Part shown: positions 1 through 64,000 of the stretch, in pieces
Layout: the number at the start of each line of letters is the position of its first letter
Position numbering within the stretch: the first letter of the stretch is position 1
From: a virus
Direction: 5' to 3' (one strand)
IMG/VR virus record: IMGVR_UViG_3300032046_006283
Coordinates: 9,125 to 73,124 of that record
DNA: 64,000 nucleotides
Notes under the pieces: generated by a model
What the model saw: only the letters and a program-made list of their open reading frames with translations
The model's database searches: none
What the model was told of the DNA's origin: nothing
Made by a program: the position numbers and the translations under genes

Positions 1-986
1 ATCCCTGCCCAACTATTTATATTATCTCCATGTAAAAATAAAAATGTTTTTCCTTCAATCTTTTTAATTGTCCAAAAGCTTTTAGGAAAATTAAACTTAA
101 TATTTTTTTGATCTTTTAATAATAAATTTAATAAATTGTAAGTTATATAATCCCAATTCACATATCTCTTTTTAAATCTTATCTCTTTATGCATCCTTCC
201 GTGATTACCTACAACACCATCTATTTCTATTTCTGGAAATACCTGAGCGAGGTCTAATAAAAACTGAGCTAATACTAAAGCAGTACCTTCTGACCATTCA
301 ATAGGAGTGTTTTCAGCAGTTTCAACCAATTCGTCGTGAATAATACCACTTACAATATCACCTAACATTCCGATTACCAACTTTGGAAATTCATATCCTC
401 GAAGTTTATTTAAAGTAATATCTGTAATACAATTTGCAAGGTATTTTAACCTATTTTTCATTATATCAAAATTATAAGCATTCAAATCTCCTATTTCTGC
501 AGCCTGAACTACTTCACCAGAATGTAAATCTGATAAAAGCAACAAAGCTGTTTCTTTGGTTTTTTCAATTTTAATGGAAGGTTTTATAATTGGAATTTTA
601 ACGGTGGGCAATGCTTTAATAGTATTTCTAAGAACCTCTAAAATACTTTCTTGAAGATTTGTATCTTTATTAGCTACTCTATATTTCGCAGCAACAATAA
701 ATAATTGAGATTTTAATTTCTGTATCTCCCTATCTTTTTCGACTAAAAGATCAATTTTTTGAGAAGGCATTTCTGTTACTTGTAATTCTTCATATACTTT
801 TTTAGACTTTTCAGACTCACATTTATCATAAGAAATATTAAGCCTTATTAACTTATTAACAATTGCTATTGTAGTTCTATTACTTTTAAATTCTTTATTC
901 AAAGAATCAACAAAATCTTCTGGATGAATTCCTTCTGAAATCTTCTTCTTTATAAAAGTAATTTCTTCTGGAGTCCATTTACTCAA
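1..986 (-). CDS. Calcineurin-like metallophosphoesterase with N-terminal HTH/Myb-like segment (3' end runs out of the window; absent from the ORF track)
   Basis: Manual translation from TTG at 986 (GGAGG RBS at ~992-996): MSKWTPEEITFIKK...LLLSDLHSGE...GMLGDIVSG...VVGNHGR...FLHGD; DxH, GD, GNH and HGD are metallophosphoesterase motifs. Confidence 0.8.
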   Translation of the reverse strand, partial: MSKWTPEEITFIKKKISEGIHPEDFVDSLNKEFKSNRTTIAIVNKLIRLNISYDKCESEKSKKVYEELQVTEMPSQKIDLLVEKDREIQKLKSQLFIVAAKYRVANKDTNLQESILEVLRNTIKALPTVKIPIIKPSIKIEKTKETALLLLSDLHSGEVVQAAEIGDLNAYNFDIMKNRLKYLANCITDITLNKLRGYEFPKLVIGMLGDIVSGIIHDELVETAENTPIEWSEGTALVLAQFLLDLAQVFPEIEIDGVVGNHGRMHKEIRFKKRYVNWDYITYNLLNLLLKDQKNIKFNFPKSFWTIKKIEGKTFLFLHGDNINSWAG

Positions 987-1046
987 TTAAACCTCCTGGC
1001 TTTTGTTTCTAATTAAATATACAATCTTTTTAATAAATTTCAAAGG

Positions 1047-1964
1047 TTAAATTTGGTTTAAAAGACTATTTTTTACAAACTCTACATTATTTAAAATATC
1101 ATTTTCCCAAAAACGTAAAAGAATGTAACCATTTTCTTTTGCTATTTTATTCACTTCTGCGTCTCGCTTCTTATTTTTTAATTGATATTCACTAAATTTC
1201 TTATAAAACTTTGGATTTCCATGGTGATAATCTCCTTCAACTTCTACTAAAATATTGGTGTTCAAAAAATGAAAATCTACTAAATGATTACCTAAACGAA
1301 ATTGTTTTTCATAAGGGATACCTAAAAATGTTAATATATCTTGCATCGCAAGTTCTGGTTTAGTATCTTTGTAAGGACCTGGATGAGTTTGAATACGAAC
1401 TAACGCAGCTTCACTTTTAGATCTTGAAGTAAAGTCATTTCTCTTAAGAATCTCTTTAATGGTCGTATTGTCACATTTCCACTTTTTGCTTAAAATAAGA
1501 GTACTTGGTTTTTCTTTTGAAAAATACTCTTTACAAATTTGTAATTCTTGTTCTTTTGTAAATTTTTTATGTATATCACTTGTTTTTTTACGTATTTCTA
1601 AATCTACCCAAGCCTCCTTAATAGTTCTTAAAGTACCTCCATTTCTTATAATAATATTTCTTATAGCAGAATTACTACAATCCCATTTCTTAGCTAAAGT
1701 ATAAATGCTTGGTTTTTCTTTAGAAAAATATTCTTTACAAATTTGTTTTTCTTCTTTTTTGGAAAATATTTTTCTTGTTTCCCATGAGTTTCTCAAAATA
1801 CCTTTATTTCTTCGAATAATGTGTTCAATAGTTGTCGAATTGCACTTCCATTTCTTACCTAAAGTAATAATACTTAGTCTCTCATCGGAAAAATATTCAT
1901 TACAAATTTGTTGCTCTTCTTCTTTTGTAAATTTATTATTACCATTCATTTTTAAAAACTCCAA
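1047..1964 (-). CDS. Freestanding homing-type endonuclease: three HTH-like repeats plus a C-terminal DUF559/Vsr-like PD-(D/E)XK domain
   Basis: Three repeats of F(T/S)KxxExQICxEYFS...LxKKWxC; C-terminus TKPE...DFHF...VEVEGDYHHG...LRFWENDI. Confidence 0.8.
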   Translation of the reverse strand: MEFLKMNGNNKFTKEEEQQICNEYFSDERLSIITLGKKWKCNSTTIEHIIRRNKGILRNSWETRKIFSKKEEKQICKEYFSKEKPSIYTLAKKWDCSNSAIRNIIIRNGGTLRTIKEAWVDLEIRKKTSDIHKKFTKEQELQICKEYFSKEKPSTLILSKKWKCDNTTIKEILKRNDFTSRSKSEAALVRIQTHPGPYKDTKPELAMQDILTFLGIPYEKQFRLGNHLVDFHFLNTNILVEVEGDYHHGNPKFYKKFSEYQLKNKKRDAEVNKIAKENGYILLRFWENDILNNVEFVKNSLLNQI

Positions 1965-1973
1965 AACTTCTTT

Positions 1974-4900
1974 TTAAATTTGTTTATCTTCTCCTCCAGG
2001 TACACCAGGAGTAACACCAAAATCAGGAAAAATATCTTCTTTGATTGGTTTCTTCTTTTTGAGCAAGTTGCTCTCGCCCCACTGATCTTCACCATAATCT
2101 GGAGCCTCAGATTGTGCTGGTTCTGAAGGATAACTTGGCCCTTGATCTTCTCTTAAAAGTAAAGAAGGGCTATTATAATTTGTATCAGAAGGTTGACCAT
2201 AAAACCCTTCTTTTTGTCTAAGATTTAAAGAACTAACTTTTAAATTTCCTAATTCATCAAGAAACGATTCATCAAAATTTCTAATTAAATAATCTCCATA
2301 AACACCAGATATATGAGCTTCGTGTATTACTTTATCTATCGCAATCATTTTCTCTTGAGGAGTTTTAGCATTTTGTAAAACTTCTACTAAATATTTCTCT
2401 ACTTCTATTTGGTTTTTTAAATCCTCGGAAGGAAATCCAGAAACTTCCCATCCATCCCATTCAATCCACCCTTCTAAAACAATAATAAAACTTGAAATAA
2501 TTTCATCCATTAAAGAAATATCATAAAGACCTTTTGCTTCTTGTTTATATAATCTTATAAGATCTTGTTTTTTAACATATACTACTACATCCTCATATGC
2601 TTTTTTCTTTAAATTTAACGAAGCCATATCAATTCGAGGATCTAAATTATGTTCTACAATTGAATCATTTTTGTCATGCCTTGGAGGATTTGTTCTACGT
2701 AATTTTTTATCTGTTTTATCAATTACTTGTGAATCTTCTGGAATTTCAGAGTCAGATATAATAGCTTTTTTCTTATTTGTTACTTTTTTCTTTTTCGGCC
2801 AAGAATGAGGATAATCTAAAGACTTTAATATAGGATTTGAAACTGAACTTTTTCGAAATAAAAGAGAAGCTTCTTTCATTAAACCTTTAAATGTAGCTAT
2901 TTTTTTCAAATTTAAACTTTTATAGAATGAGAATTCTTCAACTTCTTTAGGAGTATTAGGATTATTATCAGCATAATAACGAACATCTATATCTTTATCT
3001 TTAGTCAACTCTGTTAATGTTTCAGAAGGAGTATTTGGATTCTCTGCAACTCTTGCACGAACACTTGAATATTTATCTTTAGCTAATTCTGCTAATGTTT
3101 CTGAAAGAGTATTTGGATTCTCTGCAACTCTTGCACGAACACTTGAATATTTATCTTTAGCTAATTCTGCTAATGTTTCTGAAAGAGTATTTGGATTCTC
3201 TGCAACTAGAATGTGAACATTTCGGTTTTCATCTTTAGCTAATCCGGCTAAAGTTTCTGGAGAAGTATTTGGATTTTCTGCTACACATTGACGAATTCTC
3301 ACCTTTTTATCTTTTGCTAATTCTGCTAAAATTTCTGGAGGAGTAGAAGGAGCTTCAGCAATTTCTAAGCGATCCCACGCATCTTTCTCTTTTATAATCT
3401 CCAGAGGAGTAAAATATCTTTTAGGAGTTACAACTTCTTCTCCTCTTAATTTTAAATCTTCGGCAACAAGTTTTTGAAGATCCTTCGACAAATAAGACAT
3501 TAGTTGTTCTGGAGTAGCTTGTGCTTTTATTTCTAAAGCATCTGAAAACCATTCTTTGATTCTAGGAAAATCATGAAACATTAAACCAGTGTTATGCTCA
3601 ACGTCATTTATATGATCAATGATAGTTATAAGTTGGTTTGTATCAGAATTATTTTTAAGCTGAATTAAAGATTCAACTATATGACCCCAAGGTTTACCAC
3701 CATATTGAGAATACCATTTTCCTTTATTATATAATTCTTGAAGCTGTTCTAATGTTAAATCTTTAAAAGCAGGTAAATTAAGTTTCTCTTTCCAATATTC
3801 CCATCCTAACAAAGTACCAAACCACTTTTTTCGTTTCAGTGATATTAATGCATCTCGATGTTTTGAGGCTTCTGCATAAACCATTTTTGTAATTAGAGGA
3901 ACATAAACTTCTTTAACTTGATTAACAATCATATCCTTATATTCTTTAGCATAAGAATTTGTTTCTAAATATTGATCAGAAAGTAAAGAAACACCATAAA
4001 AGTCAAAGAAAAGTTGTTTGTCTATTTGAGCTATTTTACGAAGAGATAAAGATGATTTTACACTCATACCACTATAAAACAAAATAGAGTTTGCAAGATA
4101 TTTTTGCAACTCTTTTAAATTATCAATTCTATTTACATTATTTATAATCTTTCGTTTATCGTCTTCATCAATATTAGATGGTTCAACTTTATCTAAAATA
4201 ATTTGTTTTGCTGTTTCTAAATTTGTTGCGCTCCAAACATCTTGAGCAATATCTTCTAAAATAGATTTAACAGGTCCTTTATAAGCAGAATTAATTTTAG
4301 AAATAAAATCTTTCTTTGATTTTGTTACAAATTCAACGTTTTCAGCATAACTTCCCGCGATTATGTTAACACCCTCTGATAATCCTAAAGTGTCTATTAA
4401 ATCTGAAAGATTGTCTGAAAATTCTTCAAATGAACCAGTACCTTCATACCATCTAATATATTGAGGTTTATAAATATTGTATGTGCCTCTTGTTACTAAA
4501 TCAAACTCTCTACCATTTGTAGGTAATCCAATAGTTTCAAACCAATGTATATGAGTCATCATAGGATCTGGATCAAAATAAATTTTTCCTTTATATATAG
4601 CCCAAAGTCCTTCATTTTCTCCAATATAAGAAAATCTTAAACTTCCAACAACTGGTGCCGGAGTTAAAGTAAAATAACTTAAATCTACAAGTAACTGATT
4701 ACGAATTGCCCAAGCAATATCTTCACTACGATCTTTTGAAATATTCAAATCGTCTTCTAAATGCAAAATTAATTCAAATATAAACACTGATCTATCTAAT
4801 TCTTCATAAATTTCTCCAGCATCATTTAAACGTTCGTATTGTTTAACAAAACTTTCTACAAACTCTTTTTCTGTAGGTGTTAACATAACTTTTTTTATTA

Positions 4901-7900
4901 TACCAAATTCATCTTGTGTTTTTTCTTGAGTTTTCTTTTTTAATGAACCGAAATGTGTTAATTTACCTTGTTCTTTCAAAAAAGTGATTAAATTATCCCA
5001 AGCTTCATAACTTTCTTTTTCTTGTTCTTTCGATATTCCTTCTTCAGCTGCTTTATCAAGATAATCTTCATATTCTATTTTTAAATGCATAAGTATTGAA
5101 AAATCAATATGCATCATATTTATAACATTGTCAATAGCAATAATTTGTGAATTAATATCAAAAGCACTATTTAACTCTTCTAAACGTTGTTTCATTTCTT
5201 CTATAACTTGTAATTCACCTGCTTCTTCTCTAACACTTCCCGGATACCTTTTATACCATTTTAAATAATCTTCAAAAAAGAACATTAAATCTCGAACAAC
5301 TTTATTTGTTAAACTATTTAACTTTTTTTCTATTTGTTCAAACTTCTGTATTTCTTTATCTGTTAAAGTTCCTTCATTATATTTTTGTTCCAATTCTCGA
5401 TATTGAATTTCAAGGTCATAAACTGCTTGAAGTTCATTAGGGGTAACAACTGCTTTCTTTCTCATACTTAAAGATGTTTTAAATTCTTTCATTTTTTGAC
5501 TCATTGCAAATTCTATAATAGAAGCTTCATCTTCTGTTAATTGACCAAAATCTAAAGCTGTATTCATTTCTTTTTTGATTTGATTTATTTCCTCTTCATT
5601 TTTTGCTTTATCTATATTTTTAAAAAAAATACGTTCTTTCTTTTTGGAAGATACTTTTGTACCTGTAAAAAGTTTATAAGCTTTTTCAACCCATTCTGAT
5701 ATATTTGTATCTCCCCAATTATTTATCAATTCATAAATAGATGCTTGTATTATATAAGCCGGAATTAATGTGTGTAAAGCCTTAGCCGCTTCAGTTCTAT
5801 GAATACCATCAATTACTTTGTATCTGCCGTTGTCAGGCACCGTGATAATAGGTTTAATTGGTGTTCCTTCCTTGTATAAAGCTACTAATTTTTGTACTTT
5901 TTTAGGATCAGCACCTAATTCATTCCATTCACTCGGATCTATTAAATTTGGATCTAACTCGGAAAGTTCTATATTTATGTCTTTTATTCCTTCTTCTTCA
6001 AGGAATTTATCAATACCTTCTGGAGAATAATCTTCTAATAAATCTTCTTCTCTATTTGCTATTACTTTTCGAAAAGTTAAATTACTAACTTTTAAATTAC
6101 CTAATTCTTCAAAAAAGGAGCTATAAAAATCTTCAACTAAATATTCTCCATATAATCCTGTTTCATGTGCTGTATTTATAGTGTGGTCTATTGCTATCAT
6201 TTTATCTTGTGGTGTTTTAGCTAATTTCAACATATCAATTAAATATTTTTGATCCTTTACTAATTTCGGAGTGCTTTCATATTCAGGATAATATTGAACG
6301 TTTGATGCAATCAAAATTGTTAAAATTCTTATAAATTCTGAAATAATTTCATCCATTAATTCTTCATCATATATACCTTTAACTTCTTGCTTATATAATT
6401 TTTTTAAATCCTGAGTTGTTATACTTGATGTTGGATATTCCTCAGGCACTTCTATTTTATAAAAATCTTTAAATTCTCTTTTTAATTTATCAGCAAAAAC
6501 CATTTCTTTTATATCTGTTTCAAAAGTTAAATAACTTTCTTTTTTCAAAACTTCTTTTTTACATTCATCACAAATTCCATGACTTATATATGGTAAATAT
6601 TTAGAATACTCTTCATTAGTTAAATGCTTAATAATATGTCTTGTACTTCTATCAAATATTCCTTTACACCAAGCGCATATACCATATTTTGAATAATCTA
6701 AATTTTCTATGTCAATTTCTTTAGTTTCTTCTTGCGGAACTTTTTCCATAGGAAGGTCTTTCTGCATATCAGATCTCATATTTAAACTACCAATTTTTAA
6801 ATTACCTAATTCTTCAAAAAAAGTTTCATCAGAATCTGTTAAAGTCTCTCCATATGTTCCAGAAGCGTGAGCAGTATGTATTACTTGATCAATAGCAATC
6901 ATTTTTTCTTGAAGTGTTTTTGCTTCTTCTAGAATCCTTATTAATTTTTTTGTTTGTTTTTCTTGTTCTGGATCGTACCACTTATTAAATTCCTCTAACA
7001 AATAAATAAACTTTGAAACAATTTCATTTAACAATTTTTCATCATATATACCTTTAGCTTCTTGTGTATATAATCTTATTAATTCTTGTTTTGTAACTAA
7101 AGAAGATGCAATTCTATTAAGAAAAGTTTCTAAATCTTCTTCTTCTTGAGCTTTTCTTTTCATATTTAAACTACCAAAAGGTTTTGTAACGGGTCTTTGG
7201 AAACTTTTCCAAACTTCTTTTCCAAGTTCTTTCCAAGTAGGAAATTTTTTCTTTTCTTTTGGTTCTGGTTCACCAAACTCTTCAACTGGAATAGGAATCT
7301 CTTCTTCTGGTTCTATATCTAATTCAAATGTTAAAGGTTTTGTTTCTTTCTCTTCTAAAGGTTTTTCAATAGGTTTTTTAACTTCTACAGGTTCTTCTTT
7401 TTCAATTATAGGTTCTTTCTTTAGCATCTCAACTTTAGGAACTTCTTTAACTTCTTCATGTTTTGTCATTCTTATTTCATCTGGTAAAAAAGGAGAAGTA
7501 AAACCTACTGTAAATACAGTAGCAATATTTCTAGAAACATTTGTCAACTCTGTAATTTTTACATCATAAGAACCATCTGCATTTTTCTTCTTTATAATCC
7601 CTTTTCCTTTTAAAGTACCTCCTGGACCTTTTCTTGCAGCTCCAAAAAATCTGGTAGTATCAAAAACAACCTCATCACCTACATTGAATTCTTTTCTTTC
7701 TGCAGCAACTTTATTTTGAGCATTTTTCTTAAAAATTTGAGAAATAGGTGAAAAAAATTCTTCGCTTTGTACTGGAAATTCATTAAATCGAAGTTTAAGT
7801 TGTTGTGGAATTATAAATTGTTCTTCAATATTTTTTCGTATAGTTTCTTTTAAACCTTTTTCATGTTTAAATTCAAAAGGTTTTTCAAAAGCTTTATATT

Positions 7901-9269
7901 TATCTTTTTGTTCTTCTTTATCCTTTTCTTTTTTTAGTTTTAATTTATCCATAAATGTAGGTTCTGAAAATACTATATCCATTTGTACAAACTCTTGAAT
8001 TAAAGGTTCGTTAGCTTCTTTCTTTCTCATATTCAAACTCGCTGTCATTTGAGAAGCTGGATTATCTTCCCATAACCAAGGACTTCTTTCTATCCTTTCA
8101 AGAGAAGGAAATACTATATTATAACCTTGATCCGCTTCTCTATCTTCCCACCTATCTTCTCCTTGTTGATAAGTATGCCAAGATTGATGTTCTCCTTGAA
8201 TTTCATCTAAAGAATTGTCTGGAATAGGTTCAGAAACGGTGGATGCTTGTCTCCTAATTACTTTAAAACTTTTTAATCCTCTAAATACTTTAGCAATGAT
8301 ACCTCTTTGAATAACTTCTTTAGCTAATTCTATTTCTTTTTCAGTTACATCTGTCTTCTTACCTCTTGCTATATCCCATATTTCATCTGGACTGTATTTG
8401 TTCAAGAGGTCGGAGTAAGGAACATCTATTATATTTGGAATTTTTTCTTTTAAAGTTTCTTCTTCTTTCGTAATCAAAAGATCTTTTAATATTTCTTTTT
8501 CTTTTTTAGAAGGTTCTCTTAATCCTAAAGATTCAGCCATAGCTTCTTCAATTGCTTTTAATACTAAATCTTTTGAAAATGCTTCTTGTAAACCATATTC
8601 TTCCATAACATAAATTTCCCAATTTTTAATAAAAGATTGTGGAAATTTATTTGAAAAATCTGCAATTAATCCATTTATAAAATGCATACTTACATTTTTC
8701 TTTTTCGCTATATGATTTACAAAATAATAAACATCTATTCGAGAAACAATTTCAGAACCATATTTATTAAGTTCCTTCAAAATTTCATCCACATATAATG
8801 ACCAATCTTGAGCTTCTTTTTTCATATTTAAACTTCCACATATTCCAGGACCATAAGAAGGAGATCCTGGAGTTGAATCATATTCCATTGGATTAGAAAC
8901 ATTTGGATCTATGTTAAATATATTACCTTGCTCATCTGGATAATTATGAAAAGGAAATCTTAGTTTTGGTTTTTTTGGACCTTTAGGATATTCATCAGAC
9001 TTTCCTGGTTCATAAAAATTTTCTTGGAGTGTTTCAGCATCTGCTTTTTTAAAATTTAAAGAAGCGACTTTTGAAATATAAGGTAAAATTGCATTCCTTA
9101 ATTCATTTGGTGATTCAAACCAAGTACCTTGGAGTTTATCCAATATATATTTTTCATAATAAGGATAATTTGGATGTCCCGGAGGAACACCATATTCACC
9201 TAAAAGTTGAGAAACCAAATTAGGATCTGCAACAATCCAATTTGGTTCCCTTCCAAATCGCAATTTCAT
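1974..9269 (-). CDS. 2431-aa mosaic protein, putative virion-internal polyprotein (repeated helical domain, ParB-like domain, LRV repeats, Zn-binding module)
   Basis: Long ORF downstream of the terminase; ~12 S-L-x-(x)-K/R-K-x-A linkers; internal duplications; function inferred. Confidence 0.6.
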   Translation of the reverse strand: MKLRFGREPNWIVADPNLVSQLLGEYGVPPGHPNYPYYEKYILDKLQGTWFESPNELRNAILPYISKVASLNFKKADAETLQENFYEPGKSDEYPKGPKKPKLRFPFHNYPDEQGNIFNIDPNVSNPMEYDSTPGSPSYGPGICGSLNMKKEAQDWSLYVDEILKELNKYGSEIVSRIDVYYFVNHIAKKKNVSMHFINGLIADFSNKFPQSFIKNWEIYVMEEYGLQEAFSKDLVLKAIEEAMAESLGLREPSKKEKEILKDLLITKEEETLKEKIPNIIDVPYSDLLNKYSPDEIWDIARGKKTDVTEKEIELAKEVIQRGIIAKVFRGLKSFKVIRRQASTVSEPIPDNSLDEIQGEHQSWHTYQQGEDRWEDREADQGYNIVFPSLERIERSPWLWEDNPASQMTASLNMRKKEANEPLIQEFVQMDIVFSEPTFMDKLKLKKEKDKEEQKDKYKAFEKPFEFKHEKGLKETIRKNIEEQFIIPQQLKLRFNEFPVQSEEFFSPISQIFKKNAQNKVAAERKEFNVGDEVVFDTTRFFGAARKGPGGTLKGKGIIKKKNADGSYDVKITELTNVSRNIATVFTVGFTSPFLPDEIRMTKHEEVKEVPKVEMLKKEPIIEKEEPVEVKKPIEKPLEEKETKPLTFELDIEPEEEIPIPVEEFGEPEPKEKKKFPTWKELGKEVWKSFQRPVTKPFGSLNMKRKAQEEEDLETFLNRIASSLVTKQELIRLYTQEAKGIYDEKLLNEIVSKFIYLLEEFNKWYDPEQEKQTKKLIRILEEAKTLQEKMIAIDQVIHTAHASGTYGETLTDSDETFFEELGNLKIGSLNMRSDMQKDLPMEKVPQEETKEIDIENLDYSKYGICAWCKGIFDRSTRHIIKHLTNEEYSKYLPYISHGICDECKKEVLKKESYLTFETDIKEMVFADKLKREFKDFYKIEVPEEYPTSSITTQDLKKLYKQEVKGIYDEELMDEIISEFIRILTILIASNVQYYPEYESTPKLVKDQKYLIDMLKLAKTPQDKMIAIDHTINTAHETGLYGEYLVEDFYSSFFEELGNLKVSNLTFRKVIANREEDLLEDYSPEGIDKFLEEEGIKDINIELSELDPNLIDPSEWNELGADPKKVQKLVALYKEGTPIKPIITVPDNGRYKVIDGIHRTEAAKALHTLIPAYIIQASIYELINNWGDTNISEWVEKAYKLFTGTKVSSKKKERIFFKNIDKAKNEEEINQIKKEMNTALDFGQLTEDEASIIEFAMSQKMKEFKTSLSMRKKAVVTPNELQAVYDLEIQYRELEQKYNEGTLTDKEIQKFEQIEKKLNSLTNKVVRDLMFFFEDYLKWYKRYPGSVREEAGELQVIEEMKQRLEELNSAFDINSQIIAIDNVINMMHIDFSILMHLKIEYEDYLDKAAEEGISKEQEKESYEAWDNLITFLKEQGKLTHFGSLKKKTQEKTQDEFGIIKKVMLTPTEKEFVESFVKQYERLNDAGEIYEELDRSVFIFELILHLEDDLNISKDRSEDIAWAIRNQLLVDLSYFTLTPAPVVGSLRFSYIGENEGLWAIYKGKIYFDPDPMMTHIHWFETIGLPTNGREFDLVTRGTYNIYKPQYIRWYEGTGSFEEFSDNLSDLIDTLGLSEGVNIIAGSYAENVEFVTKSKKDFISKINSAYKGPVKSILEDIAQDVWSATNLETAKQIILDKVEPSNIDEDDKRKIINNVNRIDNLKELQKYLANSILFYSGMSVKSSLSLRKIAQIDKQLFFDFYGVSLLSDQYLETNSYAKEYKDMIVNQVKEVYVPLITKMVYAEASKHRDALISLKRKKWFGTLLGWEYWKEKLNLPAFKDLTLEQLQELYNKGKWYSQYGGKPWGHIVESLIQLKNNSDTNQLITIIDHINDVEHNTGLMFHDFPRIKEWFSDALEIKAQATPEQLMSYLSKDLQKLVAEDLKLRGEEVVTPKRYFTPLEIIKEKDAWDRLEIAEAPSTPPEILAELAKDKKVRIRQCVAENPNTSPETLAGLAKDENRNVHILVAENPNTLSETLAELAKDKYSSVRARVAENPNTLSETLAELAKDKYSSVRARVAENPNTPSETLTELTKDKDIDVRYYADNNPNTPKEVEEFSFYKSLNLKKIATFKGLMKEASLLFRKSSVSNPILKSLDYPHSWPKKKKVTNKKKAIISDSEIPEDSQVIDKTDKKLRRTNPPRHDKNDSIVEHNLDPRIDMASLNLKKKAYEDVVVYVKKQDLIRLYKQEAKGLYDISLMDEIISSFIIVLEGWIEWDGWEVSGFPSEDLKNQIEVEKYLVEVLQNAKTPQEKMIAIDKVIHEAHISGVYGDYLIRNFDESFLDELGNLKVSSLNLRQKEGFYGQPSDTNYNSPSLLLREDQGPSYPSEPAQSEAPDYGEDQWGESNLLKKKKPIKEDIFPDFGVTPGVPGGEDKQI
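2945..3365 (-). repeat. Leucine-rich-variant (LRV/HEAT-like) 26-aa repeats; exact 78-bp tandem duplication at ~3030-3207
   Basis: NPNTxxETLAELAKD...VRxxVAE repeated ~5 times; the DNA unit gtatttggattctctgcaact recurs at 3031, 3109 and 3187. Confidence 0.9.
5740..5980 (-). other. ParB/Sulfiredoxin-like domain within the 2431-aa protein
   Basis: PIKPIITV...YKVIDGIHRTEAAKAL matches the ParB-N IDGxHR motif. Confidence 0.75.
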
Positions 9270-9271
9270 TT

Positions 9272-9463
9272 TTAGTTCTCCTTTGTGTATCTCACTTTCT
9301 TTTTATACTCATAACTTACTATCTTATTTTGATGCACAGTAATTAATGTTTCACTATACGGAGAACTAGACAAATCTTTTATTATATCCTTAATTTTCTT
9401 CAAATCCTCTTCAGATACTTGTTGTAATATAGTAGCAATTTCAGTTATAATCTTTTCTTTCAT
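9272..9463 (-). CDS. Small YezD/DUF2292-like protein
   Basis: YSETLITVHQNKIVSYEYKKKVR resembles the DUF2292 pattern YGxxxIxVHxGxVVxIExxEKxR. Confidence 0.55.
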   Translation of the reverse strand: MKEKIITEIATILQQVSEEDLKKIKDIIKDLSSSPYSETLITVHQNKIVSYEYKKKVRYTKEN

Positions 9464-9464
9464 T

Positions 9465-10112
9465 TTATTCCTTTACCATATATAATTTAAACTTTTCCAC
9501 TAAATGAAAGATGTTACCTGTTATAACAATTTGAGGCTTTAACATTTCTTCTACTTTTACAACTTTTGAATCTCTTTGGATTTTTTGTTCTTGTACTGCA
9601 ATATCATTTAAAGCAGATGATATACTGGTAATTTCAGTAATATTAAAATCACTAGTAGTTATTTCTTTTTCGGTAACCTCAAATTTTTCTACATTGCCAA
9701 GTGTAACTTTAAGTTTTGAAACTGGTTTATCATCTTCTACTTTATTTGTTCTAAGAGCACTCATTGCATCCAATTTTAAAAGATTCGTTTCTTCCAATGG
9801 ATAAACTTCTACTCCTTCAGATTTTTGCACTTCTATTCCTTTCAATGAAGGTCTTTGTTTTTCGACTTTAACAGATTTTCCCGTAATAGACGTATTATCT
9901 CCAGGTAACCCTTCAATGTTAAGGTCTACTACTAAAGAATTTTCAACATACTGAATTGTCAATGATTTTACATCCTTTGAGTCAACTTTTTTACCATTAA
10001 TAATAACAATAATGGTATCATTGTAAAATTCTCCAGCTTTATGTGCTGGATTAACCTTTCCAACATTAATAGCAACTTCTGTTGGATTAACACCTTTACT
10101 TCTTTTAACCAT
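9465..10112 (-). CDS. Hypothetical protein
   Basis: 215-aa ORF with GGAGGAG RBS; no motif recognised. Confidence 0.6.
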   Translation of the reverse strand: MVKRSKGVNPTEVAINVGKVNPAHKAGEFYNDTIIVIINGKKVDSKDVKSLTIQYVENSLVVDLNIEGLPGDNTSITGKSVKVEKQRPSLKGIEVQKSEGVEVYPLEETNLLKLDAMSALRTNKVEDDKPVSKLKVTLGNVEKFEVTEKEITTSDFNITEITSISSALNDIAVQEQKIQRDSKVVKVEEMLKPQIVITGNIFHLVEKFKLYMVKE

Positions 10113-10155
10113 AACTCCTCCTTTACTTTTATTTAAAATTTTTAATTTCTAAATT

Positions 10156-10395
10156 TTAGAAGCGTGGAATAAAAGTTGTAGATAATAATACCACAGAATG
10201 TAAAACTTCTGGAGCTAAAAAGAAACATCTAACAGAATCTTTAGCTATATCCCAAGCATATAATTTCCCATCTCTTAGCTCAAGAGGTTCAATTGTACGA
10301 GTTGAGCGCTCATTTTTTTGATTTGTGTAGTCAATTTCTAACATTTGATGGTTTTGAATTGCGATATAAATATCTTCAACTGCCATAATTACCAT
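10156..10395 (-). CDS. Standalone WYL-domain protein
   Basis: LEIDYTN...RTIEPLEL...LYAWDIAKDSVRCF is a WYL pattern. Confidence 0.8.
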   Translation of the reverse strand: MVIMAVEDIYIAIQNHQMLEIDYTNQKNERSTRTIEPLELRDGKLYAWDIAKDSVRCFFLAPEVLHSVVLLSTTFIPRF

Positions 10396-12302
10396 TTTCT
10401 CCTAAATGATTCTTTTCCGCCTATTCTATCTTTTGCACTGCTTTTATTACTTCTAAAGCCTTTAAATAAAGAATCACCTTTTTGAGGATTTATAACTCTA
10501 CCTAAAGATATAGGTGAACCTAAATTCTTATGTAACTCTCTAATAGTTTTACTTGACATTTCTTTTCTTATGGCTAATCTATATACTAAATTTGCGGTGC
10601 AAACCGCAAAATCATCTGAAGTAATTGGACCTGAAGTAGGAGCTGCATAGTATACAGTCCCGCCGGCGATAATTTTTTGTAGATATTTAAGTTCTAATTT
10701 TAATTTATTAACCCAATTCTCAGTTGGATCAGAATCCATTTCATAACACAATACTTGCCCTTGATTTAATTTTTCTAAAAAAGTTCCAAATATTTCACCT
10801 TTATATTGATTCGTGAAAGTTGTTTCAAATGCGGGTAATTTCATCTTTCTTAATGTATGAATACTATTAACTGAATTCCATTGATCATAACAAATCTCCA
10901 TTACTTGTTTTCCAGCTGCGTTTAAATTCGAAATCAAATTTAATAAATAATTCATTACAATATCAGGATCAATTCTTTCCACAACAATATGGCCATCACC
11001 TAAATTCTTTGTAGTAGGTTCAAAACCTTTCAATCCATCCACCCAATACTTTTCAGAAGGGCGATCCTCTCTATGTCCCCAAGCAAGAGCATAAGTATCT
11101 GACTTGCTCGCGGGATCAATTGTAATAATATACAATTGTCCAGGTCTTCCTCGTAATAATATAGGAGCGCTCGGTACAACCATTTCGTCTACTTTTTCGG
11201 GATTCAAGAACGAAGAAGCAGGTTCTCCAAAGTGGCCTCCATATTCCATCGAAGCAGATATTGGATCTTTAATAAAATCAACATTAAAATCTTCTCTTTT
11301 AAATCTTGGATTTGCTTGCCAAGTTGATAATTGAAAAAGTAAATAATTTGGATTCGGTATAGCTTTTTCACCCTCGTTTTGTTCTTTACCACCAGCTAAA
11401 CAATATAAATAGTAAAACTCTCCTGCTTTTTCTGCAGGACTCGAAATTGCAACAATTAATCCATCTTTTCCAAAATCTTTTACAGAAGGTGTCAAAGCTG
11501 TCCACATTGCATGATCAGTTTGAGGAGATTCAATAACTTCTAAAGTTGAACGTTTATATTTAGATCGTCCAAAATGACCGAATTCATCAAAAATAAGGAT
11601 CAGGATTGCTTTTCCTCTTTTAGTTGCTGCAGATGTAGTAACCGATTCAATACAAACAGAACCACGCAGAATATTCTTTTTCATTACTCCTTTTTTACGT
11701 GACTCATTGTATTTACGAATTTGAGAATTCAAAAACAAATCATATGGAGAAAACAATCGCAATTCAGTTTCATTGTCTTTATCAAAATCAATATATTTTT
11801 GAAAAAATTCAAGTTTTTTGACATTATCTTTTATTAATTGGAAAGTTTCCTTAGCCTGCTCACCGTCCGAAGCACAATTCATTATGTATATAGGATGTCT
11901 TTCTCTTATTTGATAATGCCTTTGAGGATTGCCCTTACATATTAGTTTGTAAGCTTCATAAGTTGCAATCCAAGAAACTAAAGATGATTTACTTCCCCTT
12001 CTTCCAATAACAAGAATTAAAACTTCTATAATTTGATTTATATCTTTGCTATCAAAACGAAAATCAATTTCCCACTCAGTTTTTAAAGCATCAAGGAGAT
12101 TTTTTTCTTCTTCAGTAAAAGGATACTTTTGCCACAAACCATATAATACTTTCAAAACAAGACTTTGAAATGGAAATGGGTTTTCACTTAACCATTTATG
12201 AGAAGTGGCGAAGATTAAAGCATCAACAGGTTCAACAGGAGAAGTTAATTCTATTTTTTCATTATATTTTTCATTTATAAAATCTTTAAACATTGATTTC
12301 AC
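10389..12302 (-). CDS. terL: Terminase large subunit
   Basis: Walker A-like GRRGSKS, Walker B LIFDE, coupling motif ISSP, RNase H-like nuclease motifs IDPA / YDQWNS / DD. Confidence 0.85.
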   Translation of the reverse strand: MKSMFKDFINEKYNEKIELTSPVEPVDALIFATSHKWLSENPFPFQSLVLKVLYGLWQKYPFTEEEKNLLDALKTEWEIDFRFDSKDINQIIEVLILVIGRRGSKSSLVSWIATYEAYKLICKGNPQRHYQIRERHPIYIMNCASDGEQAKETFQLIKDNVKKLEFFQKYIDFDKDNETELRLFSPYDLFLNSQIRKYNESRKKGVMKKNILRGSVCIESVTTSAATKRGKAILILIFDEFGHFGRSKYKRSTLEVIESPQTDHAMWTALTPSVKDFGKDGLIVAISSPAEKAGEFYYLYCLAGGKEQNEGEKAIPNPNYLLFQLSTWQANPRFKREDFNVDFIKDPISASMEYGGHFGEPASSFLNPEKVDEMVVPSAPILLRGRPGQLYIITIDPASKSDTYALAWGHREDRPSEKYWVDGLKGFEPTTKNLGDGHIVVERIDPDIVMNYLLNLISNLNAAGKQVMEICYDQWNSVNSIHTLRKMKLPAFETTFTNQYKGEIFGTFLEKLNQGQVLCYEMDSDPTENWVNKLKLELKYLQKIIAGGTVYYAAPTSGPITSDDFAVCTANLVYRLAIRKEMSSKTIRELHKNLGSPISLGRVINPQKGDSLFKGFRSNKSSAKDRIGGKESFRRKW

Positions 12303-13095
12303 TTTTTAAACAATTATATTCTCTTAATCTTGTAATAAGTGTGTCTGTAGAACATCCAAAAAAAGTAGCTGTCTTTTTCAAAGTATTATTTTGAATAATA
12401 TAATAGTTAAATAATTCTTCTTTATTTATTTTATATTTAAAATGAGGACTGTTCTCTCCTATATTTGCCTTCCTTATTTTTTCCTTTGCTTTATCAGAAT
12501 GATGTTTACCATAAAAAGGATTGTTTTTGCCTTTTCGAGAGGCACTCATTTTTATCCTAGTGCTTAACGTCAATTTTTTACCTATATTTGCAATATATAT
12601 TTTTCTTCTAGTTTCTTCAGAACGTTTTTTCCCTTTATTAGACAATTTTATTTTTTGTATAGTTTCTAAAGAACGGGGCTTACCAAAATTTGGATTCAAT
12701 TTCCCTTTTTTAGACTTACTCATTTTTCTTTTACTTTTCTCAGAAAATTTCAAACCTGTGCACCCTTCTCCTCCTAATGTTAAATTATAACCTTTACCAT
12801 TACTTATAAAAGAATCATACTGATGAATAAATTCTTTTTCTTTTATTTTTAATTCCTCAAAATTATCAGAAAAATAAATTTCTTTATATTCAAAATTTTT
12901 TAAACCATATTCTGCAATTTTTCTATCAACCAATTGACTTTCTTTAACTTTACCCTCTTTACATTTCTGTGCCCACCATATATGATCTTTCCATCGCCGT
13001 TGATAATTTGTAGAATCAATACCAATGTAGTATTTATTATTTATTTTATTTTTTATATAATATGTTACACCCATATTATTCTTCATCACTTTCAT
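12286..13095 (-). CDS. GIY-YIG homing endonuclease with NUMOD3 repeats, between terS and terL
   Basis: VTYYIKNKINNKYYIG, RRW, GYNLTLGGEG, repeated (H/R)SxE(T/S)K/RxKI/M and NPFYGKHHS. Confidence 0.85.
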   Translation of the reverse strand: MKVMKNNMGVTYYIKNKINNKYYIGIDSTNYQRRWKDHIWWAQKCKEGKVKESQLVDRKIAEYGLKNFEYKEIYFSDNFEELKIKEKEFIHQYDSFISNGKGYNLTLGGEGCTGLKFSEKSKRKMSKSKKGKLNPNFGKPRSLETIQKIKLSNKGKKRSEETRRKIYIANIGKKLTLSTRIKMSASRKGKNNPFYGKHHSDKAKEKIRKANIGENSPHFKYKINKEELFNYYIIQNNTLKKTATFFGCSTDTLITRLREYNCLKSEINV

Positions 13096-13843
13096 TGTCT
13101 ATAATTTTTGCATCAGCAATTACCATATCTTTAGGATTTAACAATGGGGTTATTTTTTCATCTAATTTTTCAATAAATCTTTCTTTAACTCTATCTCGAA
13201 CTACAGGATCATCTATTTCTTCGATTAACACATCTACAAAATCTTCAATAAACTTTTTTATTCCTTCTTTAATGTTTTGTATCATAACAATGTTCACATT
13301 AACTACTCCAGGACCTTGTTCTATTTTCATGTGAGTCAACAAATCCTTAGTAAGGCCTTTCATAATTTCATCAATTGCAGATGTTACTTCTTGTATTTCT
13401 TTTCTATAAAAAAGACTTTTTTCACTTTCTGGTTTACTTTCCAAACTCTTTTTAAGTGCTAAAAGTTCCCAAAGATTTTTAATACGTGCATCGTATAATA
13501 AGTTCACGGTTTTTATTTTATTCAGAGTTTCATTATATTTTTGTTGATACAATTCAACAACTGCTGGACTAAAATCTGTCAATGTAAGTTCCCGTTTCTT
13601 TTCTTCAATTTGAGCTGCCTTTTTTGGATCGCAATGATGTTTATGACTATTAATATTAGTGCCAGTCAAGCCTCCAGGAATCTGAGATCCCCACTTATCA
13701 ATAATTTCATGATAAGTCATTGTACCTTCTAAAAGAACAATAGTAATTTCATTTAAAAAAGAAGACTGACAAATCTTACATCTTTTAGAAACTCTAAGGA
13801 GTCCTTTAACTTTAGGTTTTTCTTGATTTTTTGATTCCGCCAT
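13076..13843 (-). CDS. terS: Probable terminase small subunit
   Basis: N-terminal CxxC...HTH...HxxH followed by a coiled coil; position upstream of terL. Confidence 0.6.
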   Translation of the reverse strand: MAESKNQEKPKVKGLLRVSKRCKICQSSFLNEITIVLLEGTMTYHEIIDKWGSQIPGGLTGTNINSHKHHCDPKKAAQIEEKKRELTLTDFSPAVVELYQQKYNETLNKIKTVNLLYDARIKNLWELLALKKSLESKPESEKSLFYRKEIQEVTSAIDEIMKGLTKDLLTHMKIEQGPGVVNVNIVMIQNIKEGIKKFIEDFVDVLIEEIDDPVVRDRVKERFIEKLDEKITPLLNPKDMVIADAKIIDNESDEE

Positions 13844-13849
13844 AATTTT

Positions 13850-14002
13850 TTAGTTAAATTTAACTTTTTCTTTTACTTTTTTTAAAAGGTTGCATCCCGG
13901 ATCAGCGCATTTATAAAGTTTCATTTTTATGCCTTCTTTTAAATCACCAATCGTTACACCATTTTTACAAAGTATCATTTCTTTACCGCATGTACATTTC
14001 AT
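13850..14002 (-). CDS. Small zinc-ribbon protein (50 aa, absent from the ORF track)
   Basis: Manual translation MKCTCGKEM...YKCADPGC; fills the intergenic gap. Confidence 0.5.
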   Translation of the reverse strand: MKCTCGKEMILCKNGVTIGDLKEGIKMKLYKCADPGCNLLKKVKEKVKFN

Positions 14003-14010
14003 ACTTACAC

Positions 14011-15429
14011 CTACTTTCTTTCAAACTCTTTACCATTGTATCGAGCAATGATAGTATTTTTATTTTCATCACACGTCTCTAAATTTACAGGACGTGTCCA
14101 AATTTCATATATATATTTCAATGTATAATTCATATAATTTTCATGTAAAGGAATATTTTCGTGTCTATGTTTTAAAAATAATTCTTTTGTATTATTATAA
14201 TTATCGTCAACAAGATCTATAATTGGTAATCCATGATTAGATAATAAAAACAAAAATTTTTGTTTTATATTATCAAAATCACGACTTGAAATTTTATATT
14301 GTTCATCTCTTTTGTCATAATCATATGTAAACAACTTATGTTCTTTACACATATCTTCTGTAAAGAATTCATCTACAAAATTTACGTCGTCAAATAACTT
14401 AACAACTTCAAAAATTTTTTCTTTACCTTTGTTCCATTTTTTATCCCAATTTTTCTTCATTTCAATATCAATACATAAATTCCAATCAGAACCAGTTCTA
14501 CCTTTATTCCAACGGAGTTCAATATCTTGAAACAACATAAGACCTAATTTATAAGGATTAAAGATACTTGAAGAAAGAATGCGTGAACAATGATCTGCAA
14601 ATTCTACTAAATCAGAATCGTTAAGATATTTTGGTGCTAATTTTGTATGAACATAAGTTGCAAACCCTTCATTCATGATTTTAGTTTTTATTAAAGATAA
14701 AAAATATTTACTTTCTTCCCGAACCATAGCTATAATATCTTGTTTCCAATCATCAATAGGTGCATTTTTAGCTAAAAATAATAAAACATCTTGAGTAAAT
14801 TCAAACTTCTTTTCTTTCTTCTTTGCTTTCATTTTTTCTTTTTGTTGCTCAATATATTCATGTGGATTTATATAAGAATCCATATATTTCTTATCAACTT
14901 GTATTTTTAGAACATCTTCTTCTTCTTCTTTAATTTGTTGATTTAACTTCAGAAATATATTTGGATCTATTAAATCTTCAATAGAAAGACAAAGAGTAAT
15001 AAAGTGTTCAACCTCATCTATTCCATATTTTTCTATATAATTGTTAATTCTTTTTTCATGATTTTTTAATGCTTCAATCATTAATGGATTTACTTTAGAA
15101 CACCACAAATTATTTTTAAAAAAATGAGAATGTCCAAAAACATGCATAATTACCATTTTTTGAAGTGCATCAGAATTTGCTTTATCCAAATACGCAATAG
15201 AAGGAGTTGTATTCAAAACCATTTCATATATATGACTTAAACCATAAACATGCAATTTATATAAATATTCAAATTGTTCTCCCCACCGCCAATGGGCATA
15301 ACGATTAGGAAATCCTGAATATGCTGCTAAACTACAAAGTTCCTTATAATCAACAAATAAAAATTCTACAGGATGAAAATCTAATCCAAAATCTTGAGCA
15401 ATAGATTCTAAGTCTTCAAAATTTATCAA
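14011..15429 (-). CDS. spoVR: SpoVR/YcgB family protein
   Basis: GFPNRYAHWRWG, IYEMVLN, HVFGHSHFFKNN, TKIMNEGFAT, NPYKLG. Confidence 0.92.
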   Translation of the reverse strand: MINFEDLESIAQDFGLDFHPVEFLFVDYKELCSLAAYSGFPNRYAHWRWGEQFEYLYKLHVYGLSHIYEMVLNTTPSIAYLDKANSDALQKMVIMHVFGHSHFFKNNLWCSKVNPLMIEALKNHEKRINNYIEKYGIDEVEHFITLCLSIEDLIDPNIFLKLNQQIKEEEEDVLKIQVDKKYMDSYINPHEYIEQQKEKMKAKKKEKKFEFTQDVLLFLAKNAPIDDWKQDIIAMVREESKYFLSLIKTKIMNEGFATYVHTKLAPKYLNDSDLVEFADHCSRILSSSIFNPYKLGLMLFQDIELRWNKGRTGSDWNLCIDIEMKKNWDKKWNKGKEKIFEVVKLFDDVNFVDEFFTEDMCKEHKLFTYDYDKRDEQYKISSRDFDNIKQKFLFLLSNHGLPIIDLVDDNYNNTKELFLKHRHENIPLHENYMNYTLKYIYEIWTRPVNLETCDENKNTIIARYNGKEFERK

Positions 15430-16544
15430 TTGACTTTCTCCTTTCTTGTTCCAAGAAAATCAATCAATGTTTGAAAAATACCATCTTTATCTTTCAATTT
15501 ACTTATTAAATAATTATCAAAACTTCCTGTTAAATCTTCTAACTTTTCTGAAAACCTTTTGTTTTCATAGTATGAGGGTTCTCCAACTTCTGCATAACAA
15601 AAAAGATTTATATTAGGTAATATATCTTTTTCCAAATATCCTTTTGAATCTTTATCATCTTCTCCACCAAAAGTTTCTCCATCAGAAAAATGAAAAACAT
15701 AAACATTTACTGTTTCTGGAGGAAATCTTTTTCTTAAAATTTCATTACATAATTTATAAGCATCAGAAAAATAAGTACCGCCGCCAGTAGATAAAGAAAA
15801 AAATTGTTCTCGATTAACTTCTTTAGCATTTGTATCATGCACAATATATACAACATCCACTTGTTTATAATGAACCTTTATCCAAATATCTATCCAAAAA
15901 ATTGTTTGTCGTATAAGTTGTTTTAATTCATCATCAATAGATCCAGAAATATCTTGAATTAAAACTATAACTGCTTGATTTATAGGTTCCTCAATAGTCT
16001 TCCAAGTTTTATAACGTTTATCCTTTTTTACTGGAATTATTTTTGGATCTTTAAAATCAAAAGTTCCTTCTACAATACTTCGTTTTAATGCTTCTTTAAA
16101 TGTCCTTTTAGAATGTTTTAATGATTCAGGCCCAATACGCCCTATTCCTGTAAACTTATCTTTTATTACTTTAACATTTTTACGTCCTTTAGGTTTTAAT
16201 CGAGGTAAATTCAATTCCTTAGCTAAGATATTTGCTAATTCTTCAAAAGTAATATCTACTTCAATTGCATGATCTCCAGGAGAACTGCCTGCTTTTTTTT
16301 CACCTGTATTATCTGGGCTCATATCTAAAGGATCTCCAATATTTCCTTCTCCGGCACCTACACCACCTGTATTTTTCCTTCCATATTTAAAATGAGGAAT
16401 ATCAATCTGAGGAACTGGTATTTTAATAACTTTTGATCCTTCTTTTCCAACAAAATGTTCTGTTTGAATAAACTTTCGAATATTTGATTTTATATATCCT
16501 TCAACCAATTTTTTAAATCTAGACCTATCTCTTGTAATATTCAT
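15426..16544 (-). CDS. yeaH: YeaH/YhbH (DUF444) vWA-like protein
   Basis: IPxPxIDIPHFKYG, GVGAGEG, DISGS, GGGTYFS, HFSDGE; operon position. Confidence 0.9.
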   Translation of the reverse strand: MNITRDRSRFKKLVEGYIKSNIRKFIQTEHFVGKEGSKVIKIPVPQIDIPHFKYGRKNTGGVGAGEGNIGDPLDMSPDNTGEKKAGSSPGDHAIEVDITFEELANILAKELNLPRLKPKGRKNVKVIKDKFTGIGRIGPESLKHSKRTFKEALKRSIVEGTFDFKDPKIIPVKKDKRYKTWKTIEEPINQAVIVLIQDISGSIDDELKQLIRQTIFWIDIWIKVHYKQVDVVYIVHDTNAKEVNREQFFSLSTGGGTYFSDAYKLCNEILRKRFPPETVNVYVFHFSDGETFGGEDDKDSKGYLEKDILPNINLFCYAEVGEPSYYENKRFSEKLEDLTGSFDNYLISKLKDKDGIFQTLIDFLGTRKEKVN

Positions 16545-18571
16545 TATTTTTCTTCCCGCGCTATAATACTTCCTACATATGCTAGTACATTTTCAGCACA
16601 TTCATCACAATATCCATAAACTTCTTTTAACCTTTTCTTTAGTGCATTTAATTTCTCAAGTGTATCATCATCTTTTACTGTTGAAACAGCACCAGAAAGT
16701 TTAATATTGTGTTTCTGGTCCTTAAATAATTTCAACTCCAAAGCACGGTACAATCTTTCATTTGCCTTATAATCAAATGTTTTCTTTTCAATAGTTAAAC
16801 TTGCAATGTAGTTCATAATTTGAGTTCTAAATTCATCCTTTCGAGATTCAGATATATCAATTTCTTCCTCAATAGATCTCATTAACCTTTCATCGGGTTC
16901 CTCATATTGTTTAGTAAATTCATTTCTAACCTTTTCTTTCTGAATATACGCTCTAACATTTTCTATATAACTATTGCAAAGGCGTGCTAAAGCACTATCA
17001 TCTGCACACATTGCACGCTGTATTTCATTTTTTACAATTTCTGTATATTCCTCTTTGACAAGAGCAATAATTTCTTTGTACCTTTTTTTCACATCAATAG
17101 AAGAAATTAATGAATAGTGATCTAAGCCTTCTTCAAATTCTCTCAAAACTAAAAATGGATTTATACAATTTCCAGATTCTACATGCACTAAAGCATTTGA
17201 TATTTTATCTTGAACAAAACGAGGAGAAATTCCTTCCATACCTTCACCAATAGATTCATCTTTAATTTCATCTAAAGCTTCTTCATTAAAATCTGGAATT
17301 GTTTTTCCATTATATAACTTCATTTTATTTACTAAAGTCAAAGAAGCTTTCTTAGGATCTTTCAAACGTGTTAAAATAGCAAACATCGCAGCCACTTCTA
17401 ATGTATGCGGGGCCATATGTTTACCTACAATATTTTTCGGAGAAAAATCTTTTTCATAAATTTTAATTTCATTATTCAATTTTAAACAATATGGAATATC
17501 AATCTTTATTGTTCTATCTCTCAAAGCTTCCATATATTCATTAGATTGTAATTTTTTAAATTCAGCTTGATTTGTGTGACCAATTATTACTAAATCAATA
17601 TCAGTCTGTGCAAAATTCTTTGACTTAATTTTATGTTCCTGACTTGCACAAAGCAAATCATATAAAAAAGCAACATCTAATTTAAGAATTTCTATAAACT
17701 CTATAATACCTCTATTAGAAATGTTAAATTCTCCAGTAAAACTAAAAGCTCTTGGATCGGAATCAGAACCATAAATTGCTAACTTTCTATAATTAACATC
17801 TCCTGTTAATTCTGTACTATCCTGATTCTTTTCATCTTTCGGTTGAAACGTCCCTATTCCTATTCTATCTTTTTCAGAAAATGTAATTCGTTTTACAGTT
17901 ATATGTTCTAAAACTTTCGCCCAATCTCCTTTATAAAAATCCATCAAATTTTTAAATATATATCTACATGGAGGACATAATTCACTTTCTGCCATCAATT
18001 TTTTATCTGGAAACTTATCATAAAACTTTTGACGTAATTCTAAAGGAATCAAATGAACAGGGTCTTCATTCATTGGACATCTAAATTCTTTATCAGGACC
18101 AAAAATATTCTCTGTTTCTGGAGTTGATTTCCAACCAAAAGTAAAAATAGCTCCTGCATCAGTTTTAGAATATTCTTCAAGACCTTTTTTCAAAAGACGG
18201 ACAATAGTTGACTTAGAAGATCCTACAGGTCCATGCAACAAAATAATTCGTTTCTCAGGACCATAACCTAAAGAAGCTGAACGAAACAAATTTACTAAAT
18301 TCATCAAAGACTCTTCTAAATCATAAATTGCGTCCTTTCCATTATTAAGGGGGTCACTAAAAAATTTATAAATTATTACTCTTTTCTTACCAATTGTTTT
18401 TTCTTCGGTACCATAAAACAAAATCATATTATACAATCTACTAAAAGCTGTTTGTATCAAATTTGGATTCTCTTCAAGTTTTTCAATATAGTCTTTAAAG
18501 GAACCACGCCAGTGCAACTTTTTATAAAGCTCAGGATTCTGCGCTTCCTTCAGTTTTTCTACTATATCCAT
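16544..18571 (-). CDS. prkA: PrkA/YeaG AAA+ serine kinase family protein
   Basis: LLHGPVGSSKS, GIGTFQPKDEKNQD, SDPRAF, NRGIIEFIE, GHTN, EALRDR, GISPR. Confidence 0.93.
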   Translation of the reverse strand: MDIVEKLKEAQNPELYKKLHWRGSFKDYIEKLEENPNLIQTAFSRLYNMILFYGTEEKTIGKKRVIIYKFFSDPLNNGKDAIYDLEESLMNLVNLFRSASLGYGPEKRIILLHGPVGSSKSTIVRLLKKGLEEYSKTDAGAIFTFGWKSTPETENIFGPDKEFRCPMNEDPVHLIPLELRQKFYDKFPDKKLMAESELCPPCRYIFKNLMDFYKGDWAKVLEHITVKRITFSEKDRIGIGTFQPKDEKNQDSTELTGDVNYRKLAIYGSDSDPRAFSFTGEFNISNRGIIEFIEILKLDVAFLYDLLCASQEHKIKSKNFAQTDIDLVIIGHTNQAEFKKLQSNEYMEALRDRTIKIDIPYCLKLNNEIKIYEKDFSPKNIVGKHMAPHTLEVAAMFAILTRLKDPKKASLTLVNKMKLYNGKTIPDFNEEALDEIKDESIGEGMEGISPRFVQDKISNALVHVESGNCINPFLVLREFEEGLDHYSLISSIDVKKRYKEIIALVKEEYTEIVKNEIQRAMCADDSALARLCNSYIENVRAYIQKEKVRNEFTKQYEEPDERLMRSIEEEIDISESRKDEFRTQIMNYIASLTIEKKTFDYKANERLYRALELKLFKDQKHNIKLSGAVSTVKDDDTLEKLNALKKRLKEVYGYCDECAENVLAYVGSIIAREEK

Positions 18572-18621
18572 ATAAAGCCTCCTAAAAGGTTTTATGTTAC
18601 TTTACTTAAAAATAATTCTTT

Positions 18622-21600
18622 TTACAAAGCTAATTCTAATTGATTTCCCTCTTCTACAATCTCACTTAAAGATTTAATATATGCCCATAATCCTGATCCT
18701 AATTCTCGAATTGCATCAAATACATTAGCTTCTTTTGTAGAACCTTCTCGTTTTGGAAACATAGTAAGAACTCGTTGCTGAACCTCTTCATTCAATGAAC
18801 TCGCTCCACGTTCTGCTTTTTCTAAATAGATCTTTGCATCTTCACCGAATTTTTCCAAAAGCTTTTCCACTCTCCATTTATCCGAAGGTTTAAATTTCTT
18901 TTCTTTTACAGAAGTGTCTAAATACAAGAAAAATTCTCCAAGATCAATTACTTGAGTCTGAGCTTGTTCAACCAAAGAGGAGAGCTTTTCTATTCCTTCT
19001 TGTAATTCAGCGGCCTCTGTTACTGATCCATGTTCTTCCTGAATCTTTCTAATTTGTTCTTCTACTTTTGCCCTTGCTTCATCTACAAGAGATTTAATTT
19101 CGCCTAAGCGTTGTTTGTGATTTTGAACTTCATGAAAAGTTTTCTGCATTTCAGGAGTAGCAACAGGAGCTTCTTTTACTTCTTCTGATGAAGGTTCGCC
19201 GTGGGGCTTTGTTTTAAGTTCTTTAAACTCCGTTTTAGGTTTTTCTTTAACATCAACTTCTTCTAGTGCAAATCTTAATGAAGCTTCTTTTTCTAATAAA
19301 TACTCACCACCTAAAATATCTAATTCTTCTTTATATTTGTCCAAAGTAGGCCGAAAATGAACTTGCGTTTGAGGACTTAAAGTTCCAAACACACTTTCAA
19401 CTTCTTCTATCCACTTAGAAATTCTTTTTGCATTTTTTGCAGGATCTAAAAGTTTAACTTTCCCTGAATCCCAACCAGATAATACATCTAAGCCTCTATT
19501 TATTTTATCTAATATTTCTTGTATTGTTTCTTCTGAAACACTTTCTTTCTTCATAACTGAAAGTTTAGAAGCTTCTTTTTCTGTTTCCTCTTCTGGTTCG
19601 TATTCAACAGCAGGTAATACAACTTCTTCTAACTTCTCTGCGTGTTCTGTTTCATCCTCTGCCATATCTTTAAGAGCTTTTTCTGCTTTAGGACATTCAA
19701 CTTCTTTGGCCATATCATTATACATTTCAGCGCCTTCTTGTTCTTCTTCAATATGCTCCTCTACCATTTTTTCAGAAAGATCAGCTGTTTTCTTTATTGA
19801 AGCTTCTTTTTCTTCTGTTTCTTCTAAATTAGTAATTAAATCATCAATATCCTTTCTATACCATTTCTCCATTAAACTTAAATGATTTTTAAAATAATCT
19901 AACACTGTCTGAGCAGCTCTTTCAAGAGCATCATAATTTCTTTCGTCTGTAAATTCTTCTAAATCTGAAGCAACTTTGTTCTTCACATTTTGAGGAACAC
20001 TTCTAGACCTTGTGACTGCTTTAACAACATCAATAGCAAAATCTTCATCTGTAAGAACATAATCAGCAAAAATTTCAAATCTTTCTTCTGGAGTTTTTTC
20101 AAAAAGATCAGCTGTTTTTTCTTTTAAAAAAGCATAAGCAGCCTTTTCAAGATCAACCAAAGAATATAACATTTTTCTTCCATCTTCCAAAAGAACTTCA
20201 TAAGCAGTATATACTATTCCCGTTCTTGGTGATTTATAATTTGGAATAATATCAACAACGCTTCCTTTTAAACCTGCAATAGTTTTTACCTCATCACCTA
20301 CTGTAAAACTTTTTTCAGCCTTTTTTCGTATTTCTTGAACTATTTCGTTAGAAGATTTACCTTTTGTTGAATCAAAATCTTTTTTCTGAACTATTTTTTC
20401 CAAATTTTCTTTCTTTGCATGCACTACAGGATAGTGTTGATCTTTAAGTTTCTTGTCAATAATTTCTTCTAACTCTTTTCTGGTCATACGAGAAACTTCT
20501 GAAGTAATTTTAGTTAAATCAAAATCTAAAGGAATTTGGCCTGCTCTTACATAATCTTCAACAAGCATTCTTAAACGCTCTATTGGAATTTGTTTTCCTG
20601 TTTCGTCGGTTTCATGATAACCAGTAGGTTCAGCTTTTTTCTTTATTGAAGCTTCTTTTCCAAACTTTGCTTCTTCGTAATCTTCTTCTTTAAATTCAAA
20701 TCCTGGATGTTTTTCTTCTATAATCTTTTTAATTTCATTAAATGATTTTCCTTCTTTCACGCCTTCAGTTACAATTTCATAAATAAAAGGTGCAATGCCT
20801 TCTGCTGGAGAAGCTTTTTTAACCTTTTTATTTGAAGAAGCTTTCTTAGAAAAAACAAAAGTATCTTTATCAGCATGACCACAACCTATTAACTGACCTC
20901 CACAAATAGGGCATCTTTCAATATCGCAACCAAAATGATGAATGTTACCTAGTTTATTTACTATATTACAATCATGGCAGCGTTCATTCACATCGAAATA
21001 TGATGTATCTCTAAGATATCCTTTTCCTTTCAAATTAATATATTCTTTTGTACAGGTTTCCGTTTTAGGATCTGTCATTTCTAACATACACTCTTCACAT
21101 TTCACTGCTCTTTTTTGTAACGAAGCTGTTTTATGTCTATCTCCTTTTCTATGCCAAATACCTCCAGCAACATAGTTCATACATTTATCATGACTCCAAC
21201 CTTTTTCTCGCATACAGGTTTGAACCATACTTTCAAGTTCTTCTTTTTCTGGAGCGGTTTTGGTTAAAGAAGCTGCTTTTTCCATTTCTTCTATTCTTTC
21301 ACTTCCACAATAAGGACATTTAAATTCATTTTCTACCCATTCTTCATGAGTCATAGTTTCTCCACAGTCTAAACATAGGCCCAGTCTATATTCTTCTTCT
21401 TCTTCCTCTGATTCTTCTTCCGCAGCAGATTTAGTAGTAGTAGGTATTATAGAAGAACCTCCTCTAAACATTTTTTGAACAGCTCTATCTTCTTCAGGAA
21501 GAATTCCTTGATTTGATTCTTCATAAGGAACACCAAAATCTGGATCTACATCTGTTTGTTTTGCAACACTATAATCTGGATCTGGATCAGTAAAAGGAAC

Positions 21601-22860
21601 TAAAGTCTTTTCGTCTCTTAAACTCTTTTTCACTAATTTATCAATTTTTTCATCAACTGAAGCCATAGGAGCTGTAGGAGCTACCATAGGTCCTCCAGGT
21701 AAAGTTTCTTGAGTAACACCTCCACCAGGAGTAGCTTGAATGTTTAAATCAGCACTTGGAATAGGAGCAGTTTTCATTCCTGTTTCATCTGTTAATATAG
21801 CATCAATTCCTGTAGTAGAATCAATAGTATAAATCTTTCCTTGATATTCTACCTGCTGTCCCGGAACAGGAACACCAGCAGCTGTTTTCTTTTTAGTAGA
21901 AGCAATCTTTTTCACCTGAATTTGAGAATATTCTTCTTTTTCTCCATCCTCAAATTGAACAACAAAGTTTCCACTCTCAGGACTTATATAAGTAATCACT
22001 GCAAGTTCTCCATGTCTTTCAGTTCCTAGTGAATCGACCTGAATTGTTTCTCCTTCGTAATATAATTCCTCAGCTGTTTTCTTTTTAGCAACAATTTCTC
22101 TAAATCTTGTAAAATCTTTTTCACGAAAATGCATTTCAGGAACAATAAAGTTTGGTTCAGGAGCTCCAAAAACTTTACCAGATGTAAAACTCTGAACGCC
22201 TTCTTTTGTAAAAGGAATTTCACTACCTTGTAAAGTCTTAAAAATCTTTGGAAGCATAACTTCTCCAGAAGGAGTAATACCTGCAACAGCAACCACCCTA
22301 AATCTAACATCATTATTATCTACTGACTCTATAGTATATTCTGCATATTTAACATTTTGAGGCCCACCTTCATAAATTGCTTCTCTCATTCCTCTTTGAA
22401 ACTTTAATTGAGGATTAAACATACCAACAGAAACTGCAAACTTTCCTAATATATGTGCAACCCTTTCTAAAATTGCACGATCCACCCACTGACTAGGAAC
22501 ATAGCCAGGGACTATATTTTGATTTAAGTATAAATCAGCATTCCTATTTATTTTACTTATATTTGTAGCTACTTTAATTATACGATCTTTAATAAGAACA
22601 GAGCTACAAACAGGACAAGAAACAAAACTTTGGCCATTACGAACAGCTTCGATAAATTGTTTTCGTAATGAAGAAGCACCAAAAGATTTTTTACATCCTT
22701 GGCATGCATAAGATAAAACAACTTCTTTCATATTATCTTTAACATATTTTTTTGCTTCTTCTTTCTTTTGAGATTGTTTACTTGCAATCTTTTTTAATCT
22801 TTCAGCTTTAAACCACTTTCGGGTTCCTTTATTTCCTTTTTGTTCTTTAGGTATCAACAT
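18622..22860 (-). CDS. 1412-aa mosaic protein, putative virion polyprotein (zinc ribbons, SH3/KOW-like modules, ferritin-like segment, C-terminal coiled coil)
   Basis: Many K-x-A(S) linkers (KEASIKKTA, KTASLQKRA, KAASLTKTA) separating unrelated small domains. Confidence 0.6.
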   Translation of the reverse strand: MLIPKEQKGNKGTRKWFKAERLKKIASKQSQKKEEAKKYVKDNMKEVVLSYACQGCKKSFGASSLRKQFIEAVRNGQSFVSCPVCSSVLIKDRIIKVATNISKINRNADLYLNQNIVPGYVPSQWVDRAILERVAHILGKFAVSVGMFNPQLKFQRGMREAIYEGGPQNVKYAEYTIESVDNNDVRFRVVAVAGITPSGEVMLPKIFKTLQGSEIPFTKEGVQSFTSGKVFGAPEPNFIVPEMHFREKDFTRFREIVAKKKTAEELYYEGETIQVDSLGTERHGELAVITYISPESGNFVVQFEDGEKEEYSQIQVKKIASTKKKTAAGVPVPGQQVEYQGKIYTIDSTTGIDAILTDETGMKTAPIPSADLNIQATPGGGVTQETLPGGPMVAPTAPMASVDEKIDKLVKKSLRDEKTLVPFTDPDPDYSVAKQTDVDPDFGVPYEESNQGILPEEDRAVQKMFRGGSSIIPTTTKSAAEEESEEEEEEYRLGLCLDCGETMTHEEWVENEFKCPYCGSERIEEMEKAASLTKTAPEKEELESMVQTCMREKGWSHDKCMNYVAGGIWHRKGDRHKTASLQKRAVKCEECMLEMTDPKTETCTKEYINLKGKGYLRDTSYFDVNERCHDCNIVNKLGNIHHFGCDIERCPICGGQLIGCGHADKDTFVFSKKASSNKKVKKASPAEGIAPFIYEIVTEGVKEGKSFNEIKKIIEEKHPGFEFKEEDYEEAKFGKEASIKKKAEPTGYHETDETGKQIPIERLRMLVEDYVRAGQIPLDFDLTKITSEVSRMTRKELEEIIDKKLKDQHYPVVHAKKENLEKIVQKKDFDSTKGKSSNEIVQEIRKKAEKSFTVGDEVKTIAGLKGSVVDIIPNYKSPRTGIVYTAYEVLLEDGRKMLYSLVDLEKAAYAFLKEKTADLFEKTPEERFEIFADYVLTDEDFAIDVVKAVTRSRSVPQNVKNKVASDLEEFTDERNYDALERAAQTVLDYFKNHLSLMEKWYRKDIDDLITNLEETEEKEASIKKTADLSEKMVEEHIEEEQEGAEMYNDMAKEVECPKAEKALKDMAEDETEHAEKLEEVVLPAVEYEPEEETEKEASKLSVMKKESVSEETIQEILDKINRGLDVLSGWDSGKVKLLDPAKNAKRISKWIEEVESVFGTLSPQTQVHFRPTLDKYKEELDILGGEYLLEKEASLRFALEEVDVKEKPKTEFKELKTKPHGEPSSEEVKEAPVATPEMQKTFHEVQNHKQRLGEIKSLVDEARAKVEEQIRKIQEEHGSVTEAAELQEGIEKLSSLVEQAQTQVIDLGEFFLYLDTSVKEKKFKPSDKWRVEKLLEKFGEDAKIYLEKAERGASSLNEEVQQRVLTMFPKREGSTKEANVFDAIRELGSGLWAYIKSLSEIVEEGNQLELAL

Positions 22861-22903
22861 TTTAAAACCTCCAATATTTTATATTTATATTTTATTTTCT
22901 TTT

Positions 22904-25138
22904 TTAAAAAACCTCAGGAGACTCAAGATCTGATTCTTCTTCTTCCACTTCTTCTGTTTCCTCTTCTTCTGGTTCTATAGGTTGTTCTGAAGGAGAAACT
23001 TCAGCACCTTTTGGTTCTTCTTCTTCTTTTTTTTCTTCAGTTACTCCTTCTTGATCTCCAAAATTTATACTAAAATCTTTAGTTTCTGGATTTAAAGTAA
23101 TTGTTATTTCTTCAAGTTCTTCCTCTTCAGGTTCTTCTTCTCCATCTAATAATTTTTTAGGCTCTCCAGGTAATTTTGGATGACCTGTTTCTTTTACGGT
23201 CCAATTCATAGGCTGAAGTTTACTTGAACTTCCTGCGCCTCCCCCACCTCTTAACGCTTCCATTCCATCAGCTGTTTTCTTCAAATTCTCTTTTTTCGCT
23301 CTACCATATAATTGTACTACTCGTTTTGCTATTCCAAAAAGATGTTGAAATTCTTTTTCATTTACTAAATATCCATTTTGATCTAACCATTCTCTTAAAG
23401 CTTGTTCAACATGTTTTATCTCATTACCAAGATACCCAAGAGTTTCAAGAAATTTTTCACTCTCTACTAATTCTCTTTCTACTCTAATTAAAGATATTTC
23501 AACTGCTGTTTTTATAGTTGCTTCTTTTATAATACTACTAATTTTTTCATTAATTGCTTCTAATGGAATTTCTTTCTCAATTCCTTCACCTTCTTCTTCC
23601 ATCTTATATAAACGAGTATAATAATCAGGAAGTTCATTAAGATGGTCTAAAGCAATCTTTGCATAATTTGTAGCATTGCCTTCACCAACAACTCCAGAGT
23701 GTTCAATTTCAACATTCATTCCTTTTGTAAATTCATCTAAATTCACGAGCTTCCAATCAACACCTAAAGAATCTCCTATACGTTTTGCTTCATCAGCTGT
23801 AAATATGTTTATAAGATTATCGTGTTCTGCTGTTTTCTTAGAAGCTTCTTTCAATAAAACAATACTATATTCTTCTTCATTATACCATAGTTGCTCGTCT
23901 TCGTTCCCAGATCCTGTAATTTCAATAGTTTCGTGCATATCACCATCATTACCAAGGTATTCATCAACTTGAGCAATTGTTACACTTGGAGCAATAGTAG
24001 TATTCTCTTCTTTATCCATTATTTGAACTTTATCACCAACCTTAAATGAAATCTTCTTTATCGAAGCTTCTTTTTCAACTTCTTCTCCAAGTTCCTTTTC
24101 TATCTCTTCTTCTGTTTCCTCTTCAGGTTTTTCTAAAGATTCTTCAACAGGACTTGATGGAGTATTTAATTCTTTTAAATATTTTAAAGCTTTAGGATTG
24201 TCAAACCACATAATAACATTTTGAGATTTTTTATTTTTTGCAAATTTTAATAAATTTTTTCCTTTTAACCAAGTTTTAATTGCTTCACTATAATTACCAA
24301 CACCTTCATTTTTATCTTTTTCAACTAAAAAATCATATAATTCTTTAGATGTTTCAGGTGTAAGATTAATACCAAATGCATCTAAAACTTGATCGTGTAA
24401 ATCTTCAACATCACTATCAACAAATTGTGCTCTCTTTTTTAAAGAAGCTTTTTCATTTACTCTTTTAGTATAAACAACTTTTTCTAATTGATTTCTATTG
24501 TATGAAGCTTTGCACTTACACTGAATTTTTCCAACAGTCTTCAAACCTTGCAAAGAAATTTCTTTATTACAAACAGAACAAGAAGCAACTGCTCTTATGG
24601 TATTATCTTCAAACCATGAAGAAGGCATATCTTTAAAAATAACTTGAGAACGATCTGGAACAGCAGATCTAACTTCTCCTATCTTCCCATTATATTTTTC
24701 ATAAAGATGACCAAAAGGAACATTTATTTGAACTACTGTTCCTGGAGTATAGGAAATTTTTTTGGAAGAAGTCTTTTCTATTTTTGTTCTTTCTTCAATA
24801 ATTTCCTCTTTTTTCTGTATTGAAGCTTTTACTTGACGTATAATTTTATCATCTTCCCCTGTATAAACAACAACCCAGCGCTCATCTTTACCATTAGCAT
24901 TTTTTATTGTTTCAATAACCCATATACTTCCAGCATCAGCATCTGTTTTCTTTTTATATATATCATAGCCTACTTTCTCAAAATCTTCTTCATTTCCTTT
25001 AAAAAGAATAGCACCTCGTTTTCGTAAAACATTAACTCTTTCATTATATTTTACTAAATTAAGAGCCTTATTAACAAAATTTGGAATTTCTTCCATTTTT
25101 CTTACCTGATTCAAATATGATTTATTTACCATAGTCAA
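22904..25138 (-). CDS. 744-aa mosaic protein, putative virion polyprotein with an embedded DUF5661-like domain
   Basis: KASLKKRA, KEASIKKIS, KEASKKTA and KEATIKTA linkers; GMNVEIEH...AKIALDHLxExPDYYTRL. Confidence 0.6.
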   Translation of the reverse strand: MTMVNKSYLNQVRKMEEIPNFVNKALNLVKYNERVNVLRKRGAILFKGNEEDFEKVGYDIYKKKTDADAGSIWVIETIKNANGKDERWVVVYTGEDDKIIRQVKASIQKKEEIIEERTKIEKTSSKKISYTPGTVVQINVPFGHLYEKYNGKIGEVRSAVPDRSQVIFKDMPSSWFEDNTIRAVASCSVCNKEISLQGLKTVGKIQCKCKASYNRNQLEKVVYTKRVNEKASLKKRAQFVDSDVEDLHDQVLDAFGINLTPETSKELYDFLVEKDKNEGVGNYSEAIKTWLKGKNLLKFAKNKKSQNVIMWFDNPKALKYLKELNTPSSPVEESLEKPEEETEEEIEKELGEEVEKEASIKKISFKVGDKVQIMDKEENTTIAPSVTIAQVDEYLGNDGDMHETIEITGSGNEDEQLWYNEEEYSIVLLKEASKKTAEHDNLINIFTADEAKRIGDSLGVDWKLVNLDEFTKGMNVEIEHSGVVGEGNATNYAKIALDHLNELPDYYTRLYKMEEEGEGIEKEIPLEAINEKISSIIKEATIKTAVEISLIRVERELVESEKFLETLGYLGNEIKHVEQALREWLDQNGYLVNEKEFQHLFGIAKRVVQLYGRAKKENLKKTADGMEALRGGGGAGSSSKLQPMNWTVKETGHPKLPGEPKKLLDGEEEPEEEELEEITITLNPETKDFSINFGDQEGVTEEKKEEEEPKGAEVSPSEQPIEPEEEETEEVEEEESDLESPEVF

Positions 25139-25950
25139 ATGCCTCCATTAATTTATTTTTAACTTCATCTATATTTCTTAAAATATCATCTTCCCAAAAT
25201 CTTAAAACTACAAAACCTTTTTCCTTTGCTAACTGTTCATTTTTAACATCTCTTTCTTTTTGCCCTAATTGAATTTTATTAAAACTACTAAACTTTTTTG
25301 GATTTCCATGCCAATAGTCTCCGTCAACTTCTACAAGAAAAGGAGAATTTAGAATATGGAAATCAGCAACGTGATTACCAACACGATATTGTTTCTCATA
25401 AGGAATATGTAGAAATATTAAAATTTCTTCCATTTTAAGTTCAGGTTTAGTATCTTTAAAAGGACCTTTATAATCTTTAACATATTGTAGCATATATTTC
25501 TGCTGTTCTTTTCTTTTTTGTATTCCTTTTTCACTTTTATAAAACTCTTTAAGAGAATTTTTTAACTTTTTTCTTGTTTTATCTAAAACAAATATGTCCT
25601 TCAAGAGAATTACTGGTTAATTGTTTTGCTTTTTCAGACCTAAATTTGCCTGTATTAATTCTTCGTAATTTTTCCATTATCCATTTTGGACGTGGTATAT
25701 CTTTTTTTGAATCACTTATTCTTTTAACACCTTTGTTTGTTTCTTTTGTCAATCCTTTATTCCATGCTTTTTGACCTATATGAGAATCCCTTTTATTTCT
25801 TAAACAATACCCATTTCTTTTAACAACATTACCAATAGTTGTTTGAGTACAATCCATTATTTTTGCTAATTTAATAGTACTTAATTTATCTTCAACATAT
25901 TGTTTACAAATTTGCGTTTCTTGTTCTTTTGTAAACATTCTATTTGACAC
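25122..25950 (-). pseudogene. Frameshifted NUMOD3/HTH + DUF559-like endonuclease (ORFs 25579..25950 and 25122..25604)
   Basis: Removing one base from the A4 run at 25585-25588 joins GHIC to LDKTRKKL and gives one protein collinear with the paralogs at 1047 and 44466. Confidence 0.7.
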
Positions 25951-25977
25951 TTTTTTATCCTAATTAAAATTAATAAA

Positions 25978-26112
25978 TTATTTTCCACCATTATTCTCGA
26001 GACATTCCGCACAAACTTTTTTTCCATCAGAATCAAAAAGAACACGAACTTTTTTGCCACATTTATCACATTTCGTCAATATTTGTGTTCCTTTGGCTTT
26101 CTTTTTTAACAT
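25978..26112 (-). CDS. Small zinc-finger protein (44 aa), first gene of the late module
   Basis: GGAGG RBS; MLKKKAKG...CDKC...CAEC; a better call than the 25881..26069 frame. Confidence 0.55.
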   Translation of the reverse strand: MLKKKAKGTQILTKCDKCGKKVRVLFDSDGKKVCAECLENNGGK

Positions 26113-26220
26113 AATTTCCTCCAAAACAATAAAATAATATCCAAAAACTAAGATAACCTTAATTATATATTCATATTATATTATAGGAAAAAAAGAGGAA
26201 AAATAGAAGAAAAGAGCTCT
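26113..26220 (-). promoter_or_regulatory. Intergenic boundary between the replication and late modules: pyrimidine tract followed by TATAAT boxes
   Basis: Minus strand reads ...TTTTTTTCCTATAATATAATATGAATATATAATT...; no clear -35 box. Confidence 0.35.
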
Positions 26221-26502
26221 TTAGAGTGCTTTTTTAGAATTGTCTTCAGTATCTCTACTGTCACCCACAAGACCTAACAAATCGTCAGCAGACAATTGAA
26301 GATACAAACACAATTTCTTGAAAGTCTTCAGAGAAGGATATTTTTTTAAATCTTCATACTGCTTAATTCTATTTCGATGAATTTTTATTTCTTGAGCCAT
26401 CTTTTTCTTTGTATTAAAAGGCTTAATCATTTGCTTCCTACGTTCTTTAAGTAGTTCATTATCAATGACTTTCCAACCATCGAATTTATCCTTTATTGTC
26501 AT
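26221..26502 (-). CDS. XRE/Cro-like HTH regulator
   Basis: KKMAQEIKI...IKQYE...YPSLKTFKKLCLYLQLSADDLLG. Confidence 0.75.
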   Translation of the reverse strand: MTIKDKFDGWKVIDNELLKERRKQMIKPFNTKKKMAQEIKIHRNRIKQYEDLKKYPSLKTFKKLCLYLQLSADDLLGLVGDSRDTEDNSKKAL

Positions 26503-27896
26503 TCAATTACTCCTGTGTCTTCTTCGTAACCTTTTTTACTCAATTCAGTAGGATTTTCTTGACAAACTTCTTCAACCAAATTATCACGAAAACCTACAGG
26601 TTTTTTCATAGGACTAACTTTAATGTATTTTTTCAAAACATCAAGAGCAGCTTCAAAATATTGTTGCTTTAAAATAACTTTATTGTTCTCTAAAGAATTA
26701 CCATCAATAGCAAAACCTGCAGCAGTTATTATAAGTTCTTTTAAGAGGGCTGGAGTAAAACCTTCTGATCCTTCTATAATCTTCTTCCAATTTATTTCAC
26801 TATCAACTTTTAAATCTTTACAAAAACGAAAAAGCATTTTTTGTCTTTCTTCTCTATTAGGTAATTCCATTTTTATTATTCTATCAAATCTTCCAGGTCT
26901 TTCTTTTATTGCTTCATCTAAAAGCTCAGGATGGTTTGTTGTCATTATTATCAATACACCTTCGTTCTCAATAAGGCCATCAACTTTATTAAGAAACTCT
27001 CCTAAAATCGATGAATTGTTTCCTTGGTTTCTACCCATACCATAAAAATCAGCATCTTCCATAAATAATATTGAAGGAGCAGTTTCTATAGCTAATTCAA
27101 ATAACATTTCAATAGTTCTATAAGGATCATTACTAACAATATACTTCGGAGTAACCCAAATAAAAGTTGCACCTTCAATTGTACAAACTAAAACTTTTCC
27201 TAAAAGAGTTTTACCTACACCTGGAGGACCTGTTATTAAAATACCCCTCTTTGTAGGTAATCCATTCTCTTTATATATTTTAAAGTTTGCTAAATACTTT
27301 TCAATATTTCGAGTTATTTCATCTCTCAGTTCAGATGATAAAATTATATCATCCCAAGTATGAGATTTTACTTTTAAAAACTTTCCGTAAGGAGTAATTT
27401 TTTTATTTTTCAAAAAACTATGTTCACAAATATATATATTAAAATCTTTAACAATTTGAACCACTTCTTCTTTATTTTCTTCAGTAGAATAAACTTTTAA
27501 AAATCCTACAAAATCACTTTCTCCAAAATCTACAGAAACAATAAACTTTTTATTATCTTTAACTAAAAAATAAACCCCTTCAGTAACAACTTCCACAAAA
27601 TTGTCAAGACTTATTTCAACTAATTGCCTAGAAACATTTCTAATCCCTTCATATCCACACCAAACTAATTTTTCTACTTTAAAACCTTTTTGTTCTAACA
27701 CTTTAGGTAAAAAATAACAAACAAGAGGTAACTTAAATATAGGATACGTTTGTTTAACATTATAAAGAGAACCTACAGAAACTCCAAAATAATCACTTAG
27801 TATTCTTTCTTTAATATTAGGAGGATCATTCACGTCTCGTATTATTTCATATAATTCACCTAAAGTAGCATCTAAAAACTTTTTCTCTTCATCCAT
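26499..27896 (-). CDS. AAA+ ATPase (single classical AAA module)
   Basis: RGILITGPPGVGKT, ILFMEDAD, TTNHPELLD, RPGRFDR. Confidence 0.88.
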   Translation of the reverse strand: MDEEKKFLDATLGELYEIIRDVNDPPNIKERILSDYFGVSVGSLYNVKQTYPIFKLPLVCYFLPKVLEQKGFKVEKLVWCGYEGIRNVSRQLVEISLDNFVEVVTEGVYFLVKDNKKFIVSVDFGESDFVGFLKVYSTEENKEEVVQIVKDFNIYICEHSFLKNKKITPYGKFLKVKSHTWDDIILSSELRDEITRNIEKYLANFKIYKENGLPTKRGILITGPPGVGKTLLGKVLVCTIEGATFIWVTPKYIVSNDPYRTIEMLFELAIETAPSILFMEDADFYGMGRNQGNNSSILGEFLNKVDGLIENEGVLIIMTTNHPELLDEAIKERPGRFDRIIKMELPNREERQKMLFRFCKDLKVDSEINWKKIIEGSEGFTPALLKELIITAAGFAIDGNSLENNKVILKQQYFEAALDVLKKYIKVSPMKKPVGFRDNLVEEVCQENPTELSKKGYEEDTGVIE

Positions 27897-27898
27897 TT

Positions 27899-28324
27899 TT
27901 AGGCCTCACTTATGTTATTAAAACTTTTCCAAATTATTGACCCCACAACAAGCAATGGCGCTTCCGTCAATATTGTACTTACATAAACTGGTATTTTTGC
28001 AATATATGTTATAGGTATCTTACCTTTATAAATTTGATTGAACATATCAAATGGAAAAGATACTTTTGATAATATAATAGTATCAAAAATATCTTTACTT
28101 ATAAAAATTGCAATAGGCTTTCTATTTTGTTTCAATAAAATAATTCTTTGTTTAGCCATAGCACTAAGTAAAATATCATCATTTAAAATAATGTCTCTTA
28201 CTTTATCAAAAAACTTTTGTAACATTACTTCACGTAATGTATCTTGTACATTACAAAATTCTTGCAATCTTTTCTTCACTAAACGATCAAACAAATCACT
28301 TAGGATTGGAATCTTTACTCTCAT
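27899..28324 (-). CDS. Hypothetical protein
   Basis: ORF within an operon; no motif recognised. Confidence 0.5.
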   Translation of the reverse strand: MRVKIPILSDLFDRLVKKRLQEFCNVQDTLREVMLQKFFDKVRDIILNDDILLSAMAKQRIILLKQNRKPIAIFISKDIFDTIILSKVSFPFDMFNQIYKGKIPITYIAKIPVYVSTILTEAPLLVVGSIIWKSFNNISEA

Positions 28325-28724
28325 TTTCTTTTAGCTCCTTTAAACGTTGATCTATTAACGATAAAATCTCTTCCGCAAATTTTGTATCACGGAATAGTAA
28401 ATCAATTAATTTTATAAATTTAATGAGTAGGTCTTCATCACAAACAGTTATAATTGTTTTTGTATCTCCTACTAAACGTTCAAAATGAATCCAAGGAACT
28501 TTGTTTTCTCCTGCAAGTTTTTTAGTTTCATATACTCTAGTAAAAACAGAATTTTTTCTGCGTGTTTTTCCTTCAACTAAAGCATGTTTATATAAAACGT
28601 CACCTAAGCGTTTTTTACCAGAATCATCCCTATTGTTGCGACCAGACAATGGATTTCTACGAACTCCAAACCATTCCCCAATTTGAGCTTCAAAATTTTT
28701 AAAAATTGTGTTACGCTTACTCAA
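28296..28724 (-). CDS. Holliday junction resolvase-like PD-(D/E)XK nuclease
   Basis: KNFEAQI...RRNPLSG...GDV...LVEGK, Hjc-like layout. Confidence 0.65.
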   Translation of the reverse strand: MSKRNTIFKNFEAQIGEWFGVRRNPLSGRNNRDDSGKKRLGDVLYKHALVEGKTRRKNSVFTRVYETKKLAGENKVPWIHFERLVGDTKTIITVCDEDLLIKFIKLIDLLFRDTKFAEEILSLIDQRLKELKENESKDSNPK

Positions 28725-29358
28725 TTGTACTCACTCCTTTTTCATTCAATTTTACATTAAAAGTCTTCATGGCATACTCGGACAGTAATTCGTTATGAGT
28801 TATTAGTATAATTTGTCTCTTAAAAGTTTTTGTTACCTCTACTAAAAATTTACCAAAATTAGAAATATATTGAGATGAAATCATTTTACCTGGCTCATCC
28901 AAAAATAAAGGGCCAGGGATTCCAAGTAATTCTAACACAACTAATCTCAAAATCAAAGATACAATATCTACTACACCTCCACCATACGTTTCTGTAATTT
29001 GACCTTTAATTTTCTTCTCTTGATCTGTCCATTCTAAATAAAAATCTGCTTCTATTTGATTTCTACGAGAAACAAATTCAACTTTAAATTCAATATTAGG
29101 ATCTTCAAATACAGATTGCAAACCATGAGTAACTAAAATTTCTATTTCATCTTTTATTTTTTTTCGTGCAACGACGCTTGCTTTTTCAAATAAAAGAAGC
29201 ACATTTTTATAAATTTCTATTTTCTCTTTATCCTCTTTAAGTTTATTAGTAATATTTTCAAAGAGCTTCTGTTTCTCTTCATACCGCCCTTTGATCCGTT
29301 CTAATTTTAAAACTTCTTGATTATAAGAACTTTTTAATTGCTCAAATTTATTTTTCAT
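28717..29358 (-). CDS. Rad50/SbcC C-terminal half (signature, Walker B, H-loop)
   Basis: Coiled coil, then TYGGG, LFLDEP, ILITH. Confidence 0.8.
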   Translation of the reverse strand: MKNKFEQLKSSYNQEVLKLERIKGRYEEKQKLFENITNKLKEDKEKIEIYKNVLLLFEKASVVARKKIKDEIEILVTHGLQSVFEDPNIEFKVEFVSRRNQIEADFYLEWTDQEKKIKGQITETYGGGVVDIVSLILRLVVLELLGIPGPLFLDEPGKMISSQYISNFGKFLVEVTKTFKRQIILITHNELLSEYAMKTFNVKLNEKGVSTIE

Positions 29359-29602
29359 TTATTATACCTAAAGATATTTGAAGTTTTTGTTCAATTTCTA
29401 ACAACTCAGATTCTATTGTCTTTTTAAGTTTTTCAATTTCATCTGGAAGGTTTTCTGGAGTATACCCTAATGTAGTAATATCTGATCTTAAATCATCTCG
29501 TTTTTGTCTTAAATTTCTTAATTGCTCTTCCTTACGAATTTTCTCAGATTTTAATCTCTCAAGGTCTTTTTTAAGACTTTTTAATTTCTCTTCACTATTC
29601 AT
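29348..29602 (-). CDS. Small coiled-coil protein, possibly part of the split SbcC
   Basis: Heptad-rich 84 aa; overlaps the SbcC C-half start. Confidence 0.5.
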   Translation of the reverse strand: MNSEEKLKSLKKDLERLKSEKIRKEEQLRNLRQKRDDLRSDITTLGYTPENLPDEIEKLKKTIESELLEIEQKLQISLGIINEK

Positions 29603-29616
29603 TTTTTCTCCTTAAT

Positions 29617-29781
29617 TTAATTTTTCTTAACATATTTAAAAAAGCCTTTTAAATATTTTCTACAACCAGGACCAACCATCATTGGATGTTGCCATTTATC
29701 TTTTGGATTAGCTCTTACTTGTATTTCTTTTAAATCTTCAAATTCTTGTAAACAATATTCACAAAATCTTGATTTTTTCAT
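29617..29781 (-). CDS. Small Cys-containing protein (54 aa, absent from the ORF track)
   Basis: Manual translation MKKSRFCEYC...GPGCRKYL. Confidence 0.45.
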   Translation of the reverse strand: MKKSRFCEYCLQEFEDLKEIQVRANPKDKWQHPMMVGPGCRKYLKGFFKYVKKN

Positions 29782-29782
29782 T

Positions 29783-30481
29783 TTATACTTTCTCCTTACC
29801 TATCAATTTTAAAAAATTATCTTTACCATGTTTTAAAACAAAACTATCTGGGTCCTCTCCTTCAGGTAATTCTACACTCTTTACTTTCACATCCACCTGT
29901 TGTAAAAGTTTTATAGCTTTTTCAGTTGCTTTTTGACCCGCAGTATCTGGATCAAAAGCAATAACTACTTCATCTACATAACGACATATCAATCTTGCTT
30001 GATCCGAAGTAAATGAAGACCCTCCTAATCCTGAAACATTAGTGATTCCATTTTGAACTAAACTTATAACATCAAATTGTCCTTCAACTAAAATAATATA
30101 ATCTAATTTGTCTATTTCAGATTGTGCTTGGAATAATCCATATAACATTCTACCTTTTTGAAAAATTGGAGATTCTTTTGAATTTCTATATTTTGGTTCA
30201 TCTTCATTAGACAAAGCTCTACCTACAAAACCACAAGGATTATCATAAATATCAAAAAAAGGAAAAATCAAACGGTCACTTAAAGACCATTCATAACGTG
30301 AATCTTCTGGAGCATAACCTAACTTAAAGAGCTCAATCATATCTTTATTAATACTTCTTTTCTGAAGATATTCAAGAGCTTTAGAAGACTTTAATAATTG
30401 CTGTTGAAAATACTCCATAGCAATCTTATTAGTTTCAATTAAATGTTCTAATACTTTATTCATTAACCATTGCCTCATCAA
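29783..30481 (-). CDS. dnaG: DnaG primase catalytic core (TOPRIM) lacking the Zn-binding domain
   Basis: FKLGYAP, RLIFP, GFVGR, PKYRNS, VEGQFDV, FDPDTAG, DPD. Confidence 0.88.
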   Translation of the reverse strand: MMRQWLMNKVLEHLIETNKIAMEYFQQQLLKSSKALEYLQKRSINKDMIELFKLGYAPEDSRYEWSLSDRLIFPFFDIYDNPCGFVGRALSNEDEPKYRNSKESPIFQKGRMLYGLFQAQSEIDKLDYIILVEGQFDVISLVQNGITNVSGLGGSSFTSDQARLICRYVDEVVIAFDPDTAGQKATEKAIKLLQQVDVKVKSVELPEGEDPDSFVLKHGKDNFLKLIGKEKV

Positions 30482-31406
30482 TTATATTAATTGCCTCTTT
30501 AACTATTTCCTCATCAACACTTTCCTCTTTAGCTATCTTTAATACTAAACTTTTAACATCTTGTCTTTCTAAATTTCCTGTTCTTTCGGAAAGTGTTTTC
30601 ATAAATTCTAAAATTCTTCCTGACATTTCAGAACCTAACTTAGTAGCATTCTTAAATACTTTCTCGGAAGGTTCAGCACATTTTAACGGAACAATTTCAT
30701 AATCAATATCTTTCTCTATATCTAAAATAACAACAGATGGTAACCATTTTCTTTCTATATTTTCTACTCTTCCTAATGACCCTGGATTTATAAACAATGT
30801 ATTGTTTATCTTTTGAGGTTCCCATCCAGGATGAAAATGAGCTGAAAGGAAAATATCTGCCTCAGTTTTTATATCCTTTATTAAAGTATATTCATCAAAA
30901 AAAAGTTTATCAACTACCATTCCATGTGCTACTTCTATTAAAACATCACTTGGATTGTCTTTCTTTACAAAATAGTTTTTAGGATTTGAATCAAGGTTAT
31001 AAGAATGATGCGCTCCTTTTACAACTACATTTCTTCCTAAACTTTCTCCTACAATAGTTCCTTTCTCTTTATTTAATATACAAGTTACACCAGAAGTTTC
31101 TAAAACACCTAATGCAGTTCTATACAAAGTATCATAGTTATAGCCGATAATTTCGTGAGATCCAAGGACTGAAAAAATTGAGGCATTCCAACTTTTGAAT
31201 ATTCCCATAATTTCATTAACTAAAGACAGCGAAGGACAAGGTGAATGGAAAAGGTCACCCCCATTCAAAACGGCAGCTATTTTATTATTTCTAATTAACT
31301 GTCCAATTTCTTGTAGTTTATTTTGTAAAGTTTTAGGATAATCATCTATACGACTGCAAGGATTATTTCCTCTATAATGGAGATCTGTAAAAAACAATAT
31401 CTTCAT
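30456..31406 (-). CDS. Mre11/SbcD-like nuclease
   Basis: FTDLH, GGDLFH, GSHE, AHG, HFH, NPGSLGR. Confidence 0.85.
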   Translation of the reverse strand: MKILFFTDLHYRGNNPCSRIDDYPKTLQNKLQEIGQLIRNNKIAAVLNGGDLFHSPCPSLSLVNEIMGIFKSWNASIFSVLGSHEIIGYNYDTLYRTALGVLETSGVTCILNKEKGTIVGESLGRNVVVKGAHHSYNLDSNPKNYFVKKDNPSDVLIEVAHGMVVDKLFFDEYTLIKDIKTEADIFLSAHFHPGWEPQKINNTLFINPGSLGRVENIERKWLPSVVILDIEKDIDYEIVPLKCAEPSEKVFKNATKLGSEMSGRILEFMKTLSERTGNLERQDVKSLVLKIAKEESVDEEIVKEAINIIDEAMVNE

Positions 31407-32026
31407 ACTTCCTCATATTCTAATTGAATATTTCCAAACGAATCCACATTTGTATTTAAGTCTTTACGACTTGCTAAAAAATCAGCCAAATAAACTATAA
31501 ATTCCAATTTTGTATATTTTTCTAAAGGTTTTTTTACAGATTCAGGAGACCAAGGGCCCATATGATATCTAATCAAAGTAAAAATTTCTTGTTGCCACGG
31601 TTCTAATTTATCACCTGCATATCCTTTATAATATTTTTCAACTAATATAGGATGGTTTACATAATCCTCATAACTACCTTTTCCTTTTCCACCTTTACAC
31701 CCATCGTGTAAAATACAAGCTGCAATAACATTGTCTCGTGTTTCATCATTAATTTCATTTCCAAAAGCACTTATAAATTTCAAAGCAAACCACACTACTC
31801 TTTTCGTATGAATAAGCAATCCTGAAGTTGAAAGAGCACAAGCTGGATGATACTTTCCAGTGCTTGATGCAGGTTGCGTCCAGAAATATTCTGGAAAAAT
31901 ATCTAATGTTTCTTTAACCCATTTACGAGTTTCGTTGTTTTTAATTAATGCTAAAGTCTTTTCAAATACTTGTTTTTTACTTTTTTCCGATAATACTTTC
32001 ATTTTACTTTCTCCCAAATTAAACAA
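31403..32026 (-). CDS. HD-domain phosphohydrolase
   Basis: PASSTGKYH, GLLIHT, ILHD, HMG, LADFLAS. Confidence 0.8.
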   Translation of the reverse strand: MFNLGESKMKVLSEKSKKQVFEKTLALIKNNETRKWVKETLDIFPEYFWTQPASSTGKYHPACALSTSGLLIHTKRVVWFALKFISAFGNEINDETRDNVIAACILHDGCKGGKGKGSYEDYVNHPILVEKYYKGYAGDKLEPWQQEIFTLIRYHMGPWSPESVKKPLEKYTKLEFIVYLADFLASRKDLNTNVDSFGNIQLEYEEV

Positions 32027-32571
32027 ACACGAAACCTATGATTTGTACTACGTATAATACCAATGGTACCTACTAAACGTAATTCTTCTTTTCTATACAT
32101 AGGATATGCTTGGTCAAGCCAAACTAAAAAACCTCCAGGTTTCAATATTTTATAACATTCTTTAACAACTTTATTACGTTTAATTAAAGGAGTTCCATAA
32201 TGTAAAGCATCTTCTTCAGAATAAGGAGGATCTGCAACAATTAAATCAATAGAATTAGATTCAAAATATTTAGATAATTCATGAGCATCTCCTACAATAT
32301 CAGGATTCAAATCTTGATTTATATCAAATCGAATCCCTTTTACATCTTCAGAAAGACTTCCACTAAATAAATGAACAATTTTTTCACAATCAGGAAACAT
32401 ACACATAACTCTTTTTAAAAAAGTAGGTGGATATTCTCCATAAAATTTATTTTTAGATTGATAATTATTACCTATCATCCATACTCCATAAAGCCATCTG
32501 CCGGATACTACCAAAGGAGGATATTTAGGAAAACACTCGCTATACAATTTTGTTCTATCAAATAAATTCAT
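31999..32571 (-). CDS. Amino-methyltransferase (DPPY type), probable DNA adenine MTase
   Basis: HLFSG, FD, GDA, ADPPY, LKPGG. Confidence 0.75.
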   Translation of the reverse strand: MNLFDRTKLYSECFPKYPPLVVSGRWLYGVWMIGNNYQSKNKFYGEYPPTFLKRVMCMFPDCEKIVHLFSGSLSEDVKGIRFDINQDLNPDIVGDAHELSKYFESNSIDLIVADPPYSEEDALHYGTPLIKRNKVVKECYKILKPGGFLVWLDQAYPMYRKEELRLVGTIGIIRSTNHRFRVCLIWEKVK

Positions 32572-32756
32572 TTTACTCCTTATATTATGCTACATCCACA
32601 ATTTTCGCAACTATATTCATCTCCAGCTTCTATCCTTCTAAAGGCATCTCTTCACAATCTTCATCCTCATAACCTGCTTGTTCTGCACACTCAAAACTAC
32701 AAAAATAATGTTCAAAATCTGCTTCGCCAGCATCAACTGCATCGTAATCTGTTGCT

Positions 32757-33125
32757 CTAATTAACATTTTCTATTCCTCCTTCAATAATTTTTTTCCTCT
32801 CTTCATTTGACATTAAAACAAAATCTTTTAAACTATATTTGGGTTTATCTTGAATTCCTGCTTTCTCTCTTTCTTTAAATTTTTGATAAGCTCTCTCTTC
32901 AGATGTTTCTTTCACTTTATCAAGAATTTCCCATTGCAGAATTCCTATGTCTGATCTACAATGTCTACATCGGGTATTTCCGAAGCGCCCTTTTGGAAGA
33001 TTCTGTCTAACATCGTTATAGTTTCCACACTCATCACACTCAATTCTTAACCAATAATATATGTGATTTTTACCTTTCAATTTTACTCCTCCTTTTTTCT
33101 TATCTTTAATCCCACCATAATTCAA
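32757..33125 (-). CDS. Hypothetical zinc-ribbon protein
   Basis: CDEC...CRHC. Confidence 0.5.
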   Translation of the reverse strand: MNYGGIKDKKKGGVKLKGKNHIYYWLRIECDECGNYNDVRQNLPKGRFGNTRCRHCRSDIGILQWEILDKVKETSEERAYQKFKEREKAGIQDKPKYSLKDFVLMSNEERKKIIEGGIENVN

Positions 33126-33441
33126 AATAAATATGATGTTCCTTTATTGAAGTCCCTGAGTTTAACTCTACTTTATCTGCACCATAATCTGATACCCTCA
33201 TTCCAAGTCGGATCATTCCTATTGCATTAAATCTTGAAACATCAAATCCTAAAACAACTCTATCATTATGAACAGGATTCCCTCCCGACTTAACATAAAA
33301 CAACCCATATTCAGAACACAATTCGTCCAAATCATTTTTTAATGAATTATAACAAAACACGCGATCATCTCCACCAGTCAACTTTTCTAACTCCTTCATT
33401 AACTCTTCTTTTTCTTCATAAGAAAGTTCTCGATAAGACAT
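33106..33441 (-). CDS. Hypothetical protein ending in LWWD
   Basis: ORF within an operon. Confidence 0.5.
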   Translation of the reverse strand: MSYRELSYEEKEELMKELEKLTGGDDRVFCYNSLKNDLDELCSEYGLFYVKSGGNPVHNDRVVLGFDVSRFNAIGMIRLGMRVSDYGADKVELNSGTSIKEHHIYFELWWD

Positions 33442-33444
33442 TTC

Positions 33445-34584
33445 TTATTCCTCCACTATTTTATTTATAACACTTTCGGATATTGGTTGTTCACAAATAG
33501 GACATATTTTTAAATTTTCTAAAAATAATTTTAATTCATTAGCTTTTGTTTTAACGCTTTTATCTAATTTCTCAATATCAGTTTCACATTTTGTTATCTC
33601 GTTAAAAACCTCTAATTGGTTTTCTAAATCAAAAGCTTTTTCTAAAAGTTTTAAATTAATCTCAATAGGTTCAAAACTAATTTCTTGGTCAACTAAAGTT
33701 TTTAAACGTTTTACTTCCTCTTGCAATATTTTTTCTTCAGCATTAACATTATTAAAACTAACACTCAAATTATTTATTTTCTGAAACAAAACAAAAGCTT
33801 TCTCAACATTTTCAAGAGAAATAGTATCAACTATTTTTAATTTTTCATAGTCCTCTTTTGTTTTCTTACCTTGCTTTACTACCTCTTTTAAATCAAGTTC
33901 TAAAGCTTGCAATTTTTCTAACAACAAAATATTTTTATCAACTTTCTCTAATCTTTGTTTTAGATCTTGTAATTCTTCTTCACACTTTTGAATATCAATA
34001 AATTCAGATATTTCTTTTTCTAAATTTTCAGCTACTTCAGTATTACCCTTAATTTCTGTAGACAATTGTCTTATATGCTTATTTACTTGAATAATAGCAC
34101 GATCTAAAATATCTACTCCAGAAAGCATTCCTAATACTTTAGCTTTTAAAGATGGAGGAGAATTCAATAAAAAGGGACCATCAAGTTGGTCTGCAAAGTT
34201 CAAGTCTAATCGAATAGTTTCAAAATCAATTTCAGGTATTTTAAATACTTGAGTAATTTCAACAGGTATTTCTCTACCAAATTTTCCAAAAGTTGAATTG
34301 TTTAAAATATATTCATTTGTCTTAGTTTCTCCTTTTGAAACAATTACTCTGCGTCCAATTTCATTATCATCATCTGTTACAACACTAATAACACATTCAT
34401 TTTCATCTACATTTACAAAATTATTCCCGTCAGGAGTGTTTCTTATTATCTTCTTTAAAGCCCTTAGAATAGATGACTTTCCTGTGTTTGTAGGACCTAC
34501 AATAATATTTAGTCCCCCCACGAATTCCAAAACTGTATTTTTATGAGATTGAAAATTTTTAATTTTTAATTTTTTTATTTGCAT
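33445..34584 (-). CDS. Rad50/SbcC N-terminal half, ending at the zinc hook
   Basis: IKNFQSH, Walker A GPTNTGKS, Q-loop, coiled coil, CPIC near the C-terminus. Confidence 0.85.
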   Translation of the reverse strand: MQIKKLKIKNFQSHKNTVLEFVGGLNIIVGPTNTGKSSILRALKKIIRNTPDGNNFVNVDENECVISVVTDDDNEIGRRVIVSKGETKTNEYILNNSTFGKFGREIPVEITQVFKIPEIDFETIRLDLNFADQLDGPFLLNSPPSLKAKVLGMLSGVDILDRAIIQVNKHIRQLSTEIKGNTEVAENLEKEISEFIDIQKCEEELQDLKQRLEKVDKNILLLEKLQALELDLKEVVKQGKKTKEDYEKLKIVDTISLENVEKAFVLFQKINNLSVSFNNVNAEEKILQEEVKRLKTLVDQEISFEPIEINLKLLEKAFDLENQLEVFNEITKCETDIEKLDKSVKTKANELKLFLENLKICPICEQPISESVINKIVEE

Positions 34585-34870
34585 TTTTGTTTTTCTTTTT
34601 CGGTAGTTCTATATTTACAAATGAATACATCTTACCATCTACAACGTGCATACTTAATGTAATAGTATAATTTCTATAACCATTATTATACAAAAGATCA
34701 TGCAACCGTTTCATTTCACCATTTAAAAGAAGATCACATTGAATATACATTTCATGACCACATGAACTACAAGTATTAAAACCATTATCGCGTAATAATT
34801 TAACTATCGATCTAATTGGTTTTTCTATATATTCATCATACCAATTCATTATTTTTATTCTCCTAACCAA
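34559..34870 (-). CDS. Hypothetical protein with a TxSSCGH motif
   Basis: IRSIVKLLRDNGFNTCSSCGH. Confidence 0.5.
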   Translation of the reverse strand: MVRRIKIMNWYDEYIEKPIRSIVKLLRDNGFNTCSSCGHEMYIQCDLLLNGEMKRLHDLLYNNGYRNYTITLSMHVVDGKMYSFVNIELPKKKNKNANKKIKN

Positions 34871-35144
34871 GCTTCTGTATTAAACGTTCAATTTTACTTT
34901 CTTCTTGAAATAATTTCTTTTTAATTTTTTCAAGCTCTTTAATTTTATTCTTCTTTTCCTTAATAGTATTCTCTAATTTTTGAGTCATCTTCAACATCTC
35001 AGATATCAAAATTTCTCTTTCTTTTTCTAACCTTCTCACGTTAGCTTCTAAATTCTCTAATTTACTTGGAAACAATGACATTCTATTTTCCTCCTTTAAT
35101 TTTTTTCTTCGGTGGTTTGCAAAACCACGGCATTGCTCTATCAT
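34863..35144 (-). CDS. Small coiled-coil protein (start probably near 35081)
   Basis: GGAGG RBS upstream of the internal Met (MSLFPSK). Confidence 0.45.
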   Translation of the reverse strand: MIEQCRGFANHRRKKLKEENRMSLFPSKLENLEANVRRLEKEREILISEMLKMTQKLENTIKEKKNKIKELEKIKKKLFQEESKIERLIQKLG

Positions 35145-36024
35145 AAGTAAAAAATGGAACTATTGCTCCAACAGGATATTTTTTAGCATATCTTTTACAA
35201 ACTTCATAATAATCAGATAAAGGTATTCCAAGCCATTTACCTTCGTTCCACAGTTCATTCAATTTTGTACCTTTCGCAGGGCGACAATACATTGCATGCA
35301 CTTGAATAACATTTGGTAAAGATAAAGAAAGTTTAATAGACTCTTCAAATTCTTTTTTCGCAGTTTCATTATCAGAAACATAAGGCTTTGCTAATATATA
35401 AATAACATATTTAAAATTATCATTTTTACTTACTACTTCTTTAACCTTTTCAAAATTGAATCCTTTATTAATTTCTTTGCTCCTATTTGGAAATACCGTC
35501 TCTAATCCTATACAAACTTCCATTTCAATTTCTGGTTTTTCATCCGGAATAAATTCTGGACGTGATTCTACTCTTAGTTTCTCTACTCCATTTTGTTTTA
35601 AATACTTAACAATATCTTTCCAAGAAACTTGTAATTGTTCAAAATCAAAAAATGATCCAGAGTTAAAAATTTTAAACCAAGGAGGAAAACCTCCATATTT
35701 TATTTTATAATCATCTAATTGTTCCCAAACATTTAATGCTGTAGTAGTTAAATCAGTACCTTTTTCAAAACCACAAAAACAACATTTTCGCCAACTGCAA
35801 GGTCTTACAGTTAAACAAATTGTTTGTATATCTGTCCAAACTGGCTTTATATATTTAGACACCTTTTGAACTTTCAACACTTCAACTTTATCTGTTTCAT
35901 GCCCTGCTTTTTTCAATCCTTCCATGAGTACTTCTGTTACGTGAATTTCATCTATTGCTTCTAATCTAATCCACGCAAGATTCCCTTTATAATTAATATT
36001 CACAGCAAACATAGACATAACCAT
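35083..36024 (-). CDS. Radical SAM protein, RaSEA (archaeosine synthesis)-like
   Basis: CSWRKCCFC cluster motif, KIFNSGSFFD, VESRPEFI, EVCIGLET, INKG, YILAKP, GTxLxELW; these match the archaeal RaSEA family pattern. Confidence 0.75.
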   Translation of the reverse strand: MVMSMFAVNINYKGNLAWIRLEAIDEIHVTEVLMEGLKKAGHETDKVEVLKVQKVSKYIKPVWTDIQTICLTVRPCSWRKCCFCGFEKGTDLTTTALNVWEQLDDYKIKYGGFPPWFKIFNSGSFFDFEQLQVSWKDIVKYLKQNGVEKLRVESRPEFIPDEKPEIEMEVCIGLETVFPNRSKEINKGFNFEKVKEVVSKNDNFKYVIYILAKPYVSDNETAKKEFEESIKLSLSLPNVIQVHAMYCRPAKGTKLNELWNEGKWLGIPLSDYYEVCKRYAKKYPVGAIVPFFTYDRAMPWFCKPPKKKIKGGK

Positions 36025-36077
36025 ATTTCCTCCTTATTAACTCAATGAATATAAAACTGATATATTTCATCTTCCTC

Positions 36078-36092
36078 TATATTATACACAAA
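36078..36092 (-). promoter_or_regulatory. Putative promoter motif TTTGTGTATAATATA
   Basis: Identical 15-mer at 43253-43267; both are intergenic, contain TATAAT and precede an RBS. Confidence 0.55.
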
Positions 36093-36094
36093 CT

Positions 36095-36898
36095 TTATAT
36101 TATATCTTTTGTTTTTTCAGCTTCAGTTAATATATCTATATCACACAATTTAATAATTTCAAGAAAAGGTACATATCTATGAAAATTTCTAAACACTTCA
36201 TATTTATTAATTGAAAAATATTGTTTGCATCGTAAATACACTTGCCACAAATCTGGATAACTATTTGTATAAGATAAAACAAAAGGATCATTCCAAAATT
36301 CTTCTGGAACAACTCCTATTGTAGTTATTACTACTTTATGATAATCTTCTAAAGGATATGGAAAAATATTATTCACTACACTTCCATAAATTTCTTGATG
36401 TGTTTTAGAAACATTATAAGGTCTCTTAGCAGAACAAGGTAATAACAAGCACTTCTTTTTATCAGTTTTAAAATTGCACATTTTATCTAACAATTCACGA
36501 ACATAAGACCTATTATAAGAATGGAAACTTGACATTACAGTTTTATTTGTTAATTTATCTTTAGTAATACCGCTTAAATCCGCTTGCATTAAAATATCAG
36601 AACATATAGGTGTAAATGACGCAAACATTTCTATTAAATCTCTTAGACAATTATTTTCTTGTGCTCGTTTTATCCATTCCAAAATCTCTTCAATAGAATA
36701 AATTGTCCACAATCCATAATCAATGTCTTTCCTGATAGTTTCTCTTTCAACATCATGGCCAAAATAAATTAAAAATGGCACTTGACTTAATGGTGCATTT
36801 TTTATTAACCATCTTTCTTTACGCCCGCGCGAAGCAAAAGAGCGTAAAGCAGTTCCATTATAGGTAAATGGATACTTTTTAAAATCTACTATATTCAT
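36095..36898 (-). CDS. ArcS-like (DUF5591) archaeosine synthase domain protein
   Basis: LLLPCSAKRPYxxSKTH, VITTIGVVPEE and Y-P motifs of the ArcS core; adjacent to the RaSEA-like gene. Confidence 0.75.
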   Translation of the reverse strand: MNIVDFKKYPFTYNGTALRSFASRGRKERWLIKNAPLSQVPFLIYFGHDVERETIRKDIDYGLWTIYSIEEILEWIKRAQENNCLRDLIEMFASFTPICSDILMQADLSGITKDKLTNKTVMSSFHSYNRSYVRELLDKMCNFKTDKKKCLLLPCSAKRPYNVSKTHQEIYGSVVNNIFPYPLEDYHKVVITTIGVVPEEFWNDPFVLSYTNSYPDLWQVYLRCKQYFSINKYEVFRNFHRYVPFLEIIKLCDIDILTEAEKTKDII

Positions 36899-37020
36899 TA
36901 GATTCCTTTAAATTATAAAGGGAGATGTAGGAGTAGGACGATATATTAATTATTTCAATATTAATTATTTCAATTACTTTTTTATTAATTCTTTCATCAA
37001 TTTTTCCAAACATCTCCCTC
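36899..37020 (-). promoter_or_regulatory. Structured 5' leader of the arcS-like gene: 10-bp inverted repeat and a competing RBS hairpin
   Basis: agggagatgt (36919-36928) / acatctccct (37010-37019); CCTTTA-TAATT-TAAAGG hairpin over the AAGGA SD; 15-bp direct repeat at 36943-36974. Confidence 0.45.
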
Positions 37021-37039
37021 TCAAATAAAAACCTTAAAG

Positions 37040-37522
37040 TTAAAAGTCAATATCATCATCCACAGCCTTAGGCTTTACTTTCGGCTTCTCTTCTTTCTTT
37101 TCCTCTTTCTTTGGTTCTGCAGTTTGTGTAGCTTTCTTTAAAGCAGATAACTCTTCTGCCTTTAAAGCTCTGCACTTTACAACGTTACAATAAGTCTGTG
37201 TTTTTCCTTCTTTCTCTTCAACCAAAATACGACATACCTTTCCAACAAGAGAATCAAAAGTAAACGTAGCACCTATTTCTAATTCAAAAGAAGAATCTAA
37301 AGCCTTAATCCAAGTTGACGTCTTATTATCTGGAGTCACCTTTTTACTGGTAATACCAGTAACTTTCTTACCTTCATTATCAGGATCATTTAAGACTTCA
37401 AAAGTAAATTGCACAAGAGGACTAAATTGTCCTTCTTTCTCATTTACATCAAATAACTTCGCAGTAAAAGATCCTTCGGTTTCCAAATAATCATTCTTCT
37501 CAACTTCCCCTTTAATCACCAC
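37040..37522 (-). CDS. Probable single-stranded DNA-binding protein
   Basis: OB-fold-like beta pattern, low-complexity linker, acidic tail DDDIDF; near recA. Confidence 0.65.
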   Translation of the reverse strand: MVIKGEVEKNDYLETEGSFTAKLFDVNEKEGQFSPLVQFTFEVLNDPDNEGKKVTGITSKKVTPDNKTSTWIKALDSSFELEIGATFTFDSLVGKVCRILVEEKEGKTQTYCNVVKCRALKAEELSALKKATQTAEPKKEEKKEEKPKVKPKAVDDDIDF

Positions 37523-37557
37523 TATTGTTCACCTCCTTAATTTTTTAATTTTATAGT

Positions 37558-38139
37558 TTAAAAATTATCATCATATTTTTTGCCAATTACTTTTCGTTGA
37601 ATTTCTCCTATCTCTATTTGTGTTTGTATTACTGTTAATTGTCTTGATATGTTTTTATCTGTTTTTTCAAATCCTTTCAACTTTTCACGGCAAATTTCAG
37701 TATGCGCTTTCGCATCATTTAATGCTTTTTCAGCAAAAAACTTTAACTTTCCAATATCTTCAATTTTTTCTTCTGCAGCTGCTTGTCTTAAATTTTGATT
37801 TGAAAGAGCAGCTACATCTTCAGATCTGAGTTGAATTCTTAGATATTTCTCATAAAACATTTTTGTATCATTAAATAAAGAATTAAACTTATTTTCATTT
37901 GCAATTGCATTCATTACAATAGTAACAATACGCTCCATATAACTATTAATTGCAGCTATTTTCGCATTCAATTTATCTAAACCAACAGAACTAGGGTCTG
38001 GGTCTAATGCAATAATATAATTATCTAATTCTTTTTCTATTTCAGAATAATCTAAAGGTTCTGTATTCTCAAATTTCTCTTGTAATGTTTCTAATTTTGC
38101 AAACCAAGGAATATTTTCAACCTTACTTTGAATTGCCAT
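37558..38139 (-). CDS. Helical protein, possible recombination mediator
   Basis: Coiled coil between recA and ssb; function inferred from position only. Confidence 0.4.
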   Translation of the reverse strand: MAIQSKVENIPWFAKLETLQEKFENTEPLDYSEIEKELDNYIIALDPDPSSVGLDKLNAKIAAINSYMERIVTIVMNAIANENKFNSLFNDTKMFYEKYLRIQLRSEDVAALSNQNLRQAAAEEKIEDIGKLKFFAEKALNDAKAHTEICREKLKGFEKTDKNISRQLTVIQTQIEIGEIQRKVIGKKYDDNF

Positions 38140-38443
38140 CTGTTTTCTCCAATATTTTTTTCAAAGATAAATCTAATTCTTTATCTTTTTCTCTGGTCAT
38201 TTTTATATCTATATTAACAAGAGCCTTCACAGCTTGAAACATTTGATTATTAATTTCTTTTAACTTTTCTTTATCTTCCAGTTTATCTAAATCTAATTCA
38301 ATTTCTGCTTCTAAAATTGTAGGAAGAAAATCCCAAAAACTATAACTTAAAGAACTCGCAATTTTTCTTCCATATCCTTTTGTTATTTTAATAATTTTTA
38401 AAGCCATCTTAAAAATCCTCCTCTTTATTTTCTTGAATATCAC
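38123..38443 (-). CDS. Hypothetical protein
   Basis: ORF; probable start at the internal MALK. Confidence 0.5.
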   Translation of the reverse strand: MIFKKIKRRIFKMALKIIKITKGYGRKIASSLSYSFWDFLPTILEAEIELDLDKLEDKEKLKEINNQMFQAVKALVNIDIKMTREKDKELDLSLKKILEKTDGNSK

Positions 38444-39437
38444 TATTTCTCTTTTCCCAAATCTTAGTATAAACTAAATCATATGTTACAGGATCTTTTA
38501 ACAAAGACATAAATCCATCTTTACCATTTGCAGTAACTCTGTCATCATCAATAAGAGTATATTTAGGTCCTGACTTACGAATTACATTCCTACGTAATCC
38601 TTCTTCTAAAAGTAAAAGTTCAAAATTAACACCTTTTTCATAAAGAACAGGAAATTCACCTCTTCTTCTTGGAGGAGCTAACTTATTTTTTACAACACAA
38701 ACATCAATACTATGGCCCAAAAGAATGTCTCCTTTTTTAACATCTGACTTCATTACTTTCTTTACTTTATATCTTTGAGAAGCATAAAACTTTAAAGCTC
38801 TACCTCCAGGAGTCTTTTCAGGGTCGCCCCACATAACTCCAACTGCATCTCTTACTTGATTAACAAAAACTAAACAAGTTTCTGTTTTATTCAATTCAGG
38901 TGCAATTTTTCGTAACCCTTTACCCATTATACGTGCAAGAAGTGCCATTTGTTGATCTTCCATAGCACCTTCTATTTCTGCTTGAGGTACTAATCCAACA
39001 ACAGAATCAATAACTACATATGCAAATATATTACTTTGAACAAATTCTAAAGCCATATCAAAAGCTTCTTCAGCACTTACTTGACCTACTGCTTCGATCA
39101 TATTTGTATCTATTCCATAAATTTCCATCCACTCTTTTGGAGTGCCATACTCTAAATCAAAATAGACAGAAGGTTTATTATACTTCTTTTGTGCATTGCC
39201 CATTGCTTGAAGTGTTAACAAACTTTTACCACTGCTTTCTGGACCAAAAATTTCTATCATATTACCTTGAGGAAAACCTCCTATACCTGAAGCAATATCA
39301 ACAGTAATAATACCAGTTGAATAAGCATTCTTAGAAACTTTATCTAAATTTATTATTTTGTCTTTATATTTATTCTCCATGTATTTCTTAAACACTTTTG
39401 GATCTTTTGGAACTTCACCTTTACTACTTTTAGTCAT
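38409..39437 (-). CDS. recA: RecA recombinase
   Basis: GIGGFP, EIFGPESSGKS, VIDSV, ARxMxxxLRK, NQVR, TPGGRALKFYAS, KNK. Confidence 0.95.
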   Translation of the reverse strand: MTKSSKGEVPKDPKVFKKYMENKYKDKIINLDKVSKNAYSTGIITVDIASGIGGFPQGNMIEIFGPESSGKSLLTLQAMGNAQKKYNKPSVYFDLEYGTPKEWMEIYGIDTNMIEAVGQVSAEEAFDMALEFVQSNIFAYVVIDSVVGLVPQAEIEGAMEDQQMALLARIMGKGLRKIAPELNKTETCLVFVNQVRDAVGVMWGDPEKTPGGRALKFYASQRYKVKKVMKSDVKKGDILLGHSIDVCVVKNKLAPPRRRGEFPVLYEKGVNFELLLLEEGLRRNVIRKSGPKYTLIDDDRVTANGKDGFMSLLKDPVTYDLVYTKIWEKRNSDIQENKEEDF

Positions 39438-39646
39438 TCTTTATCTCCTTTCTTTATCTCTAAATCGAAAGATGTTTCATACATAGAGAAATTCACAATA
39501 GTGTAACCAACTATTTCTCCAGTATCCATATCCCTTCTTTGCACTGCTCCAGATTTATGATCATAACCAATAGCTGATTTGGGTTTATCGAAAGCAATAT
39601 AAAGAACATCTGAATCCTTATCATAGTCTAAGTGTAATATCTTCAT
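39434..39646 (-). CDS. DUF2283-like small protein
   Basis: YDKDSDVLYIAF...RRDxxTGEIVGYTI. Confidence 0.65.
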   Translation of the reverse strand: MKILHLDYDKDSDVLYIAFDKPKSAIGYDHKSGAVQRRDMDTGEIVGYTIVNFSMYETSFDLEIKKGDKE

Positions 39647-39649
39647 CTT

Positions 39650-40054
39650 TTACTCCTTTTCTTCTTTCCACCTTTTTGCAAAATTTTTAATTGTATCTAA
39701 TCCATAAAATCTCATGGATTTGTAAATTAACAATGGTGTTCGTTCTTCGGCAATTGGCCCGCAAAGCACACAGTTAACTCCGGACTTAAATAATTCTAAA
39801 ACTGCTTCTTTATCTTCTTCACTTGTATTAAAGAATATCCTTGGAACATCTTCTTCCTTCTTCCTCTTAAATAAAATCTTAGGAAATTTCATTTTTGAAA
39901 TACCTCCAGGCATTGTTCTATTATCAACATCTAAATCTACTACAATACCTCCGCATACTGAACACCATCTAACAACAGTTGAACAACCTACACCATTTTC
40001 TAATGTTTCATAAATTATTTCTAACTCATGATCTTTTCCATCAATACATGGCAT
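39650..40054 (-). CDS. Hypothetical protein with Cys/His motifs
   Basis: C...H...WCSVCG. Confidence 0.5.
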   Translation of the reverse strand: MPCIDGKDHELEIIYETLENGVGCSTVVRWCSVCGGIVVDLDVDNRTMPGGISKMKFPKILFKRKKEEDVPRIFFNTSEEDKEAVLELFKSGVNCVLCGPIAEERTPLLIYKSMRFYGLDTIKNFAKRWKEEKE

Positions 40055-40069
40055 ACTTTTTCTCCTTCT

Positions 40070-40879
40070 TTAACTTTCACTATTATATTTTTCCATCGTC
40101 TCTATATTCTTTAATACAAGTTTTTCAACACTTTCCGAAACAGTTTTAATACCAAAATAATCATCAGGCCTTTTCGGAGCTTCAAAATATAAATCGTGTG
40201 TTTCTTTAATATCAATATCATTCAAAGCACATATAAACGCTTTTGAAGAATCAGCACTTCTAATAAATTCAAAACGTTTCAAATACTTAATCTCAATAGG
40301 ATGTCCTCCTATACCAAGACAATGAAATTGTTTATTATATTTTGAGAAATTAAAATGTTTATTCAAATAACTTATAACTGCAATCCTTAATAAACTTTTA
40401 GGAATACCCCACGCTCGAAATGCTTCATTTATAGCACCATATGAAAAACCTATAGTATCTACTTCATTCATTTGTAATAACTCTAAAAAACATTTTTCAT
40501 ACTCATCAATAGTTTTTCCTTGAGGAACTGCCATTAAACTTAATGACTGAATAATTGATGATGTGTTATTTGATAATTCATTCAGAGCTTCTTTCACACG
40601 TTGAATAGTTATTGCACCATCAAGATAACAATCTGGTAAAACTAATTCTTTAGCCCAAACCAATTCAGTTGCTTTAATAACATCATCTAAAGGAAAAGCA
40701 TTACCATATTCAAAAGCACCATTATCCATTATAATAAAATCATTTCTGAAACTTTTTTCTCGATACACCTCTTCATACTGCTTGTTTTTCAAAACTTCAG
40801 GTGCAATTAAAAGATGTATAGTAGAATTTTGAGTACACATTCTTACATAATTTACAGGAACAATATGACAAATCTTCAT
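40070..40879 (-). CDS. TGT-fold DpdA-like transglycosylase (probable start MKICHIV at 40879)
   Basis: IMDNGAFE, LPD, AVPQG, HCLG and RSADSS correspond to TGT/DpdA catalytic-barrel motifs; the genome also carries queCDE. Confidence 0.7.
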   Translation of the reverse strand: MKICHIVPVNYVRMCTQNSTIHLLIAPEVLKNKQYEEVYREKSFRNDFIIMDNGAFEYGNAFPLDDVIKATELVWAKELVLPDCYLDGAITIQRVKEALNELSNNTSSIIQSLSLMAVPQGKTIDEYEKCFLELLQMNEVDTIGFSYGAINEAFRAWGIPKSLLRIAVISYLNKHFNFSKYNKQFHCLGIGGHPIEIKYLKRFEFIRSADSSKAFICALNDIDIKETHDLYFEAPKRPDDYFGIKTVSESVEKLVLKNIETMEKYNSES

Positions 40880-40880
40880 T

Positions 40881-41417
40881 TTAAAACTCCTTGCAAATAA
40901 TATCTTCAATATGTTTAACTCTTTCTTCAACAGAGCCTCTTATTATAAAGTAATTAGGATACAATGAATAAAAAGTCTCTAATAATTTTTGTATCTCACT
41001 ATCAATAGTTTTTTGATACTCAATATCTTCAGCTCTAACACCATCCCTAACTAATGGAAATTCTATTGGAAGGTAAAAAACAAAATCTGCAAAATGTTGT
41101 GCTTCTAATTGACACAATGCAAATAATAATCTCAATACATAATCAGGTAATTTATTATTTACTGCATAAGCAGTTTGCCGTATTATAGAACTTACAGAAA
41201 TAAAATCTTGTTTTGTATTTGTATTTAATTGATTCAAATACCTTCTAATTGTTGTTAACTGACTTTCTATGTCATTAGTTTTATTTATTTGAAATCCTTC
41301 TTGCTGTGCATTACGATGAATACCATCAATAAGGTGTAAAGAAGGATGTCTCTTTTGAATTTCCTTTGCTAAAACTGATTTACCTGTTCCTTGAGCACCT
41401 ACTAATAAAATTTTCAT
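40881..41417 (-). CDS. P-loop nucleoside monophosphate kinase-like protein (AAA_28/NadR-like)
   Basis: GAQGTGKS, FYLPIEF, DGVR, RGSVEER. Confidence 0.75.
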   Translation of the reverse strand: MKILLVGAQGTGKSVLAKEIQKRHPSLHLIDGIHRNAQQEGFQINKTNDIESQLTTIRRYLNQLNTNTKQDFISVSSIIRQTAYAVNNKLPDYVLRLLFALCQLEAQHFADFVFYLPIEFPLVRDGVRAEDIEYQKTIDSEIQKLLETFYSLYPNYFIIRGSVEERVKHIEDIICKEF

Positions 41418-41429
41418 ATTTTTTCCTTC

Positions 41430-41873
41430 TTAAACAATTCCTATAATATTTGGAAATAATATCATTAACTCTCTTAAAAAAGAGTCTTGAGAATCAGAAA
41501 TATGAATAGCATTAGCTGGTAATTTTGAACCAAATAATTGTCTAATTGTTCCTTCTTCTGCTTTTTCTGGATCAGTATCACCCGCAAGTCTTCTTAAATT
41601 AGAAATGAATTGAGAATATGAAATACCCGAAGTATCTTCAACAACTAAAACTAAAACAGGATCAGAACTCATATATCTAACATTACGTTCAAAAAAATCT
41701 TTTCCTTTATGTTCTTGATAAAACTCACAAGCCCTTTCATAACTTAATAGCATTGTTTGTGCAATTGTAATACGACTTTTTCCTAACCATTCTATTATTG
41801 CAATTATTCTTCCAACATTACCTTCTTTAACTGCATCTGGTTTAATAATACATAAACATAAACATTTAGACAT
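41430..41873 (-). CDS. ndk: Nucleoside diphosphate kinase
   Basis: IIKPDA, FYxEHxGKxFF, GxTDP, GTIR, NAIHxSDS. Confidence 0.93.
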   Translation of the reverse strand: MSKCLCLCIIKPDAVKEGNVGRIIAIIEWLGKSRITIAQTMLLSYERACEFYQEHKGKDFFERNVRYMSSDPVLVLVVEDTSGISYSQFISNLRRLAGDTDPEKAEEGTIRQLFGSKLPANAIHISDSQDSFLRELMILFPNIIGIV

Positions 41874-41885
41874 TTTTATTTCTCC

Positions 41886-42251
41886 TCACGATGATATCTC
41901 ATCTAATTTTGAACCTTCCACCCAAAGGTTTCCTTCTCTATCCTTATAAGCAATTATATGTTCAATAAAAACACTATGAGCAACGTAAACAAAAAGATTA
42001 ACTTCACCTAACTTTTTCAATTCACTTTCTGGAATCTCTTTTGTTTCATTTGTAGGAAAATATAAATCCTTGCCACCTAAATCTAATATATTTAATCCAG
42101 TTTCTTCATAAAATTGATCCACATTATCCCATCCACCTTCTTGAGCATATAATTCTGCTCCTCCTCCCATTTCTGATAATATTTTAACCATTTCCATTTT
42201 TATTCCTCTTTTCTTATAGATCTCTGTGATGTCCAGGTTGAGGATTCCCAA
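41886..42251 (-). CDS. Hypothetical acidic protein
   Basis: ORF only. Confidence 0.5.
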   Translation of the reverse strand: MGILNLDITEIYKKRGIKMEMVKILSEMGGGAELYAQEGGWDNVDQFYEETGLNILDLGGKDLYFPTNETKEIPESELKKLGEVNLFVYVAHSVFIEHIIAYKDREGNLWVEGSKLDEISS

Positions 42252-42312
42252 AAAATAATTTACAACAGAACTGATATAAACAACACTTGATCATCATCTC
42301 CTTATTCAAATT

Positions 42313-42648
42313 TTAAAATTTACTCGGGAAAATTGATATTGGAAAAGTAAGTATCATATAAACTATGCATAACATAAATATTCCCATAATTGGTAAAAAT
42401 ATTCTACCGAACCAATCATTTTCTATTTCATATTCCTTCGGTGGAAATGGTGGGAAATCATCGTCACCAATTAATCCAGCAACTACAGCAGCTGCAGTAA
42501 ACTCAGTCCCGCTATAGATACTATATAGAAGTTGAAACGCTTTTGGTATAAATGCTGATGAAATCAGAAGAACTCCGAATGCACTTACTAGTAAAAATAT
42601 AAATATCAATGATACTCCCATAGCTATTTCTAAAATATGCCAAATCAT
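42313..42648 (-). CDS. Small membrane protein
   Basis: Two to three hydrophobic segments; GGAGG RBS. Confidence 0.55.
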   Translation of the reverse strand: MIWHILEIAMGVSLIFIFLLVSAFGVLLISSAFIPKAFQLLYSIYSGTEFTAAAVVAGLIGDDDFPPFPPKEYEIENDWFGRIFLPIMGIFMLCIVYMILTFPISIFPSKF

Positions 42649-42665
42649 TTCATAACCTCCTTTAC

Positions 42666-43232
42666 TTATTTATCCACTATTTTAAATACACCTTTTTCAA
42701 TCTTCTGAATTCTATACTTTTTCTTTAACTGCTGAATAATTCCATAAATAGTGCGATACTCCATTTTTAATATTTTCACCATTTCTTTCACTGGAGTTCC
42801 TTTTTTAAGTTCTTCAAGAATTTGTTGATTCTCAAATTTACCAGTTTTATTCCTATTTTCTTTTTTAGAACCTTCTTCCACTTCTTCAGTTTCCGGTACT
42901 TTTTTTAATTGCAGAATATACTTTTCAGAAACTTCATCATCATGTGAAATCTTAGCACCAGTTAATATAGAATTAACATTCTTAACTGAAGGTAATGTTT
43001 GAAGGTCAGTAGCCTCCAAAGGATAATCTGGATCTAAAAATAATTCAGTTCCCCAAGAAGTATATACAACAACCTTTTTAAGAATACCCTCAGAATCATT
43101 TTCACGCCTTAAAATTTGAACCGGATAAAAACCCCAAAGACATTCTTTCTTGTTATTATCAAGTTGTTTACCACCTCTTGTTAAATAAATAGATCCTAAT
43201 TGTGCGTCTTTTGCTGCAATTTTTTCTGCCAT
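42666..43232 (-). CDS. Protein with a C-terminal winged HTH
   Basis: ILEELKKG...KEMVKIL...RTIYGIIQQLKK; GAGGAGG RBS. Confidence 0.55.
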   Translation of the reverse strand: MAEKIAAKDAQLGSIYLTRGGKQLDNNKKECLWGFYPVQILRRENDSEGILKKVVVYTSWGTELFLDPDYPLEATDLQTLPSVKNVNSILTGAKISHDDEVSEKYILQLKKVPETEEVEEGSKKENRNKTGKFENQQILEELKKGTPVKEMVKILKMEYRTIYGIIQQLKKKYRIQKIEKGVFKIVDK

Positions 43233-43252
43233 AACTATACCTCCTCTTACAA

Positions 43253-43267
43253 TATATTATACACAAA
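43253..43267 (-). promoter_or_regulatory. Putative promoter motif TTTGTGTATAATATA
   Basis: Identical to 36078-36092. Confidence 0.55.
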
Positions 43268-43311
43268 TTCAAAGGTATAGTTGCATATTATTTTATACAA
43301 TCTATATCTTT

Positions 43312-44403
43312 TCAATTTTCATTCAAAAAATGTTTTGTAAGCATTGATAATATTCTACCACCAATCGCTTGCAGTTGTAAAGAACTTCTCCATTCATATT
43401 TTTTACTACAATCAGTCACTCTATTATAAGCATCATAAACATTAACATCAGTAGCTTCCGGTTCTTTTTGACCTTCTGCAAACAATTGTCTATTATAAGA
43501 TCTCTTAAAATCAACTAAATGAAGAATTGTTTTTCGTCCTTCTTCATCTTTTCCTATAACAGAATCGGCTTGTTCTTTACCCGCAATTCGATTAACAGCT
43601 TTCCAAACACTCTCAACTTGAAAATCAGTCAAAGAAGTTTCTGGTATTTTACTATAAACAGTACTTAGTCTTTCAACGTTCACTTTTAAATTTTGAACAT
43701 TCTGCATGAAATATTGAAAATCTTTATTCAAAGAAATATTCTTATTCGAATCCCTTCTTACACATCCCCAATCGCTTGTCATCGTAGCACCATTCTGGCA
43801 AGTAAGTCTGTAAAGATAAAGACGTGCCATCGCATCTCTATCTCCAGTATCTGAATTTAAAATACGAAAACCTATTTTTGTAATATCTCCAACTTTCGGT
43901 TCTAAAGGTTTTATTGCTGAATTTATTACATTAAGGTCAAAACCACGAGGCCCTATTCTCATTGATTCCCATTCAATGGTAGTCATATTCTTAAAAAGTT
44001 TGTCAATTTCTGTCAAAAATTCTTTATTAGGAAAAGGTCTATATTTTGACTTAACAATATTTACAATTTCATTTTCTTTTCCTATAAGAAGAATTATACC
44101 TTCATCTTTTTTCTCTCGAAGTAACCGAGTAATATTCTTCTGTAACAAATCGATCGGAATCTTTCTTGCAAATGGATCTGGAATTTGTAAAAACCTACAA
44201 AGAGATTGTAAACTCCATTGCGTCATCTTTCTAATGTTAGTATCTACAATTAAATTAGCAATACCATCTAAAGAAACCTGAATGTCAGCAAAAGACACCT
44301 TCTGAGAAGTGGTATCAAATGGCTCAATTGATTGCAGTGCATTTTCCATATTTAACACATTTACACATTCTTTTTCTGGTGCAAAATCTAATTCTTCATA
44401 CAT
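43312..44403 (-). CDS. DUF932/DUF945-like protein (probable start at 44403)
   Basis: ILNSDTG...YRLTCQNGA; GGAGG RBS before MYEELD. Confidence 0.6.
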   Translation of the reverse strand: MYEELDFAPEKECVNVLNMENALQSIEPFDTTSQKVSFADIQVSLDGIANLIVDTNIRKMTQWSLQSLCRFLQIPDPFARKIPIDLLQKNITRLLREKKDEGIILLIGKENEIVNIVKSKYRPFPNKEFLTEIDKLFKNMTTIEWESMRIGPRGFDLNVINSAIKPLEPKVGDITKIGFRILNSDTGDRDAMARLYLYRLTCQNGATMTSDWGCVRRDSNKNISLNKDFQYFMQNVQNLKVNVERLSTVYSKIPETSLTDFQVESVWKAVNRIAGKEQADSVIGKDEEGRKTILHLVDFKRSYNRQLFAEGQKEPEATDVNVYDAYNRVTDCSKKYEWRSSLQLQAIGGRILSMLTKHFLNEN

Positions 44404-44465
44404 ACAAAATCCTCCTTTTACTTTTAAATACACAAATTTTTTCCAAAACCAAACAATTATATTAA

Positions 44466-45227
44466 TTATTTTACTTTAACTTTCATTAACTCTTTAACAA
44501 TTATATTTTTATTATTCAAAATATCACTTTCCCAAAACCTCAATACTATAAATCCATTTTCTTTTGCTAATTGCTCATTTTTAATATCTCTTTCTTTTTG
44601 TTTTAATTGTATTTCATTTAATTTACTATAAATTTTCGGATTACCATGCCAGTAATCTCCATCTACTTCTACTAAAACGTTAGTGTTCAAAAAATGAAAA
44701 TCTGCTAAATGGCTACCTACACAGTATTGTTTTTCATAAGGAATGTTCAAAAATATTAGTATCTCTTCCATTTTAAGTTCAGGTTTAGTATCTTTGTAAG
44801 GACCTTTATAATTTTGAAATTGAAATAATGTTTTTTCGCGTATTTTATTTTTTGTTCTTTCAGAAAGTTTTCTTCCTTTAAGTTTTTCACTTCCCTTTTT
44901 TATTCTTTCATCTGTTTCCTTTGTTAATCCTTTATTCCAAGCTTTACGCTCCATATTCGCAATACTTATTTTTTTCTTTATAACATCAGAAAGGGGTTTC
45001 CTTTTTTTACCTTTTTTTAAATTGCTTAATTTTTTTCTTGTATCATTAGAACGTTTTTGACCTGTATTTGCAATTTTTATTTTTTTAATTACTTCAGGGC
45101 GATTCATTACCTCTTTTGTATGATTACTTATTAACTTTTTTATTTCATTTGCTTTTTCAGTTCCAAATATTTCTTCAAAAGTTTTACCTTTATTCCATGG
45201 AATATGCCCCTTTATATATTTACTCAT
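44466..45227 (-). CDS. Freestanding endonuclease: NUMOD3 repeats plus a DUF559/Vsr-like domain
   Basis: PWNKG, AWNKGLTKET, TKPE, ADFH, VEVDGDYWHG, LRFWE. Confidence 0.82.
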   Translation of the reverse strand: MSKYIKGHIPWNKGKTFEEIFGTEKANEIKKLISNHTKEVMNRPEVIKKIKIANTGQKRSNDTRKKLSNLKKGKKRKPLSDVIKKKISIANMERKAWNKGLTKETDERIKKGSEKLKGRKLSERTKNKIREKTLFQFQNYKGPYKDTKPELKMEEILIFLNIPYEKQYCVGSHLADFHFLNTNVLVEVDGDYWHGNPKIYSKLNEIQLKQKERDIKNEQLAKENGFIVLRFWESDILNNKNIIVKELMKVKVK

Positions 45228-47749
45228 CCCTTCTCCTTTAATTCTACCAATTTACCCCATCTATCACCTACAGAAATATCAACACCCATCTTAACACGAA
45301 TAGGACCTGCTATAGTATCATAGCCTCTTGCAACTTCCTCTTTTATTATTTTAATAAAATTATCTTTTTCTTCTATTGGAACTTCATAAATTAAAGAGTC
45401 ATGAATAGTAAGAACTAATTTTGCTTTACTCTTTATTTGTTTTAAACGATTATAAATTCTAATGCCAGTTATAGCAGTAATATCAGCAGCCATCCCTTGT
45501 ATTGGACTATTAACAGCTTGCCTCATTGCATCACTTCGTTCTTTTCTATCATGCATATCCATATTATCATTCCAAGGAATTTGTGCTGCAGGAAGTCTTC
45601 TAATTCTTCCAAAAGCGTTTCTTACTTCACCATATTTTTGAGCTACTTTTTGAATATTAAATATCCATTCCTTTGCTTTTGGATATCGATCAAAAAATAC
45701 TTTTCTAATATATTCAGCTTCTTTTTCTGTCATTCCATGCTCTTCTGCTAAACTTTTTGCACCACGGCCAAACATAATTCCAAATACAGAGTTTTTTGCT
45801 TGCTGCCTTTCCTCTTTTGTAATCGTTTCTATTTTCTTACCAAAACAAACAGATGCTGTTTGTTTATGAATATCAATACCAGATTTTATATCTTCAGTCA
45901 TTTTTGGATCGTTAGAATAATGGCCCCAGCATCTAAATTCTGCTTGCCTTTGATCAATTTCTACTAAAACACATCCAGAATTAGGTATAAAACATTCTTT
46001 AATTTCACTGCCTCGAGGAATGTTTTGAAGATTAGGATTCGTACTCGAAAGTCTACCAGTTACTGTTCCATCTACATGATAATCTGTATGAATTCTACCA
46101 TTCTCATCTACTCTATTAAGCATTCCTATAACATAAGTACTATATAATTTACTTAAATCACGATGTTCTTTCAATTTAGTTAATTCTGGAGAGTATTCTA
46201 CTAAAACATCTAAAGTTTCTGCATCTGTAGATAAATTCCCTTTTTTAGTTTCTTTTACCGGTTCAAGTCCAAGAACATCAAATAACAATATTCGTAATTG
46301 TGTAGGAGAATTCATATTAAAAACAATAGGTCTTACATATTTTTGCACATATTGTTCTTTAGTAAGTTTTGATTTTATTTTTAAACTATCATACTTCTTT
46401 TCAACTTTTTTCGCAGCAATATCCCACAATCTTTTTTCAGTAATGTTCACTGCGTCTGTTTCTCTAAATTCTTTTTCAATGACTTTTAAACGTTCTGAAT
46501 ATTTAACTTCCAATTCTCTAAGGCGCTCTATATCTAATCGGACGCCATCATATTCAGTATCTATTAATACTTTCTGAAATGGTATGGTAATCTTGTTAAG
46601 CAGCCTCATTAATCCTTGTTCTTCAAGCATTGGCTTAAATTTCTTATAACAACAAAAAGTTGCATCAGCATCCATCGCAGAATATTTCCAAAGAATATCA
46701 TTTGGAATAATTGCATAAGAAATATTTTTTGTTGTTAAATATTTATCCAACACATCTTCATATCGCCCCATATCAGGGAAATAGCGCAAGACCATAGGAG
46801 TTAATCCATGTCCTTCTCTTCCTGCATTCTCATCTAAAAGATGATGCGCAAGCATTGTATCAAACGCAAAATTATTTACTTCAATCCCAAAAGTTCTTAA
46901 AAACTGAATATCAAATGATAAATTTTGTCCTATTTTATAAACATTATTTTCTAACACTTTTTTTAGTTCACTCACTACATATTCTTTTTCTTCGGAGTTC
47001 CAAAACTCTTGACAATATTGTTGCAATATAGGCAAAACTACTCCTGTTCTTTCTTTCCAAGAAAAACTACAACACAAAATTTTATCTTTTTTAGGATCTA
47101 AACCACTTGTTTCTAAATCCAAAGTAAAAGCTTCAGCACTGTTTAATTTCTCAAAAAGTGTTTTAGCTTTCTTTATCGTATTCGCAACTACATATTTTGC
47201 AGGTTCTGGTTCTACAGGATTATTCAACCATTTTAAAACATTTCTTAAATGGTCTATCATTGTCTCTTGCATTCCTAAATTTCTACAAATATATGCGGGG
47301 TGATAAGTAGGCATTATCCAACAATTATATTTATCACTCCAATAACGAGATCCTGCATATTTTGTAATACCATCTAAATTAAGTAAATATTGAAGAGCAA
47401 CATTACCTAAAGGAACAATAATTTTTGGTTTAGTTATTCTAATATCTTCTTCAAGGTAAGGAACACAAGCATTTATTTCTTCTGGTTCGGGGTTTCTATT
47501 ATCGGGAGGACGACACTTCACTACATTATCAATTCTAAAATCCTCTCTACGTGCTTTTATTAATTGTAAAATAATATTAAGGCGCTTACCAGCAGCTCCT
47601 ACAAAAGGCTCTCCTATTTCGTCTTCTTCTACTCCTGGGGCTTCTCCAATTAACATTATATTAGCGGGAGTAGGACCTATACCTTTAATACAAGAGTTTT
47701 TACACTCTTTAAATAAAGAACACTTATTACAATTCATATACTTTACCAA
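45224..47749 (-). CDS. polA: Family A DNA polymerase with an N-terminal family-4 uracil-DNA glycosylase domain and a 3'-5' exonuclease
   Basis: UDG: CxxC, GEAPG, PFVG, KCRPP, YHP; exonuclease: DLET; polymerase: TGRLSS, NLQN, DxxQAE, RxxAK, NSPIQG, HD. Confidence 0.93.
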   Translation of the reverse strand: MVKYMNCNKCSLFKECKNSCIKGIGPTPANIMLIGEAPGVEEDEIGEPFVGAAGKRLNIILQLIKARREDFRIDNVVKCRPPDNRNPEPEEINACVPYLEEDIRITKPKIIVPLGNVALQYLLNLDGITKYAGSRYWSDKYNCWIMPTYHPAYICRNLGMQETMIDHLRNVLKWLNNPVEPEPAKYVVANTIKKAKTLFEKLNSAEAFTLDLETSGLDPKKDKILCCSFSWKERTGVVLPILQQYCQEFWNSEEKEYVVSELKKVLENNVYKIGQNLSFDIQFLRTFGIEVNNFAFDTMLAHHLLDENAGREGHGLTPMVLRYFPDMGRYEDVLDKYLTTKNISYAIIPNDILWKYSAMDADATFCCYKKFKPMLEEQGLMRLLNKITIPFQKVLIDTEYDGVRLDIERLRELEVKYSERLKVIEKEFRETDAVNITEKRLWDIAAKKVEKKYDSLKIKSKLTKEQYVQKYVRPIVFNMNSPTQLRILLFDVLGLEPVKETKKGNLSTDAETLDVLVEYSPELTKLKEHRDLSKLYSTYVIGMLNRVDENGRIHTDYHVDGTVTGRLSSTNPNLQNIPRGSEIKECFIPNSGCVLVEIDQRQAEFRCWGHYSNDPKMTEDIKSGIDIHKQTASVCFGKKIETITKEERQQAKNSVFGIMFGRGAKSLAEEHGMTEKEAEYIRKVFFDRYPKAKEWIFNIQKVAQKYGEVRNAFGRIRRLPAAQIPWNDNMDMHDRKERSDAMRQAVNSPIQGMAADITAITGIRIYNRLKQIKSKAKLVLTIHDSLIYEVPIEEKDNFIKIIKEEVARGYDTIAGPIRVKMGVDISVGDRWGKLVELKEKG

Positions 47750-47928
47750 TACTTTTTATCTGCTTTTTTAACTGACTTAAAAGGATCAAAATTTAATTCT
47801 ATCATACGTTCAATCTTATCAAATTCAGCTTGAAGTTCAATATACCGTAAGTATTTACGATATTTAAACGAAAATACTATTTTAAACAAATGAATAAGTC
47901 GATATAAAATTTTCTTAAATTTATTCAA
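47743..47928 (-). CDS. Small hypothetical protein
   Basis: ORF overlapping the polA start. Confidence 0.4.
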   Translation of the reverse strand: MNKFKKILYRLIHLFKIVFSFKYRKYLRYIELQAEFDKIERMIELNFDPFKSVKKADKKYW

Positions 47929-48099
47929 ACTTAATTTCTATTTTAACTTAAAAAATATTTGTTTCAATGTTTTTAAATTAAGATACTTTCTTTCTTTTAA
48001 AATCAAAATGAACCTTTTAGTAATTCTATACCACCAATGCCAAAGATAAAAAATAAATCCAATCCAAAATATTAAAAACACAACGCTTAAATAATACAA

Positions 48100-48306
48100 T
48101 TATTTTCCTTCAACAAATTTAGCTTTTTTTGAATCATTTCCAGGAAATCCAGAACCTTTAAAAATAATACCTCCAGAACCTCCTGTAATAAGACTGGGGA
48201 TTTTCTCACCACATTGTGAACATTTATCAACATGTTCAACATTCATAGGCATTTCTTTTTCCCATTTAATATTGCATTTTTTACAAAAAAATTCATATGT
48301 AGCCAT
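48100..48306 (-). CDS. FmdB-like zinc-ribbon protein
   Basis: MATYEFFCKKC...CSQCG...IIFKGSGF. Confidence 0.75.
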   Translation of the reverse strand: MATYEFFCKKCNIKWEKEMPMNVEHVDKCSQCGEKIPSLITGGSGGIIFKGSGFPGNDSKKAKFVEGK

Positions 48307-48319
48307 AAAATACCTTTTA

Positions 48320-48550
48320 CTACTTATTCTGGCTGAGTTTATAAGATGCATACATCTTTTGTAAATGTTCTATAAATGAAGACAATTCCCTAACTTTAAT
48401 AAAAAATATTCCAGTGTCAGAATCAGTTACTAAAAGATTCTCTTCTTTTAAATACTTGATAAATCCTTCATGCATTAATTCAACTCTAAGATCACTATTC
48501 TCTGTTGGAGTAATACACAATTCCAATTCTGGAATAAGAGTATTATCCAT
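48320..48550 (-). CDS. Hypothetical protein
   Basis: GGAGG RBS. Confidence 0.5.
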   Translation of the reverse strand: MDNTLIPELELCITPTENSDLRVELMHEGFIKYLKEENLLVTDSDTGIFFIKVRELSSFIEHLQKMYASYKLSQNK

Positions 48551-48560
48551 AAGTCACCTC

Positions 48561-49028
48561 CTATTTATTTTTATTTTCAATTAATTTTTGTTTCAATTTT
48601 TCCCAAAAAGCACATGGACTTGCAGCCATTATTTCATATTGCCAAATATTCTTTAACTCAAAAAATTTATCATTCGCAACACTATCTTCAAGATAGTTTT
48701 TAGTCATAAAAGTCCATATAATTAAAATAGAATTAGGATTATTTTCTAAAAATTTCTCTATTCTTCTTCCATAACTATCTATTAATCCTGGAGAGCCTAA
48801 CATTATTCCTCCATAATCTACTACTAAAATATCAAAATTTTCATTATCTAAAGAAAGGTCCCTAAGATCTCTAAATACAAAATCAATCTCCGGCATAAAT
48901 TCTTTAAAATATTTCTTAATCGTTTTTCTCTCATCTTCTGGAGTTGTTTCTATAATTAATGGCCTCATAAAATCAACAAATATTCCAACCGTTAATTTTT
49001 TTGTTTTACTTTTTTCTTTTTTACTCAT
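48561..49028 (-). CDS. Hypothetical protein, possibly receiver (CheY)-like fold
   Basis: IFVD...FDILVVDY...ILIIWT spacing resembles a receiver domain; weak. Confidence 0.35.
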   Translation of the reverse strand: MSKKEKSKTKKLTVGIFVDFMRPLIIETTPEDERKTIKKYFKEFMPEIDFVFRDLRDLSLDNENFDILVVDYGGIMLGSPGLIDSYGRRIEKFLENNPNSILIIWTFMTKNYLEDSVANDKFFELKNIWQYEIMAASPCAFWEKLKQKLIENKNK

Positions 49029-49171
49029 CTAATTTATCTCCTCTATTTCTTCATATTGAGTATCAAATTTTTGTAGATCAATATCTTGGATTATCCCCAT
49101 TGTTAACATTACTAAATATAAAACGATAAAGTAAATAATAATTCGCTTTAATATTTTTTTAATATTTATTT

Positions 49172-49609
49172 TCATCTACCACTACTTCCATATCCTTTTT
49201 TTCCTCTTTCACTCTTTGAAAGTTTATCAACTTGAATCAACTTAGTTTTTGGTAATCTAAAGAAAATAATTTGAGCTATCTTATCACCTTTTAAAATTTC
49301 CATAGCTTCTGCTTTATTCGAACATTGTGAACTATTCCGAATAAAAATAGACACTTCATTTCTATAACCAGAATCTATAACTCCATGATGCACAACTTTA
49401 CCTTCTTTTCCATAACTACTACGAGTAAAAACTATACCAACCCATCCAGGAGGAATTTCAAAGCACACTCTAGTATGTACTTCAGTGCATTTACCAAAAG
49501 GAATTATAACATCTTCAGTCGCATACAAATCCCACCCAGCATCATATTCATACGCTTGAGTTGGCAACTTAGCATCTGGATGTAATAACTTACATTTTAC
49601 TTTAATCAT
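49172..49609 (-). CDS. dut: Trimeric dUTPase
   Basis: AGWDL, RSS, GVIDSGYR, IAQ, RGxxGYGSSG. Confidence 0.9.
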   Translation of the reverse strand: MIKVKCKLLHPDAKLPTQAYEYDAGWDLYATEDVIIPFGKCTEVHTRVCFEIPPGWVGIVFTRSSYGKEGKVVHHGVIDSGYRNEVSIFIRNSSQCSNKAEAMEILKGDKIAQIIFFRLPKTKLIQVDKLSKSERGKKGYGSSGR

Positions 49610-49621
49610 AATTTTATCCTC

Positions 49622-49984
49622 TCATCTCATCATCGAATTAATTATACAAACTATTTCTTTCCAGTTATCTTCAAATCTTATACCCCTGTCATCAATATAA
49701 ACATCTGCAACTACTTTTCCTTCAATTCCTTCATCAACCTTATCAAAAGGAATATTATTTTCTCTCAAAAACTTTTCCATAATTTGTTTTTGAGCTGCTC
49801 TTTCAGTAATACTTGAATGTATCATAGCATTTGTTCTACAAGATGTAACAATAATGAAACATCCTAAATAATCTTTCAATAAATTAATACTATAAACAAC
49901 ATCTTCCTTCAAAGGTCCTATTTCAGGATATGTATCTTCAACTATAGTTCCATCAAAATCTATTGCAACATAAAATGGTCTCAT
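49622..49984 (-). CDS. HAD-superfamily phosphatase
   Basis: AIDFDGT, TSCR, K..ADVYIDDR. Confidence 0.8.
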   Translation of the reverse strand: MRPFYVAIDFDGTIVEDTYPEIGPLKEDVVYSINLLKDYLGCFIIVTSCRTNAMIHSSITERAAQKQIMEKFLRENNIPFDKVDEGIEGKVVADVYIDDRGIRFEDNWKEIVCIINSMMR

Positions 49985-50547
49985 TGTACACTCCTAACCT
50001 TATAACAAGCTTGTTGAATATTATCAAATTCTTCTGCAAAATTTTGCATTACAAACCTACTCCAAGAAGCTAAATCCAAATCTTTATCAAAATCTAAAAA
50101 TCCAGTAGCCCTAACAGGACAATTTTCTCCTACTTCAATATTTAATCCTATATGTATAAGGCCTGAAACCAAAGACTTTGTTGCAATTGAAACAGAAAAC
50201 TTTTTATCATTAATAAAAATATCATCTCCTTTTCGTTCTATTGACATATCTTCCAAACTAGCTCTCCGTTGAAGATGATCAACAATTATTGAAATAAAAA
50301 GTCTTTGAAAAGCAACTGTTTCTCTTAAAGAGGCATCAAAAATTTCAATAATAAAATGTAACATTTTTTCACTACTAATATAATCTCCGGCTAAACGATC
50401 TTCACAATCAACCAAATGTTCTCTCACTTTCGCAGGTCCTATAAAACAAACAATACTATTACCTACAAGATCATTTTCATAACCAAAAAGCGAATGCAGC
50501 TGTGTACCATCATACTTTAATTCATTTTCTAAAAATTTATATTTCAT
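49981..50547 (-). CDS. DUF366 family protein (biotin/lipoate ligase-like fold)
   Basis: YDGTQL, SIVxFxGP, LVDxED, MLHFIxE, QRL, RKGDD, KFSVSIA, HIGLN; directly downstream of queC. Confidence 0.75.
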   Translation of the reverse strand: MKYKFLENELKYDGTQLHSLFGYENDLVGNSIVCFIGPAKVREHLVDCEDRLAGDYISSEKMLHFIIEIFDASLRETVAFQRLFISIIVDHLQRRASLEDMSIERKGDDIFINDKKFSVSIATKSLVSGLIHIGLNIEVGENCPVRATGFLDFDKDLDLASWSRFVMQNFAEEFDNIQQACYKVRSVQ

Positions 50548-50549
50548 AT

Positions 50550-51251
50550 TTACTCCTTTTGATATTCTATTGTATCTTTTAAATTGTTTGCTTCAAACGC
50601 TGCTAACCTTTCAATACAAGCGGGACATTTACCACAAGAAGGTTTACCTTTATAACAGGAATGAGTTAAATGATATGGAACACCTAATTTCATTCCTATA
50701 TCAACGATTTCTATCTTTGTCTTTTCAACAAATGGTGTATGAATAAATACTTCCACTCCATGCGTAGAACCTAAACTTAATGCCTTTTCTAAGCAAGTAA
50801 AGAAAGGTCTACGGCAATCTCTATATGATTCATAATCTTCTTTCACAGGAGTCATATAAATTTCAATAGGATTAAGTTCTAAAGATTCTCCGTATGCCGC
50901 TGCTAATGTAGCTAACATTACATTACGAAAAGGAACAACTGTTTGAATCTGATCTTCCATATTTTCAGGAACCTTCCAAGTATTATCTGTTAAAGCACTA
51001 TGACCTATGTGAGTTAAATCAAAATTTAAAACCTTTAAATCTTTTACTACATAATCTCCATACCTTTTTTGATACTCTTCAACAACCTTTTTTGCAGCTT
51101 CCAATTCCACGACATGTTTTTGACCATAATTAACACTCAAAGAATAAATTTCACTCATTACAAATTCAAATTTAGGATCTAACAAATAACCGAGTAAAGT
51201 TGCCGAATCCATACCACCTGATAAAAGAATTATACATCTTGGTCTTGTCAT
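50550..51251 (-). CDS. queC: 7-cyano-7-deazaguanine synthase
   Basis: LSGGMDS, NYGQKH, VPFRN, YxDCR, SCY, CGKCPAC. Confidence 0.92.
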   Translation of the reverse strand: MTRPRCIILLSGGMDSATLLGYLLDPKFEFVMSEIYSLSVNYGQKHVVELEAAKKVVEEYQKRYGDYVVKDLKVLNFDLTHIGHSALTDNTWKVPENMEDQIQTVVPFRNVMLATLAAAYGESLELNPIEIYMTPVKEDYESYRDCRRPFFTCLEKALSLGSTHGVEVFIHTPFVEKTKIEIVDIGMKLGVPYHLTHSCYKGKPSCGKCPACIERLAAFEANNLKDTIEYQKE

Positions 51252-51265
51252 TTTATTATTCTCCT

Positions 51266-51736
51266 TTATTTCTTATTGTTTTCATAAGGAAATTCGATCC
51301 AACTATCTGCGTCTGCCCCTGCAATGAAATAATCAGGATCAAACTGCGAACCTCTTTTATAATATAATACACTTGTTCTAATATTATTGAACCCTTTTTC
51401 TTTATATAAATCAACTACTACCTGCATTGTCTTTCCCGTATCACATAAATCATCAATGATCAAAATTTTACTTTCTTTTGTGATATCAGGAAAGCACAAA
51501 TATGAAGGTTTTCCAAGTTTTAACTTTGATTGTTTATTTTCTTTAGTATAAGAACTAGCAACAATTATGTCTAGTGGAACGTTATAAGCTTCAGATATTA
51601 TAAGTCCTGGAAGAAGTCCTCCACGAGAAATCGCAACAACAAGATCAATTTCTTCTTGAGCATGAACCAACAACATTTCTTTAAGTTTATTAATTAGTTG
51701 TAAATAATATTCCCAAGATACTTTTTCTATATTCAT
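51266..51736 (-). CDS. Type I purine phosphoribosyltransferase
   Basis: AISRGG, PRPP loop LIIDDLCDTGKT, WIEFPYE. Confidence 0.85.
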   Translation of the reverse strand: MNIEKVSWEYYLQLINKLKEMLLVHAQEEIDLVVAISRGGLLPGLIISEAYNVPLDIIVASSYTKENKQSKLKLGKPSYLCFPDITKESKILIIDDLCDTGKTMQVVVDLYKEKGFNNIRTSVLYYKRGSQFDPDYFIAGADADSWIEFPYENNKK

Positions 51737-52518
51737 TTATTAACCTCTAATAAACTATTTATTGTTTTTTCGCAACATTCTTTTTTTATATCTATAACAA
51801 AACATCTTCTACCTGTTTTTTCTGCCTCAACTAATGTAGTGCCGGATCCTACAAAAGGATCAAATATAATATCATTAATAACTGAGTACATTCGAATAAG
51901 TCTGTAAGGTATTTCATTTGGAAATGGAGACATTTTTTCATAATCTTTTTTACCTGCAATTGCCCAAATTTGAGAAAACCACTTATTTCTTTCTTCAAAA
52001 GTATAAGCACTTGCATATCTATTTTTATCTTTTGACAAAAACTTTCTAATATTTCCTTTTCTAAATAATAAAATAAATTCACAGTCAAGAGTTACATAAG
52101 CATTAGTTGGAAGCATTCCACTCCCTAAAAAACTATTAGGTTTATTTGTTGGTTTTTTCCACAAAATATAAGGTAAAACATTAAAACCCAAATTTCTAAA
52201 ATTATTCAATATTATAGAATGATTTTCCCATAATTGAAAATTATCATTAATTTTCCGTAACGCATCTCCTATATTAATACAAACAATACCTCCTTCAATA
52301 ACACTATCAAATAAACAATCCCATACTCTATTCAAATATAAATGTTGAGACTGAAAGTTTCCTTCCCAATTCCACTTTTCAAACATAGGATAAGGAGGAG
52401 ATGTAACTACTAAATTAACTAAATGTGTTCCTAAAAGATATTTAATATGCGCAGGATTTGTAGCATCCCCCCACATTACTCGATGTTTTCCATTAGTCCA
52501 AAATTCGCCAAAATTCAC
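51733..52518 (-). CDS. DNA methyltransferase, beta class (SPPY, probably N4-cytosine)
   Basis: VTSPPY upstream of DPFVGSGTT; PFP...RLIRMYS. Confidence 0.85.
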   Translation of the reverse strand: MNFGEFWTNGKHRVMWGDATNPAHIKYLLGTHLVNLVVTSPPYPMFEKWNWEGNFQSQHLYLNRVWDCLFDSVIEGGIVCINIGDALRKINDNFQLWENHSIILNNFRNLGFNVLPYILWKKPTNKPNSFLGSGMLPTNAYVTLDCEFILLFRKGNIRKFLSKDKNRYASAYTFEERNKWFSQIWAIAGKKDYEKMSPFPNEIPYRLIRMYSVINDIIFDPFVGSGTTLVEAEKTGRRCFVIDIKKECCEKTINSLLEVNK

Positions 52519-53180
52519 TATACACCTCTTTTGTTTCCCCAGATTATTTTATGTATTTGAAGACTAAGTTTTACATTAAGATTATCTTTTAAAATCCATT
52601 TCGCAAGATCTTTTGGATTCAATTTTTCCCAAACCGGAGAAAACAAAATACTTCCTTTAATATTAAAATTTGTAATAATTTTCTTAGCAAAATTATAATC
52701 ATTTTTATTAGCAATTACAAATTTCACCTCATCATCTTGACGAATATCTTTTAAATTAATCCAACACATTTTTTCAGTCATTCCAGTAGAAGGACATTTT
52801 ATATCCATGCTAAAAGTCACATATGCTAAATACTTTTGTATAGGAATACTTCCGTTAGTTTCAATTAAAATAAAATATCCATTATTATATAATTTCTCAA
52901 CAAGAACAAAAGAAGTAGGATCTAACAATGGTTCTCCTCCTGAAAGTAATATATTTTTACAATTATATTTTTTTACTTGATTTAAAATGTCATTTATTGA
53001 CATTTCTTTTCCTTGATTATAAGCATATGGAGTATCACAAAAACCTTTTCCATTATAATTACAACGTAAATTACATCCTGTAGTTCTTATAACAATAATA
53101 CGAGTTCCACTAGTTTTCCCTTCGCCAGATAAAGTATAATATATTTCATTAATTTTCAATTTATCATCTTTCAATATCAT
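52518..53180 (-). CDS. queE: 7-carboxy-7-deazaguanine synthase
   Basis: EIYxTLSGEG, GCNLRC(insert)FCDT, GGEPL, IETNG, KFVI, QIHK. Confidence 0.9.
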   Translation of the reverse strand: MILKDDKLKINEIYYTLSGEGKTSGTRIIVIRTTGCNLRCNYNGKGFCDTPYAYNQGKEMSINDILNQVKKYNCKNILLSGGEPLLDPTSFVLVEKLYNNGYFILIETNGSIPIQKYLAYVTFSMDIKCPSTGMTEKMCWINLKDIRQDDEVKFVIANKNDYNFAKKIITNFNIKGSILFSPVWEKLNPKDLAKWILKDNLNVKLSLQIHKIIWGNKRGV

Positions 53181-53790
53181 TAATTACTCCTTGTTTCAAC
53201 CAACTTTTTATAGGTTCAAAAGTTTTTCTATGATATGGAGTAAGTCCATATTTTTTAATTGCTTCAAGATGCTGTTTTGTACCATATCCAATATTAGTTC
53301 CCCATCTGTATACTTTATACTTTGGATTTTCGCCAACTAACTTTTTTATATATCTATCTCTTAATACTTTTGCAATAACAGAAGCAGCCATAATTGCAGA
53401 AATTTTTGTATCCCCTTTCACAATCCATCTTTGAGATGCTTGTAACTTTTCTATATGTCCTTTTCCATCTATTAATACTTTATCTGGAATTCCTTTTCTT
53501 TCAATTACTTTATCAATAGCTCTTTTCATAGCTAAACGTTCTGCATAATAAATATTCAATTCTTCAATTTCCTCAACACTCGCATGACCTATTGCAAAAG
53601 TAATTTTTAAATCTTCAATTTGTTTAAAAACTTCTTCTCTTTGTTTAAAATTTAATTTTTTTGAATCATTTAATCCTTCGATATTATATTTTTTATCCCA
53701 CCATATAGCACCTGCAACGACAGAGGCTACCAAACTTCCACAGCCACAAGCATCACATCCAATTATATGTTTAAATATTTTCATTACCAT
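53164..53790 (-). CDS. rnhB: Ribonuclease HII homolog with an altered first motif
   Basis: DSKKL, IDG, KGD, AASVIAKVxRD, GYGT, HRKTF; N-terminal GCDACGCG in place of DEAGRG. Confidence 0.8.
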   Translation of the reverse strand: MVMKIFKHIIGCDACGCGSLVASVVAGAIWWDKKYNIEGLNDSKKLNFKQREEVFKQIEDLKITFAIGHASVEEIEELNIYYAERLAMKRAIDKVIERKGIPDKVLIDGKGHIEKLQASQRWIVKGDTKISAIMAASVIAKVLRDRYIKKLVGENPKYKVYRWGTNIGYGTKQHLEAIKKYGLTPYHRKTFEPIKSWLKQGVINDIER

Positions 53791-54086
53791 CCATCTCCGC
53801 TATCTGGCCAAGGGTCCATCAATTCTTCTGTGGTTATTCCTAATAATCTCATCATTTGATTACTGCTCATACCCTCAGTTCCAGTATCTACTTTGATTGA
53901 TTCATTTTTCCAACATTCATCTACAGAATTATTTAGATTAGTTTCTATTCCATAATTTAATTGTGCCCCTTCATATCGCGCGTAAAATATCTTTCCAATG
54001 TCTAATTCTCCTTCCCATTGAGAAGGATACGCGCCAGAAGTTTTACGTAATTTTTTAAGTTTTAATCCAAGATTAATTGATTCCAT
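53784..54086 (-). CDS. Hypothetical protein
   Basis: AxPSQWEG...YARY motif; RBS present. Confidence 0.5.
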   Translation of the reverse strand: MESINLGLKLKKLRKTSGAYPSQWEGELDIGKIFYARYEGAQLNYGIETNLNNSVDECWKNESIKVDTGTEGMSSNQMMRLLGITTEELMDPWPDSGDGW

Positions 54087-54099
54087 TTTTATTCTCCTT

Positions 54100-54903
54100 T
54101 TAAAAATCCCAATTTCTTTTAAAATAAGCTACTGCATTATGTGCGTGAATACTTTCAAAAGAAATAACTTTAACACTATAACCTTTAATATTAGATATTT
54201 TATCTAGAGCAAGAGCAGTATCCCTTGCAACATCTTCTACAAACTTTGGATTCTTAAAAGAAAATTCAGTAACATACTTTTCATCTGGTCTTTTCAGTAC
54301 AGGATAAATTCCACAACTACCCATTTTTTCTAATATCGAAACAACATCTTCAATCCATAAAGGTTTTCCAACAAAGTTCAAACGTGCTGTTACAAGCGCT
54401 CTCTGATTATGTGCTCCAAATTTGCTTATTTCTTTACTGCAAGGACATAAAGTAATTATAGGAACAGATACCTCTAAATAAAACTCATATTCTTCAGAAG
54501 TTAATCGTCCAACAAAAGCACATTCATATCCTTGAATTCCAGCAACTTTTTTTACAGGTGATTCTTTCGGAATAAAATACTTAAATTTTATACTTGCATA
54601 TGAATCTTTTGTTTTAAGGCTCCTTTTTAATTCTTTCAAAAATTTCTTTAACTTTTTCGAATTCATTGTTTTATAACGATAATTCATTAAAGTAACAGCA
54701 AAACGGCTCATATTTATACCTTTTATATCTTCTGAAAGATCACCATACATTGATACAATCGCTTGAGTATGTTGATATTTTCTTTTTTCTTTCCTACCTA
54801 CTAATATTGGAAAACTAACATCTTCTATACCAACTCTATGAAGAGGAATTCCGCGTTCATCTTTCGTAGCTTGCACATCGGGCAACTGCTCTTCTTTTTG
54901 CAT
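54100..54903 (-). CDS. folE2: GTP cyclohydrolase I type B (probable start MQKEEQ at 54903)
   Basis: LPDVQ, RVGI, KGINMSR, TLCPCS, GAHNQR, KRPDE, NPKFVED, ESIHAH. Confidence 0.92.
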   Translation of the reverse strand: MQKEEQLPDVQATKDERGIPLHRVGIEDVSFPILVGRKEKRKYQHTQAIVSMYGDLSEDIKGINMSRFAVTLMNYRYKTMNSKKLKKFLKELKRSLKTKDSYASIKFKYFIPKESPVKKVAGIQGYECAFVGRLTSEEYEFYLEVSVPIITLCPCSKEISKFGAHNQRALVTARLNFVGKPLWIEDVVSILEKMGSCGIYPVLKRPDEKYVTEFSFKNPKFVEDVARDTALALDKISNIKGYSVKVISFESIHAHNAVAYFKRNWDF

Positions 54904-54940
54904 TTTACAGAATCTCCTTCTTTTATAGGATTCAAAATAA

Positions 54941-55390
54941 TTATTTTTCGTATATAGCACTTGAAGTAAGTGTTTCAAAAACTTCAACACTTACAAATTT
55001 AATTTTACTAACTCCTTGTTGAATAGAACTTCCAAAATGATTTGGCCCCCAATTAGTTACAATGTAAAAAAGATGAAACAAATGCTTAGCCATATTTTCT
55101 GCTGTAGGATTACCTTGTAAAGTAAATATTTTTGTTTTTTCAGATAGTAAACGTACTAAAGGATCTTTATCATATAATATAAGAGAATGATCCCAATTAA
55201 TATCAATCCAATTTTTAATTTCTCTCTTTATATATGAAAAATCAAGAACCATTCCCATCTCATCTAACTCTTTAGCTTCAAAAGTAAAAATTGCTTTATA
55301 AGAATGTCCATGGATATTACCACAAGAACCTTTATATCCTAGCAACCGATGTGCCGCTTCCCACTTAACTTCTTTGGTTACTTTATACAT
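54941..55390 (-). CDS. queD: 6-carboxytetrahydropterin synthase
   Basis: AAHRL, CxxIHGHSY, GMVLDF, DH, PTAEN, ET. Confidence 0.92.
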   Translation of the reverse strand: MYKVTKEVKWEAAHRLLGYKGSCGNIHGHSYKAIFTFEAKELDEMGMVLDFSYIKREIKNWIDINWDHSLILYDKDPLVRLLSEKTKIFTLQGNPTAENMAKHLFHLFYIVTNWGPNHFGSSIQQGVSKIKFVSVEVFETLTSSAIYEK

Positions 55391-56010
55391 TATTTTCCTC
55401 CTAACAATTTTTGCACTAATGGTTTACATTTCTTTATTTTATTACGAACTGTTACTCCAGTTATTTGAAGTCTTTCACCTATTTGTTCATAATTATTACC
55501 ACCTAAATACAATGCAAGGATTTGTTTTGTATCAATATCTACCGAAGCCATTAATTTTTGCACTAAATCTTTATTTTCAATTTTTCTTTCTGAATCATTT
55601 TTTATAAAAGCAGGATGAGTTAATAAGTCTTCTTGATCAATCCTAATAAAAGAATAATTTTTCTTTAATTTTTTAACAAAATTACAAGAGTAATTATAAA
55701 ATTGACTCCTCATTAAATAATTAAAACGCATTTTATTTTTTGGTTTCCATTGTAAAAGTAATCTCACTAAATCAATTTTTAATTCCTGCGCAAGCTCTTT
55801 TACATCTTCTTTGTCCTTACAAAAAGAATTTGCAACTTTACATATATAAGGAGTAATCGTACTAATTAAAGGATCTATATATATTTTATTTTTAGTTTTA
55901 TAATAGTGAACAGCTAACCAATCAACAATAGTTAAAGATTCATTTTGGCGAACAACTTTTGGAATTATAAAAGTACTGTTTTTAATTTTTATCTGAATCA
56001 TTTTTAGCAC
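55390..56010 (-). CDS. Sigma-70-like (ECF-size) phage sigma factor
   Basis: Region 2-like ELAQE...W...F; region 4 HTH NYEQIGERLQITGVTVRNKIKK. Confidence 0.6.
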   Translation of the reverse strand: MLKMIQIKIKNSTFIIPKVVRQNESLTIVDWLAVHYYKTKNKIYIDPLISTITPYICKVANSFCKDKEDVKELAQELKIDLVRLLLQWKPKNKMRFNYLMRSQFYNYSCNFVKKLKKNYSFIRIDQEDLLTHPAFIKNDSERKIENKDLVQKLMASVDIDTKQILALYLGGNNYEQIGERLQITGVTVRNKIKKCKPLVQKLLGGK

Positions 56011-56431
56011 CCTCTATTTTTTCATTGATATATTTTGATAAATCTAAATTAATATCAAATGTATCTACTCTAAAAAAAGCTTTATTTCTTTTTTTCGAAA
56101 TATTAAAAAATTGAAACTTCTTATTGAAATTTTGGGACATAAAAGATACAATTTCCTCTTTATAAGATTCCACTCGTCGCGGTATTTTTTTCTTTTTAAA
56201 ACAAAGAAGAACCTCAGGATCACCATATATGTCAAAGCAAGATGTTTCTTTAAATACTTCTGGATTCGATGCTATAAATCCAAATAATAAAAAAAGAGAT
56301 GAAAAATTTATTGTCAATTCATCAGTTTTATTATCGATAACACTACGATGCAACAAACCTAAATCAAAAACTACAAAATTACATATTCCTTGATTTTCAT
56401 TTTTAAAACCTCCAAAATAAAATTTCATCAC
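55982..56431 (-). CDS. Degenerate RNase HI-like protein
   Basis: MKFYFGG (cf. YFDG), IYGDP (cf. xGDS), ISKKRNKA (cf. IxRxxNxxAD). Confidence 0.4.
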   Translation of the reverse strand: MMKFYFGGFKNENQGICNFVVFDLGLLHRSVIDNKTDELTINFSSLFLLFGFIASNPEVFKETSCFDIYGDPEVLLCFKKKKIPRRVESYKEEIVSFMSQNFNKKFQFFNISKKRNKAFFRVDTFDINLDLSKYINEKIEGAKNDSDKN

Positions 56432-57090
56432 AGCTCCTTTACATAATATAATACACTATGAATCGCAAGATTTGAGAATTTTTCTAAAAATTTAGAATAA
56501 AAAGATTGAAGTTTCTTGATCAAAAAATCTATGTCAATTGTTTCACCACTCTTATAATAACATATTTGTAAATCAAACCACCTCTGTCCTTCATCATACC
56601 ATTGCCATAATTCTTTTAATTCATTCATATATTTTTCACGATCAAAAGATTTTGAAATTTTATAGGTTTCTTTAATTTTCTTAAAAATCTGGTCTTCAAC
56701 ATATTCCCGTGCTTTACGAAACCTTAATAGACTACTGTTGTCTTTTTCATTGTCTAAACGTTTTAATCTTTGTGTTAACATATCCAAAGAAAAAACATTT
56801 ACATATCCTATTTTCTCAGCTAAAAACTGAACAGCTTCCCAAAATGTCTTATGTTCAGCTTCCATAATAAAATCAAAAACACTTGACCCTTTTTTACATC
56901 CAAAACAATGCCAAGTATTAGTAGAAGGACAAACAAAAAAACTTTTAGTCTTATTATCAGGATGAAAAGGGCATAAAGCTACAAAATTATCTCCGGAAGC
57001 TTCTAAATCAACGCCATATTCTCCTACTAAAGCAACAATATCAACCTGAGATATAAGATCATTCAAATCTAATTTTTTAAAATTATTCAT
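56428..57090 (-). CDS. Standalone primase CHC2 zinc-finger protein (probable start ~57090)
   Basis: VDIVALV, ALCPFH, WHCFGC, FxEAVxxLA; no TOPRIM domain. Confidence 0.8.
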   Translation of the reverse strand: MNNFKKLDLNDLISQVDIVALVGEYGVDLEASGDNFVALCPFHPDNKTKSFFVCPSTNTWHCFGCKKGSSVFDFIMEAEHKTFWEAVQFLAEKIGYVNVFSLDMLTQRLKRLDNEKDNSSLLRFRKAREYVEDQIFKKIKETYKISKSFDREKYMNELKELWQWYDEGQRWFDLQICYYKSGETIDIDFLIKKLQSFYSKFLEKFSNLAIHSVLYYVKEL

Positions 57091-57253
57091 CAACATACCT
57101 AAGGTTACTACAATTTTCAGGAGCATGTTTATTACAATAAGCAAATCCCCAACGATCATACTTTGTTGCAACTTCTGCGCACTTAATATCAGCGCCTTTA
57201 ACTACAGGATATTGACAAATTAACTTTTTCACTATTCTACGCTTATCACTCAT
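57083..57253 (-). CDS. Small Cys/His protein (56 aa, absent from the ORF track)
   Basis: Manual translation MSDKRR...CQY...KC...YCNKH. Confidence 0.45.
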   Translation of the reverse strand: MSDKRRIVKKLICQYPVVKGADIKCAEVATKYDRWGFAYCNKHAPENCSNLRYVDE

Positions 57254-57255
57254 AT

Positions 57256-58647
57256 TTAAAACTCTTTATCATTTCTTTTCACTTTTTTCCAAATTTTTTG
57301 TAATCTTTCTAAATCACCTATAAAATTTACACTAAAATCAGCAAACAATTCAATTGTTTTTGATTCACTGTAACGACTTGCTACAATTTTTAAATACACT
57401 CGTTTTGCAAGCTGTGTTGCAACTTCTTCTGTCGGATTCGATCCATGCCAAATATTAAAAATAATATCGGCATGTGCACCCGCCATATCAGATAAAGCAA
57501 TATGTTCTGTGTCTACTTCATCTTGTCTAACATCCAAAGATTTTCTATTTTGTTGAGCAGCTGTCAAAATAGAAACTTTATGTGTTCTTGCAACTTCTTT
57601 TAATTCACGAAATATATTATCATATTTCTCAGATCTATCTTTAAATCGACTATTAGGAGTCATTAAATTTGCATAATCAATTAAAACAACAGAAGGTTTA
57701 ACACCAAATACTTTTTGATGTAATATAATTTCATAATCAATTGTTGCAGGAGTTACTCCTCTTGAAATATCTACAACATAAAAAGGGCATTCCTTATTTT
57801 TAAGTTGCTCTAAAGTACTTTTATAAATGCACTCTTCTTCTTCTGTCAATTTTGCATTTAATATATCATTAAAAGTAATTCCAGTATATCTACTTTCCCA
57901 CATCGTTTGTAACATTTTTAATTCCATTTCAATAGTCACATACATAACTTTATAACTTAAATCGGAAACATTACATCCAACATTAAACAAGAGGCGACTT
58001 TTTCCTTTCTTCATTCTTCCGAAGACCATCCCAAGTTTTGAAGGAAATTGACCTCCAGTTACTTGATCAAGTTCTTCAATCCCATAAGGAATCCCTTTAT
58101 ACTTTTCGGGATAAGTTTTTTTATCTACATATTCTTCCCAGCGTTCTTCTGTATCACTACCATATATGGGTTTCCTTATAACTTCTTCAAAAGAATCAAG
58201 AGTTTTAATATCCAATATTTTTTCCGTAAGATCTGCTAAAGATTCTGGAATACTTCTATCATTACTTAAATCCTCAATAATAGTAGAAACAGTAGCATAC
58301 AATTCACGTTTTATTTCTAACTCTTTCAATTCATTAAGATAAAATCTAAAACCAGAATCATCTATATGAATTTTCAAAATCTCATCATACAACATTAACA
58401 AAGCAAGTTGAAGTTCTGCAGAAAATTCTTTTTCACGTTTCTTTAAAAACTTCTCTAAAATATCACGAGATAACGCTTTATGATATTTTTTAAAATATCT
58501 ATTTATCAAATCAAATAATTTTCGATTATTCTCATCAAAAAATGTTGAAGCAGTTATTTTGGTAACTGCTTCTTCTACATAATCACTATTCTTGAGTAAA
58601 TATACAAGAATAGTTTTTTCTACTGTTATATCATTAAATTTTGACAT
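57256..58647 (-). CDS. dnaB: DnaB-like replicative helicase
   Basis: N-terminal E-xx-IL domain, GIPYG, GxxxxGKS, TIEM, IDY, TAAQxNR, SRY. Confidence 0.87.
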   Translation of the reverse strand: MSKFNDITVEKTILVYLLKNSDYVEEAVTKITASTFFDENNRKLFDLINRYFKKYHKALSRDILEKFLKKREKEFSAELQLALLMLYDEILKIHIDDSGFRFYLNELKELEIKRELYATVSTIIEDLSNDRSIPESLADLTEKILDIKTLDSFEEVIRKPIYGSDTEERWEEYVDKKTYPEKYKGIPYGIEELDQVTGGQFPSKLGMVFGRMKKGKSRLLFNVGCNVSDLSYKVMYVTIEMELKMLQTMWESRYTGITFNDILNAKLTEEEECIYKSTLEQLKNKECPFYVVDISRGVTPATIDYEIILHQKVFGVKPSVVLIDYANLMTPNSRFKDRSEKYDNIFRELKEVARTHKVSILTAAQQNRKSLDVRQDEVDTEHIALSDMAGAHADIIFNIWHGSNPTEEVATQLAKRVYLKIVASRYSESKTIELFADFSVNFIGDLERLQKIWKKVKRNDKEF

Positions 58648-58652
58648 AATTT

Positions 58653-59201
58653 TTAAACCTTTTCAATTTCAATTCCCCAATTACTCCAACCTTCACGTTT
58701 ATACCTTGCAAATAATTCTAATTTATTTCCTCCAAACAATTGTTCAATCTTTAGATACTGTTCATCAGGTTTTCTTGAATGTTCTCTCCGATGTGATATA
58801 ATAACTTGATGAACTGCCGAAGACAATTTTTTAGGTCTTCCTTTTATACCTAACAAACACAACTCAGCATTTGCTCTTGTATAATGGCCACATCCCATAA
58901 ATAAATTATTATTCTTTTTATTTTGTTTAATCCATACAAAAGCAATTGTTTTATATGTAAAACCCCAAGCTTTTATTACTTCTAAAGCAGAAGGAATATT
59001 AGGACAAGTAGTCCATAAAAATAAAACACAATTTTCTTTACAAAGAGATTGAACAGGAAGATTTTTAACATCTTCTAATTTCATTGATGCATAATGATGC
59101 GTAAATGTAACTCCCCACTTTTTACTTGGCCAAGCTTTATATTCCCAAGGAGGATCTGCTAATATAACATCGAATTTTTTTGATTTTAATTCTTCGAACA
59201 T
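58653..59201 (-). CDS. MT-A70 family adenine methyltransferase
   Basis: ADPPW, LFLW, WGF, WIK, GxYTRxNAE, HSRKP, ELFAR, WG. Confidence 0.88.
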   Translation of the reverse strand: MFEELKSKKFDVILADPPWEYKAWPSKKWGVTFTHHYASMKLEDVKNLPVQSLCKENCVLFLWTTCPNIPSALEVIKAWGFTYKTIAFVWIKQNKKNNNLFMGCGHYTRANAELCLLGIKGRPKKLSSAVHQVIISHRREHSRKPDEQYLKIEQLFGGNKLELFARYKREGWSNWGIEIEKV

Positions 59202-59214
59202 AATTTTTTCTCTT

Positions 59215-59481
59215 TCAATCTTTAAAATACTTCATAGCCATATTATAATAAATAAAATCTTCTTCTTCAGGTTTCTCAAGGCCCACAGAATTCTCAAGAT
59301 ATCTTAACCCATGACTCAAACATACTATTGCTTTTCCTATTATATTCAATCTTGTCATAACCCACTCGTCTCCTACAATCTTTTTTGGATAGCATCGCAA
59401 CTGTTCCCCTATAGCATCTAATCGCATAATTAATTCATGTTTACTTTCCCACCAATTAATTTTCTTTTTCTTTTTACCCAT
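59215..59481 (-). CDS. Hypothetical protein
   Basis: ORF only. Confidence 0.45.
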   Translation of the reverse strand: MGKKKKKINWWESKHELIMRLDAIGEQLRCYPKKIVGDEWVMTRLNIIGKAIVCLSHGLRYLENSVGLEKPEEEDFIYYNMAMKYFKD

Positions 59482-59490
59482 ATTATTCTT

Positions 59491-59694
59491 CTAAAGATCT
59501 TCCACTGTTAAATCTTCTACATCTGACTCTGATAAATGTCTTATAGCCCAAACAAAATCAACAACGGAATCTAATTCCTTTATCTCTTTTTCGGAAAGTT
59601 GTTCATTAAATCTTTCTTTCCAACCATCCTGAATAGCCTTTATCCATTCCTTTTTTTCAATTTCAAAAGAAATTACTAGTGTTTTCTTAGCCAT
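59491..59694 (-). CDS. Hypothetical protein
   Basis: ORF only. Confidence 0.45.
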   Translation of the reverse strand: MAKKTLVISFEIEKKEWIKAIQDGWKERFNEQLSEKEIKELDSVVDFVWAIRHLSESDVEDLTVEDL

Positions 59695-59865
59695 TATTTA
59701 CTCTTTTTTAATTCTTTAACTTTGTCTTCTTTTTTAATTCTCTTTTATCTGTCCATTCAAGAAATATAATAAAAAGCGTTGGAGGTACTATCAACCCAAC
59801 AGCAACCCCTACTATAACCAAAAGAAACTTTAATCCATCAATTAACATTTTCCTAACCTCCTATT

Positions 59866-60609
59866 TTATTTTTCTCCTAATAAATCTTTCTTTATATCTT
59901 TTAAAATCTCTGGGCGAAAACTTTCTCCTATCAAAGGGATATTGATCAGCCGCTCTGAAAAAAGTTCATAAACACTTTTTCCAAAACCTTCTAAAACTTC
60001 TTTAGGACCACTATTAGATGTGACAATAAAAGGTTTGCTTGAATAATAGCGTTTCTTAAATAACTCATCTAACAAAGCATCTATCAAATCAGTTTTATAC
60101 TTTTTATCTATTTCATCCACCAACAAAAAATCTATTTCCATTATTATATGATCAAGATATATCCTCATTTTCTCATCACGCAAAGCTCTGAAAGCAAAAT
60201 TAATCAACTCTGAAAGTAGAATAAAATGTGCTTTAAATTTTTGGCCTAAAGCTTTTTTCAAAATAGAACATCCTAAAAAACTTTTACCAACACCATAAGA
60301 ACCATAAATATACAAACCAGCACCAGTTTTAACAGCTTCAGGTAATTTCTCTGAATACTCAGCGATCATACTTAAAGAAGTTTTGTTTTCTTCTATAAAC
60401 TTCGGAGTAAAATACTTAAAATCTAATTCAAGGTCCCAAAAGTTTTTAGGTATATTAGCAGTAGCCATATCAACATAACATCTAAATGCATCAATGCATT
60501 CACACAAAACAAAACCTTCAAGAGTCATGTATCGACCTTTGCCATCACATTTTTTACAATTATCTAAAATCTTTATTTTCAATTCTACAATATCTTGAAT
60601 GGAATACAA
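59866..60609 (-). CDS. DnaC/IstB-like helicase loader
   Basis: CxxC...CxC, GSYGVGKS, LLVDEI, R-Y, TSN, SERL. Confidence 0.82.
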   Translation of the reverse strand: MYSIQDIVELKIKILDNCKKCDGKGRYMTLEGFVLCECIDAFRCYVDMATANIPKNFWDLELDFKYFTPKFIEENKTSLSMIAEYSEKLPEAVKTGAGLYIYGSYGVGKSFLGCSILKKALGQKFKAHFILLSELINFAFRALRDEKMRIYLDHIIMEIDFLLVDEIDKKYKTDLIDALLDELFKKRYYSSKPFIVTSNSGPKEVLEGFGKSVYELFSERLINIPLIGESFRPEILKDIKKDLLGEK

Positions 60610-61113
60610 TTAGGCCTCCTTCAAAGGCTGATACTTTCCAAATTTCTTTCTCAATTTATTATTCAGCCTACTTATTAACTCCTCATCTTCTTCAACACCA
60701 AAATCATAAGAAACTAAATAACCACCAAAATACCCTCGATACATAATCAAATCTCCAGAAGAAAGAACTCCTTCAGGAACTACAAAACATTGTAAATTGG
60801 TCTTATCAACATCTAAGATCCACTTCAACACCTTTTCAGGAGAAACTCTTATTCCACAGCTTATAAAAATTTCGCACAACTCATACGCTCGTTCGCTAGC
60901 TCCAATTCCTTTTACCACATTCTCTTCAATCTCAGAAAAATCAGTCATGTCGGCCTCATCCTGACTCTGAGATCTTGAAACCCGATCGCTCAAATTCGAT
61001 TCCATAGAACTCACTAACTTCTTTGCTTCATCTAAAGTTAGTTCCAAAAAAATCTTTTTCTGAAGCCTTCCTCTAAACAAAGGATTAGTTTCCTCTTCTA
61101 ATTTGAATTTCAT
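60610..61113 (-). CDS. Hypothetical protein
   Basis: GGAGG RBS. Confidence 0.5.
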   Translation of the reverse strand: MKFKLEEETNPLFRGRLQKKIFLELTLDEAKKLVSSMESNLSDRVSRSQSQDEADMTDFSEIEENVVKGIGASERAYELCEIFISCGIRVSPEKVLKWILDVDKTNLQCFVVPEGVLSSGDLIMYRGYFGGYLVSYDFGVEEDEELISRLNNKLRKKFGKYQPLKEA

Positions 61114-61144
61114 TATTCCTCCTAATTATTATACTCACAAAATA

Positions 61145-61501
61145 TCAATAAAAACAAGGTACAAATTTAAAAACATCAGCTAATATTGTTTCTCTATTTC
61201 GTTTTGCCCAACCTGTCGCTCTTGCATATTTTGGATACTTCTTTTTTAACATAGCTTCAAAGCGATAACCATCACACATATAAGGATTTTTTAGATGCTC
61301 TAATTCATGATCAATACAAGCTTCAACAAAATCTCTTCTAAGGCAACTTGATAAAATTTCAAGTATAAAATGCATTTCGTTAATATCAGTATTTACCTGC
61401 CCTATATAAGAATATGTCCTTACAAATATTATAGTGTATTTTTGAATACCTAACTTCTTTGCTTTCCTATCAACTATCTTTAAAAAAGTATCTTTAGTCA
61501 T
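61145..61501 (-). CDS. Small HExxH zincin-like metallopeptidase (SprT/YgjP-like)
   Basis: IDHELEHL. Confidence 0.5.
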   Translation of the reverse strand: MTKDTFLKIVDRKAKKLGIQKYTIIFVRTYSYIGQVNTDINEMHFILEILSSCLRRDFVEACIDHELEHLKNPYMCDGYRFEAMLKKKYPKYARATGWAKRNRETILADVFKFVPCFY

Positions 61502-61512
61502 TTTCTTTTTCT

Positions 61513-62073
61513 CTACTTTATCAAAACTTTAGTCCCTACTTTACTATACCTCCAAATAATTTCTAAATCTTCATCTTTTAATCGTACACATCCATGAGAA
61601 ACTCTTCCTTCAACTTTCTCTCCTCTAATACCATGAATACCTACATCTCCTCCAAGATCTAATTTATATTTACCGAGATGTCCTCTTACTTGTCGAGAAG
61701 GATTATGTTCAGAAGGTATTGGCAATCCTTCTTCAATAAATGCCCAATCAGGTTTTACCCATACAGGATCCACAATCTTTTTAACAACAATTCGTTCTCC
61801 TTTTGGAGTATCAAATTTCCATATTCTATTTCCATATTTTAAAACCTTTCCAGTTCCTATTCCACACATAGCTTTCCATACCGTATCAGAATCCATCATC
61901 AAATATAATACAATTTCAGATTTGTTAATCAAAATCCAAGTTTTGTCAATATTAATTGTCAAACTATCTTCTGGAAGTCTATACCAATGGTTTAAATAAT
62001 CAACAACATTTCGTGCATAACTTACAGAAGGTAAAGCAATAAATAACATCAATATCAAAACAAAAAATTTCAT
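61513..62073 (-). CDS. Secreted L,D-transpeptidase (YkuD domain)
   Basis: N-terminal signal peptide; TPxG, PxW, GIHG...SHGCVRL, GTxV. Confidence 0.88.
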   Translation of the reverse strand: MKFFVLILMLFIALPSVSYARNVVDYLNHWYRLPEDSLTINIDKTWILINKSEIVLYLMMDSDTVWKAMCGIGTGKVLKYGNRIWKFDTPKGERIVVKKIVDPVWVKPDWAFIEEGLPIPSEHNPSRQVRGHLGKYKLDLGGDVGIHGIRGEKVEGRVSHGCVRLKDEDLEIIWRYSKVGTKVLIK

Positions 62074-62213
62074 TTAACACTCTTTTCTTTTTTACAAACA
62101 GTGCAACGGCAAGTTCTTACATCTTTTCTAATATTATGAACTCTATTACCAGAACCATATTTTTCATCTTGATAAGGACTTTTACAATCACATTTTAAAA
62201 TAATTGTATCCAT
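62070..62213 (-). CDS. Small Cys-rich protein (47 aa, absent from the ORF track)
   Basis: MDTIILKCDC...QDEKYGSGNRVHN...CTVC. Confidence 0.5.
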   Translation of the reverse strand: MDTIILKCDCKSPYQDEKYGSGNRVHNIRKDVRTCRCTVCKKEKSVK

Positions 62214-62418
62214 TTGTTCTCCTTTACGAATCTTTACCTCTTCTATTCATTGCTGGATTTTTTATTCTTATAGTTCTTCCTCTCTTAGTAATAAGTGTTC
62301 CTTCTGGAACATTCTTTAAAGAAGTCGGTTCACTTTTTTTCAAATCTTTATCTCTCATACATTTGAAAATCGCTTTTAAATTTCTTTTATTCAATTGTTT
62401 TCTCCTCTTTTATTCCTA

Positions 62419-63720
62419 TTAAGTTAACACTACAGGTTTCTCTTTAGTTCCATTTCTAAATTCTAAAGCTTGTTCAACTGTTTCTGTTTCTGGAGGAACT
62501 CCTTCTAAATGCCAAATCTTTATAGAAGGATTGAACATTTTAAGGTAAGGTCTCTTTCTACCGTCTCCTAAATTAAGGTTGTATAAAACATAGCCTTCTG
62601 AACCTTTATCATCTAATATTTCAGCTTTGAGTCCAAAAAGGACCTTTTCGATTCCTATCTTTCTAACTATCTCTCTTCGAACTTCAACATTTTGTTCTTT
62701 TAATATAATCTTTGGATCTAATTTATCAGCAGGCGTTAAAACAATTTTTTTAGGAACTCGAACACCATTTAAAGCATAAATTTCAAATATTGGCTCTCCT
62801 GTATATTTAATAGCGGGACCAAATTCAGAATGTAAAACCTCATTTTTCATATTAATTTCTCTTGGGCGATCACAAATAATTGTAATATTTTTTAAAGGAT
62901 AAAAAAATCCAAACTCTGTTGTTTTTTTATATAATTCAAACAAAGGTCCAAAATTTAATCCTAATACTTCTTGCATAAAATCATAAAATGCAAAATGTGA
63001 TGAAAAAAAATGACCATTAATATATGGATAAATAAAATTCCTAACCTGATTCCCAATCTGATTCCCAACCTGATCCCTAACCTGATTCCCAATCTGATTC
63101 CCAATCTGATCCCTAACCTGATTCCCAATCTGATTCCTAACCTGATTCCAAATCTGATTCCCAATCTGATTCCCAATCTGATTCCCAATCTGATTCCCAA
63201 TCTGATTCCCAATCTGATTCCCAATCTGATTCCAAACCTGATTCCCAATCTGATTCCCAACCTGATCCCTAACCTGATTCCCAATCTGATTCCAAACCTG
63301 ATTCCCAATCTGATTCCCAACCTGATCCCTAACCTGATTCCTAACCTGATTCCCAATCTGATTCCTAACCTGATTCCCAATCTGATTCCCAATCTGATTC
63401 CTAACCTGATTCCAAATCTGATTCCCAATCTGATTCCTAACCTGATTCCCAATCTGATTCCCAATCTGAAATAATAAACAAACAGTCATCCAAGTTGATA
63501 AAGGATTATTCATATAAACTACAGGTGCTTCTTCTAAGTTTAAAATTTTCTTTCTAATCTCATTTGGAATTTGTAAATCACGTTTTACTGGTTCAGTAGA
63601 TAACCCTATTTTTTTCCATTTTTCTACAAATTCAGGAAATCTTGCTCTTTGTTCAGTTGTTAATTTTGTTATCATTTTTTTAGTCCTGTACGTTTTTAGC
63701 TTCTTCAGAAAAATGATCAT
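62419..63720 (-). CDS. DUF6745-like protein with an internal tetrapeptide repeat (probable start MITKLT near 63675)
   Basis: LTxEQ N-terminus, (QIGN/QVRN/QVRD/QVWN)n, LHSExGPA, NGVRVP, NVEVRR, VPP. Confidence 0.7.
   Translation of the reverse strand: MIIFLKKLKTYRTKKMITKLTTEQRARFPEFVEKWKKIGLSTEPVKRDLQIPNEIRKKILNLEEAPVVYMNNPLSTWMTVCLLFQIGNQIGNQVRNQIGNQIWNQVRNQIGNQIGNQVRNQIGNQVRNQVRDQVGNQIGNQVWNQIGNQVRDQVGNQIGNQVWNQIGNQIGNQIGNQIGNQIGNQIGNQIWNQVRNQIGNQVRDQIGNQIGNQVRDQVGNQIGNQVRNFIYPYINGHFFSSHFAFYDFMQEVLGLNFGPLFELYKKTTEFGFFYPLKNITIICDRPREINMKNEVLHSEFGPAIKYTGEPIFEIYALNGVRVPKKIVLTPADKLDPKIILKEQNVEVRREIVRKIGIEKVLFGLKAEILDDKGSEGYVLYNLNLGDGRKRPYLKMFNPSIKIWHLEGVPPETETVEQALEFRNGTKEKPVVLT
63037..63468. 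repeat. 12-bp coding minisatellite, ~36 units (consensus attcccaatctg)
   Basis: Directly visible tandem array with variants attcctaacctg, atccctaacctg, attccaaatctg and attccaaacctg. Confidence 0.97.
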
Positions 63721-64000
63721 ATTCCTGAACCCTTCTAATTCTATAAGTCCCAGCAGGTATGGTTATAGGATTGTGTTCCGTATGAGTAATAGTTAATTCA
63801 CCATTTGCTTTTAAAAATAAATTACCTTTTTCATCTGCATAAAGATTGGATAATTCCTTTTCTACAACCTCATGCTTATGACCAATTACTTCTCCTTCTG
63901 CTAAAATCCTATGGTTGAGTTTCTTTAAACCTTTCTTAGGAATTTCAGAGATGCTTTCTATGACAACATCTCCTTGTTGGTAAAAAGTTCCTTGTTTCAT
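63680..64000 (-). CDS. Small His-rich partner protein of the DUF6745-like gene
   Basis: QQGDV...LAEGE..GHKH...HTEH..I.IP.G.Y...EYD. Confidence 0.65.
   Translation of the reverse strand: MKQGTFYQQGDVVIESISEIPKKGLKKLNHRILAEGEVIGHKHEVVEKELSNLYADEKGNLFLKANGELTITHTEHNPITIPAGTYRIRRVQEYDHFSEEAKNVQD

Follow-up and report, generated by a model that had tools for sequence, protein, structure and literature searches.

Layout of the locus

The window, a 64,000-nucleotide stretch of viral DNA, encodes three large proteins, P0001 to P0003. The gene for the large terminase subunit, TerL, sits between those of P0002 and P0001, a position that assigns all three genes to the packaging/head region.

1974..9269, minus strand: P0001, modular giant protein of 2431 aa, 13 motif copies
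10389..12302, minus strand: TerL, large terminase subunit (phrog_2, E 1.4e-19)
18622..22860, minus strand: P0002, 1412 aa, four strong short-type copies, [KR].AS 12 times
22904..25138, minus strand: P0003, 744 aa, short-type copies, DUF5661 at aa 451-516

The motif occurs in a long form, [S/K/R]-L-[S/N]-[M/L/F]-[R/K]-K-x-[A/S]-(Q), and in a short form, K-x-A-S-[I/L]-K-K-x-A, which is carried by P0002 and P0003. P0001 contains three R domains, a ParB-like segment (aa 1120-1170), LRV repeats (aa 1969-2093) and Cys-rich ribbons, with motif copies arranged among them.

9039..9065, minus strand: ASLNFKKAD, motif copy, aa 69-70 onward
8811..8837, minus strand: GSLNMKKEA, motif copy, aa 145-146 onward
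8013..8042, minus strand: ASLNMRKKEA, motif copy, aa 410-411 onward
7149..7175, minus strand: GSLNMKRKA, motif copy, aa 699-700 onward, immediately ahead of R domain 1
6774..7169, minus strand: R domain copy 1, aa 701-832, helical, ending in ELGNLKIGSLNMR
6765..6791, minus strand: GSLNMRSDM, degenerate copy, aa 827, R1 end
6066..6419, minus strand: R domain copy 2, aa 951-1068, helical
6057..6086, minus strand: SNLTFRKVIA, degenerate copy, aa 1062, R domain 2 end
5451..5477, minus strand: TSLSMRKKA, motif copy, aa 1265-1266 onward, past the ParB-like module
4923..4949, minus strand: GSLKKKTQE, degenerate copy, aa 1441
4029..4055, minus strand: SSLSLRKIA, motif copy, aa 1739-1740 onward
2895..2921, minus strand: KSLNLKKIA, motif copy, aa 2117-2118 onward, past the LRV repeats
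2844..2870, minus strand: ASLLFRKSS, degenerate copy, aa 2134
2598..2624, minus strand: ASLNLKKKA, motif copy, aa 2216-2217 onward, immediately ahead of R domain 3
2214..2618, minus strand: R domain copy 3, aa 2218-2352, helical
2208..2234, minus strand: SSLNLRQKE, motif copy, aa 2346-2347 onward, R3 end

Nine of these copies had been listed in the original prediction, all of them where it placed them, and four weaker ones at aa 827, 1062, 1441 and 2134 bring the total to 13. The site at aa 69 is kept at the same place in relatives, as ASLNFRKTA and ASLSLRKKS. The segments between motifs, which had been described as unrelated, are not all so: the ~130-aa helical R domain, which is restricted to this clade, occurs three times in P0001, and LRV repeats are also present. 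Around aa 1540 the protein also has a decayed GSLRF.

The short-type strings reported for P0002 and P0003 (KAASLTKTA, KTASLQKRA, KEASIKKKA, KEASIKKTA, KASLKKRA, KEASKKTA and KEATIKTA) were likewise confirmed.

21253..21276, minus strand: AASLTKTA, strong short-type copy in P0002
21106..21129, minus strand: TASLQKRA, strong short-type copy in P0002
20632..20655, minus strand: EASIKKKA, strong short-type copy in P0002
19783..19806, minus strand: EASIKKTA, strong short-type copy in P0002
24803..24826, minus strand: short-type copy in P0003, aa 105
24428..24448, minus strand: short-type copy in P0003, aa 231
24047..24067, minus strand: short-type copy in P0003, aa 358
23828..23845, minus strand: short-type copy in P0003, aa 432
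23273..23293, minus strand: short-type copy in P0003, aa 616

Across the 13 members of the P0003 family, V103, K104, A105, S106, A231, K234, K303, Q306, E355, K356, E357 and K621 are invariant, and each of the five variable regions is flanked by motif copies. The P0003 structure model (mean pLDDT, 44.6) was too poor to place the copies in linkers or domains.

Enrichment of the motif and its recurrence in related phages

Using patterns composed after the data had been viewed and 500 residue shuffles per protein as background, we found [AGST]SL[NSQ][FLM][KR] 9 times in P0001 (shuffle mean, 0.01; maximum, 1) and 0 times in the contig's other 91 ORFs (18,849 aa). SL.{1,2}[KR][KR].A, the pattern suggested in the original prediction, gave 6 matches in P0001, against 0.03 expected from the shuffles, and 0 in the other ORFs. 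The 12 [KR].AS matches in P0002 (0.80 expected) were reached by 0/500 shuffles, the 4 in P0001 (0.99 expected) by 10/500 and the 2 in P0003 (0.31 expected) by 21/500; the other ORFs had 6, against 6.5 expected from their shuffles. The motif stood far above the shuffles and, on this contig, was confined to these proteins. The earlier remark that it is rare in the equally Lys-rich replication genes was borne out, since the long-form patterns were absent from the other ORFs and Lys content was 10.9 to 11.2% in every ORF group.

As an independent test, a 10-mer matrix built from 12 window copies only was used to scan two related contigs. G002 (201 ORFs) yielded 27 matches, two of them borderline, versus 0.87 in shuffles (maximum, 3), and G001 (148 ORFs) yielded 12 versus 0.77 expected. 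All 12 matches in G001, and 16 of the 27 in G002, fell within the four and three large homologues, respectively. G002 matches were also found in a 1185-aa protein adjoining the portal (five), a 518-aa protein adjoining tail genes (two), a 297-aa head-module protein (one, at aa 50) and a 117-aa protein upstream of TerL (one, at aa 19). The matrix found no motif in the G002 major capsid protein (329 aa, phrog_2522), which also has no long N-terminal extension. The motif is a genuine, clade-specific signal.

In at least 91 copies from ~14 proteins, the residues L, S/N, M, R/K and K are retained, the conserved positions being hydrophobic or basic (L, M/L/F, R/K and K). Codons within the copies show synonymous variation. 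Conservation is therefore not a matter of microhomology in the DNA; selection acts on the motif at the peptide level. Given that Ala is found in only 50/91 copies (Ser in 13/91) and that the adjoining position (+5) is variable, the scissile bond is not readable from the sequence.

Motif copies at the edges of modules

Comparison with relatives upheld the proposal that the motif lies at domain boundaries. Of 186 BLAST high-scoring segment pair (HSP) ends, 87 lay no more than 10 aa from a motif copy, against 15.7% expected, and 13/13 motif copies had an HSP end within that distance. The giant gene of G001 is split exactly at the motif, its downstream ORF beginning MTLFMRKKAG where the unsplit P0019 has SKLNMKKIAG, and the module that follows SSLSLRKIA in P0001 (aa 1739) is a stand-alone gene in G002, beginning MLYSLSFRKTSQ. 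In P0022, but not in P0026, an inserted R domain separates two motif copies, and module order is not colinear among P0001, P0018 and P0019. In relatives, motif copies are thus the points where modules are gained, lost and reordered, in line with the original prediction that new domains enter between linkers. Distant homologues of the R domain, in which it is fused to methyltransferase-like domains, lack the motif, which is therefore not part of the fold. P0001 to P0003 are strings of small, independent modules, each with a clade-specific linear motif ahead of it and often another behind it, and these comparisons show that the motif bounds evolutionary modules.

Copies also occur at protein ends. 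The motif directly follows Met in P0021, which begins MLYSLSFRKTSQ, and P0030, which begins MKNKLGMRKTAQ, and the G002 1185-aa protein begins MKKLNMRKKLG. Copies lie near the C terminus of that protein, P0021, P0023 and P0024, some of them four residues ahead of the stop, as in NRLSMRKEGSRE.

Candidate proteases and the putative role of the motif

One to two genes past the giant gene, 3/3 contigs encode an S1C (HtrA-like) peptidase. Like HtrA, DegP and DegS, it has the H/D/S triad, and the best PDB matches of its structure model (pLDDT, 93.7) are DegQ, DegP and DegS. Unlike them, it has no PDZ domain or signal peptide and carries a long K/E-rich C-terminal helix; the enzyme is cytoplasmic. In the HtrA/DegP/DegS family, P1 is preferentially a small aliphatic residue, and cutting after Ala would be consistent with this. 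However, the S1C family is present on 402 viral contigs, and the motif matrix gave 6 matches, the background level, on 78 S1C loci outside the clade (of 80 kept; 304,251 aa), where the neighbors are chaperones and nucleotide-metabolism genes. The enzyme is thus not specifically tied to the motif. A G002 1444-aa protein encoded between the portal and capsid genes has an N-terminal domain matching the PHROG "head maturation protease" (E 9.6e-11). Pfam Peptidase_S78 matched 4/29 members of its family below threshold (best E, 0.014), and PDB sequences searched with a profile gave no match to this S78-like domain, a weak candidate for an HK97-type prohead protease. The search for a prohead protease thus yielded two candidates, S1C and S78-like, but neither is tied to the motif. 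Separately, an S49 "head maturation protease" adjoining the giant gene was set aside as an unlikely prohead enzyme because it has a lipoprotein-type signal peptide.

Polyvalent proteins of phages and conjugative elements are very large, combine many unrelated small domains, including ParB-like ones, and are proposed to be delivered with DNA and then processed into functional units, a step ascribed to an in-cis zincin-like metallopeptidase domain (Iyer et al. 2017, PMC5512222, in the part available). P0001 to P0003 resemble them as large multidomain phage proteins with a ParB-like segment and genes beside virion genes, whereas the conserved 9-residue boundary motif has no repeated counterpart described in the available part of that source (PMC5512222). 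Zincin-like peptidase, ART, helicase/methylase and virion RNA polymerase domains were not detected in the three proteins. We group them with polyvalent or internal-head proteins, as a variant carrying a boundary motif; they would be polyvalent-type and probably internal to the virion of a large, uncultured, myovirus-like phage.

The prohead proteases of T4 (gp21) and phiKZ (gp175) recognize a short, Glu-ending consensus. That of SPN3US (gp245) cuts A-X-E sites and removes N-terminal propeptides (PMC10052503, as excerpted). As in these systems, one consensus here is common to several non-homologous head or ejection proteins, is often N-terminal and recurs within a protein, and such sharing among head-region proteins is a known signature of prohead-protease substrates, the Prp site of phage 80alpha (PMC5744158) being a further case. 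Their motifs, however, are three residues ending in Glu and their capsid protein is a substrate, whereas here the motif spans 7 to 9 residues, is basic and hydrophobic, and reaches 13 to 18 copies per protein at module boundaries. Since the G002 capsid protein lacks it, the T4/phiKZ pattern of a capsid propeptide with the shared site, which the original prediction suggested looking for, does not apply.

The motif probably marks sites for a protease or for head targeting. We tentatively propose, with a probability of roughly 0.42, that it serves as a recognition signal for cleavage during maturation and may double as a head-targeting signal. A phage protease would bind the motif during head assembly and cut at or beside it, most plausibly after the small residue of K-x-A, so that the giants would be resolved into modules and stand-alone proteins would lose short leaders; the same peptide may bring proteins into the prohead, like the T4 capsid-targeting sequence. 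We infer protease recognition, cleavage, cut position, packaging and injection alike. The polyprotein reading of the original prediction gains from the clade-specific boundary motif, the modular insertions and the packaging/head neighborhood, but not from the motif-free capsid protein.

The main alternative, though somewhat unlikely, is that the motif stays uncleaved and acts as a docking or targeting tag, which would bind a head component (scaffold, inner capsid surface or portal) and recruit and tether the giants module by module inside the prohead, along with small stand-alone proteins, without proteolysis. Such a tag would work like encapsulin cargo-loading peptides or the T4 capsid-targeting sequence, and the conserved hydrophobic and basic positions are typical of a binding peptide. 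Given copies at both the extreme N terminus (residues 2-11, in four proteins) and near the stop, a single cut position would release almost nothing at one of them. This favors docking, and for the terminal copies a recognition or docking tag is no worse an explanation than a pure cleavage site. The motif-free capsid protein, the lack of a protease specifically linked to the motif and the packaging of N4 virion RNA polymerase unprocessed (PMC5512222, in part) also suit a tag. One per protein would suffice, however, whereas P0001 has 13 and P0018 has 13 to 18, and the binding partner is only hypothetical. That modules are shuffled, duplicated and inserted along with one motif copy, and that several copies come with duplicated R domains, would also suit a passive junction, a favored flexible basic linker travelling with each recombining cassette, kept through common descent and its suitability as a linker and having no dedicated reader. 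We consider this quite unlikely, since the motif sits near the N terminus of the small, non-modular, non-homologous 117- and 297-aa G002 proteins and directly after Met in four proteins, its codons vary synonymously, and a generic linker would need less conservation than is seen.

The host protease Prp, which removes the N-terminal extension of ribosomal protein L27 and processes the capsid and scaffold proteins of Staphylococcus phage 80alpha, seems a highly improbable reader. Its L27 site, MLxx(D/N)LQ(F/L)F'A(S/H)KK, becomes uncleavable when FF is changed to AA (PMC9405229, in part), and in 80alpha the site is common to non-homologous structural proteins (PMC5744158, in part). The likeness lies in a 9- to 15-residue leader with L-N-L at the very N terminus, cleaved there beside Ala (PMC9405229 and PMC5744158, as excerpted), to which N-terminal copies of the form M-x-x-L-N-M-R-K-x-A and the A-S-K-K of the short form can be compared. 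However, the Phe-Phe pair is missing, most copies are internal, and no Peptidase_Prp gene was found in phage contigs G000, G001 and G002. The G003 bin, labelled Cloacimonadota and holding a clade contig, has no Prp match either, and its L27 begins MAHKKG, without an extension; this host link is weak because it rests on the binning of a 13-kb contig. A basic DNA-contact element, such as an SPKK-like minor-groove binder in an AT-rich genome, or some other role, is very unlikely. The invariant dibasic core, the 27 to 33% G+C content and the location of the genes in the packaging region would suit it, but the replication proteins, equally Lys-rich, lack the motif, and the conservation of Leu and Met/Leu/Phe, like the fixed spacing, speaks for recognition by a protein.

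A peptide motif repeated across a phage clade

The window represents bases 9125 to 73124 of one 73,124-bp viral contig and has a G+C content of 27 to 33%; its minus strand carries 48 of the 49 open reading frames (ORFs) of at least 150 aa. Replication and nucleotide-metabolism genes run in the direction of transcription from window position 64,000 to 28,000 and include those for a DnaB-like helicase, a primase (two pieces), a family-A DNA polymerase, a UvsX-like recombinase, an SbcCD-like nuclease, methyltransferases, and QueC. Downstream lie, in order, an AAA ATPase, a DUF559 endonuclease, P0003, P0002, a PrkA/DUF444/SpoVR trio, a GIY-YIG homing endonuclease, the large terminase (TerL), a 215-aa ORF, P0001, and another DUF559 endonuclease. 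The motif-bearing large proteins are these:

1974 to 9269, minus strand: P0001, 2431 aa
18622 to 22860, minus strand: P0002, 1412 aa
22904 to 25138, minus strand: P0003, 744 aa

Genome bases 1 to 9124, outside the window, encode an exonuclease, a Trypsin_2 peptidase, an S49 peptidase, an amidase, and a GDP-mannose dehydratase. The contig, rated 33% complete, carries no gene for a capsid, portal, or tail protein. Queries with P0003 and TerL retrieved two related viral contigs, G001 (106,979 bp, 55% complete) and G002 (168,267 bp, 90% complete). G002 encodes a portal, a major head protein, and baseplate wedge proteins, which makes the clade myovirus-like. It has no near relative among cultured phages: TerL shares 23 to 26% identity with Mycobacterium and Microcystis phage terminases, and P0001 gave only two short matches against 50,697 phage records.

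All of the K-x-A-type strings that had been listed for P0001 to P0003 from the sequence alone are present where they were placed. P0001 carries 13 copies, nine strict and four degenerate. The strict pattern [AGST]SL[NSQ][FLM][KR] occurs 9 times in P0001, versus a mean of 0.01 in 500 shuffles, and is missing from the remaining 91 ORFs (18,849 aa), whose Lys content is equal (10.9%); [KR].AS occurs 12 times in P0002 versus 0.80 expected. Because these patterns had been defined post hoc, from the data themselves, we scanned the relatives with a 10-residue matrix trained on 12 window copies only. This independent test returned 27 hits in 10 of 201 ORFs of G002 (0.87 in shuffles) and 12 hits in G001, all within 4 of 148 ORFs (0.77 in shuffles). 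These results confirm the motif and show that it is valid across the clade.

To define a consensus, 91 copies from 14 clade proteins were anchored on L-x-[MLFI]-[RK]-[KRTQ], with the following position counts.

Residue counts around the anchor in 91 motif copies
Position -1: S 36, K 22, R 11
Position +1: S 34, N 33
Position +5: variable
Position +6: A 50, S 13
Position +7: Q 25

These counts give the long form as [S/K/R]-L-[S/N]-[M/L/F]-[R/K]-K-x-[A/S]-(Q). P0002 and P0003 carry a short form, K-x-A-S-[I/L]-K-K-x-A, whose invariant part in the P0003 family (13 members) is K-A-S or E-K-E-A-S. Codons within the copies vary synonymously (Ser TCT/AGT/TCA/TCG, Lys AAA/AAG, Ala GCT/GCA/GCG, Leu TTA/TTG/CTT), and conservation is at the level of the peptide, not the DNA. 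Given this variation, we rejected a recombination signal at the DNA level and dropped the idea that the AAA AAA runs act as slippery or frameshift sites. Searches at the level of titles and abstracts found no prior description of the motif (five motif strings, 0 matches).

A motif-like R-L-[A/N]-[I/L]-R-K-[E/D]-M-S-S was also seen in both terminases ~60 residues before the C terminus, at aa 576 of TerL (window 10389 to 12302) and at aa 1017 of the G002 product (60242 to 63478). Chance alone would yield ~3.5 such loose hits in each genome, so this site may mean nothing.

Motif copies and protein modules

Whole-protein BLAST self-comparison showed no internal repeats, but a windowed comparison revealed in P0001 three copies of a helical domain of ~130 aa, the R domain, with motif copies flanking each. 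Only 20 relatives of this domain were found among 1.84 billion representative proteins. Since the distant relatives, which are fused to methyltransferase-like domains, lack the motif, the motif lies outside the R fold. In the homologues P0028, P0032, P0033, and P0035, the R domain is joined to a domain with a SAM-methyltransferase-like LD(L/I)GC motif, and on the basis of this fusion it may be an accessory domain of methyltransferases.

Gene structure in the relatives follows the motif in several places. The giant gene of G001 is split into ORFs of 1479 and 1873 aa with a four-base overlap; the second begins MTLFMRKKAG, and the related protein P0019 has SKLNMKKIAG at the same point within one protein. 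The P0001 module from aa 1740 on is a separate G002 gene that adjoins tail genes and begins MLYSLSFRKTSQ. P0030 begins MKNKLGMRKTAQ, and the portal-adjacent 1185-aa protein of G002 starts MKKLNMRKKLG and ends NRLSMRKEGSRE. In P0022, two motif copies enclose an inserted R domain at a point where P0026 and P0001 have a single copy, and the order of the P0001 modules differs in P0018 and P0019.

Alignment ends gave a similar picture. Among BLAST HSP ends, 87 of 186 fell within 10 residues of a motif copy, versus 15.7% of the length; after clustering, 14 of 54 did so (binomial P = 0.036), and all 13 copies in P0001 have a nearby HSP end. In the P0003 family, 33% of 628 HSP ends lay within 10 residues of a strict copy, versus 14% at random positions, and in the family alignment motif copies bound all five variable regions. 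These HSP ends and variable regions support the earlier proposal that domains were gained between linkers. The motif bounds evolutionary modules; it is real, strong, and conserved, and it delimits modules that have been shuffled. An AlphaFold2 model of P0003 (13-row alignment) was poor: its mean pLDDT was 44.6, and 487 of the 744 residues scored below 50. Of seven motif-like sites, six fell in low-confidence stretches, versus ~4.6 by chance. Structure prediction therefore added nothing on the boundaries.

Candidate enzymes and the possible role of the motif

In G002, copies extend beyond three homologous giants to several other proteins.

Other motif carriers of G002
1185-aa LRV-repeat protein, adjoining the portal: five copies
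297-aa helical, scaffold-like protein, in the head module: copy at aa 50
117-aa protein, directly upstream of TerL: copy at aa 19
518-aa protein, tail-adjacent: two copies

The carriers are thus a small, non-homologous set encoded in morphogenesis regions; their copies occupy N termini, C termini, and all internal module boundaries. The capsid protein, where the motif had also been sought, does not carry it: a matrix scan found none in the major head protein of G002 (329 aa, 5251 to 6240, phrog_2522, E = 9e-54).

The function of the motif is inferred: we favor a recognition signal for maturation cleavage, one that may double as a head-targeting tag, and assign this reading a probability of roughly 0.4. 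The fuller scheme is more tentative: in this clade of large tailed phages, a large part of the injected "cargo" proteome might be made as polyproteins delimited by the motif, cut by a phage protease at a dedicated 9-residue site during head maturation, with modules reshuffled by exchange there. Each polyprotein would string together a dozen or more small effector modules, which would bring the polyprotein logic of RNA viruses, and a plug-in rack of effectors, to a double-stranded DNA phage. What speaks most against a pure polyprotein is that some copies are terminal and that the capsid protein has none. An uncleaved docking tag is the next most likely reading, though well below an even chance. 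A passive linker ranks after it and seems improbable.

If cleavage does occur, several enzymes come into question. The S49 (SppA-like) peptidase encoded beside the giant gene, at genome positions 6694 to 7587 outside the window, has a lipoprotein-type leader (MNMRKVLCIVCLLFLFLVSC) and is probably exported; its G002 counterpart also has a signal peptide of the lipoprotein type. This signal peptide makes it an unlikely prohead protease. PHROGs labels the gene "head maturation protease," and export would be unusual for such a product. Beside it lies a 302-aa cytoplasmic S1C (HtrA-like) peptidase (genome positions 7851 to 8759), kept after the giant gene in G001 and G002. It matches Pfam Trypsin_2 (E = 2.5e-12) with the triad motifs TNYHV, DVALLKL, and GNSGGG, and H52, D111, and S185 are invariant in 40 sequences. 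Its model (pLDDT 93.7) resembles DegQ (Foldseek E = 3.7e-12), DegP, and DegS, and the protein has the chymotrypsin fold with a His-Asp-Ser triad of S1C enzymes; no PDZ domain was matched, the model ending in a long helix (aa 254 to 301), and a search against PDB sequences found nothing. HtrA-type enzymes prefer small aliphatic P1 residues, so a cut after Ala would suit. The family is widespread (133 proteins in one search, 402 viral contigs in another), and co-distribution of peptidase and motif was rejected: in 78 viral loci outside the clade the motif is at background, and the peptidase's neighbors are chaperone and nucleotide-metabolism genes. A complex prediction of peptidase aa 1 to 255 with P0001 aa 126 to 170 (score 0.01, mark 0.32) argued neither for nor against.

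A plausible candidate for the prohead protease is the N-terminal domain of a 1444-aa G002 protein encoded between the portal and capsid genes. By sequence comparison, 60 aa of this domain match PHROG 18299, "head maturation protease" (E = 9.6e-11), and it has ~40 stand-alone relatives of 300 to 350 aa. Pfam Peptidase_S78 was detected in 4 of 29 family members, below the cut-off (best E = 0.014); Atlas leads (0.90 and 0.89) point the same way. Against PDB, the best E value of the 1444-aa protein was 0.22, and the A3 profile gave no hit. Some homologues of the domain have intein/LAGLIDADG Pfam matches. PrkA was also considered as the processing enzyme, but the trio is absent from both G001 and G002 and so cannot be a conserved partner.

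Prohead-protease substrate sets, as far as PMC10052503 describes them, share one motif on many head proteins, and likewise the 10 motif ORFs of G002 include non-homologous head proteins. Sets of the T4/phiKZ/SPN3US type, however, use three-residue motifs ending in Glu and have the capsid protein among the substrates, whereas the G002 capsid protein is without the motif. As to the protease gene itself, the head module is not on the window's contig, and the match of the 1444-aa domain in G002 is below the S78 cut-off. The Prp/L27 site is given in PMC9405229 as MLxx(D/N)LQ(F/L)F'A(S/H)KK, with Phe at P1/P2. Its phage 80alpha form is similar to the N-terminal copies in length, L-N-L core, and cleavage next to Ala, but its Phe-Phe pair is absent here: the 91 copies have R/K-K at those positions. 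Prp peptidase (PF04327) is absent from all three contigs and from G003, a bin labelled Cloacimonadota and the sole genome bin holding a clade contig, whose L27 is short and starts MAHKKG, although this host assignment is weak. A Prp/L27-type reading therefore fails.

The closest concept is that of polyvalent proteins, described in PMC5512222 as large phage proteins of many domains, a ParB domain often among them, whose genes adjoin virion genes and for which processing by an in-cis metallopeptidase was proposed. P0001 likewise joins many unrelated domains: a ParB-like segment (phrog_1033, E = 1.3e-6), LRV repeats (E = 2.5e-17), the three R domains, and Cys-rich ribbons; P0003 contains DUF5661. 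Of the hallmark domains of Iyer 2017, P0001 shares only the ParB-like segment; zincin-like MPTase, ART, SNF2/DarB helicase-methylase, and virion RNAP domains were not found in P0001 to P0003 (Pfam and PHROGs, E ≤ 0.01), and a repeated boundary motif stands in place of these domains. P0001 to P0003 are best classed as a variant of polyvalent or internal-head proteins, and their position beside TerL, and beside portal and tail genes in G002, points to putative virion packaging and delivery to the host. Should the motif prove to be a signal for processing or targeting, it would supply a simple sequence rule for recognizing internal or ejected proteins throughout an uncultured phage clade and for marking the start and end of functional units in them. 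It would also reveal how such phages gain new effector modules, provide a portable tag by which foreign proteins could be loaded into phage heads or released there, and widen the polyvalent-protein concept beyond processing by an in-cis peptidase to include a defined trans-acting site.

Other features of the genomes

The PrkA trio is complete (14011 to 18571, minus strand, between P0002 and the terminase) and comprises PrkA (AAA_PrkA and PrkA C), a DUF444/YeaH-like protein, and SpoVR. Of the 17 phage records with a PrkA homologue, 11 are Thermus phages, and Thermus phage Lalka27b has the trio between portal/minor head genes and TerL. Homing-type endonucleases, three DUF559/HNH-like and one GIY-YIG with NUMOD3, lie at window positions 1047 to 1964, 12286 to 13095, 25122 to 25604, and 44466 to 45227, flanking each large gene, the terminase, and the DNA polymerase; the G002 head module has more. 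TerL is 637 aa in the window and 1000 and 1078 aa in the relatives (L005, 9995 to 12997; L006, 7973 to 11209), and since matches span residues 5 to 477 and 236 to 637 only, the alignments suggest that the longer genes carry inserted elements. The G002 portal (1066 aa) has foreign PHROG matches in its middle. The primase is split between two genes 26 kb apart, at 56428 to 57171 and 29783 to 30481, with the zinc-binding N-terminal part corresponding to phrog_6444 positions 10 to 94 and the central part to positions 201 to 365. Inside the head module of G002, between the portal-adjacent giant and a scaffold-like protein, are genes for a peptide deformylase with a SEC-C motif and a sigma-70-like factor (L011, 13184 to 13696 and 14523 to 15329).

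Follow-up and report, generated by a model that had tools for sequence, protein, structure and literature searches.

An ArcS2-like and RaSEA-like gene pair in a large tailed phage as a candidate two-step route to archaeosine in DNA

In T. kodakarensis, ArcS alone is described as giving only preQ0-Lys, with RaSEA required for archaeosine (G+); the same account has ArcS rejecting the free preQ0 base and requiring a nucleoside or 5'-phosphate (PMC11298593). In phages, 7-deazaguanine DNA modifications protect against restriction, and the function of the phage ArcS homologues has been called ‘less clear’ (PMC6884629). The best-described case is Vibrio phage nt-1, which encodes DpdA2 and ArcS2 and is reported to carry only traces of dG+ in its DNA (Hutinet 2019, PMC6884629; Cui 2023, PMC10516641). 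In E. coli, nt-1 ArcS2 lowered dPreQ0 from 926 to 0 and from 1607 to 11 per 10^6 nt while yielding only 4-7 dG+ per 10^6 nt (PMC10516641, Table 3). [quoted passage not shown] Phages with DpdA3 are listed with dDG/mdPreQ1, fdPreQ1 or dADG, made via DpdL/M/N or QueF (PMC10516641). A further radical SAM enzyme of 7-deazaguanine chemistry, QueL, is reported to convert queuine to preQ1 (PMC11130926).

Here we describe a phage locus in which an ArcS2-like gene is paired with a gene for a RaSEA-like radical SAM protein (rSAM). In the papers searched we came across no account of a phage RaSEA and, in agreement with an earlier note on this DNA, no characterised phage ArcS+RaSEA pair. A two-step route of ArcS2 and a RaSEA-like partner has probably not been described for phages before.

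The ArcS2-like gene and its setting

The window, meaning the whole 64,000-nt stretch analysed, covers positions 9,125-73,124 of IMG/VR record IMGVR_UViG_3300032046_006283. It belongs to the genome of a large tailed bacterial virus, with replication and cell-wall genes of bacterial type.

36095..36898, minus strand: ArcS2-like protein, DUF5591 / ArcS C1 catalytic core only (Pfam, NCBIfam, PDB sequence match, AF2/Foldseek)
35083..36024, minus strand: RaSEA-like radical SAM protein (best NCBIfam match TIGR01210)
29783-30481: DnaG-type primase
38409-39437: RecA
55390-56010: weak sigma-like protein
57256-58647: DnaB
61513-62073: YkuD L,D-transpeptidase

The earlier note had placed an ArcS-core gene next to a radical SAM gene with RaSEA motifs, and both ORFs, with the strings quoted from them, lie where it put them. 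The rSAM gene (313 aa) follows directly downstream of the ArcS2-like gene (267 aa) after a gap of 70 nt, both on the minus strand and surrounded by replication and recombination genes. The genes from which a bacterial host had been deduced, namely those for the L,D-transpeptidase, RecA, DnaG-type primase, DnaB and the weak sigma-like protein, were all recovered. The accompanying argument that the Fe-S enzymes would suit an anaerobic host carries little weight: QueE, too, belongs to the radical SAM enzymes, and phages that infect aerobes have it.

We assign ORF 36095..36898 on its sequence as an ArcS-core homologue of the ArcS2 type. It contains the string LLLPCSAKRPYNVSKTH, and the DUF5591 match that had been proposed for it is the only Pfam family match of the protein (PF17884; E 1.6e-9, 38.2 bits against a cut-off of 26). 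The NCBIfam ArcS profile NF040592 aligns to residues 68-201 over profile positions 208-344 of 575 (E 1.2e-14), with a score of 53.9 bits that does not reach the equivalog cut-off of 440. Pfam and NCBIfam profiles detected no TGT-like N-terminal domain, C2 or PUA, and about 120 N-terminal residues are lineage-specific. With this score and without the full-length architecture, the protein is therefore not a canonical tRNA ArcS. A PDB sequence match to AF0587 (2q07) has an alignment that spans the catalytic motif, and 2q07 is also the sole meaningful Foldseek match of the AF2 model (pLDDT 81, pTM 0.60), though a weak one (E 2.2e-3, probability 1.00, 138 columns, TM 0.31).

The motif itself reads PC-SAK-RPY-NV-S-KT-H, so that every position of the C1 consensus PC-X3-KPY-X2-S-X2-H (PMC10516641) is kept except for K, which is R. 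C155, R159, P160, Y161, S164 and H167 are invariant in all seven lineage members. The departures from consensus are slight, comprising RPY for KPY and, in one relative, S in place of P154; nt-1 ArcS2, which is active, likewise has RPY and is without the motif P and H.

Affinities and pairing of the radical SAM protein

The conserved core of the rSAM occupies about 35083-35850 (residues 59-313) and is preceded by a lineage-specific N-terminal extension of 58 aa at 35851-36024, with an AAGGAGG ribosome-binding site (Shine-Dalgarno) upstream. No Pfam family matched at E<=0.01. The best NCBIfam match is TIGR01210, RaSEA (E 2.5e-22), followed by MnmL/YtqA (6.6e-7) and Elp3 (2.9e-4); its 79.5 bits fall below the cut-off of 212 (212.15), and canonical archaeal RaSEA members score 314-362. 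Against our group HMMs the rSAM scored 118.6 bits for RaSEA, 113.7 for the fusions described below, 34.0 for QueL and 25.9 for MnmL. Eleven QueL members score 338-416 bits on the QueL HMM, a family-level similarity that the rSAM does not reach.

Cysteines C76-x4-C81-x2-C84 are invariant in seven of seven lineage members, a Cx4Cx2C spacing as against Cx7Cx2C in the nine canonical RaSEA aligned. The strings KIFNSGSFFD, VESRPEFI and IGLET are all present, and the NSGSFFD, ESRPEF, GLET and NKGF of the rSAM align with the canonical RaSEA motifs SGSF(F/L)D, ESRPE(F/Y), GLE(T/S) and NKGF. ESRPEF, GLET and INKGF are common to the rSAM, RaSEA and the fusions; the QueL counterparts read ESHWSY and LNKN. 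From its sequence, then, ORF 35083..36024 is a RaSEA-superfamily radical SAM homologue, by profile score far closer to RaSEA than to QueL or MnmL. Of the marks of RaSEA it has the best curated match, the motifs and the ArcS neighbour, but not a score at the level of the profile cut-off (79.5 against 212 bits).

The trees add a lineage of its own. In an 80-row tree the phage rSAMs form a separate clade (SH-aLRT 99) outside the canonical RaSEA clade, one of five lineages whose mutual order is weakly supported inside a superfamily with support 100. The earlier note had named grouping outside RaSEA as counter-evidence; a 36-row tree places the phage rSAMs as sister to canonical RaSEA (SH-aLRT 85), not nested within it. 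QueL sits on a very long separate branch (stem 1.96-2.26). AU tests rejected neither a clade of phage rSAM with QueL (p 0.574) nor one with the fusions (p 0.68), the likelihood of the latter tree being slightly higher, and phylogeny alone therefore does not decide between RaSEA and a QueL-type lyase. We regard the phage rSAM as a separate lineage, with an ambiguous deep placement in trees among canonical RaSEA, fusions and QueL.

Seven phage-type rSAM contigs were found; L175, without flank, was left out of the adjacency count. A survey of viral co-occurrence, as the earlier note had suggested, showed an ArcS2-like ORF adjoining the rSAM in six of six assessable phage-type contigs (the window, L004/L177, L176, L178, L165 and L166). 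The order is ArcS2 then rSAM in the window, L004 and L176; DpdA3-like, ArcS2, rSAM in L165/L166; and DpdA3-like, rSAM, ArcS2 in L178. A DpdA3-ArcS2-rSAM cassette is thus seen in two of the three gene orders, with the DpdA3-like homologue directly adjoining the ArcS2/rSAM genes in L165 and L178 and no phosphoribosyltransferase (PRTase) in between. Because the adjacency recurs in a relative 62-77% identical (L004) and, further off, in two other phage-type lineages (L165/L166 and L178), the pairing is not due to chance; ArcS2-like protein and rSAM are a conserved gene pair.

Among archaeal RaSEA loci whose upstream flank spans 1500 nt or more (n=53), a DUF5591-bearing ORF lies directly upstream of RaSEA in 43 and further upstream in 4 more, and this ArcS-upstream order is common to the canonical archaeal loci and the window. 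At QueL loci neither a DUF5591 nor a DpdA3-like ORF was found (0/63). The context of the rSAM gene is RaSEA-like, not QueL-like. The two families also meet in one polypeptide: nine of ten tested long matches of the rSAM profile are Radical_SAM+DUF5591 single chains, and 150 rSAM-DUF5591 fusions were confirmed, which, among the 80 of 150 listed, are archaeal and mostly DPANN. Such archaeal single-chain fusions are among the nearest non-phage relatives of the rSAM.

In the collections searched the pair is rare. A tblastn search of 50,697 GenBank phage records with the rSAM gave no match at E<=1e-3, and the ArcS2-like protein matched Vibrio phages GR11A and GR7B and no others, with an identity of about 20%. 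Pattern scans of IMG/VR (2.9 million contigs) added one further contig of the window lineage, and L165/L166 of a second lineage.

preQ0 supply and the predicted route to archaeosine

Further genes of the window bear on the precursor and on its insertion into DNA.

40070..40930, minus strand: DpdA3-type DNA guanine transglycosylase candidate (AF2/Foldseek, tblastn, gene context)
50550..51251, minus strand: QueC (preQ0 synthase), 233 aa, not fused to a glutamine amidotransferase (Pfam QueC 180 bits; TIGR00364 E 2.2e-43)
51266..51736, minus strand: purine-type phosphoribosyltransferase, flanked by QueC and a DNA methyltransferase (Pfam Pribosyltran E 5e-19; XPRT/HGPRT-like NCBIfam matches)
52518..53180, minus strand: QueE (7-carboxy-7-deazaguanine synthase, radical SAM) (TIGR04349 E 2e-64; Radical_SAM match)
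54100..54990, minus strand: GTP cyclohydrolase FolE2 (NF010200, 247.7 bits, above the cut-off of 215)
54941..55390, minus strand: QueD-like 6-pyruvoyl-tetrahydropterin synthase (phrog_2389 E 7.4e-33)

By these matches the record encodes the full preQ0 route of FolE2, QueD, QueE and QueC. Neither the window's record nor its 90%-complete relative G001 gave a QueF match at E<=0.1, and no Gat-QueC was found, the QueC being unfused and 233 aa long in both.

The transglycosylase candidate probably starts at an internal Met, which would give 269 aa (about 40070-40879). Its AF2 model (pLDDT 92.6) finds tRNA-guanine transglycosylases in 49 of the best 50 Foldseek PDB matches, led by the ArcTGT 1iq8 (E 1e-6). 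Across 18 sequences, residues D52, D83, P119-Q120-G121, H186-x-L188-G189 and D210 vary little or not at all, and these conserved acidic and QG motifs may correspond to the TGT catalytic residues. No ArcTGT/TGT Pfam match was obtained in the record at E<=1, as is expected for so distant a subfamily as DpdA3. By tblastn the protein matches CGPG_00065 of Cellulophaga phage phiST (E 5e-10, 25% identity over 82% of the query), the ORF to which PMC10516641 gives the name DpdA3, as well as the annotated DpdA (DNA guanine transglycosylase) of Flavobacterium phage immuto_2-6A (E 1e-4). The candidate lies about 3 kb from the ArcS2/rSAM pair in the window and about 18 kb from it in G001. Insertion at the DNA level is plausible because a TGT-fold DpdA3 homologue is present, and contiguous with the pair in two lineages. 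As an observation on the host, one homologue of this DpdA-like protein carries the source label Cloacimonetes MAG, the sole host lead.

We propose that the phage would make preQ0 itself via FolE2, QueD, QueE and QueC, and that the DpdA3-type transglycosylase would swap guanine in phage DNA for preQ0. The ArcS2-like protein would then attach an amine to the preQ0 nitrile, the likeliest one being the epsilon-amino group of lysine, and the adjacent RaSEA-like rSAM would cut the C-N bond of the adduct, leaving the archaeosine amidine (dG+). The nitrile would in this way become an amidine in two steps, in parallel to what Euryarchaeota do on tRNA. Because relatives of ArcS and RaSEA are adjacent and genes for precursor and insertion are present, we think that the phage probably writes dG+ into its own DNA by this two-step route of DpdA3, ArcS2 and RaSEA-like protein. 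Three of its parts we infer rather than observe: that the substrate is DNA and not a nucleotide, that lysine donates the amine, and that dG+ is what results in the end.

The first of these parts has an unlikely alternative, in which the same two enzymes act on a nucleotide. Here the PRTase would make the preQ0 nucleotide, ArcS2 and the rSAM would convert it to the G+ nucleotide, and the modified base would enter DNA via nucleotide metabolism, or by release and DpdA3 exchange. The purine-type PRTase next to QueC is possibly a pathway member in such a branch, a PRTase is also found in the DpdA3 cluster of immuto_2-6A, and an NDK and a P-loop kinase-like gene adjoin the DpdA3-like gene. ArcS of T. 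kodakarensis is reported to take the preQ0 nucleoside 5'-monophosphate and not the free base, but with a very high Km for the nucleotide of 433 uM (PMC11298593). The absence of a PRTase from the contiguous DpdA3-like, ArcS2 and rSAM genes of L165 and L178 also speaks for DNA, as does the account of Cui et al. (PMC10516641), in which all known 7-deazaguanine phages encode DpdA and post-replicative insertion is proposed.

It is equally improbable, in our estimate, that the pair acts on preQ0 to give something other than archaeosine, such as a stable preQ0-amine adduct or another radical-derived, uncatalogued DNA base. ArcS-type genes have been reported with unexpected products, dCDG in STSV-2 and dADG with dPreQ0 in nt-1 (PMC10516641, PMC6884629); the rSAM stands in a lineage apart, scores under the RaSEA cut-off and spaces its Cys residues differently, and both its N-terminal extension and the first 120 or so residues of ArcS2 are lineage-specific. 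Against this, the RaSEA motifs around the SAM/cluster site are retained, the archaeal fusion proteins presumably produce G+ in tRNA, and the known chemistry is the simplest.

We hold it very unlikely that RNA, in the form of host or phage tRNA, is the target of the pair, as it is for the archaeal relatives. All ArcS-RaSEA activity characterised in the account of PMC11298593 is on tRNA, but the ArcS2-like protein is without PUA or TGT-like N-terminal domain, no tRNA genes were found in the window, the record gave no ArcTGT/TGT Pfam match at E<=1, the transglycosylase that accompanies the pair belongs to the DpdA3 type known from phages with modified DNA, and the pair is embedded among replication and recombination genes. 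Least probable of all is that the rSAM is a QueL-type queuine lyase, or an unrelated lyase, salvaging a 7-deazaguanine base beside a mechanistically meaningless ArcS2 neighbour: QueL (PDB 6p78) is the sole solved relative (E 3.7e-11 with the profile, 9.8e-10 pairwise), has the same Cx4Cx2C spacing, is of comparable length and survives the AU test as a clade with the phage proteins, but the HMM scores (34 bits for QueL, 119 for RaSEA), the missing ESHWSY and LNKN and the DUF5591 neighbour (0/63 against 6/6 loci) oppose it, and, as the phage makes preQ0 de novo and gave no QueF match at E<=0.1, queuine/preQ1 chemistry has no obvious place in it.

If archaeosine is indeed the product, the two-step route would stand as a third viral path to dG+, next to Gat-QueC and ArcS2 on its own, and would be the first joining of ArcS2/RaSEA chemistry with high-efficiency DpdA3 transglycosylases. 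The phage RaSEA partner offers a testable answer to the question of ArcS-type dG+, namely that ArcS2 alone is half of the enzyme, and it predicts a lysine-type adduct as intermediate. The loss of dPreQ0 with little dG+ seen with nt-1 ArcS2 would on this reasoning mean that an unmeasured adduct builds up where RaSEA is missing.

More tentatively, and with doubt, we suggest that phages took up the full archaeal two-step chemistry of amine addition and radical C-N cleavage as a DpdA3-ArcS2-RaSEA cassette. As guanine is fully replaced by DpdA3 enzymes in other phages, dG+ may stand for most or all G in this one, and ArcS2-only phages such as nt-1 may carry mainly an undetected dPreQ0-lysine-type adduct in their DNA. 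Such an adduct would count as a natural DNA base of a new kind and would account for how little dG+ the published nt-1 reconstitution gave. Three natural gene cassettes are available for expression, and the rSAMs form a phage lineage of short RaSEA-like enzymes linked to uncharacterised single-chain DPANN forms.

Comparison with known systems

QueL (6p78, Clostridia) shares with the phage rSAM the radical SAM superfamily, Cx4Cx2C, NSGS(F/C)F and a length of about 230-250 aa, and both enzymes would cut a side-chain C-N bond of a 7-deazaguanine. The two differ in their low cross scores, in their motifs and in that QueL has no ArcS partner at the 63 loci.

Vibrio phage nt-1 is like the window phage in being a large phage with a standalone DUF5591 protein, preQ0 genes, a DpdA and RPY for KPY. 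It differs in using DpdA2 and having no rSAM partner (no RaSEA-like gene was found in it at E<=0.1), whereas the window phage has both the rSAM and a DpdA3-type transglycosylase, and the two ArcS2 proteins are too divergent for tblastn. In the DpdA3 phages (Cellulophaga phiST, Flavobacterium immuto_2-6A and Campylobacter CP220) preQ0 genes are clustered with the transglycosylase, and the DpdA of phiST and immuto is homologous to the window's; immuto_2-6A has a ‘phosphoribosyl transferase’ in its cluster, as the window phage has a PRTase.

The uncharacterised fusions of DPANN and other archaea resemble the phage pair in having a short-form rSAM with CxWGKCxFC and an ArcS core only, with no PUA. 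They are chromosomal single chains with the rSAM N-terminal; the phage proteins come from two genes in reversed order (ArcS2 first in the window), and the phage rSAMs form their own clade.

With the euryarchaeal ArcS-RaSEA archaeosine synthase complex (T. kodakarensis; NF040592 for the alpha and TIGR01210 for the beta subunit) the phage pair has in common the two families, the gene order, the precursor preQ0 and the retained ArcS core and RaSEA motifs. The archaeal ArcS ORFs are about 600-730 aa long, whereas the phage ArcS2 has 267 aa and is without the TGT-like and PUA parts, and canonical RaSEA has Cx7Cx2C, whereas the phage rSAM is a short form with Cx4Cx2C that scores below the equivalog cut-off. 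The archaeal pair acts on tRNA via ArcTGT; the phage pair presumably acts on DNA via DpdA3, in a bacterial host.

The phage genome and its ArcS2–radical SAM gene pair

The source of the window is a 73-kb IMG/VR virus record with a completeness estimate of ~33%, of which it covers bases 9125-73124. GC content is ~29%, and the minus strand holds practically all long ORFs. The window is part of a large tailed phage, and the features most relevant here are as follows.

Selected features of the window
10389-12302: large terminase
45224-47749: family-A DNA polymerase
57256-58647: DnaB helicase
35083-36024, minus strand: RaSEA-like radical SAM protein, 313 aa; best NCBIfam match RaSEA (TIGR01210)
36095-36898, minus strand: ArcS2-like protein, 267 aa; Pfam DUF5591 match above the gathering threshold; also aligns with the central portion of NCBIfam ArcS

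Also encoded are a RecA of bacterial type (233 bits), a DnaG-type primase, SbcCD-like proteins, a DnaC-like loader, a nucleoside diphosphate kinase and a YkuD L,D-transpeptidase. The earlier note took the L,D-transpeptidase, DnaG/DnaB and RecA to point to a bacterial host; all of these genes are present, and the replication and cell-wall genes, together with the AAGGAGG ribosome-binding site before the radical SAM gene, are consistent with such a host. Elsewhere in the window, a 2431-aa ORF (1974-9269, minus strand) has a short ParB-like stretch as its sole PHROG match, and a PrkA/YeaG-like “serine kinase” homologue (16544-18571, minus strand) shares 47% identity with a gene from an uncultured phage of 595 kb and ~33% with Thermus phages phiYS40 and TMA.

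The adjacent ArcS-like and RaSEA-like ORFs lie exactly where the earlier note had placed them, and the DUF5591 HMM search that it proposed finds ORF 36095-36898. Family profile searches found no TGT-like or PUA domain in this ORF; for phage proteins with DUF5591 but without these parts, Cui et al. introduced the name ArcS2 (PMC10516641). The published C1 motif, PC-X3-KPY-X2-S-X2-H (PMC10516641), reads PC-SAK-RPY-NV-S-KT-H in the window protein. The experimentally active ArcS2 of Vibrio phage nt-1 shares the RPY, but its motif is otherwise more degenerate. By sequence, the PDB match is the DUF5591 protein AF0587, with the motif within the alignment, and AF0587 is also the sole meaningful, if weak, PDB neighbour of the AF2 model (pLDDT 81). 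Predicted complexes of ArcS2 with the radical SAM core (residues 59-313) scored 0.00 in two runs, which speaks neither for nor against binding.

Gene context and the preQ0 pathway

Gene context is the strongest argument that the two proteins work together. Phage-type radical SAM genes occur on seven contigs (the window and contigs L004/L177, L176, L175, L178, L165 and L166). L175 was left out of the adjacency count because it has only 106 nt upstream; in all six assessable contigs an ArcS2-like ORF adjoins the radical SAM gene, in three gene orders. On L165/L166 and L178 the pair forms one contiguous block with a gene homologous to window ORF 40070-40930, with FolE or QueC, and with a DNA polymerase gene. 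In the positive control, 53 canonical archaeal RaSEA loci extended far enough upstream to be judged: a DUF5591-bearing ArcS ORF lies directly upstream in 43, and a DUF5591-bearing ORF farther upstream in another 4. In the negative control, a DUF5591 or DpdA3-like ORF was found in 0/63 loci of the queuine lyase QueL.

The pair counts were made without L170 (E 2e-5). Viral contigs L167/L168 and L169, which carry a CSWGKC pattern, were removed from all counts: their radical SAM proteins are larger, of B12 or other types, and lie in glycosyltransferase or uncharacterised contexts with no DUF5591. Viral contig L164 was likewise not counted, as it has ArcS2 and TgtA/DpdA-like genes but no radical SAM gene nearby. 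There (3162-4681) the genes for ArcS2 (198 aa, canonical motif) and for the TgtA/DpdA-like protein (308 aa) overlap, an arrangement resembling the STSV-type DpdA+ArcS pair. Vibrio phage GR7B (5866-8475) encodes a DUF5591 protein of 335 aa that bears a hypothetical-protein annotation and adjoins two QueC-annotated genes; no RaSEA-like gene was found in the phage's genome.

The window contains the preQ0 genes FolE2, QueD, QueE and QueC. QueC is unfused in both the window's record and its 90%-complete relative, and QueF was not detectable in either. Two DNA methyltransferase-like genes are present (31999-32571 and 51733-52518, both minus strand), the second within the preQ0 gene cluster.

No DpdA in the record is recognised by the Pfam TGT model; a candidate DNA guanine transglycosylase surfaced only by fold and tblastn:

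40070-40930, minus strand: DpdA3-like gene; no family match

Its predicted fold is a TGT-like barrel (pLDDT 92.6), and tRNA-guanine transglycosylases make up 49 of the best 50 PDB matches in the fold search. Homologues by tblastn are CGPG_00065 of Cellulophaga phage phiST and the protein annotated as DpdA in Flavobacterium phage immuto_2-6A. Both are DpdA3 in the naming of Cui et al., and complete replacement of G is linked to this subfamily (PMC10516641). Directly upstream are a P-loop AAA_28 kinase-like protein (40881-41417, minus strand) and the nucleoside diphosphate kinase (41430-41873, minus strand).

A proposed route to modified DNA

We propose that the phage itself would make preQ0, which a DpdA3-type enzyme would insert into DNA. 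ArcS2 would then aminate the preQ0 nitrile, with lysine as the amine by analogy, and the RaSEA-like enzyme would trim the adduct to an amidine. The analogy is with Thermococcus kodakarensis, whose ArcS is described as yielding only preQ0-Lys, RaSEA being needed to complete archaeosine (PMC11298593). Vibrio phage nt-1, in which we found no RaSEA-like gene, offers a comparison: with its ArcS2, dPreQ0 vanishes from plasmid DNA, but the yield is just 4-7 dG+ per 10^6 nt (PMC10516641, Table 3). These data would agree with the absence of a second enzyme.

ArcS is reported to refuse the free base and to require a sugar 5'-phosphate (PMC11298593), which argues for action either after insertion into DNA or on a nucleotide. 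A nucleotide-level variant of the ArcS2–radical SAM route is a less probable alternative. In its favor, a purine-type phosphoribosyltransferase gene (51266-51736, minus strand) lies between QueC and a DNA methyltransferase gene, and a phosphoribosyl transferase is also found within the DpdA3/7-deazaguanine cluster of immuto_2-6A. This recurrent association may mark a nucleotide-level branch of 7-deazaguanine pathways.

Affiliation of the radical SAM protein and comparison with known systems

The RaSEA identity put forward in the earlier note holds in part: TIGR01210 is the best match of ORF 35083-36024, but its 79.5 bits are far below the 212-bit cut-off, and the ORF has no Pfam match. The primary paper on RaSEA is reportedly that of Yokogawa et al. 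2019. Close homologues of the window protein are 239-252 aa long and start at its residue 59. The 58-aa N-terminal extension (35851-36024, minus strand) is specific to this phage and missing in all six homologues; it is probably translated, because a perfect and strong AAGGAGG Shine-Dalgarno site precedes it.

A profile of the phage lineage retrieved 478 proteins at E<=1e-3 from 1.84 billion representatives. The long matches (~340-370 aa) are canonical archaeal RaSEA, and five of five tested score 314-362 bits on TIGR01210. A second set has the short CxWxKCxFC form that is common to the phage proteins. Nine of ten tested longer members of this set are radical SAM proteins fused to a C-terminal DUF5591 domain; in genomes, such fusions are archaeal, mostly DPANN. 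One 544-aa protein (P0025) has, instead of DUF5591, an unassigned N-terminal region of ~314 residues joined to its short-form RaSEA-like domain. The sole solved relative is bacterial QueL (6p78).

Tree sampling added QueL genes from Clostridia, with MnmL genes as the outgroup; 3/6 MnmL rows were shortened by the start-codon rule in the 80-row tree, and the 36-row set took L157, L159 and L160. The 80-row tree supports the RaSEA/QueL superfamily at 100 and contains five lineages with no supported branching order between them.

Lineages of the 80-row tree
Phage type: 8 rows, support 99
QueL: 11 rows, support 100, stem very long
Fusions and some short forms
Canonical RaSEA: 36 rows, support 99
One orphan pair

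The 36-row subset omits 44 rows (24 canonical RaSEA, 6 QueL, 3 MnmL, 2 phage-type, 1 fusion, P0134, and 8 other short-form). In the phylogeny suggested in the earlier note, the phage proteins form their own lineage, outside canonical RaSEA and sister to it in the 36-row tree (SH-aLRT 85), but AU tests on that set did not reject a phage+QueL clade (p 0.574), and a phage+fusions clade was likewise retained (p 0.68, likelihood slightly higher). In other words, placement is not settled by phylogeny alone; HMM scores and motifs do discriminate. Against group HMMs, the window protein scores 118.6 bits for RaSEA, 113.7 for the fusions, 34.0 for QueL and 25.9 for MnmL, and ESRPEF, GLET and INKGF are motifs that RaSEA and the fusions also have, whereas QueL differs. 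Identity with QueL was seriously weighed and set aside on this low QueL score, the absence of QueL-specific motifs, the lack of DUF5591 at QueL loci, and a preQ0 pathway with no detectable QueF, in which queuine chemistry would have little role.

At E<=1e-3, the radical SAM protein has a match in 0/50,697 GenBank phage records. As the earlier note had suggested, no characterised phage ArcS+RaSEA pair was found in the literature searched, and no work joining RaSEA, ArcS and phage, although the supplements of PMC10516641, with all phage ArcS2/DpdA matches, lay outside the search. In the searched text of PMC10516641 and PMC6884629, both key phage papers, RaSEA has no mention; “radical SAM” occurs once in the former, as part of a reference title, and is absent from the latter. 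Archaeosine, radical SAM, phage and DpdA together returned no title on the subject among the matches listed. The pair is of clear interest to the phage 7-deazaguanine DNA modification field: judged by its predicted genes, the system belongs with the known phage modifications of this kind, to which the putative ArcS2–radical SAM pair is new.

Follow-up and report, generated by a model that had tools for sequence, protein, structure and literature searches.

A predicted DpdA3-type guanine-replacement system in a large uncultured phage and its nucleotide-handling companion genes

Introduction

At what stage does a 7-deazaguanine enter phage DNA: in the finished polymer, by exchange against guanine, or earlier, on a free nucleotide that the polymerase then incorporates? 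The question is raised by a gene cluster in an IMG/VR virus contig (record IMGVR_UViG_3300032046_006283; 73,124 bp), which has a CheckV completeness estimate of 33% and may therefore lack some genes. A close relative exists as a contig of 168 kb with a 90% completeness rating. ‘The window’ denotes the whole stretch of 64,000 nucleotides analyzed here (positions 9,125 to 73,124 of the record), and coordinates are those of the window. The pre-replicative hypothesis is not itself new: Hutinet 2019 refers to it as an earlier proposal for Campylobacter phages. Cui 2023 later argued for post-replicative insertion, on the ground that every deazaguanine phage encodes a DpdA. The original prediction, made from the sequence without database searches, held that the cluster encodes the path from GTP to preQ0 alongside kinases and a phosphoribosyltransferase (PRTase), and suggested that guanine is substituted before replication. 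Our analysis identifies a predicted DpdA3-type system by which a large uncultured phage would replace its DNA guanine wholesale, and the link of DpdA3 to nucleotide-handling enzymes suggests that the new base is made on free nucleotides before DNA is copied.

preQ0 Synthesis and Neighboring Genes

All genes named in the original prediction (folE2, queD, queE, queC, the PRTase, HAD phosphatase, dUTPase, kinase, and TGT/DpdA-like genes, and polA) were located, every one on the minus strand between 40070 and 55390. The part of the cluster that surrounds preQ0 synthesis reads as follows:

54941..55390, minus strand: QueD, CPH4 synthase (PF01242, 1.2e-27; TIGR03367, 1.2e-23)
54100..54990, minus strand: FolE2, type IB GTP cyclohydrolase I, GTP to H2NTP (PF02649, 5.1e-80)
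53164..53790, minus strand: RNase HII (PF01351, 9e-27)
52518..53180, minus strand: QueE, radical-SAM CDG synthase (TIGR04349, 2e-64; phrog_2076, 7.6e-42)
51733..52518, minus strand: N6/N4 DNA methyltransferase (PF01555, 6.2e-35)
51266..51736, minus strand: Gpt-like 6-oxopurine PRTase (PF00156, 5e-19)
50550..51251, minus strand: QueC, preQ0 synthase (PF06508, 3.5e-53; TIGR00364, 148.2 bits against a cut-off of 150.3)
49981..50547, minus strand: DUF366 protein (PF04017, 9.5e-55; PDB 2ddz, a hypothetical protein, 2e-20)
49622..49984, minus strand: small HAD-type phosphatase (BT0820 family NF046079, 4.1e-13, below cut-off; phrog_1238, 8e-19; DxDGT motif)
49172..49609, minus strand: trimeric dUTPase (PF00692, 2.9e-28; TIGR00576, 104.2 bits against a cut-off of 102.55)

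These assignments predict that preQ0 is made from GTP by FolE2, QueD, QueE, and QueC. QueD carries a CxxxHGH motif and is therefore not DpdL, and QueC retains the PP-loop SGGxDS and a Cys cluster. The DUF366 gene is directly adjoined by a QueC homologue in 20 of 22 genome loci, which marks its product as a predicted conserved partner of QueC; its stop codon is overlapped by the start of the HAD phosphatase gene, which is kept beside DUF366 and dUTPase genes in L005, L006, and L018. The first reading of this interval had missed the DUF366, methylase, and RNase HII genes, the last two of which are embedded in the cluster. The relative L018 has no methyltransferase at the matching position, and in phiST the PRTase gene also adjoins an RNase H gene.

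One further gene, likewise missed and lying outside this interval, bears on the fate of preQ0:

36095..36898, minus strand: ArcS-core (ArcS2-like) protein (PF17884, 1.6e-9, partial; NF040592 ArcS alpha, 1.2e-14, below cut-off)

Its product contains PC-x3-[K>R]PY-x2-S-x2-H, given in Cui 2023 as the C1 motif, and may convert preQ0 to archaeosine (G+).

The PRTase gene sits between those of QueE and QueC, 14 bp from the latter. Its product has a PRPP loop, and its best NCBIfam match is the xanthine PRTase NF006613 (2e-18, below cut-off). The phiST group, G001, and G002 have homologues. So do the immuto group, L007, L012, L016, and L018, and there the gene lies among or close to que genes; no homologue was found in CP220, Youna2, or MA9V-3, all of which have DpdA3. 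Judged from sequence, the enzyme may serve either guanine salvage or ribotidation of a 7-deazaguanine.

A DpdA3-Family Protein Coupled to a Kinase

The genes that would act on the base and on the nucleotide lie downstream:

45224..47749, minus strand: UDG, 3'-5' exonuclease, and family-A DNA polymerase, PolA (PF03167, 3.3e-32; PF01612, 9.3e-26; PF00476, 2.6e-101)
41430..41873, minus strand: nucleoside diphosphate kinase, NDK (PF00334, 1.3e-34)
40881..41417, minus strand: P-loop kinase of AAA_28 / NadR-RNK / deoxynucleoside-kinase type (AAA_28 PF13521, 5.8e-10)
40070..40879, minus strand: DpdA3-family TGT-fold transglycosylase, 269 aa (tblastn, profile, and structure model)

The TGT/DpdA-like frame has no match in Pfam or NCBIfam. 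By tblastn, it matches phiST CGPG_00065 and the ‘DNA guanine transglycosylase’ of immuto; the A1 profile matches DpdA3 of phiST, immuto, CP220, and Youna2 at 1e-40 to 1e-57, and the family profile reaches the solved bacterial DNA-guanine transglycosylase 7ui4 (E 2.8e-4). The AF2 model (pLDDT 96.5) matches TGT barrels. D52, H186, G189, and D210 are invariant. In the alignment to bacterial DpdA, D210 falls on the nucleophile Asp256 and the AVPQG glutamine on His181. Sequence and model together establish the protein as a DpdA3 whose transglycosylase site is intact. The expectation of a divergent DpdA associated with extensive guanine replacement was thus borne out at the subfamily level, DpdA3 being the published subfamily of phages with 100% G replacement (Cui 2023).

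We moved the start of the DpdA3 gene from a TTG at 40930 to the ATG at 40879: query residue 18 is where almost all of the 150 listed homologues start, and a Shine-Dalgarno sequence (AAGGAG) sits within the 3' end of the kinase gene, which stops one nucleotide before this ATG. The kinase is predicted from this layout to be translationally coupled to DpdA3, and the two form a tight minus-strand trio with NDK. The earlier label ‘NMP-kinase-like’ gives way to another assignment: profiles match dGK/dAK 2jaq, dNK 8puu, and NadR 6gye/1lw7, and the model (pLDDT 89.4) retrieves the deoxyadenosine kinase dAK 2jat, TMP kinases, and NadR, with its RNK domain, as top Foldseek matches and closest folds (TM up to 0.77). 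By profile and model, the protein is classed as a small-molecule kinase of nucleoside-kinase / NadR-RNK / TMP-kinase type and not as a ParB-like DpdB.

Is the pairing general? A nucleoside/nucleotide-kinase-type P-loop ORF lies no more than 700 bp from DpdA3 in 9 of 20 loci, including CP220 and immuto_2-6A, and these ORFs are drawn from three different subfamilies: AAA_28 (the window, L005, L006, immuto gp203, and CP220 gp057), TMK-like (Youna2 and BSTP12), and GEICSGK (phiST CGPG_00066 and MA9V-3). The profiles used here found no kinase within that distance in the other 11. An N-terminal Walker-A kinase-like domain, resembling phage ‘thymidylate/deoxyribonucleoside kinases’, is fused to DpdA3 in 5 of the best 150 metagenomic representatives, and the coupling recurs in phages of Campylobacter, Flavobacterium, Cellulophaga, Chryseobacterium, Bacillus, and Weizmannia. 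NDK is present in L005, with no match in L006. A single-pass search finds MazG-like or dUTPase-family NTP pyrophosphatases in 14 of the 20 loci, an iterated search in 16; the enzyme is part of a fusion with DpdL in L008 and L010 and with QueD in L015.

Insertion before or after Replication

We tentatively prefer pre-replicative insertion, with a confidence that falls a little short of even, over the published post-replicative exchange. The DpdA3 barrel would swap guanine for 7-deazaguanine on a free deoxynucleotide or deoxynucleoside rather than in finished DNA, for which we infer the reaction dGMP + preQ0 -> dPreQ0-MP + guanine. Phosphorylation by the coupled kinase and adjacent NDK would turn the product into a triphosphate, which the phage-encoded PolA would incorporate. 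Released guanine would be returned by the Gpt-like PRTase through GMP to GTP, feeding FolE2 and closing the cycle. The HAD phosphatase and a nucleoside 2-deoxyribosyltransferase-family gene (G000:C1:1-462, just outside the window and missed at first reading) may give a parallel entry at the nucleoside level. The kinases beside or fused to DpdA3 and the PRTase in phiST and immuto favor this route, which was originally predicted, and so do the NTP pyrophosphatases of the loci above and the precedent of TubE (below) for a PRTase that uses a 7-deazaguanine. Against it, to our knowledge, no TGT-superfamily enzyme acts on a mononucleotide, and all characterized relatives use a polymer.

The accompanying idea that HD or dUTPase-like enzymes deplete dGTP fared less well. 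The dUTPase sequence has all five canonical motifs; it is therefore probably a true dUTPase and not a dGTP-depleting enzyme. An HD protein does exist, the only one found, 8 kb outside the interval 40070-55390:

31403..32026, minus strand: HD-domain phosphohydrolase (PF01966, 35.4 bits, above cut-off)

It has no PDB or NCBIfam assignment, is not similar to CP220 gp055, and is a weak candidate for a remover of dGTP or dGMP. With a canonical dUTPase and a distant, unassigned HD protein, no dGTP-specific hydrolase is evident.

In the published model, which we consider quite possible while doubting it appreciably, PolA uses normal dGTP for copying, and each G of the resulting DNA is subsequently swapped by DpdA3 for the 7-deazaguanine base. 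DpdA3 is homologous to the polymer-acting DpdA and TGT and keeps their catalytic residues, and the argument from universal DpdA presence comes from the authors who defined DpdA3. The PRTase, P-loop kinase, and NDK would here be a salvage line supplying FolE2: the three map exactly onto guanine -> GMP -> GDP -> GTP, and recycling of DNA-released guanine therefore explains them equally well. The natural salvage partner of DpdA3 would, however, be the PRTase, whose substrate is guanine, whereas the fusions found are with a kinase. Alternatively, the P-loop protein could be an ATP-using helper of DpdA3, analogous to DpdB, given that bacterial DpdA requires an ATPase partner (PMC10164549); against this, the protein folds like a nucleoside/nucleotide kinase and not like the ParB-like DpdB, and the presence of three unrelated subfamilies at one position suggests that an activity, and not a particular protein partner, has been selected for. 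The complete DpdA3 phage G005 (52.5 kb, direct terminal repeats, 100% complete) matched neither the AAA_28 profile nor PF02223, which counts in favor of the published model; the 11 loci in which the profiles found no nearby kinase likewise weigh against the pre-replicative route. Proximity to PolA, originally taken as a pointer, has lost its force: the DNA-acting DpdA1 of CAjan is also small, acidic, and ~1 kb from a polymerase gene, so these properties do not separate it from DpdA3. In favor of the pre-replicative route, CAjan has no kinase or PRTase homologue in its first 50 kb, and no Queuovirinae phage is among the kinase matches from 50,697 phage records. What the published model leaves unexplained are the HAD phosphatase and the deoxyribosyltransferase-family gene; further points against it are an E. 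coli plasmid assay in which DpdA3 gave no DNA modification while other DpdA proteins worked, and the ADG nucleoside observed in CP220-infected cells (Cui 2023).

It is unlikely, in our estimate, that the PRTase itself starts the modification, as in tubercidin or toyocamycin synthesis, by joining preQ0 (or CDG) to PRPP to give a ribonucleoside monophosphate that passes through the kinase, NDK, ribonucleotide reductase, and PolA, leaving DpdA3 as a clean-up or tRNA enzyme only. The position of the PRTase gene among or near que genes, here and in the relatives listed above, fits this scheme, as do the precedent of TubE, a proven CDG:PRPP phosphoribosyltransferase (PMC6112128), and the nearby HAD phosphatase, a review listing ToyI as the putative dephosphorylating enzyme of toyocamycin synthesis. 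The enzyme nevertheless scores best as a Gpt-type xanthine/guanine PRTase, and DpdA3 is the constant element, with CP220, Youna2, and MA9V-3 lacking the PRTase. No ribonucleotide reductase came to notice on this contig, estimated as 33% complete.

Ordinary auxiliary metabolism of a large phage, such as NadR-like NAD/nucleoside salvage, with proximity reflecting the clustering of replication and nucleotide genes, is very improbable: NDK, dUTPase, and RNase HII are common phage genes, some relatives of the kinase are named ‘nicotinamide riboside kinase’ in some sources, and the AAA_28 kinase family is not confined to DpdA3 phages, Streptomyces phages making up 89 of its 108 phage records (in Mildred21, the one examined, a methyltransferase gene adjoins that of the kinase, and DpdA3 is absent from the whole genome), but a 1-nt gap and gene fusion, recurring across the host genera listed above with different kinase subfamilies, speak against it.

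Comparison with Known Phages

The preferred pre-replicative reading draws support from the phage groups with experimentally determined 100% replacement, all three of which (CP220, immuto, and phiST) have additional nucleotide enzymes beside or with DpdA3. CP220 encodes an HD plus P-loop protein, DpdA3, and a kinase in a row; immuto has a PRTase, a MazG-like hydrolase, DpdA3, and a kinase; and phiST has MazG, DpdL, a P-loop ORF, and DpdA3, with its PRTase elsewhere in the genome. The proposed route would resemble the logic of T4, with its dCMP hydroxymethylase and dNMP kinase, and that of the Z-genome phages.

Contig and Gene Inventory

The window, from an uncultured phage, is part of a 73,124-bp contig that IMG/VR classes as a ‘provirus’ and CheckV rates 33% complete. 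GC content in the window is ~29%, all substantial ORFs lie on the minus strand, and no tRNA gene is present in the 64 kb. Among phage records, none is close at the DNA level (megablast with the full region gave no match). Closest are two IMG/VR contigs, one of 168 kb (rated 90% complete) and one of 107 kb, which keep the same gene order and have 57–63% identity in the DpdA-like protein. A 5.2-kb contig binned to a Cloacimonadota MAG carries the series QueE-PRTase-QueC-DUF366-HAD-dUTPase at 42–69% identity, a weak hint of the host.

The original prediction placed a 7-deazaguanine pathway with kinases and a phosphoribosyltransferase (PRTase) between 40070 and 55390 and proposed pre-replicative guanine substitution. 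Family scans confirmed each of the genes it named and revealed others, both inside and outside that range.

Genes of the original prediction, confirmed by family scans
54941-55390, minus strand: QueD, with a CxxxHGH motif
54100-54990, minus strand: FolE2
52518-53180, minus strand: QueE
51266-51736, minus strand: type-I PRTase, top score to the Gpt-type xanthine/guanine enzyme
50550-51251, minus strand: QueC, with SGGxDS and a C-terminal Cys cluster
49622-49984, minus strand: small HAD phosphatase
49172-49609, minus strand: dUTPase
45224-47749, minus strand: UDG-exonuclease-PolA
41430-41873, minus strand: NDK
40881-41417, minus strand: AAA_28 P-loop kinase
40070-40930 as first called (real start ATG 40879), minus strand: DpdA-like ORF, without a Pfam match

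Genes that the original prediction had missed, inside its range
53164-53790, minus strand: RNase HII
51733-52518, minus strand: N6/N4 DNA methylase
49981-50547, minus strand: DUF366 protein

Genes that the original prediction had missed, outside its range
36095-36898, minus strand: ArcS-core protein
31403-32026, minus strand: HD protein
G000:C1:1-462 (extreme end of the contig, outside the window), minus strand: nucleoside 2-deoxyribosyltransferase-family gene

Very long ORFs
18622-22860, minus strand: 1412 aa
1974-9269, minus strand: 2431 aa

The DpdA-like Protein Belongs to the DpdA3 Subfamily

The DpdA-like gene is taken to start at ATG 40879 because nearly all of the best 150 of its 2228 homologues begin at residue 18 of the ORF as called. 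The kinase stop codon lies 1 base ahead of this ATG, and AAGGAG is found within the end of the kinase gene. A HMMER search of 1.84 billion representatives recovered the 2228 DpdA-like relatives at E ≤ 1e-3, and tblastn with the window protein found 19 phage records, including phiST CGPG_00065 (7e-10), named DpdA3 by Cui et al. 2023, and the immuto ‘DNA guanine transglycosylase’ (1e-4). The A1 profile, built around the window protein, matches phiST (1.4e-54), immuto gp206 (5.1e-55), Youna2 (5.8e-57), and CP220 gp056 (about 5.8e-40 to 2.7e-42); it misses CAjan DpdA1 up to E = 10. Classified by this HMM and by tblastn, the protein is, on sequence grounds, a member of the DpdA3 subfamily of TGT-fold transglycosylases.

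An alignment of 74 sequences has D52, H186, G189, and D210 invariant and D83 near-invariant or invariant. The A1 profile also matches the solved bacterial DpdA 7ui4 (E 2.8e-4), whose nucleophile Asp256 falls opposite D210 and whose His181 falls opposite the Gln of AVPQG; D52 is a candidate general acid. The AlphaFold (AF2) model of DpdA3 (pLDDT 96.5) is a bare TGT barrel, whose top Foldseek matches are ArcTGT 1iq8 and the bacterial and human TGTs, at a probability of 1.00. Phages with DpdA3 are reported to replace 100% of G (Cui 2023); the same paper reports that attempts to make DpdA3 work in E. coli failed, and it did not demonstrate its activity.

Several features of DpdA3 that might be read as signs of a small-molecule substrate were discarded. 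That the window protein is small, has no Zn subdomain, and is acidic (pI 5.6, against a family median of 6.05) was set aside on comparison with CAjan DpdA1, which acts on DNA and has 306 aa and a pI of 6.26. Similarly, DpdA3 lies directly upstream of PolA in 8/20 loci, and CAjan DpdA1 is also ~1 kb from a polymerase gene. Size, acidity, and the PolA proximity to which the original prediction had pointed thus say nothing about the substrate, since a DNA-acting enzyme shares them.

A Small-Molecule Kinase Next to DpdA3

By profile and by model (pLDDT 89.4), the window kinase matches deoxynucleoside kinases, TMP kinases, and the ribosylnicotinamide-kinase domain of NadR, which argues that it is a small-molecule kinase and not a ParB-like ATPase such as DpdB. 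Its fold and its coupling to DpdA3 make it a candidate modified-nucleotide kinase.

We compared 20 DpdA3 loci: the window, four isolate loci from the tblastn phage matches, 13 IMG/VR loci, immuto, and CP220. In nine of them, representing about five independent lineages, DpdA3 has a P-loop kinase-type ORF no more than 700 bp away. It is of the AAA_28 type in the window, L005, L006, immuto (gp203), and CP220 (gp057), TMK-like in Youna2 and BSTP12, and of a third P-loop type in phiST (CGPG_00066) and MA9V-3. In the remaining 11/20 loci, a profile search found no kinase-type ORF within 700 bp; one of them, L014, does have an ORF with a Walker-A motif 1.8 kb upstream, but neither the kinase profiles nor Pfam match it. 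Neither the AAA_28 profile nor PF02223 matches anything in the complete 52.5-kb DpdA3 genome G005.

Fusions were also found. Six of the best 150 DpdA3 representatives (of 2228) exceed 400 aa, and five of these six have an N-terminal Walker-A kinase-like domain ahead of the barrel. Pfam matches to the fused domains are weak, with only two above the gathering score; the N-terminal domain has homologues in the ORFs that precede DpdA3 in Youna2 (E 2e-12) and BSTP12 (3e-13), and also in phage ‘thymidylate/deoxyribonucleoside kinases’. A search for related loci with the proteins P0133 and P0002 gave no relatives, and forms of at least 497 aa were not found, which is weak evidence. The predicted complex of kinase and DpdA3 scored 0.00, counting neither for nor against binding. 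Homologues of the AAA_28 kinase occur in 89 Streptomyces phage records, where many of the matches listed overlap an annotated methyltransferase gene; no DpdA3 homologue was found in Mildred21 (L045), the only Streptomyces phage examined.

Two arrangements of DpdA3 deserve mention in their own right. Phage CP220 (L044, 5050-7543) has three genes in a row: gp055, a fusion of HD and AAA_33 P-loop domains; gp056, the DpdA3, annotated as hypothetical; and gp057, a ‘thymidylate kinase’ that is the AAA_28 kinase. In the metagenomic representative P0141 (597 aa), the DpdA3 barrel occupies residues 2-251. The ~345 residues after it match nothing in Pfam or, by sequence, in the PDB; their nearest clusters in the protein Atlas (score 0.94) offer nucleoside phosphorylase as a lead only.

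Synthesis and Possible Tailoring of the Base

All four activities of the preQ0 pathway, FolE, QueD, QueE, and QueC, are present with their signature motifs in Pfam and NCBIfam matches, QueC falling marginally under its equivalog cut-off (148.2 versus 150.3 bits). FolE2, QueD, QueE, and QueC lie on the DpdA3 strand, 9.6–14 kb from DpdA3, and que genes occur in 17/20 DpdA3 loci.

DUF366 (PF04017) directly adjoins a QueC homologue in 20 of the 22 genome loci inspected (L018-L039), 19 times on the same strand and immediately 3' of QueC and once, in L019, with the opposite strand. These loci belong to Bdellovibrio and relatives, Gastranaerophilales, and one Cloacimonadota contig; a Methanobacteriaceae contig has DUF366 next to QueD-QueE instead, and L033 and L039 have no linked que gene. 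The sole structure of the family, PDB 2ddz, is titled ‘hypothetical protein’, and a whole-word literature search for DUF366 or PF04017 gave no paper mentioning it. The window provides a first functional context for this uncharacterized family, as a partner of QueC.

The product of 36095-36898 is, by its motif, an ArcS-core relative that may act as a G+ synthase. It has the C1 motif PC-x3-KPY-x2-S-x2-H, as quoted in Cui 2023, with K replaced by R. PF17884 (DUF5591) matches at 1.6e-9 across 59 residues only, and NF040592 at 1.2e-14, far under its cut-off. The end product is predicted to be dPreQ0 or, via the ArcS-core protein, dG+.

The gene at the end of the contig matches PF05014 (G000:C1:100-447, minus strand; 36.1 bits versus a cut-off of 28.8), and its product could swap bases on the deoxynucleoside or dNMP. 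The family also includes dNMP N-glycosidases, and the protein has a Glu in the segment where the catalytic Glu presumably lies, by position and not by alignment. A PDB sequence search gave no match. The gene is present in 4/10 DpdA3 records searched (the window's own and its relatives G001, G002, and G003) and was not found in CP220, immuto, phiST, Youna2, G004, or G005, a distribution that rules it out as a general part of the module.

PRTase, Pyrophosphatases, and Candidates for dGTP Removal

Sixteen phage records contain a homologue of the PRTase, and nine of them are from the phiST and immuto groups, where G is fully replaced. Homologues were also found in the loci L007, L012, L016, and L018 and the genome records G001 and G002, and were absent from CP220, Youna2, and MA9V-3 when these were searched. 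MazG-like or dUTPase-family genes occur in 14/20 loci by single-pass search and in 16/20 by iterated search. Fusions adjoining or near DpdA3 combine a MazG-like NTP pyrophosphatase with a DpdL-like T-fold (L008, 469-1290; L010, 9165-10037) or with QueD (L015, 2815-3654).

The original prediction suggested that dUTPase-like or HD enzymes might deplete dGTP. The window dUTPase has all five canonical dUTPase motifs and was rejected as a dGTPase on that ground; the HD protein, at best a weak candidate, lies 8 kb outside the cluster and has no PDB sequence match or NCBIfam assignment. In this contig, rated 33% complete, no enzyme for removing dGTP is evident, and MazG is not among the best 25 of 36 families.

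Other Genes on the Contig

A few further genes are of note.

56428-57171 and 29783-30481, minus strand: two parts of what appears to be a split DnaG-type primase, the CHC2 zinc ribbon adjoining DnaB and the catalytic core/Toprim part 26 kb off
58653-59201, minus strand: MT-A70 methyltransferase-like gene
44466-45227 (just after PolA) and 1047-1964: DUF559/Vsr-like endonuclease ORFs, which may be homing endonucleases
31999-32571, minus strand: weak adenine-methylase-like match
16544-18571, minus strand: PrkA
15426-16544, minus strand: DUF444/YeaH
14011-15429, minus strand: SpoVR

PrkA, YeaH, and SpoVR form a complete trio (14011-18571), which in bacteria is a stress/sporulation-type operon. Together with the N6/N4 enzyme at 51733-52518, there are up to three DNA methyltransferase-like genes, which suggests that the genome may carry methylation besides G replacement. 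PolA has an N-terminal UDG domain. When it was compared by tblastn with the DpdA3-adjoining polymerases of L002, L003, L009, L012, L013, L015, and L017, the alignments started at query residues 5-15; the UDG-PolA fusion thus seems common to these loci. One group of UDG-fused PolA has been linked to T-modified genomes (PMC13697223, 2026), whereas the association here is with G replacement.

Exchange on Nucleotides or in Finished DNA

Our preferred reading, held tentatively, is that 7-deazaguanine is put on the free deoxynucleotide before replication; this and an exchange in finished DNA account for the genes to nearly the same degree. Acting on dGMP or a similar monomer, DpdA3 would swap the base; the product would be raised to the triphosphate by the coupled kinase and NDK and incorporated by PolA, and the PRTase would return the released guanine to GTP for FolE2. 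We prefer this reading because it is the kinase, and not the PRTase, that is coupled and fused to DpdA3, because three unrelated kinase subfamilies occupy the same place, and because the kinase fold is of the nucleoside/nucleotide type. Along the same lines, total replacement is typical of systems that act on the pool, ADG nucleoside is reported in CP220-infected cells, and DpdA3 is reported to have failed a plasmid assay (Cui 2023). Against it, the kinase is not universal, and no dGTP-removing enzyme is evident in the window phage. It also counts against it that we know of no TGT-fold enzyme acting on monomers. With slightly more caution, we propose that DpdA3 is not a DNA-modifying enzyme and would be the first of the TGT superfamily to exchange bases on a free deoxynucleotide, so that CP220, phiST, immuto, and the window phage would build a 7-deaza-dGTP pool via DpdA3, kinase, and NDK and draw on it as they replicate, with the PRTase closing a cycle from guanine to GTP to deazaguanine.

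The published view is that insertion is post-replicative (Cui 2023). DpdA3 would then exchange the base in finished DNA, and the PRTase, kinase, and NDK would recycle guanine to GMP, GDP, and GTP, a real possibility that we place below both proposals. A ribotidation route via the PRTase, modeled on TubE, is unlikely, and coincidental clustering of nucleotide genes is the most improbable account.

Earlier Proposals and Significance

A modified dGTP was proposed in papers of 2019, and for Campylobacter phages the pre-replicative hypothesis has already been published (Hutinet 2019). Supplements aside, neither ‘kinase’ nor ‘phosphoribosyl’ occurs in Cui 2023 or Hutinet 2019 (0 times each in the main texts), and Cui Supplementary Data S1 may list neighbors; literature searches turned up no paper that connects DpdA3 with kinases or a PRTase. 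The pre-replicative idea is thus not new; the coupling and fusion of DpdA3 with kinases and the recurrence of the PRTase go unmentioned in both main texts. How some phages achieve total guanine replacement is an open question, which the kinase coupling and the PRTase turn into a few direct enzyme assays. If exchange does take place on free nucleotides, the TGT fold would gain a new activity and 7-deaza-dNTPs, themselves useful reagents, a new enzymatic route. It would also suggest a general rule whereby partial replacement reflects exchange in DNA and total replacement exchange in the pool.

Comparison with Known Systems

By sequence comparison, the window module is of the DpdA3 type and closest to that of the Flavobacterium phage immuto (2023, PMC10516641). 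The two share DpdA3, an AAA_28-type kinase (gp203; window-family HMM 2.9e-34), a homologous PRTase within the que genes (gp211; 1.7e-14), QueD, QueE, and a family-A polymerase a few kb off. Immuto alone has FolE1, QueF, the formyltransferase DpdN, which leads to fdPreQ1, and a MazG-like hydrolase. The window phage, by contrast, has FolE2, lacks QueF and DpdN, and adds NDK, DUF366, the HAD phosphatase, dUTPase, ArcS-core, and deoxyribosyltransferase-family genes; unlike in immuto, its kinase is upstream of DpdA3 and translationally coupled to it.

In the dADG system of the Campylobacter phage CP220 (Firehammervirus), for which Cui 2023 cites 100% replacement, DpdA3 gp056 is likewise present, 42 bp from AAA_28 kinase gp057 (7.1e-34). 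What differs is the HD and AAA_33 fusion gp055, which flanks DpdA3 opposite the kinase. The whole CP220 record has no PF00156 PRTase and no PF05014 protein, and the pathway of CP220 is said to end at CDG/ADG (Cui 2023). The dDG system of the Cellulophaga phage phiST (DpdA3 CGPG_00065, DpdL, and a MazG-like protein) shares a small P-loop-like ORF, CGPG_00066, that ends 2 bp ahead of DpdA3, and the genome has a PRTase homologue 17 kb away, adjoining an RNase H gene. It differs in lacking QueC, in a DpdL that leads to 7-deazaguanine, and in a degenerate P-loop (GK then D); the window module has no DpdL.

Bacterial DpdABC (PMC10164549) and CAjan DpdA1 share the superfamily, the catalytic Asp residues, and a base reported to come from FolE, QueD, QueE, and QueC. 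Rather than replacing G throughout, they modify only part of it, within sequence motifs. Bacterial DpdA is reported to require the ParB-like ATPase DpdB (PMC10164549), and the first 50 kb of CAjan have no kinase or PRTase homologue. Tubercidin and toyocamycin clusters (TubE/ToyH) share the genes from GTP to CDG/preQ0 with a purine-type PRTase and a phosphatase; they are secondary-metabolite clusters without TGT/DpdA. The best family match of the window PRTase is to a Gpt-type xanthine enzyme.

Pre-replicative base replacement is reported for the Z-genome phages with PurZ, MazZ, and DatZ (PMC8342488). The logic that we propose for the nucleotide pool would, by analogy, be the same as that of T4 hydroxymethyl-dCMP and of the Z-genome. 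In those systems, the canonical dNMP is converted to a modified one, which a kinase and NDK phosphorylate and the phage-encoded polymerase incorporates; NTP pyrophosphatases lie close by. Here, no enzyme removing canonical dGTP was found, and modification would fall to a TGT-fold enzyme acting by base exchange, a step that is, to our knowledge, unprecedented.
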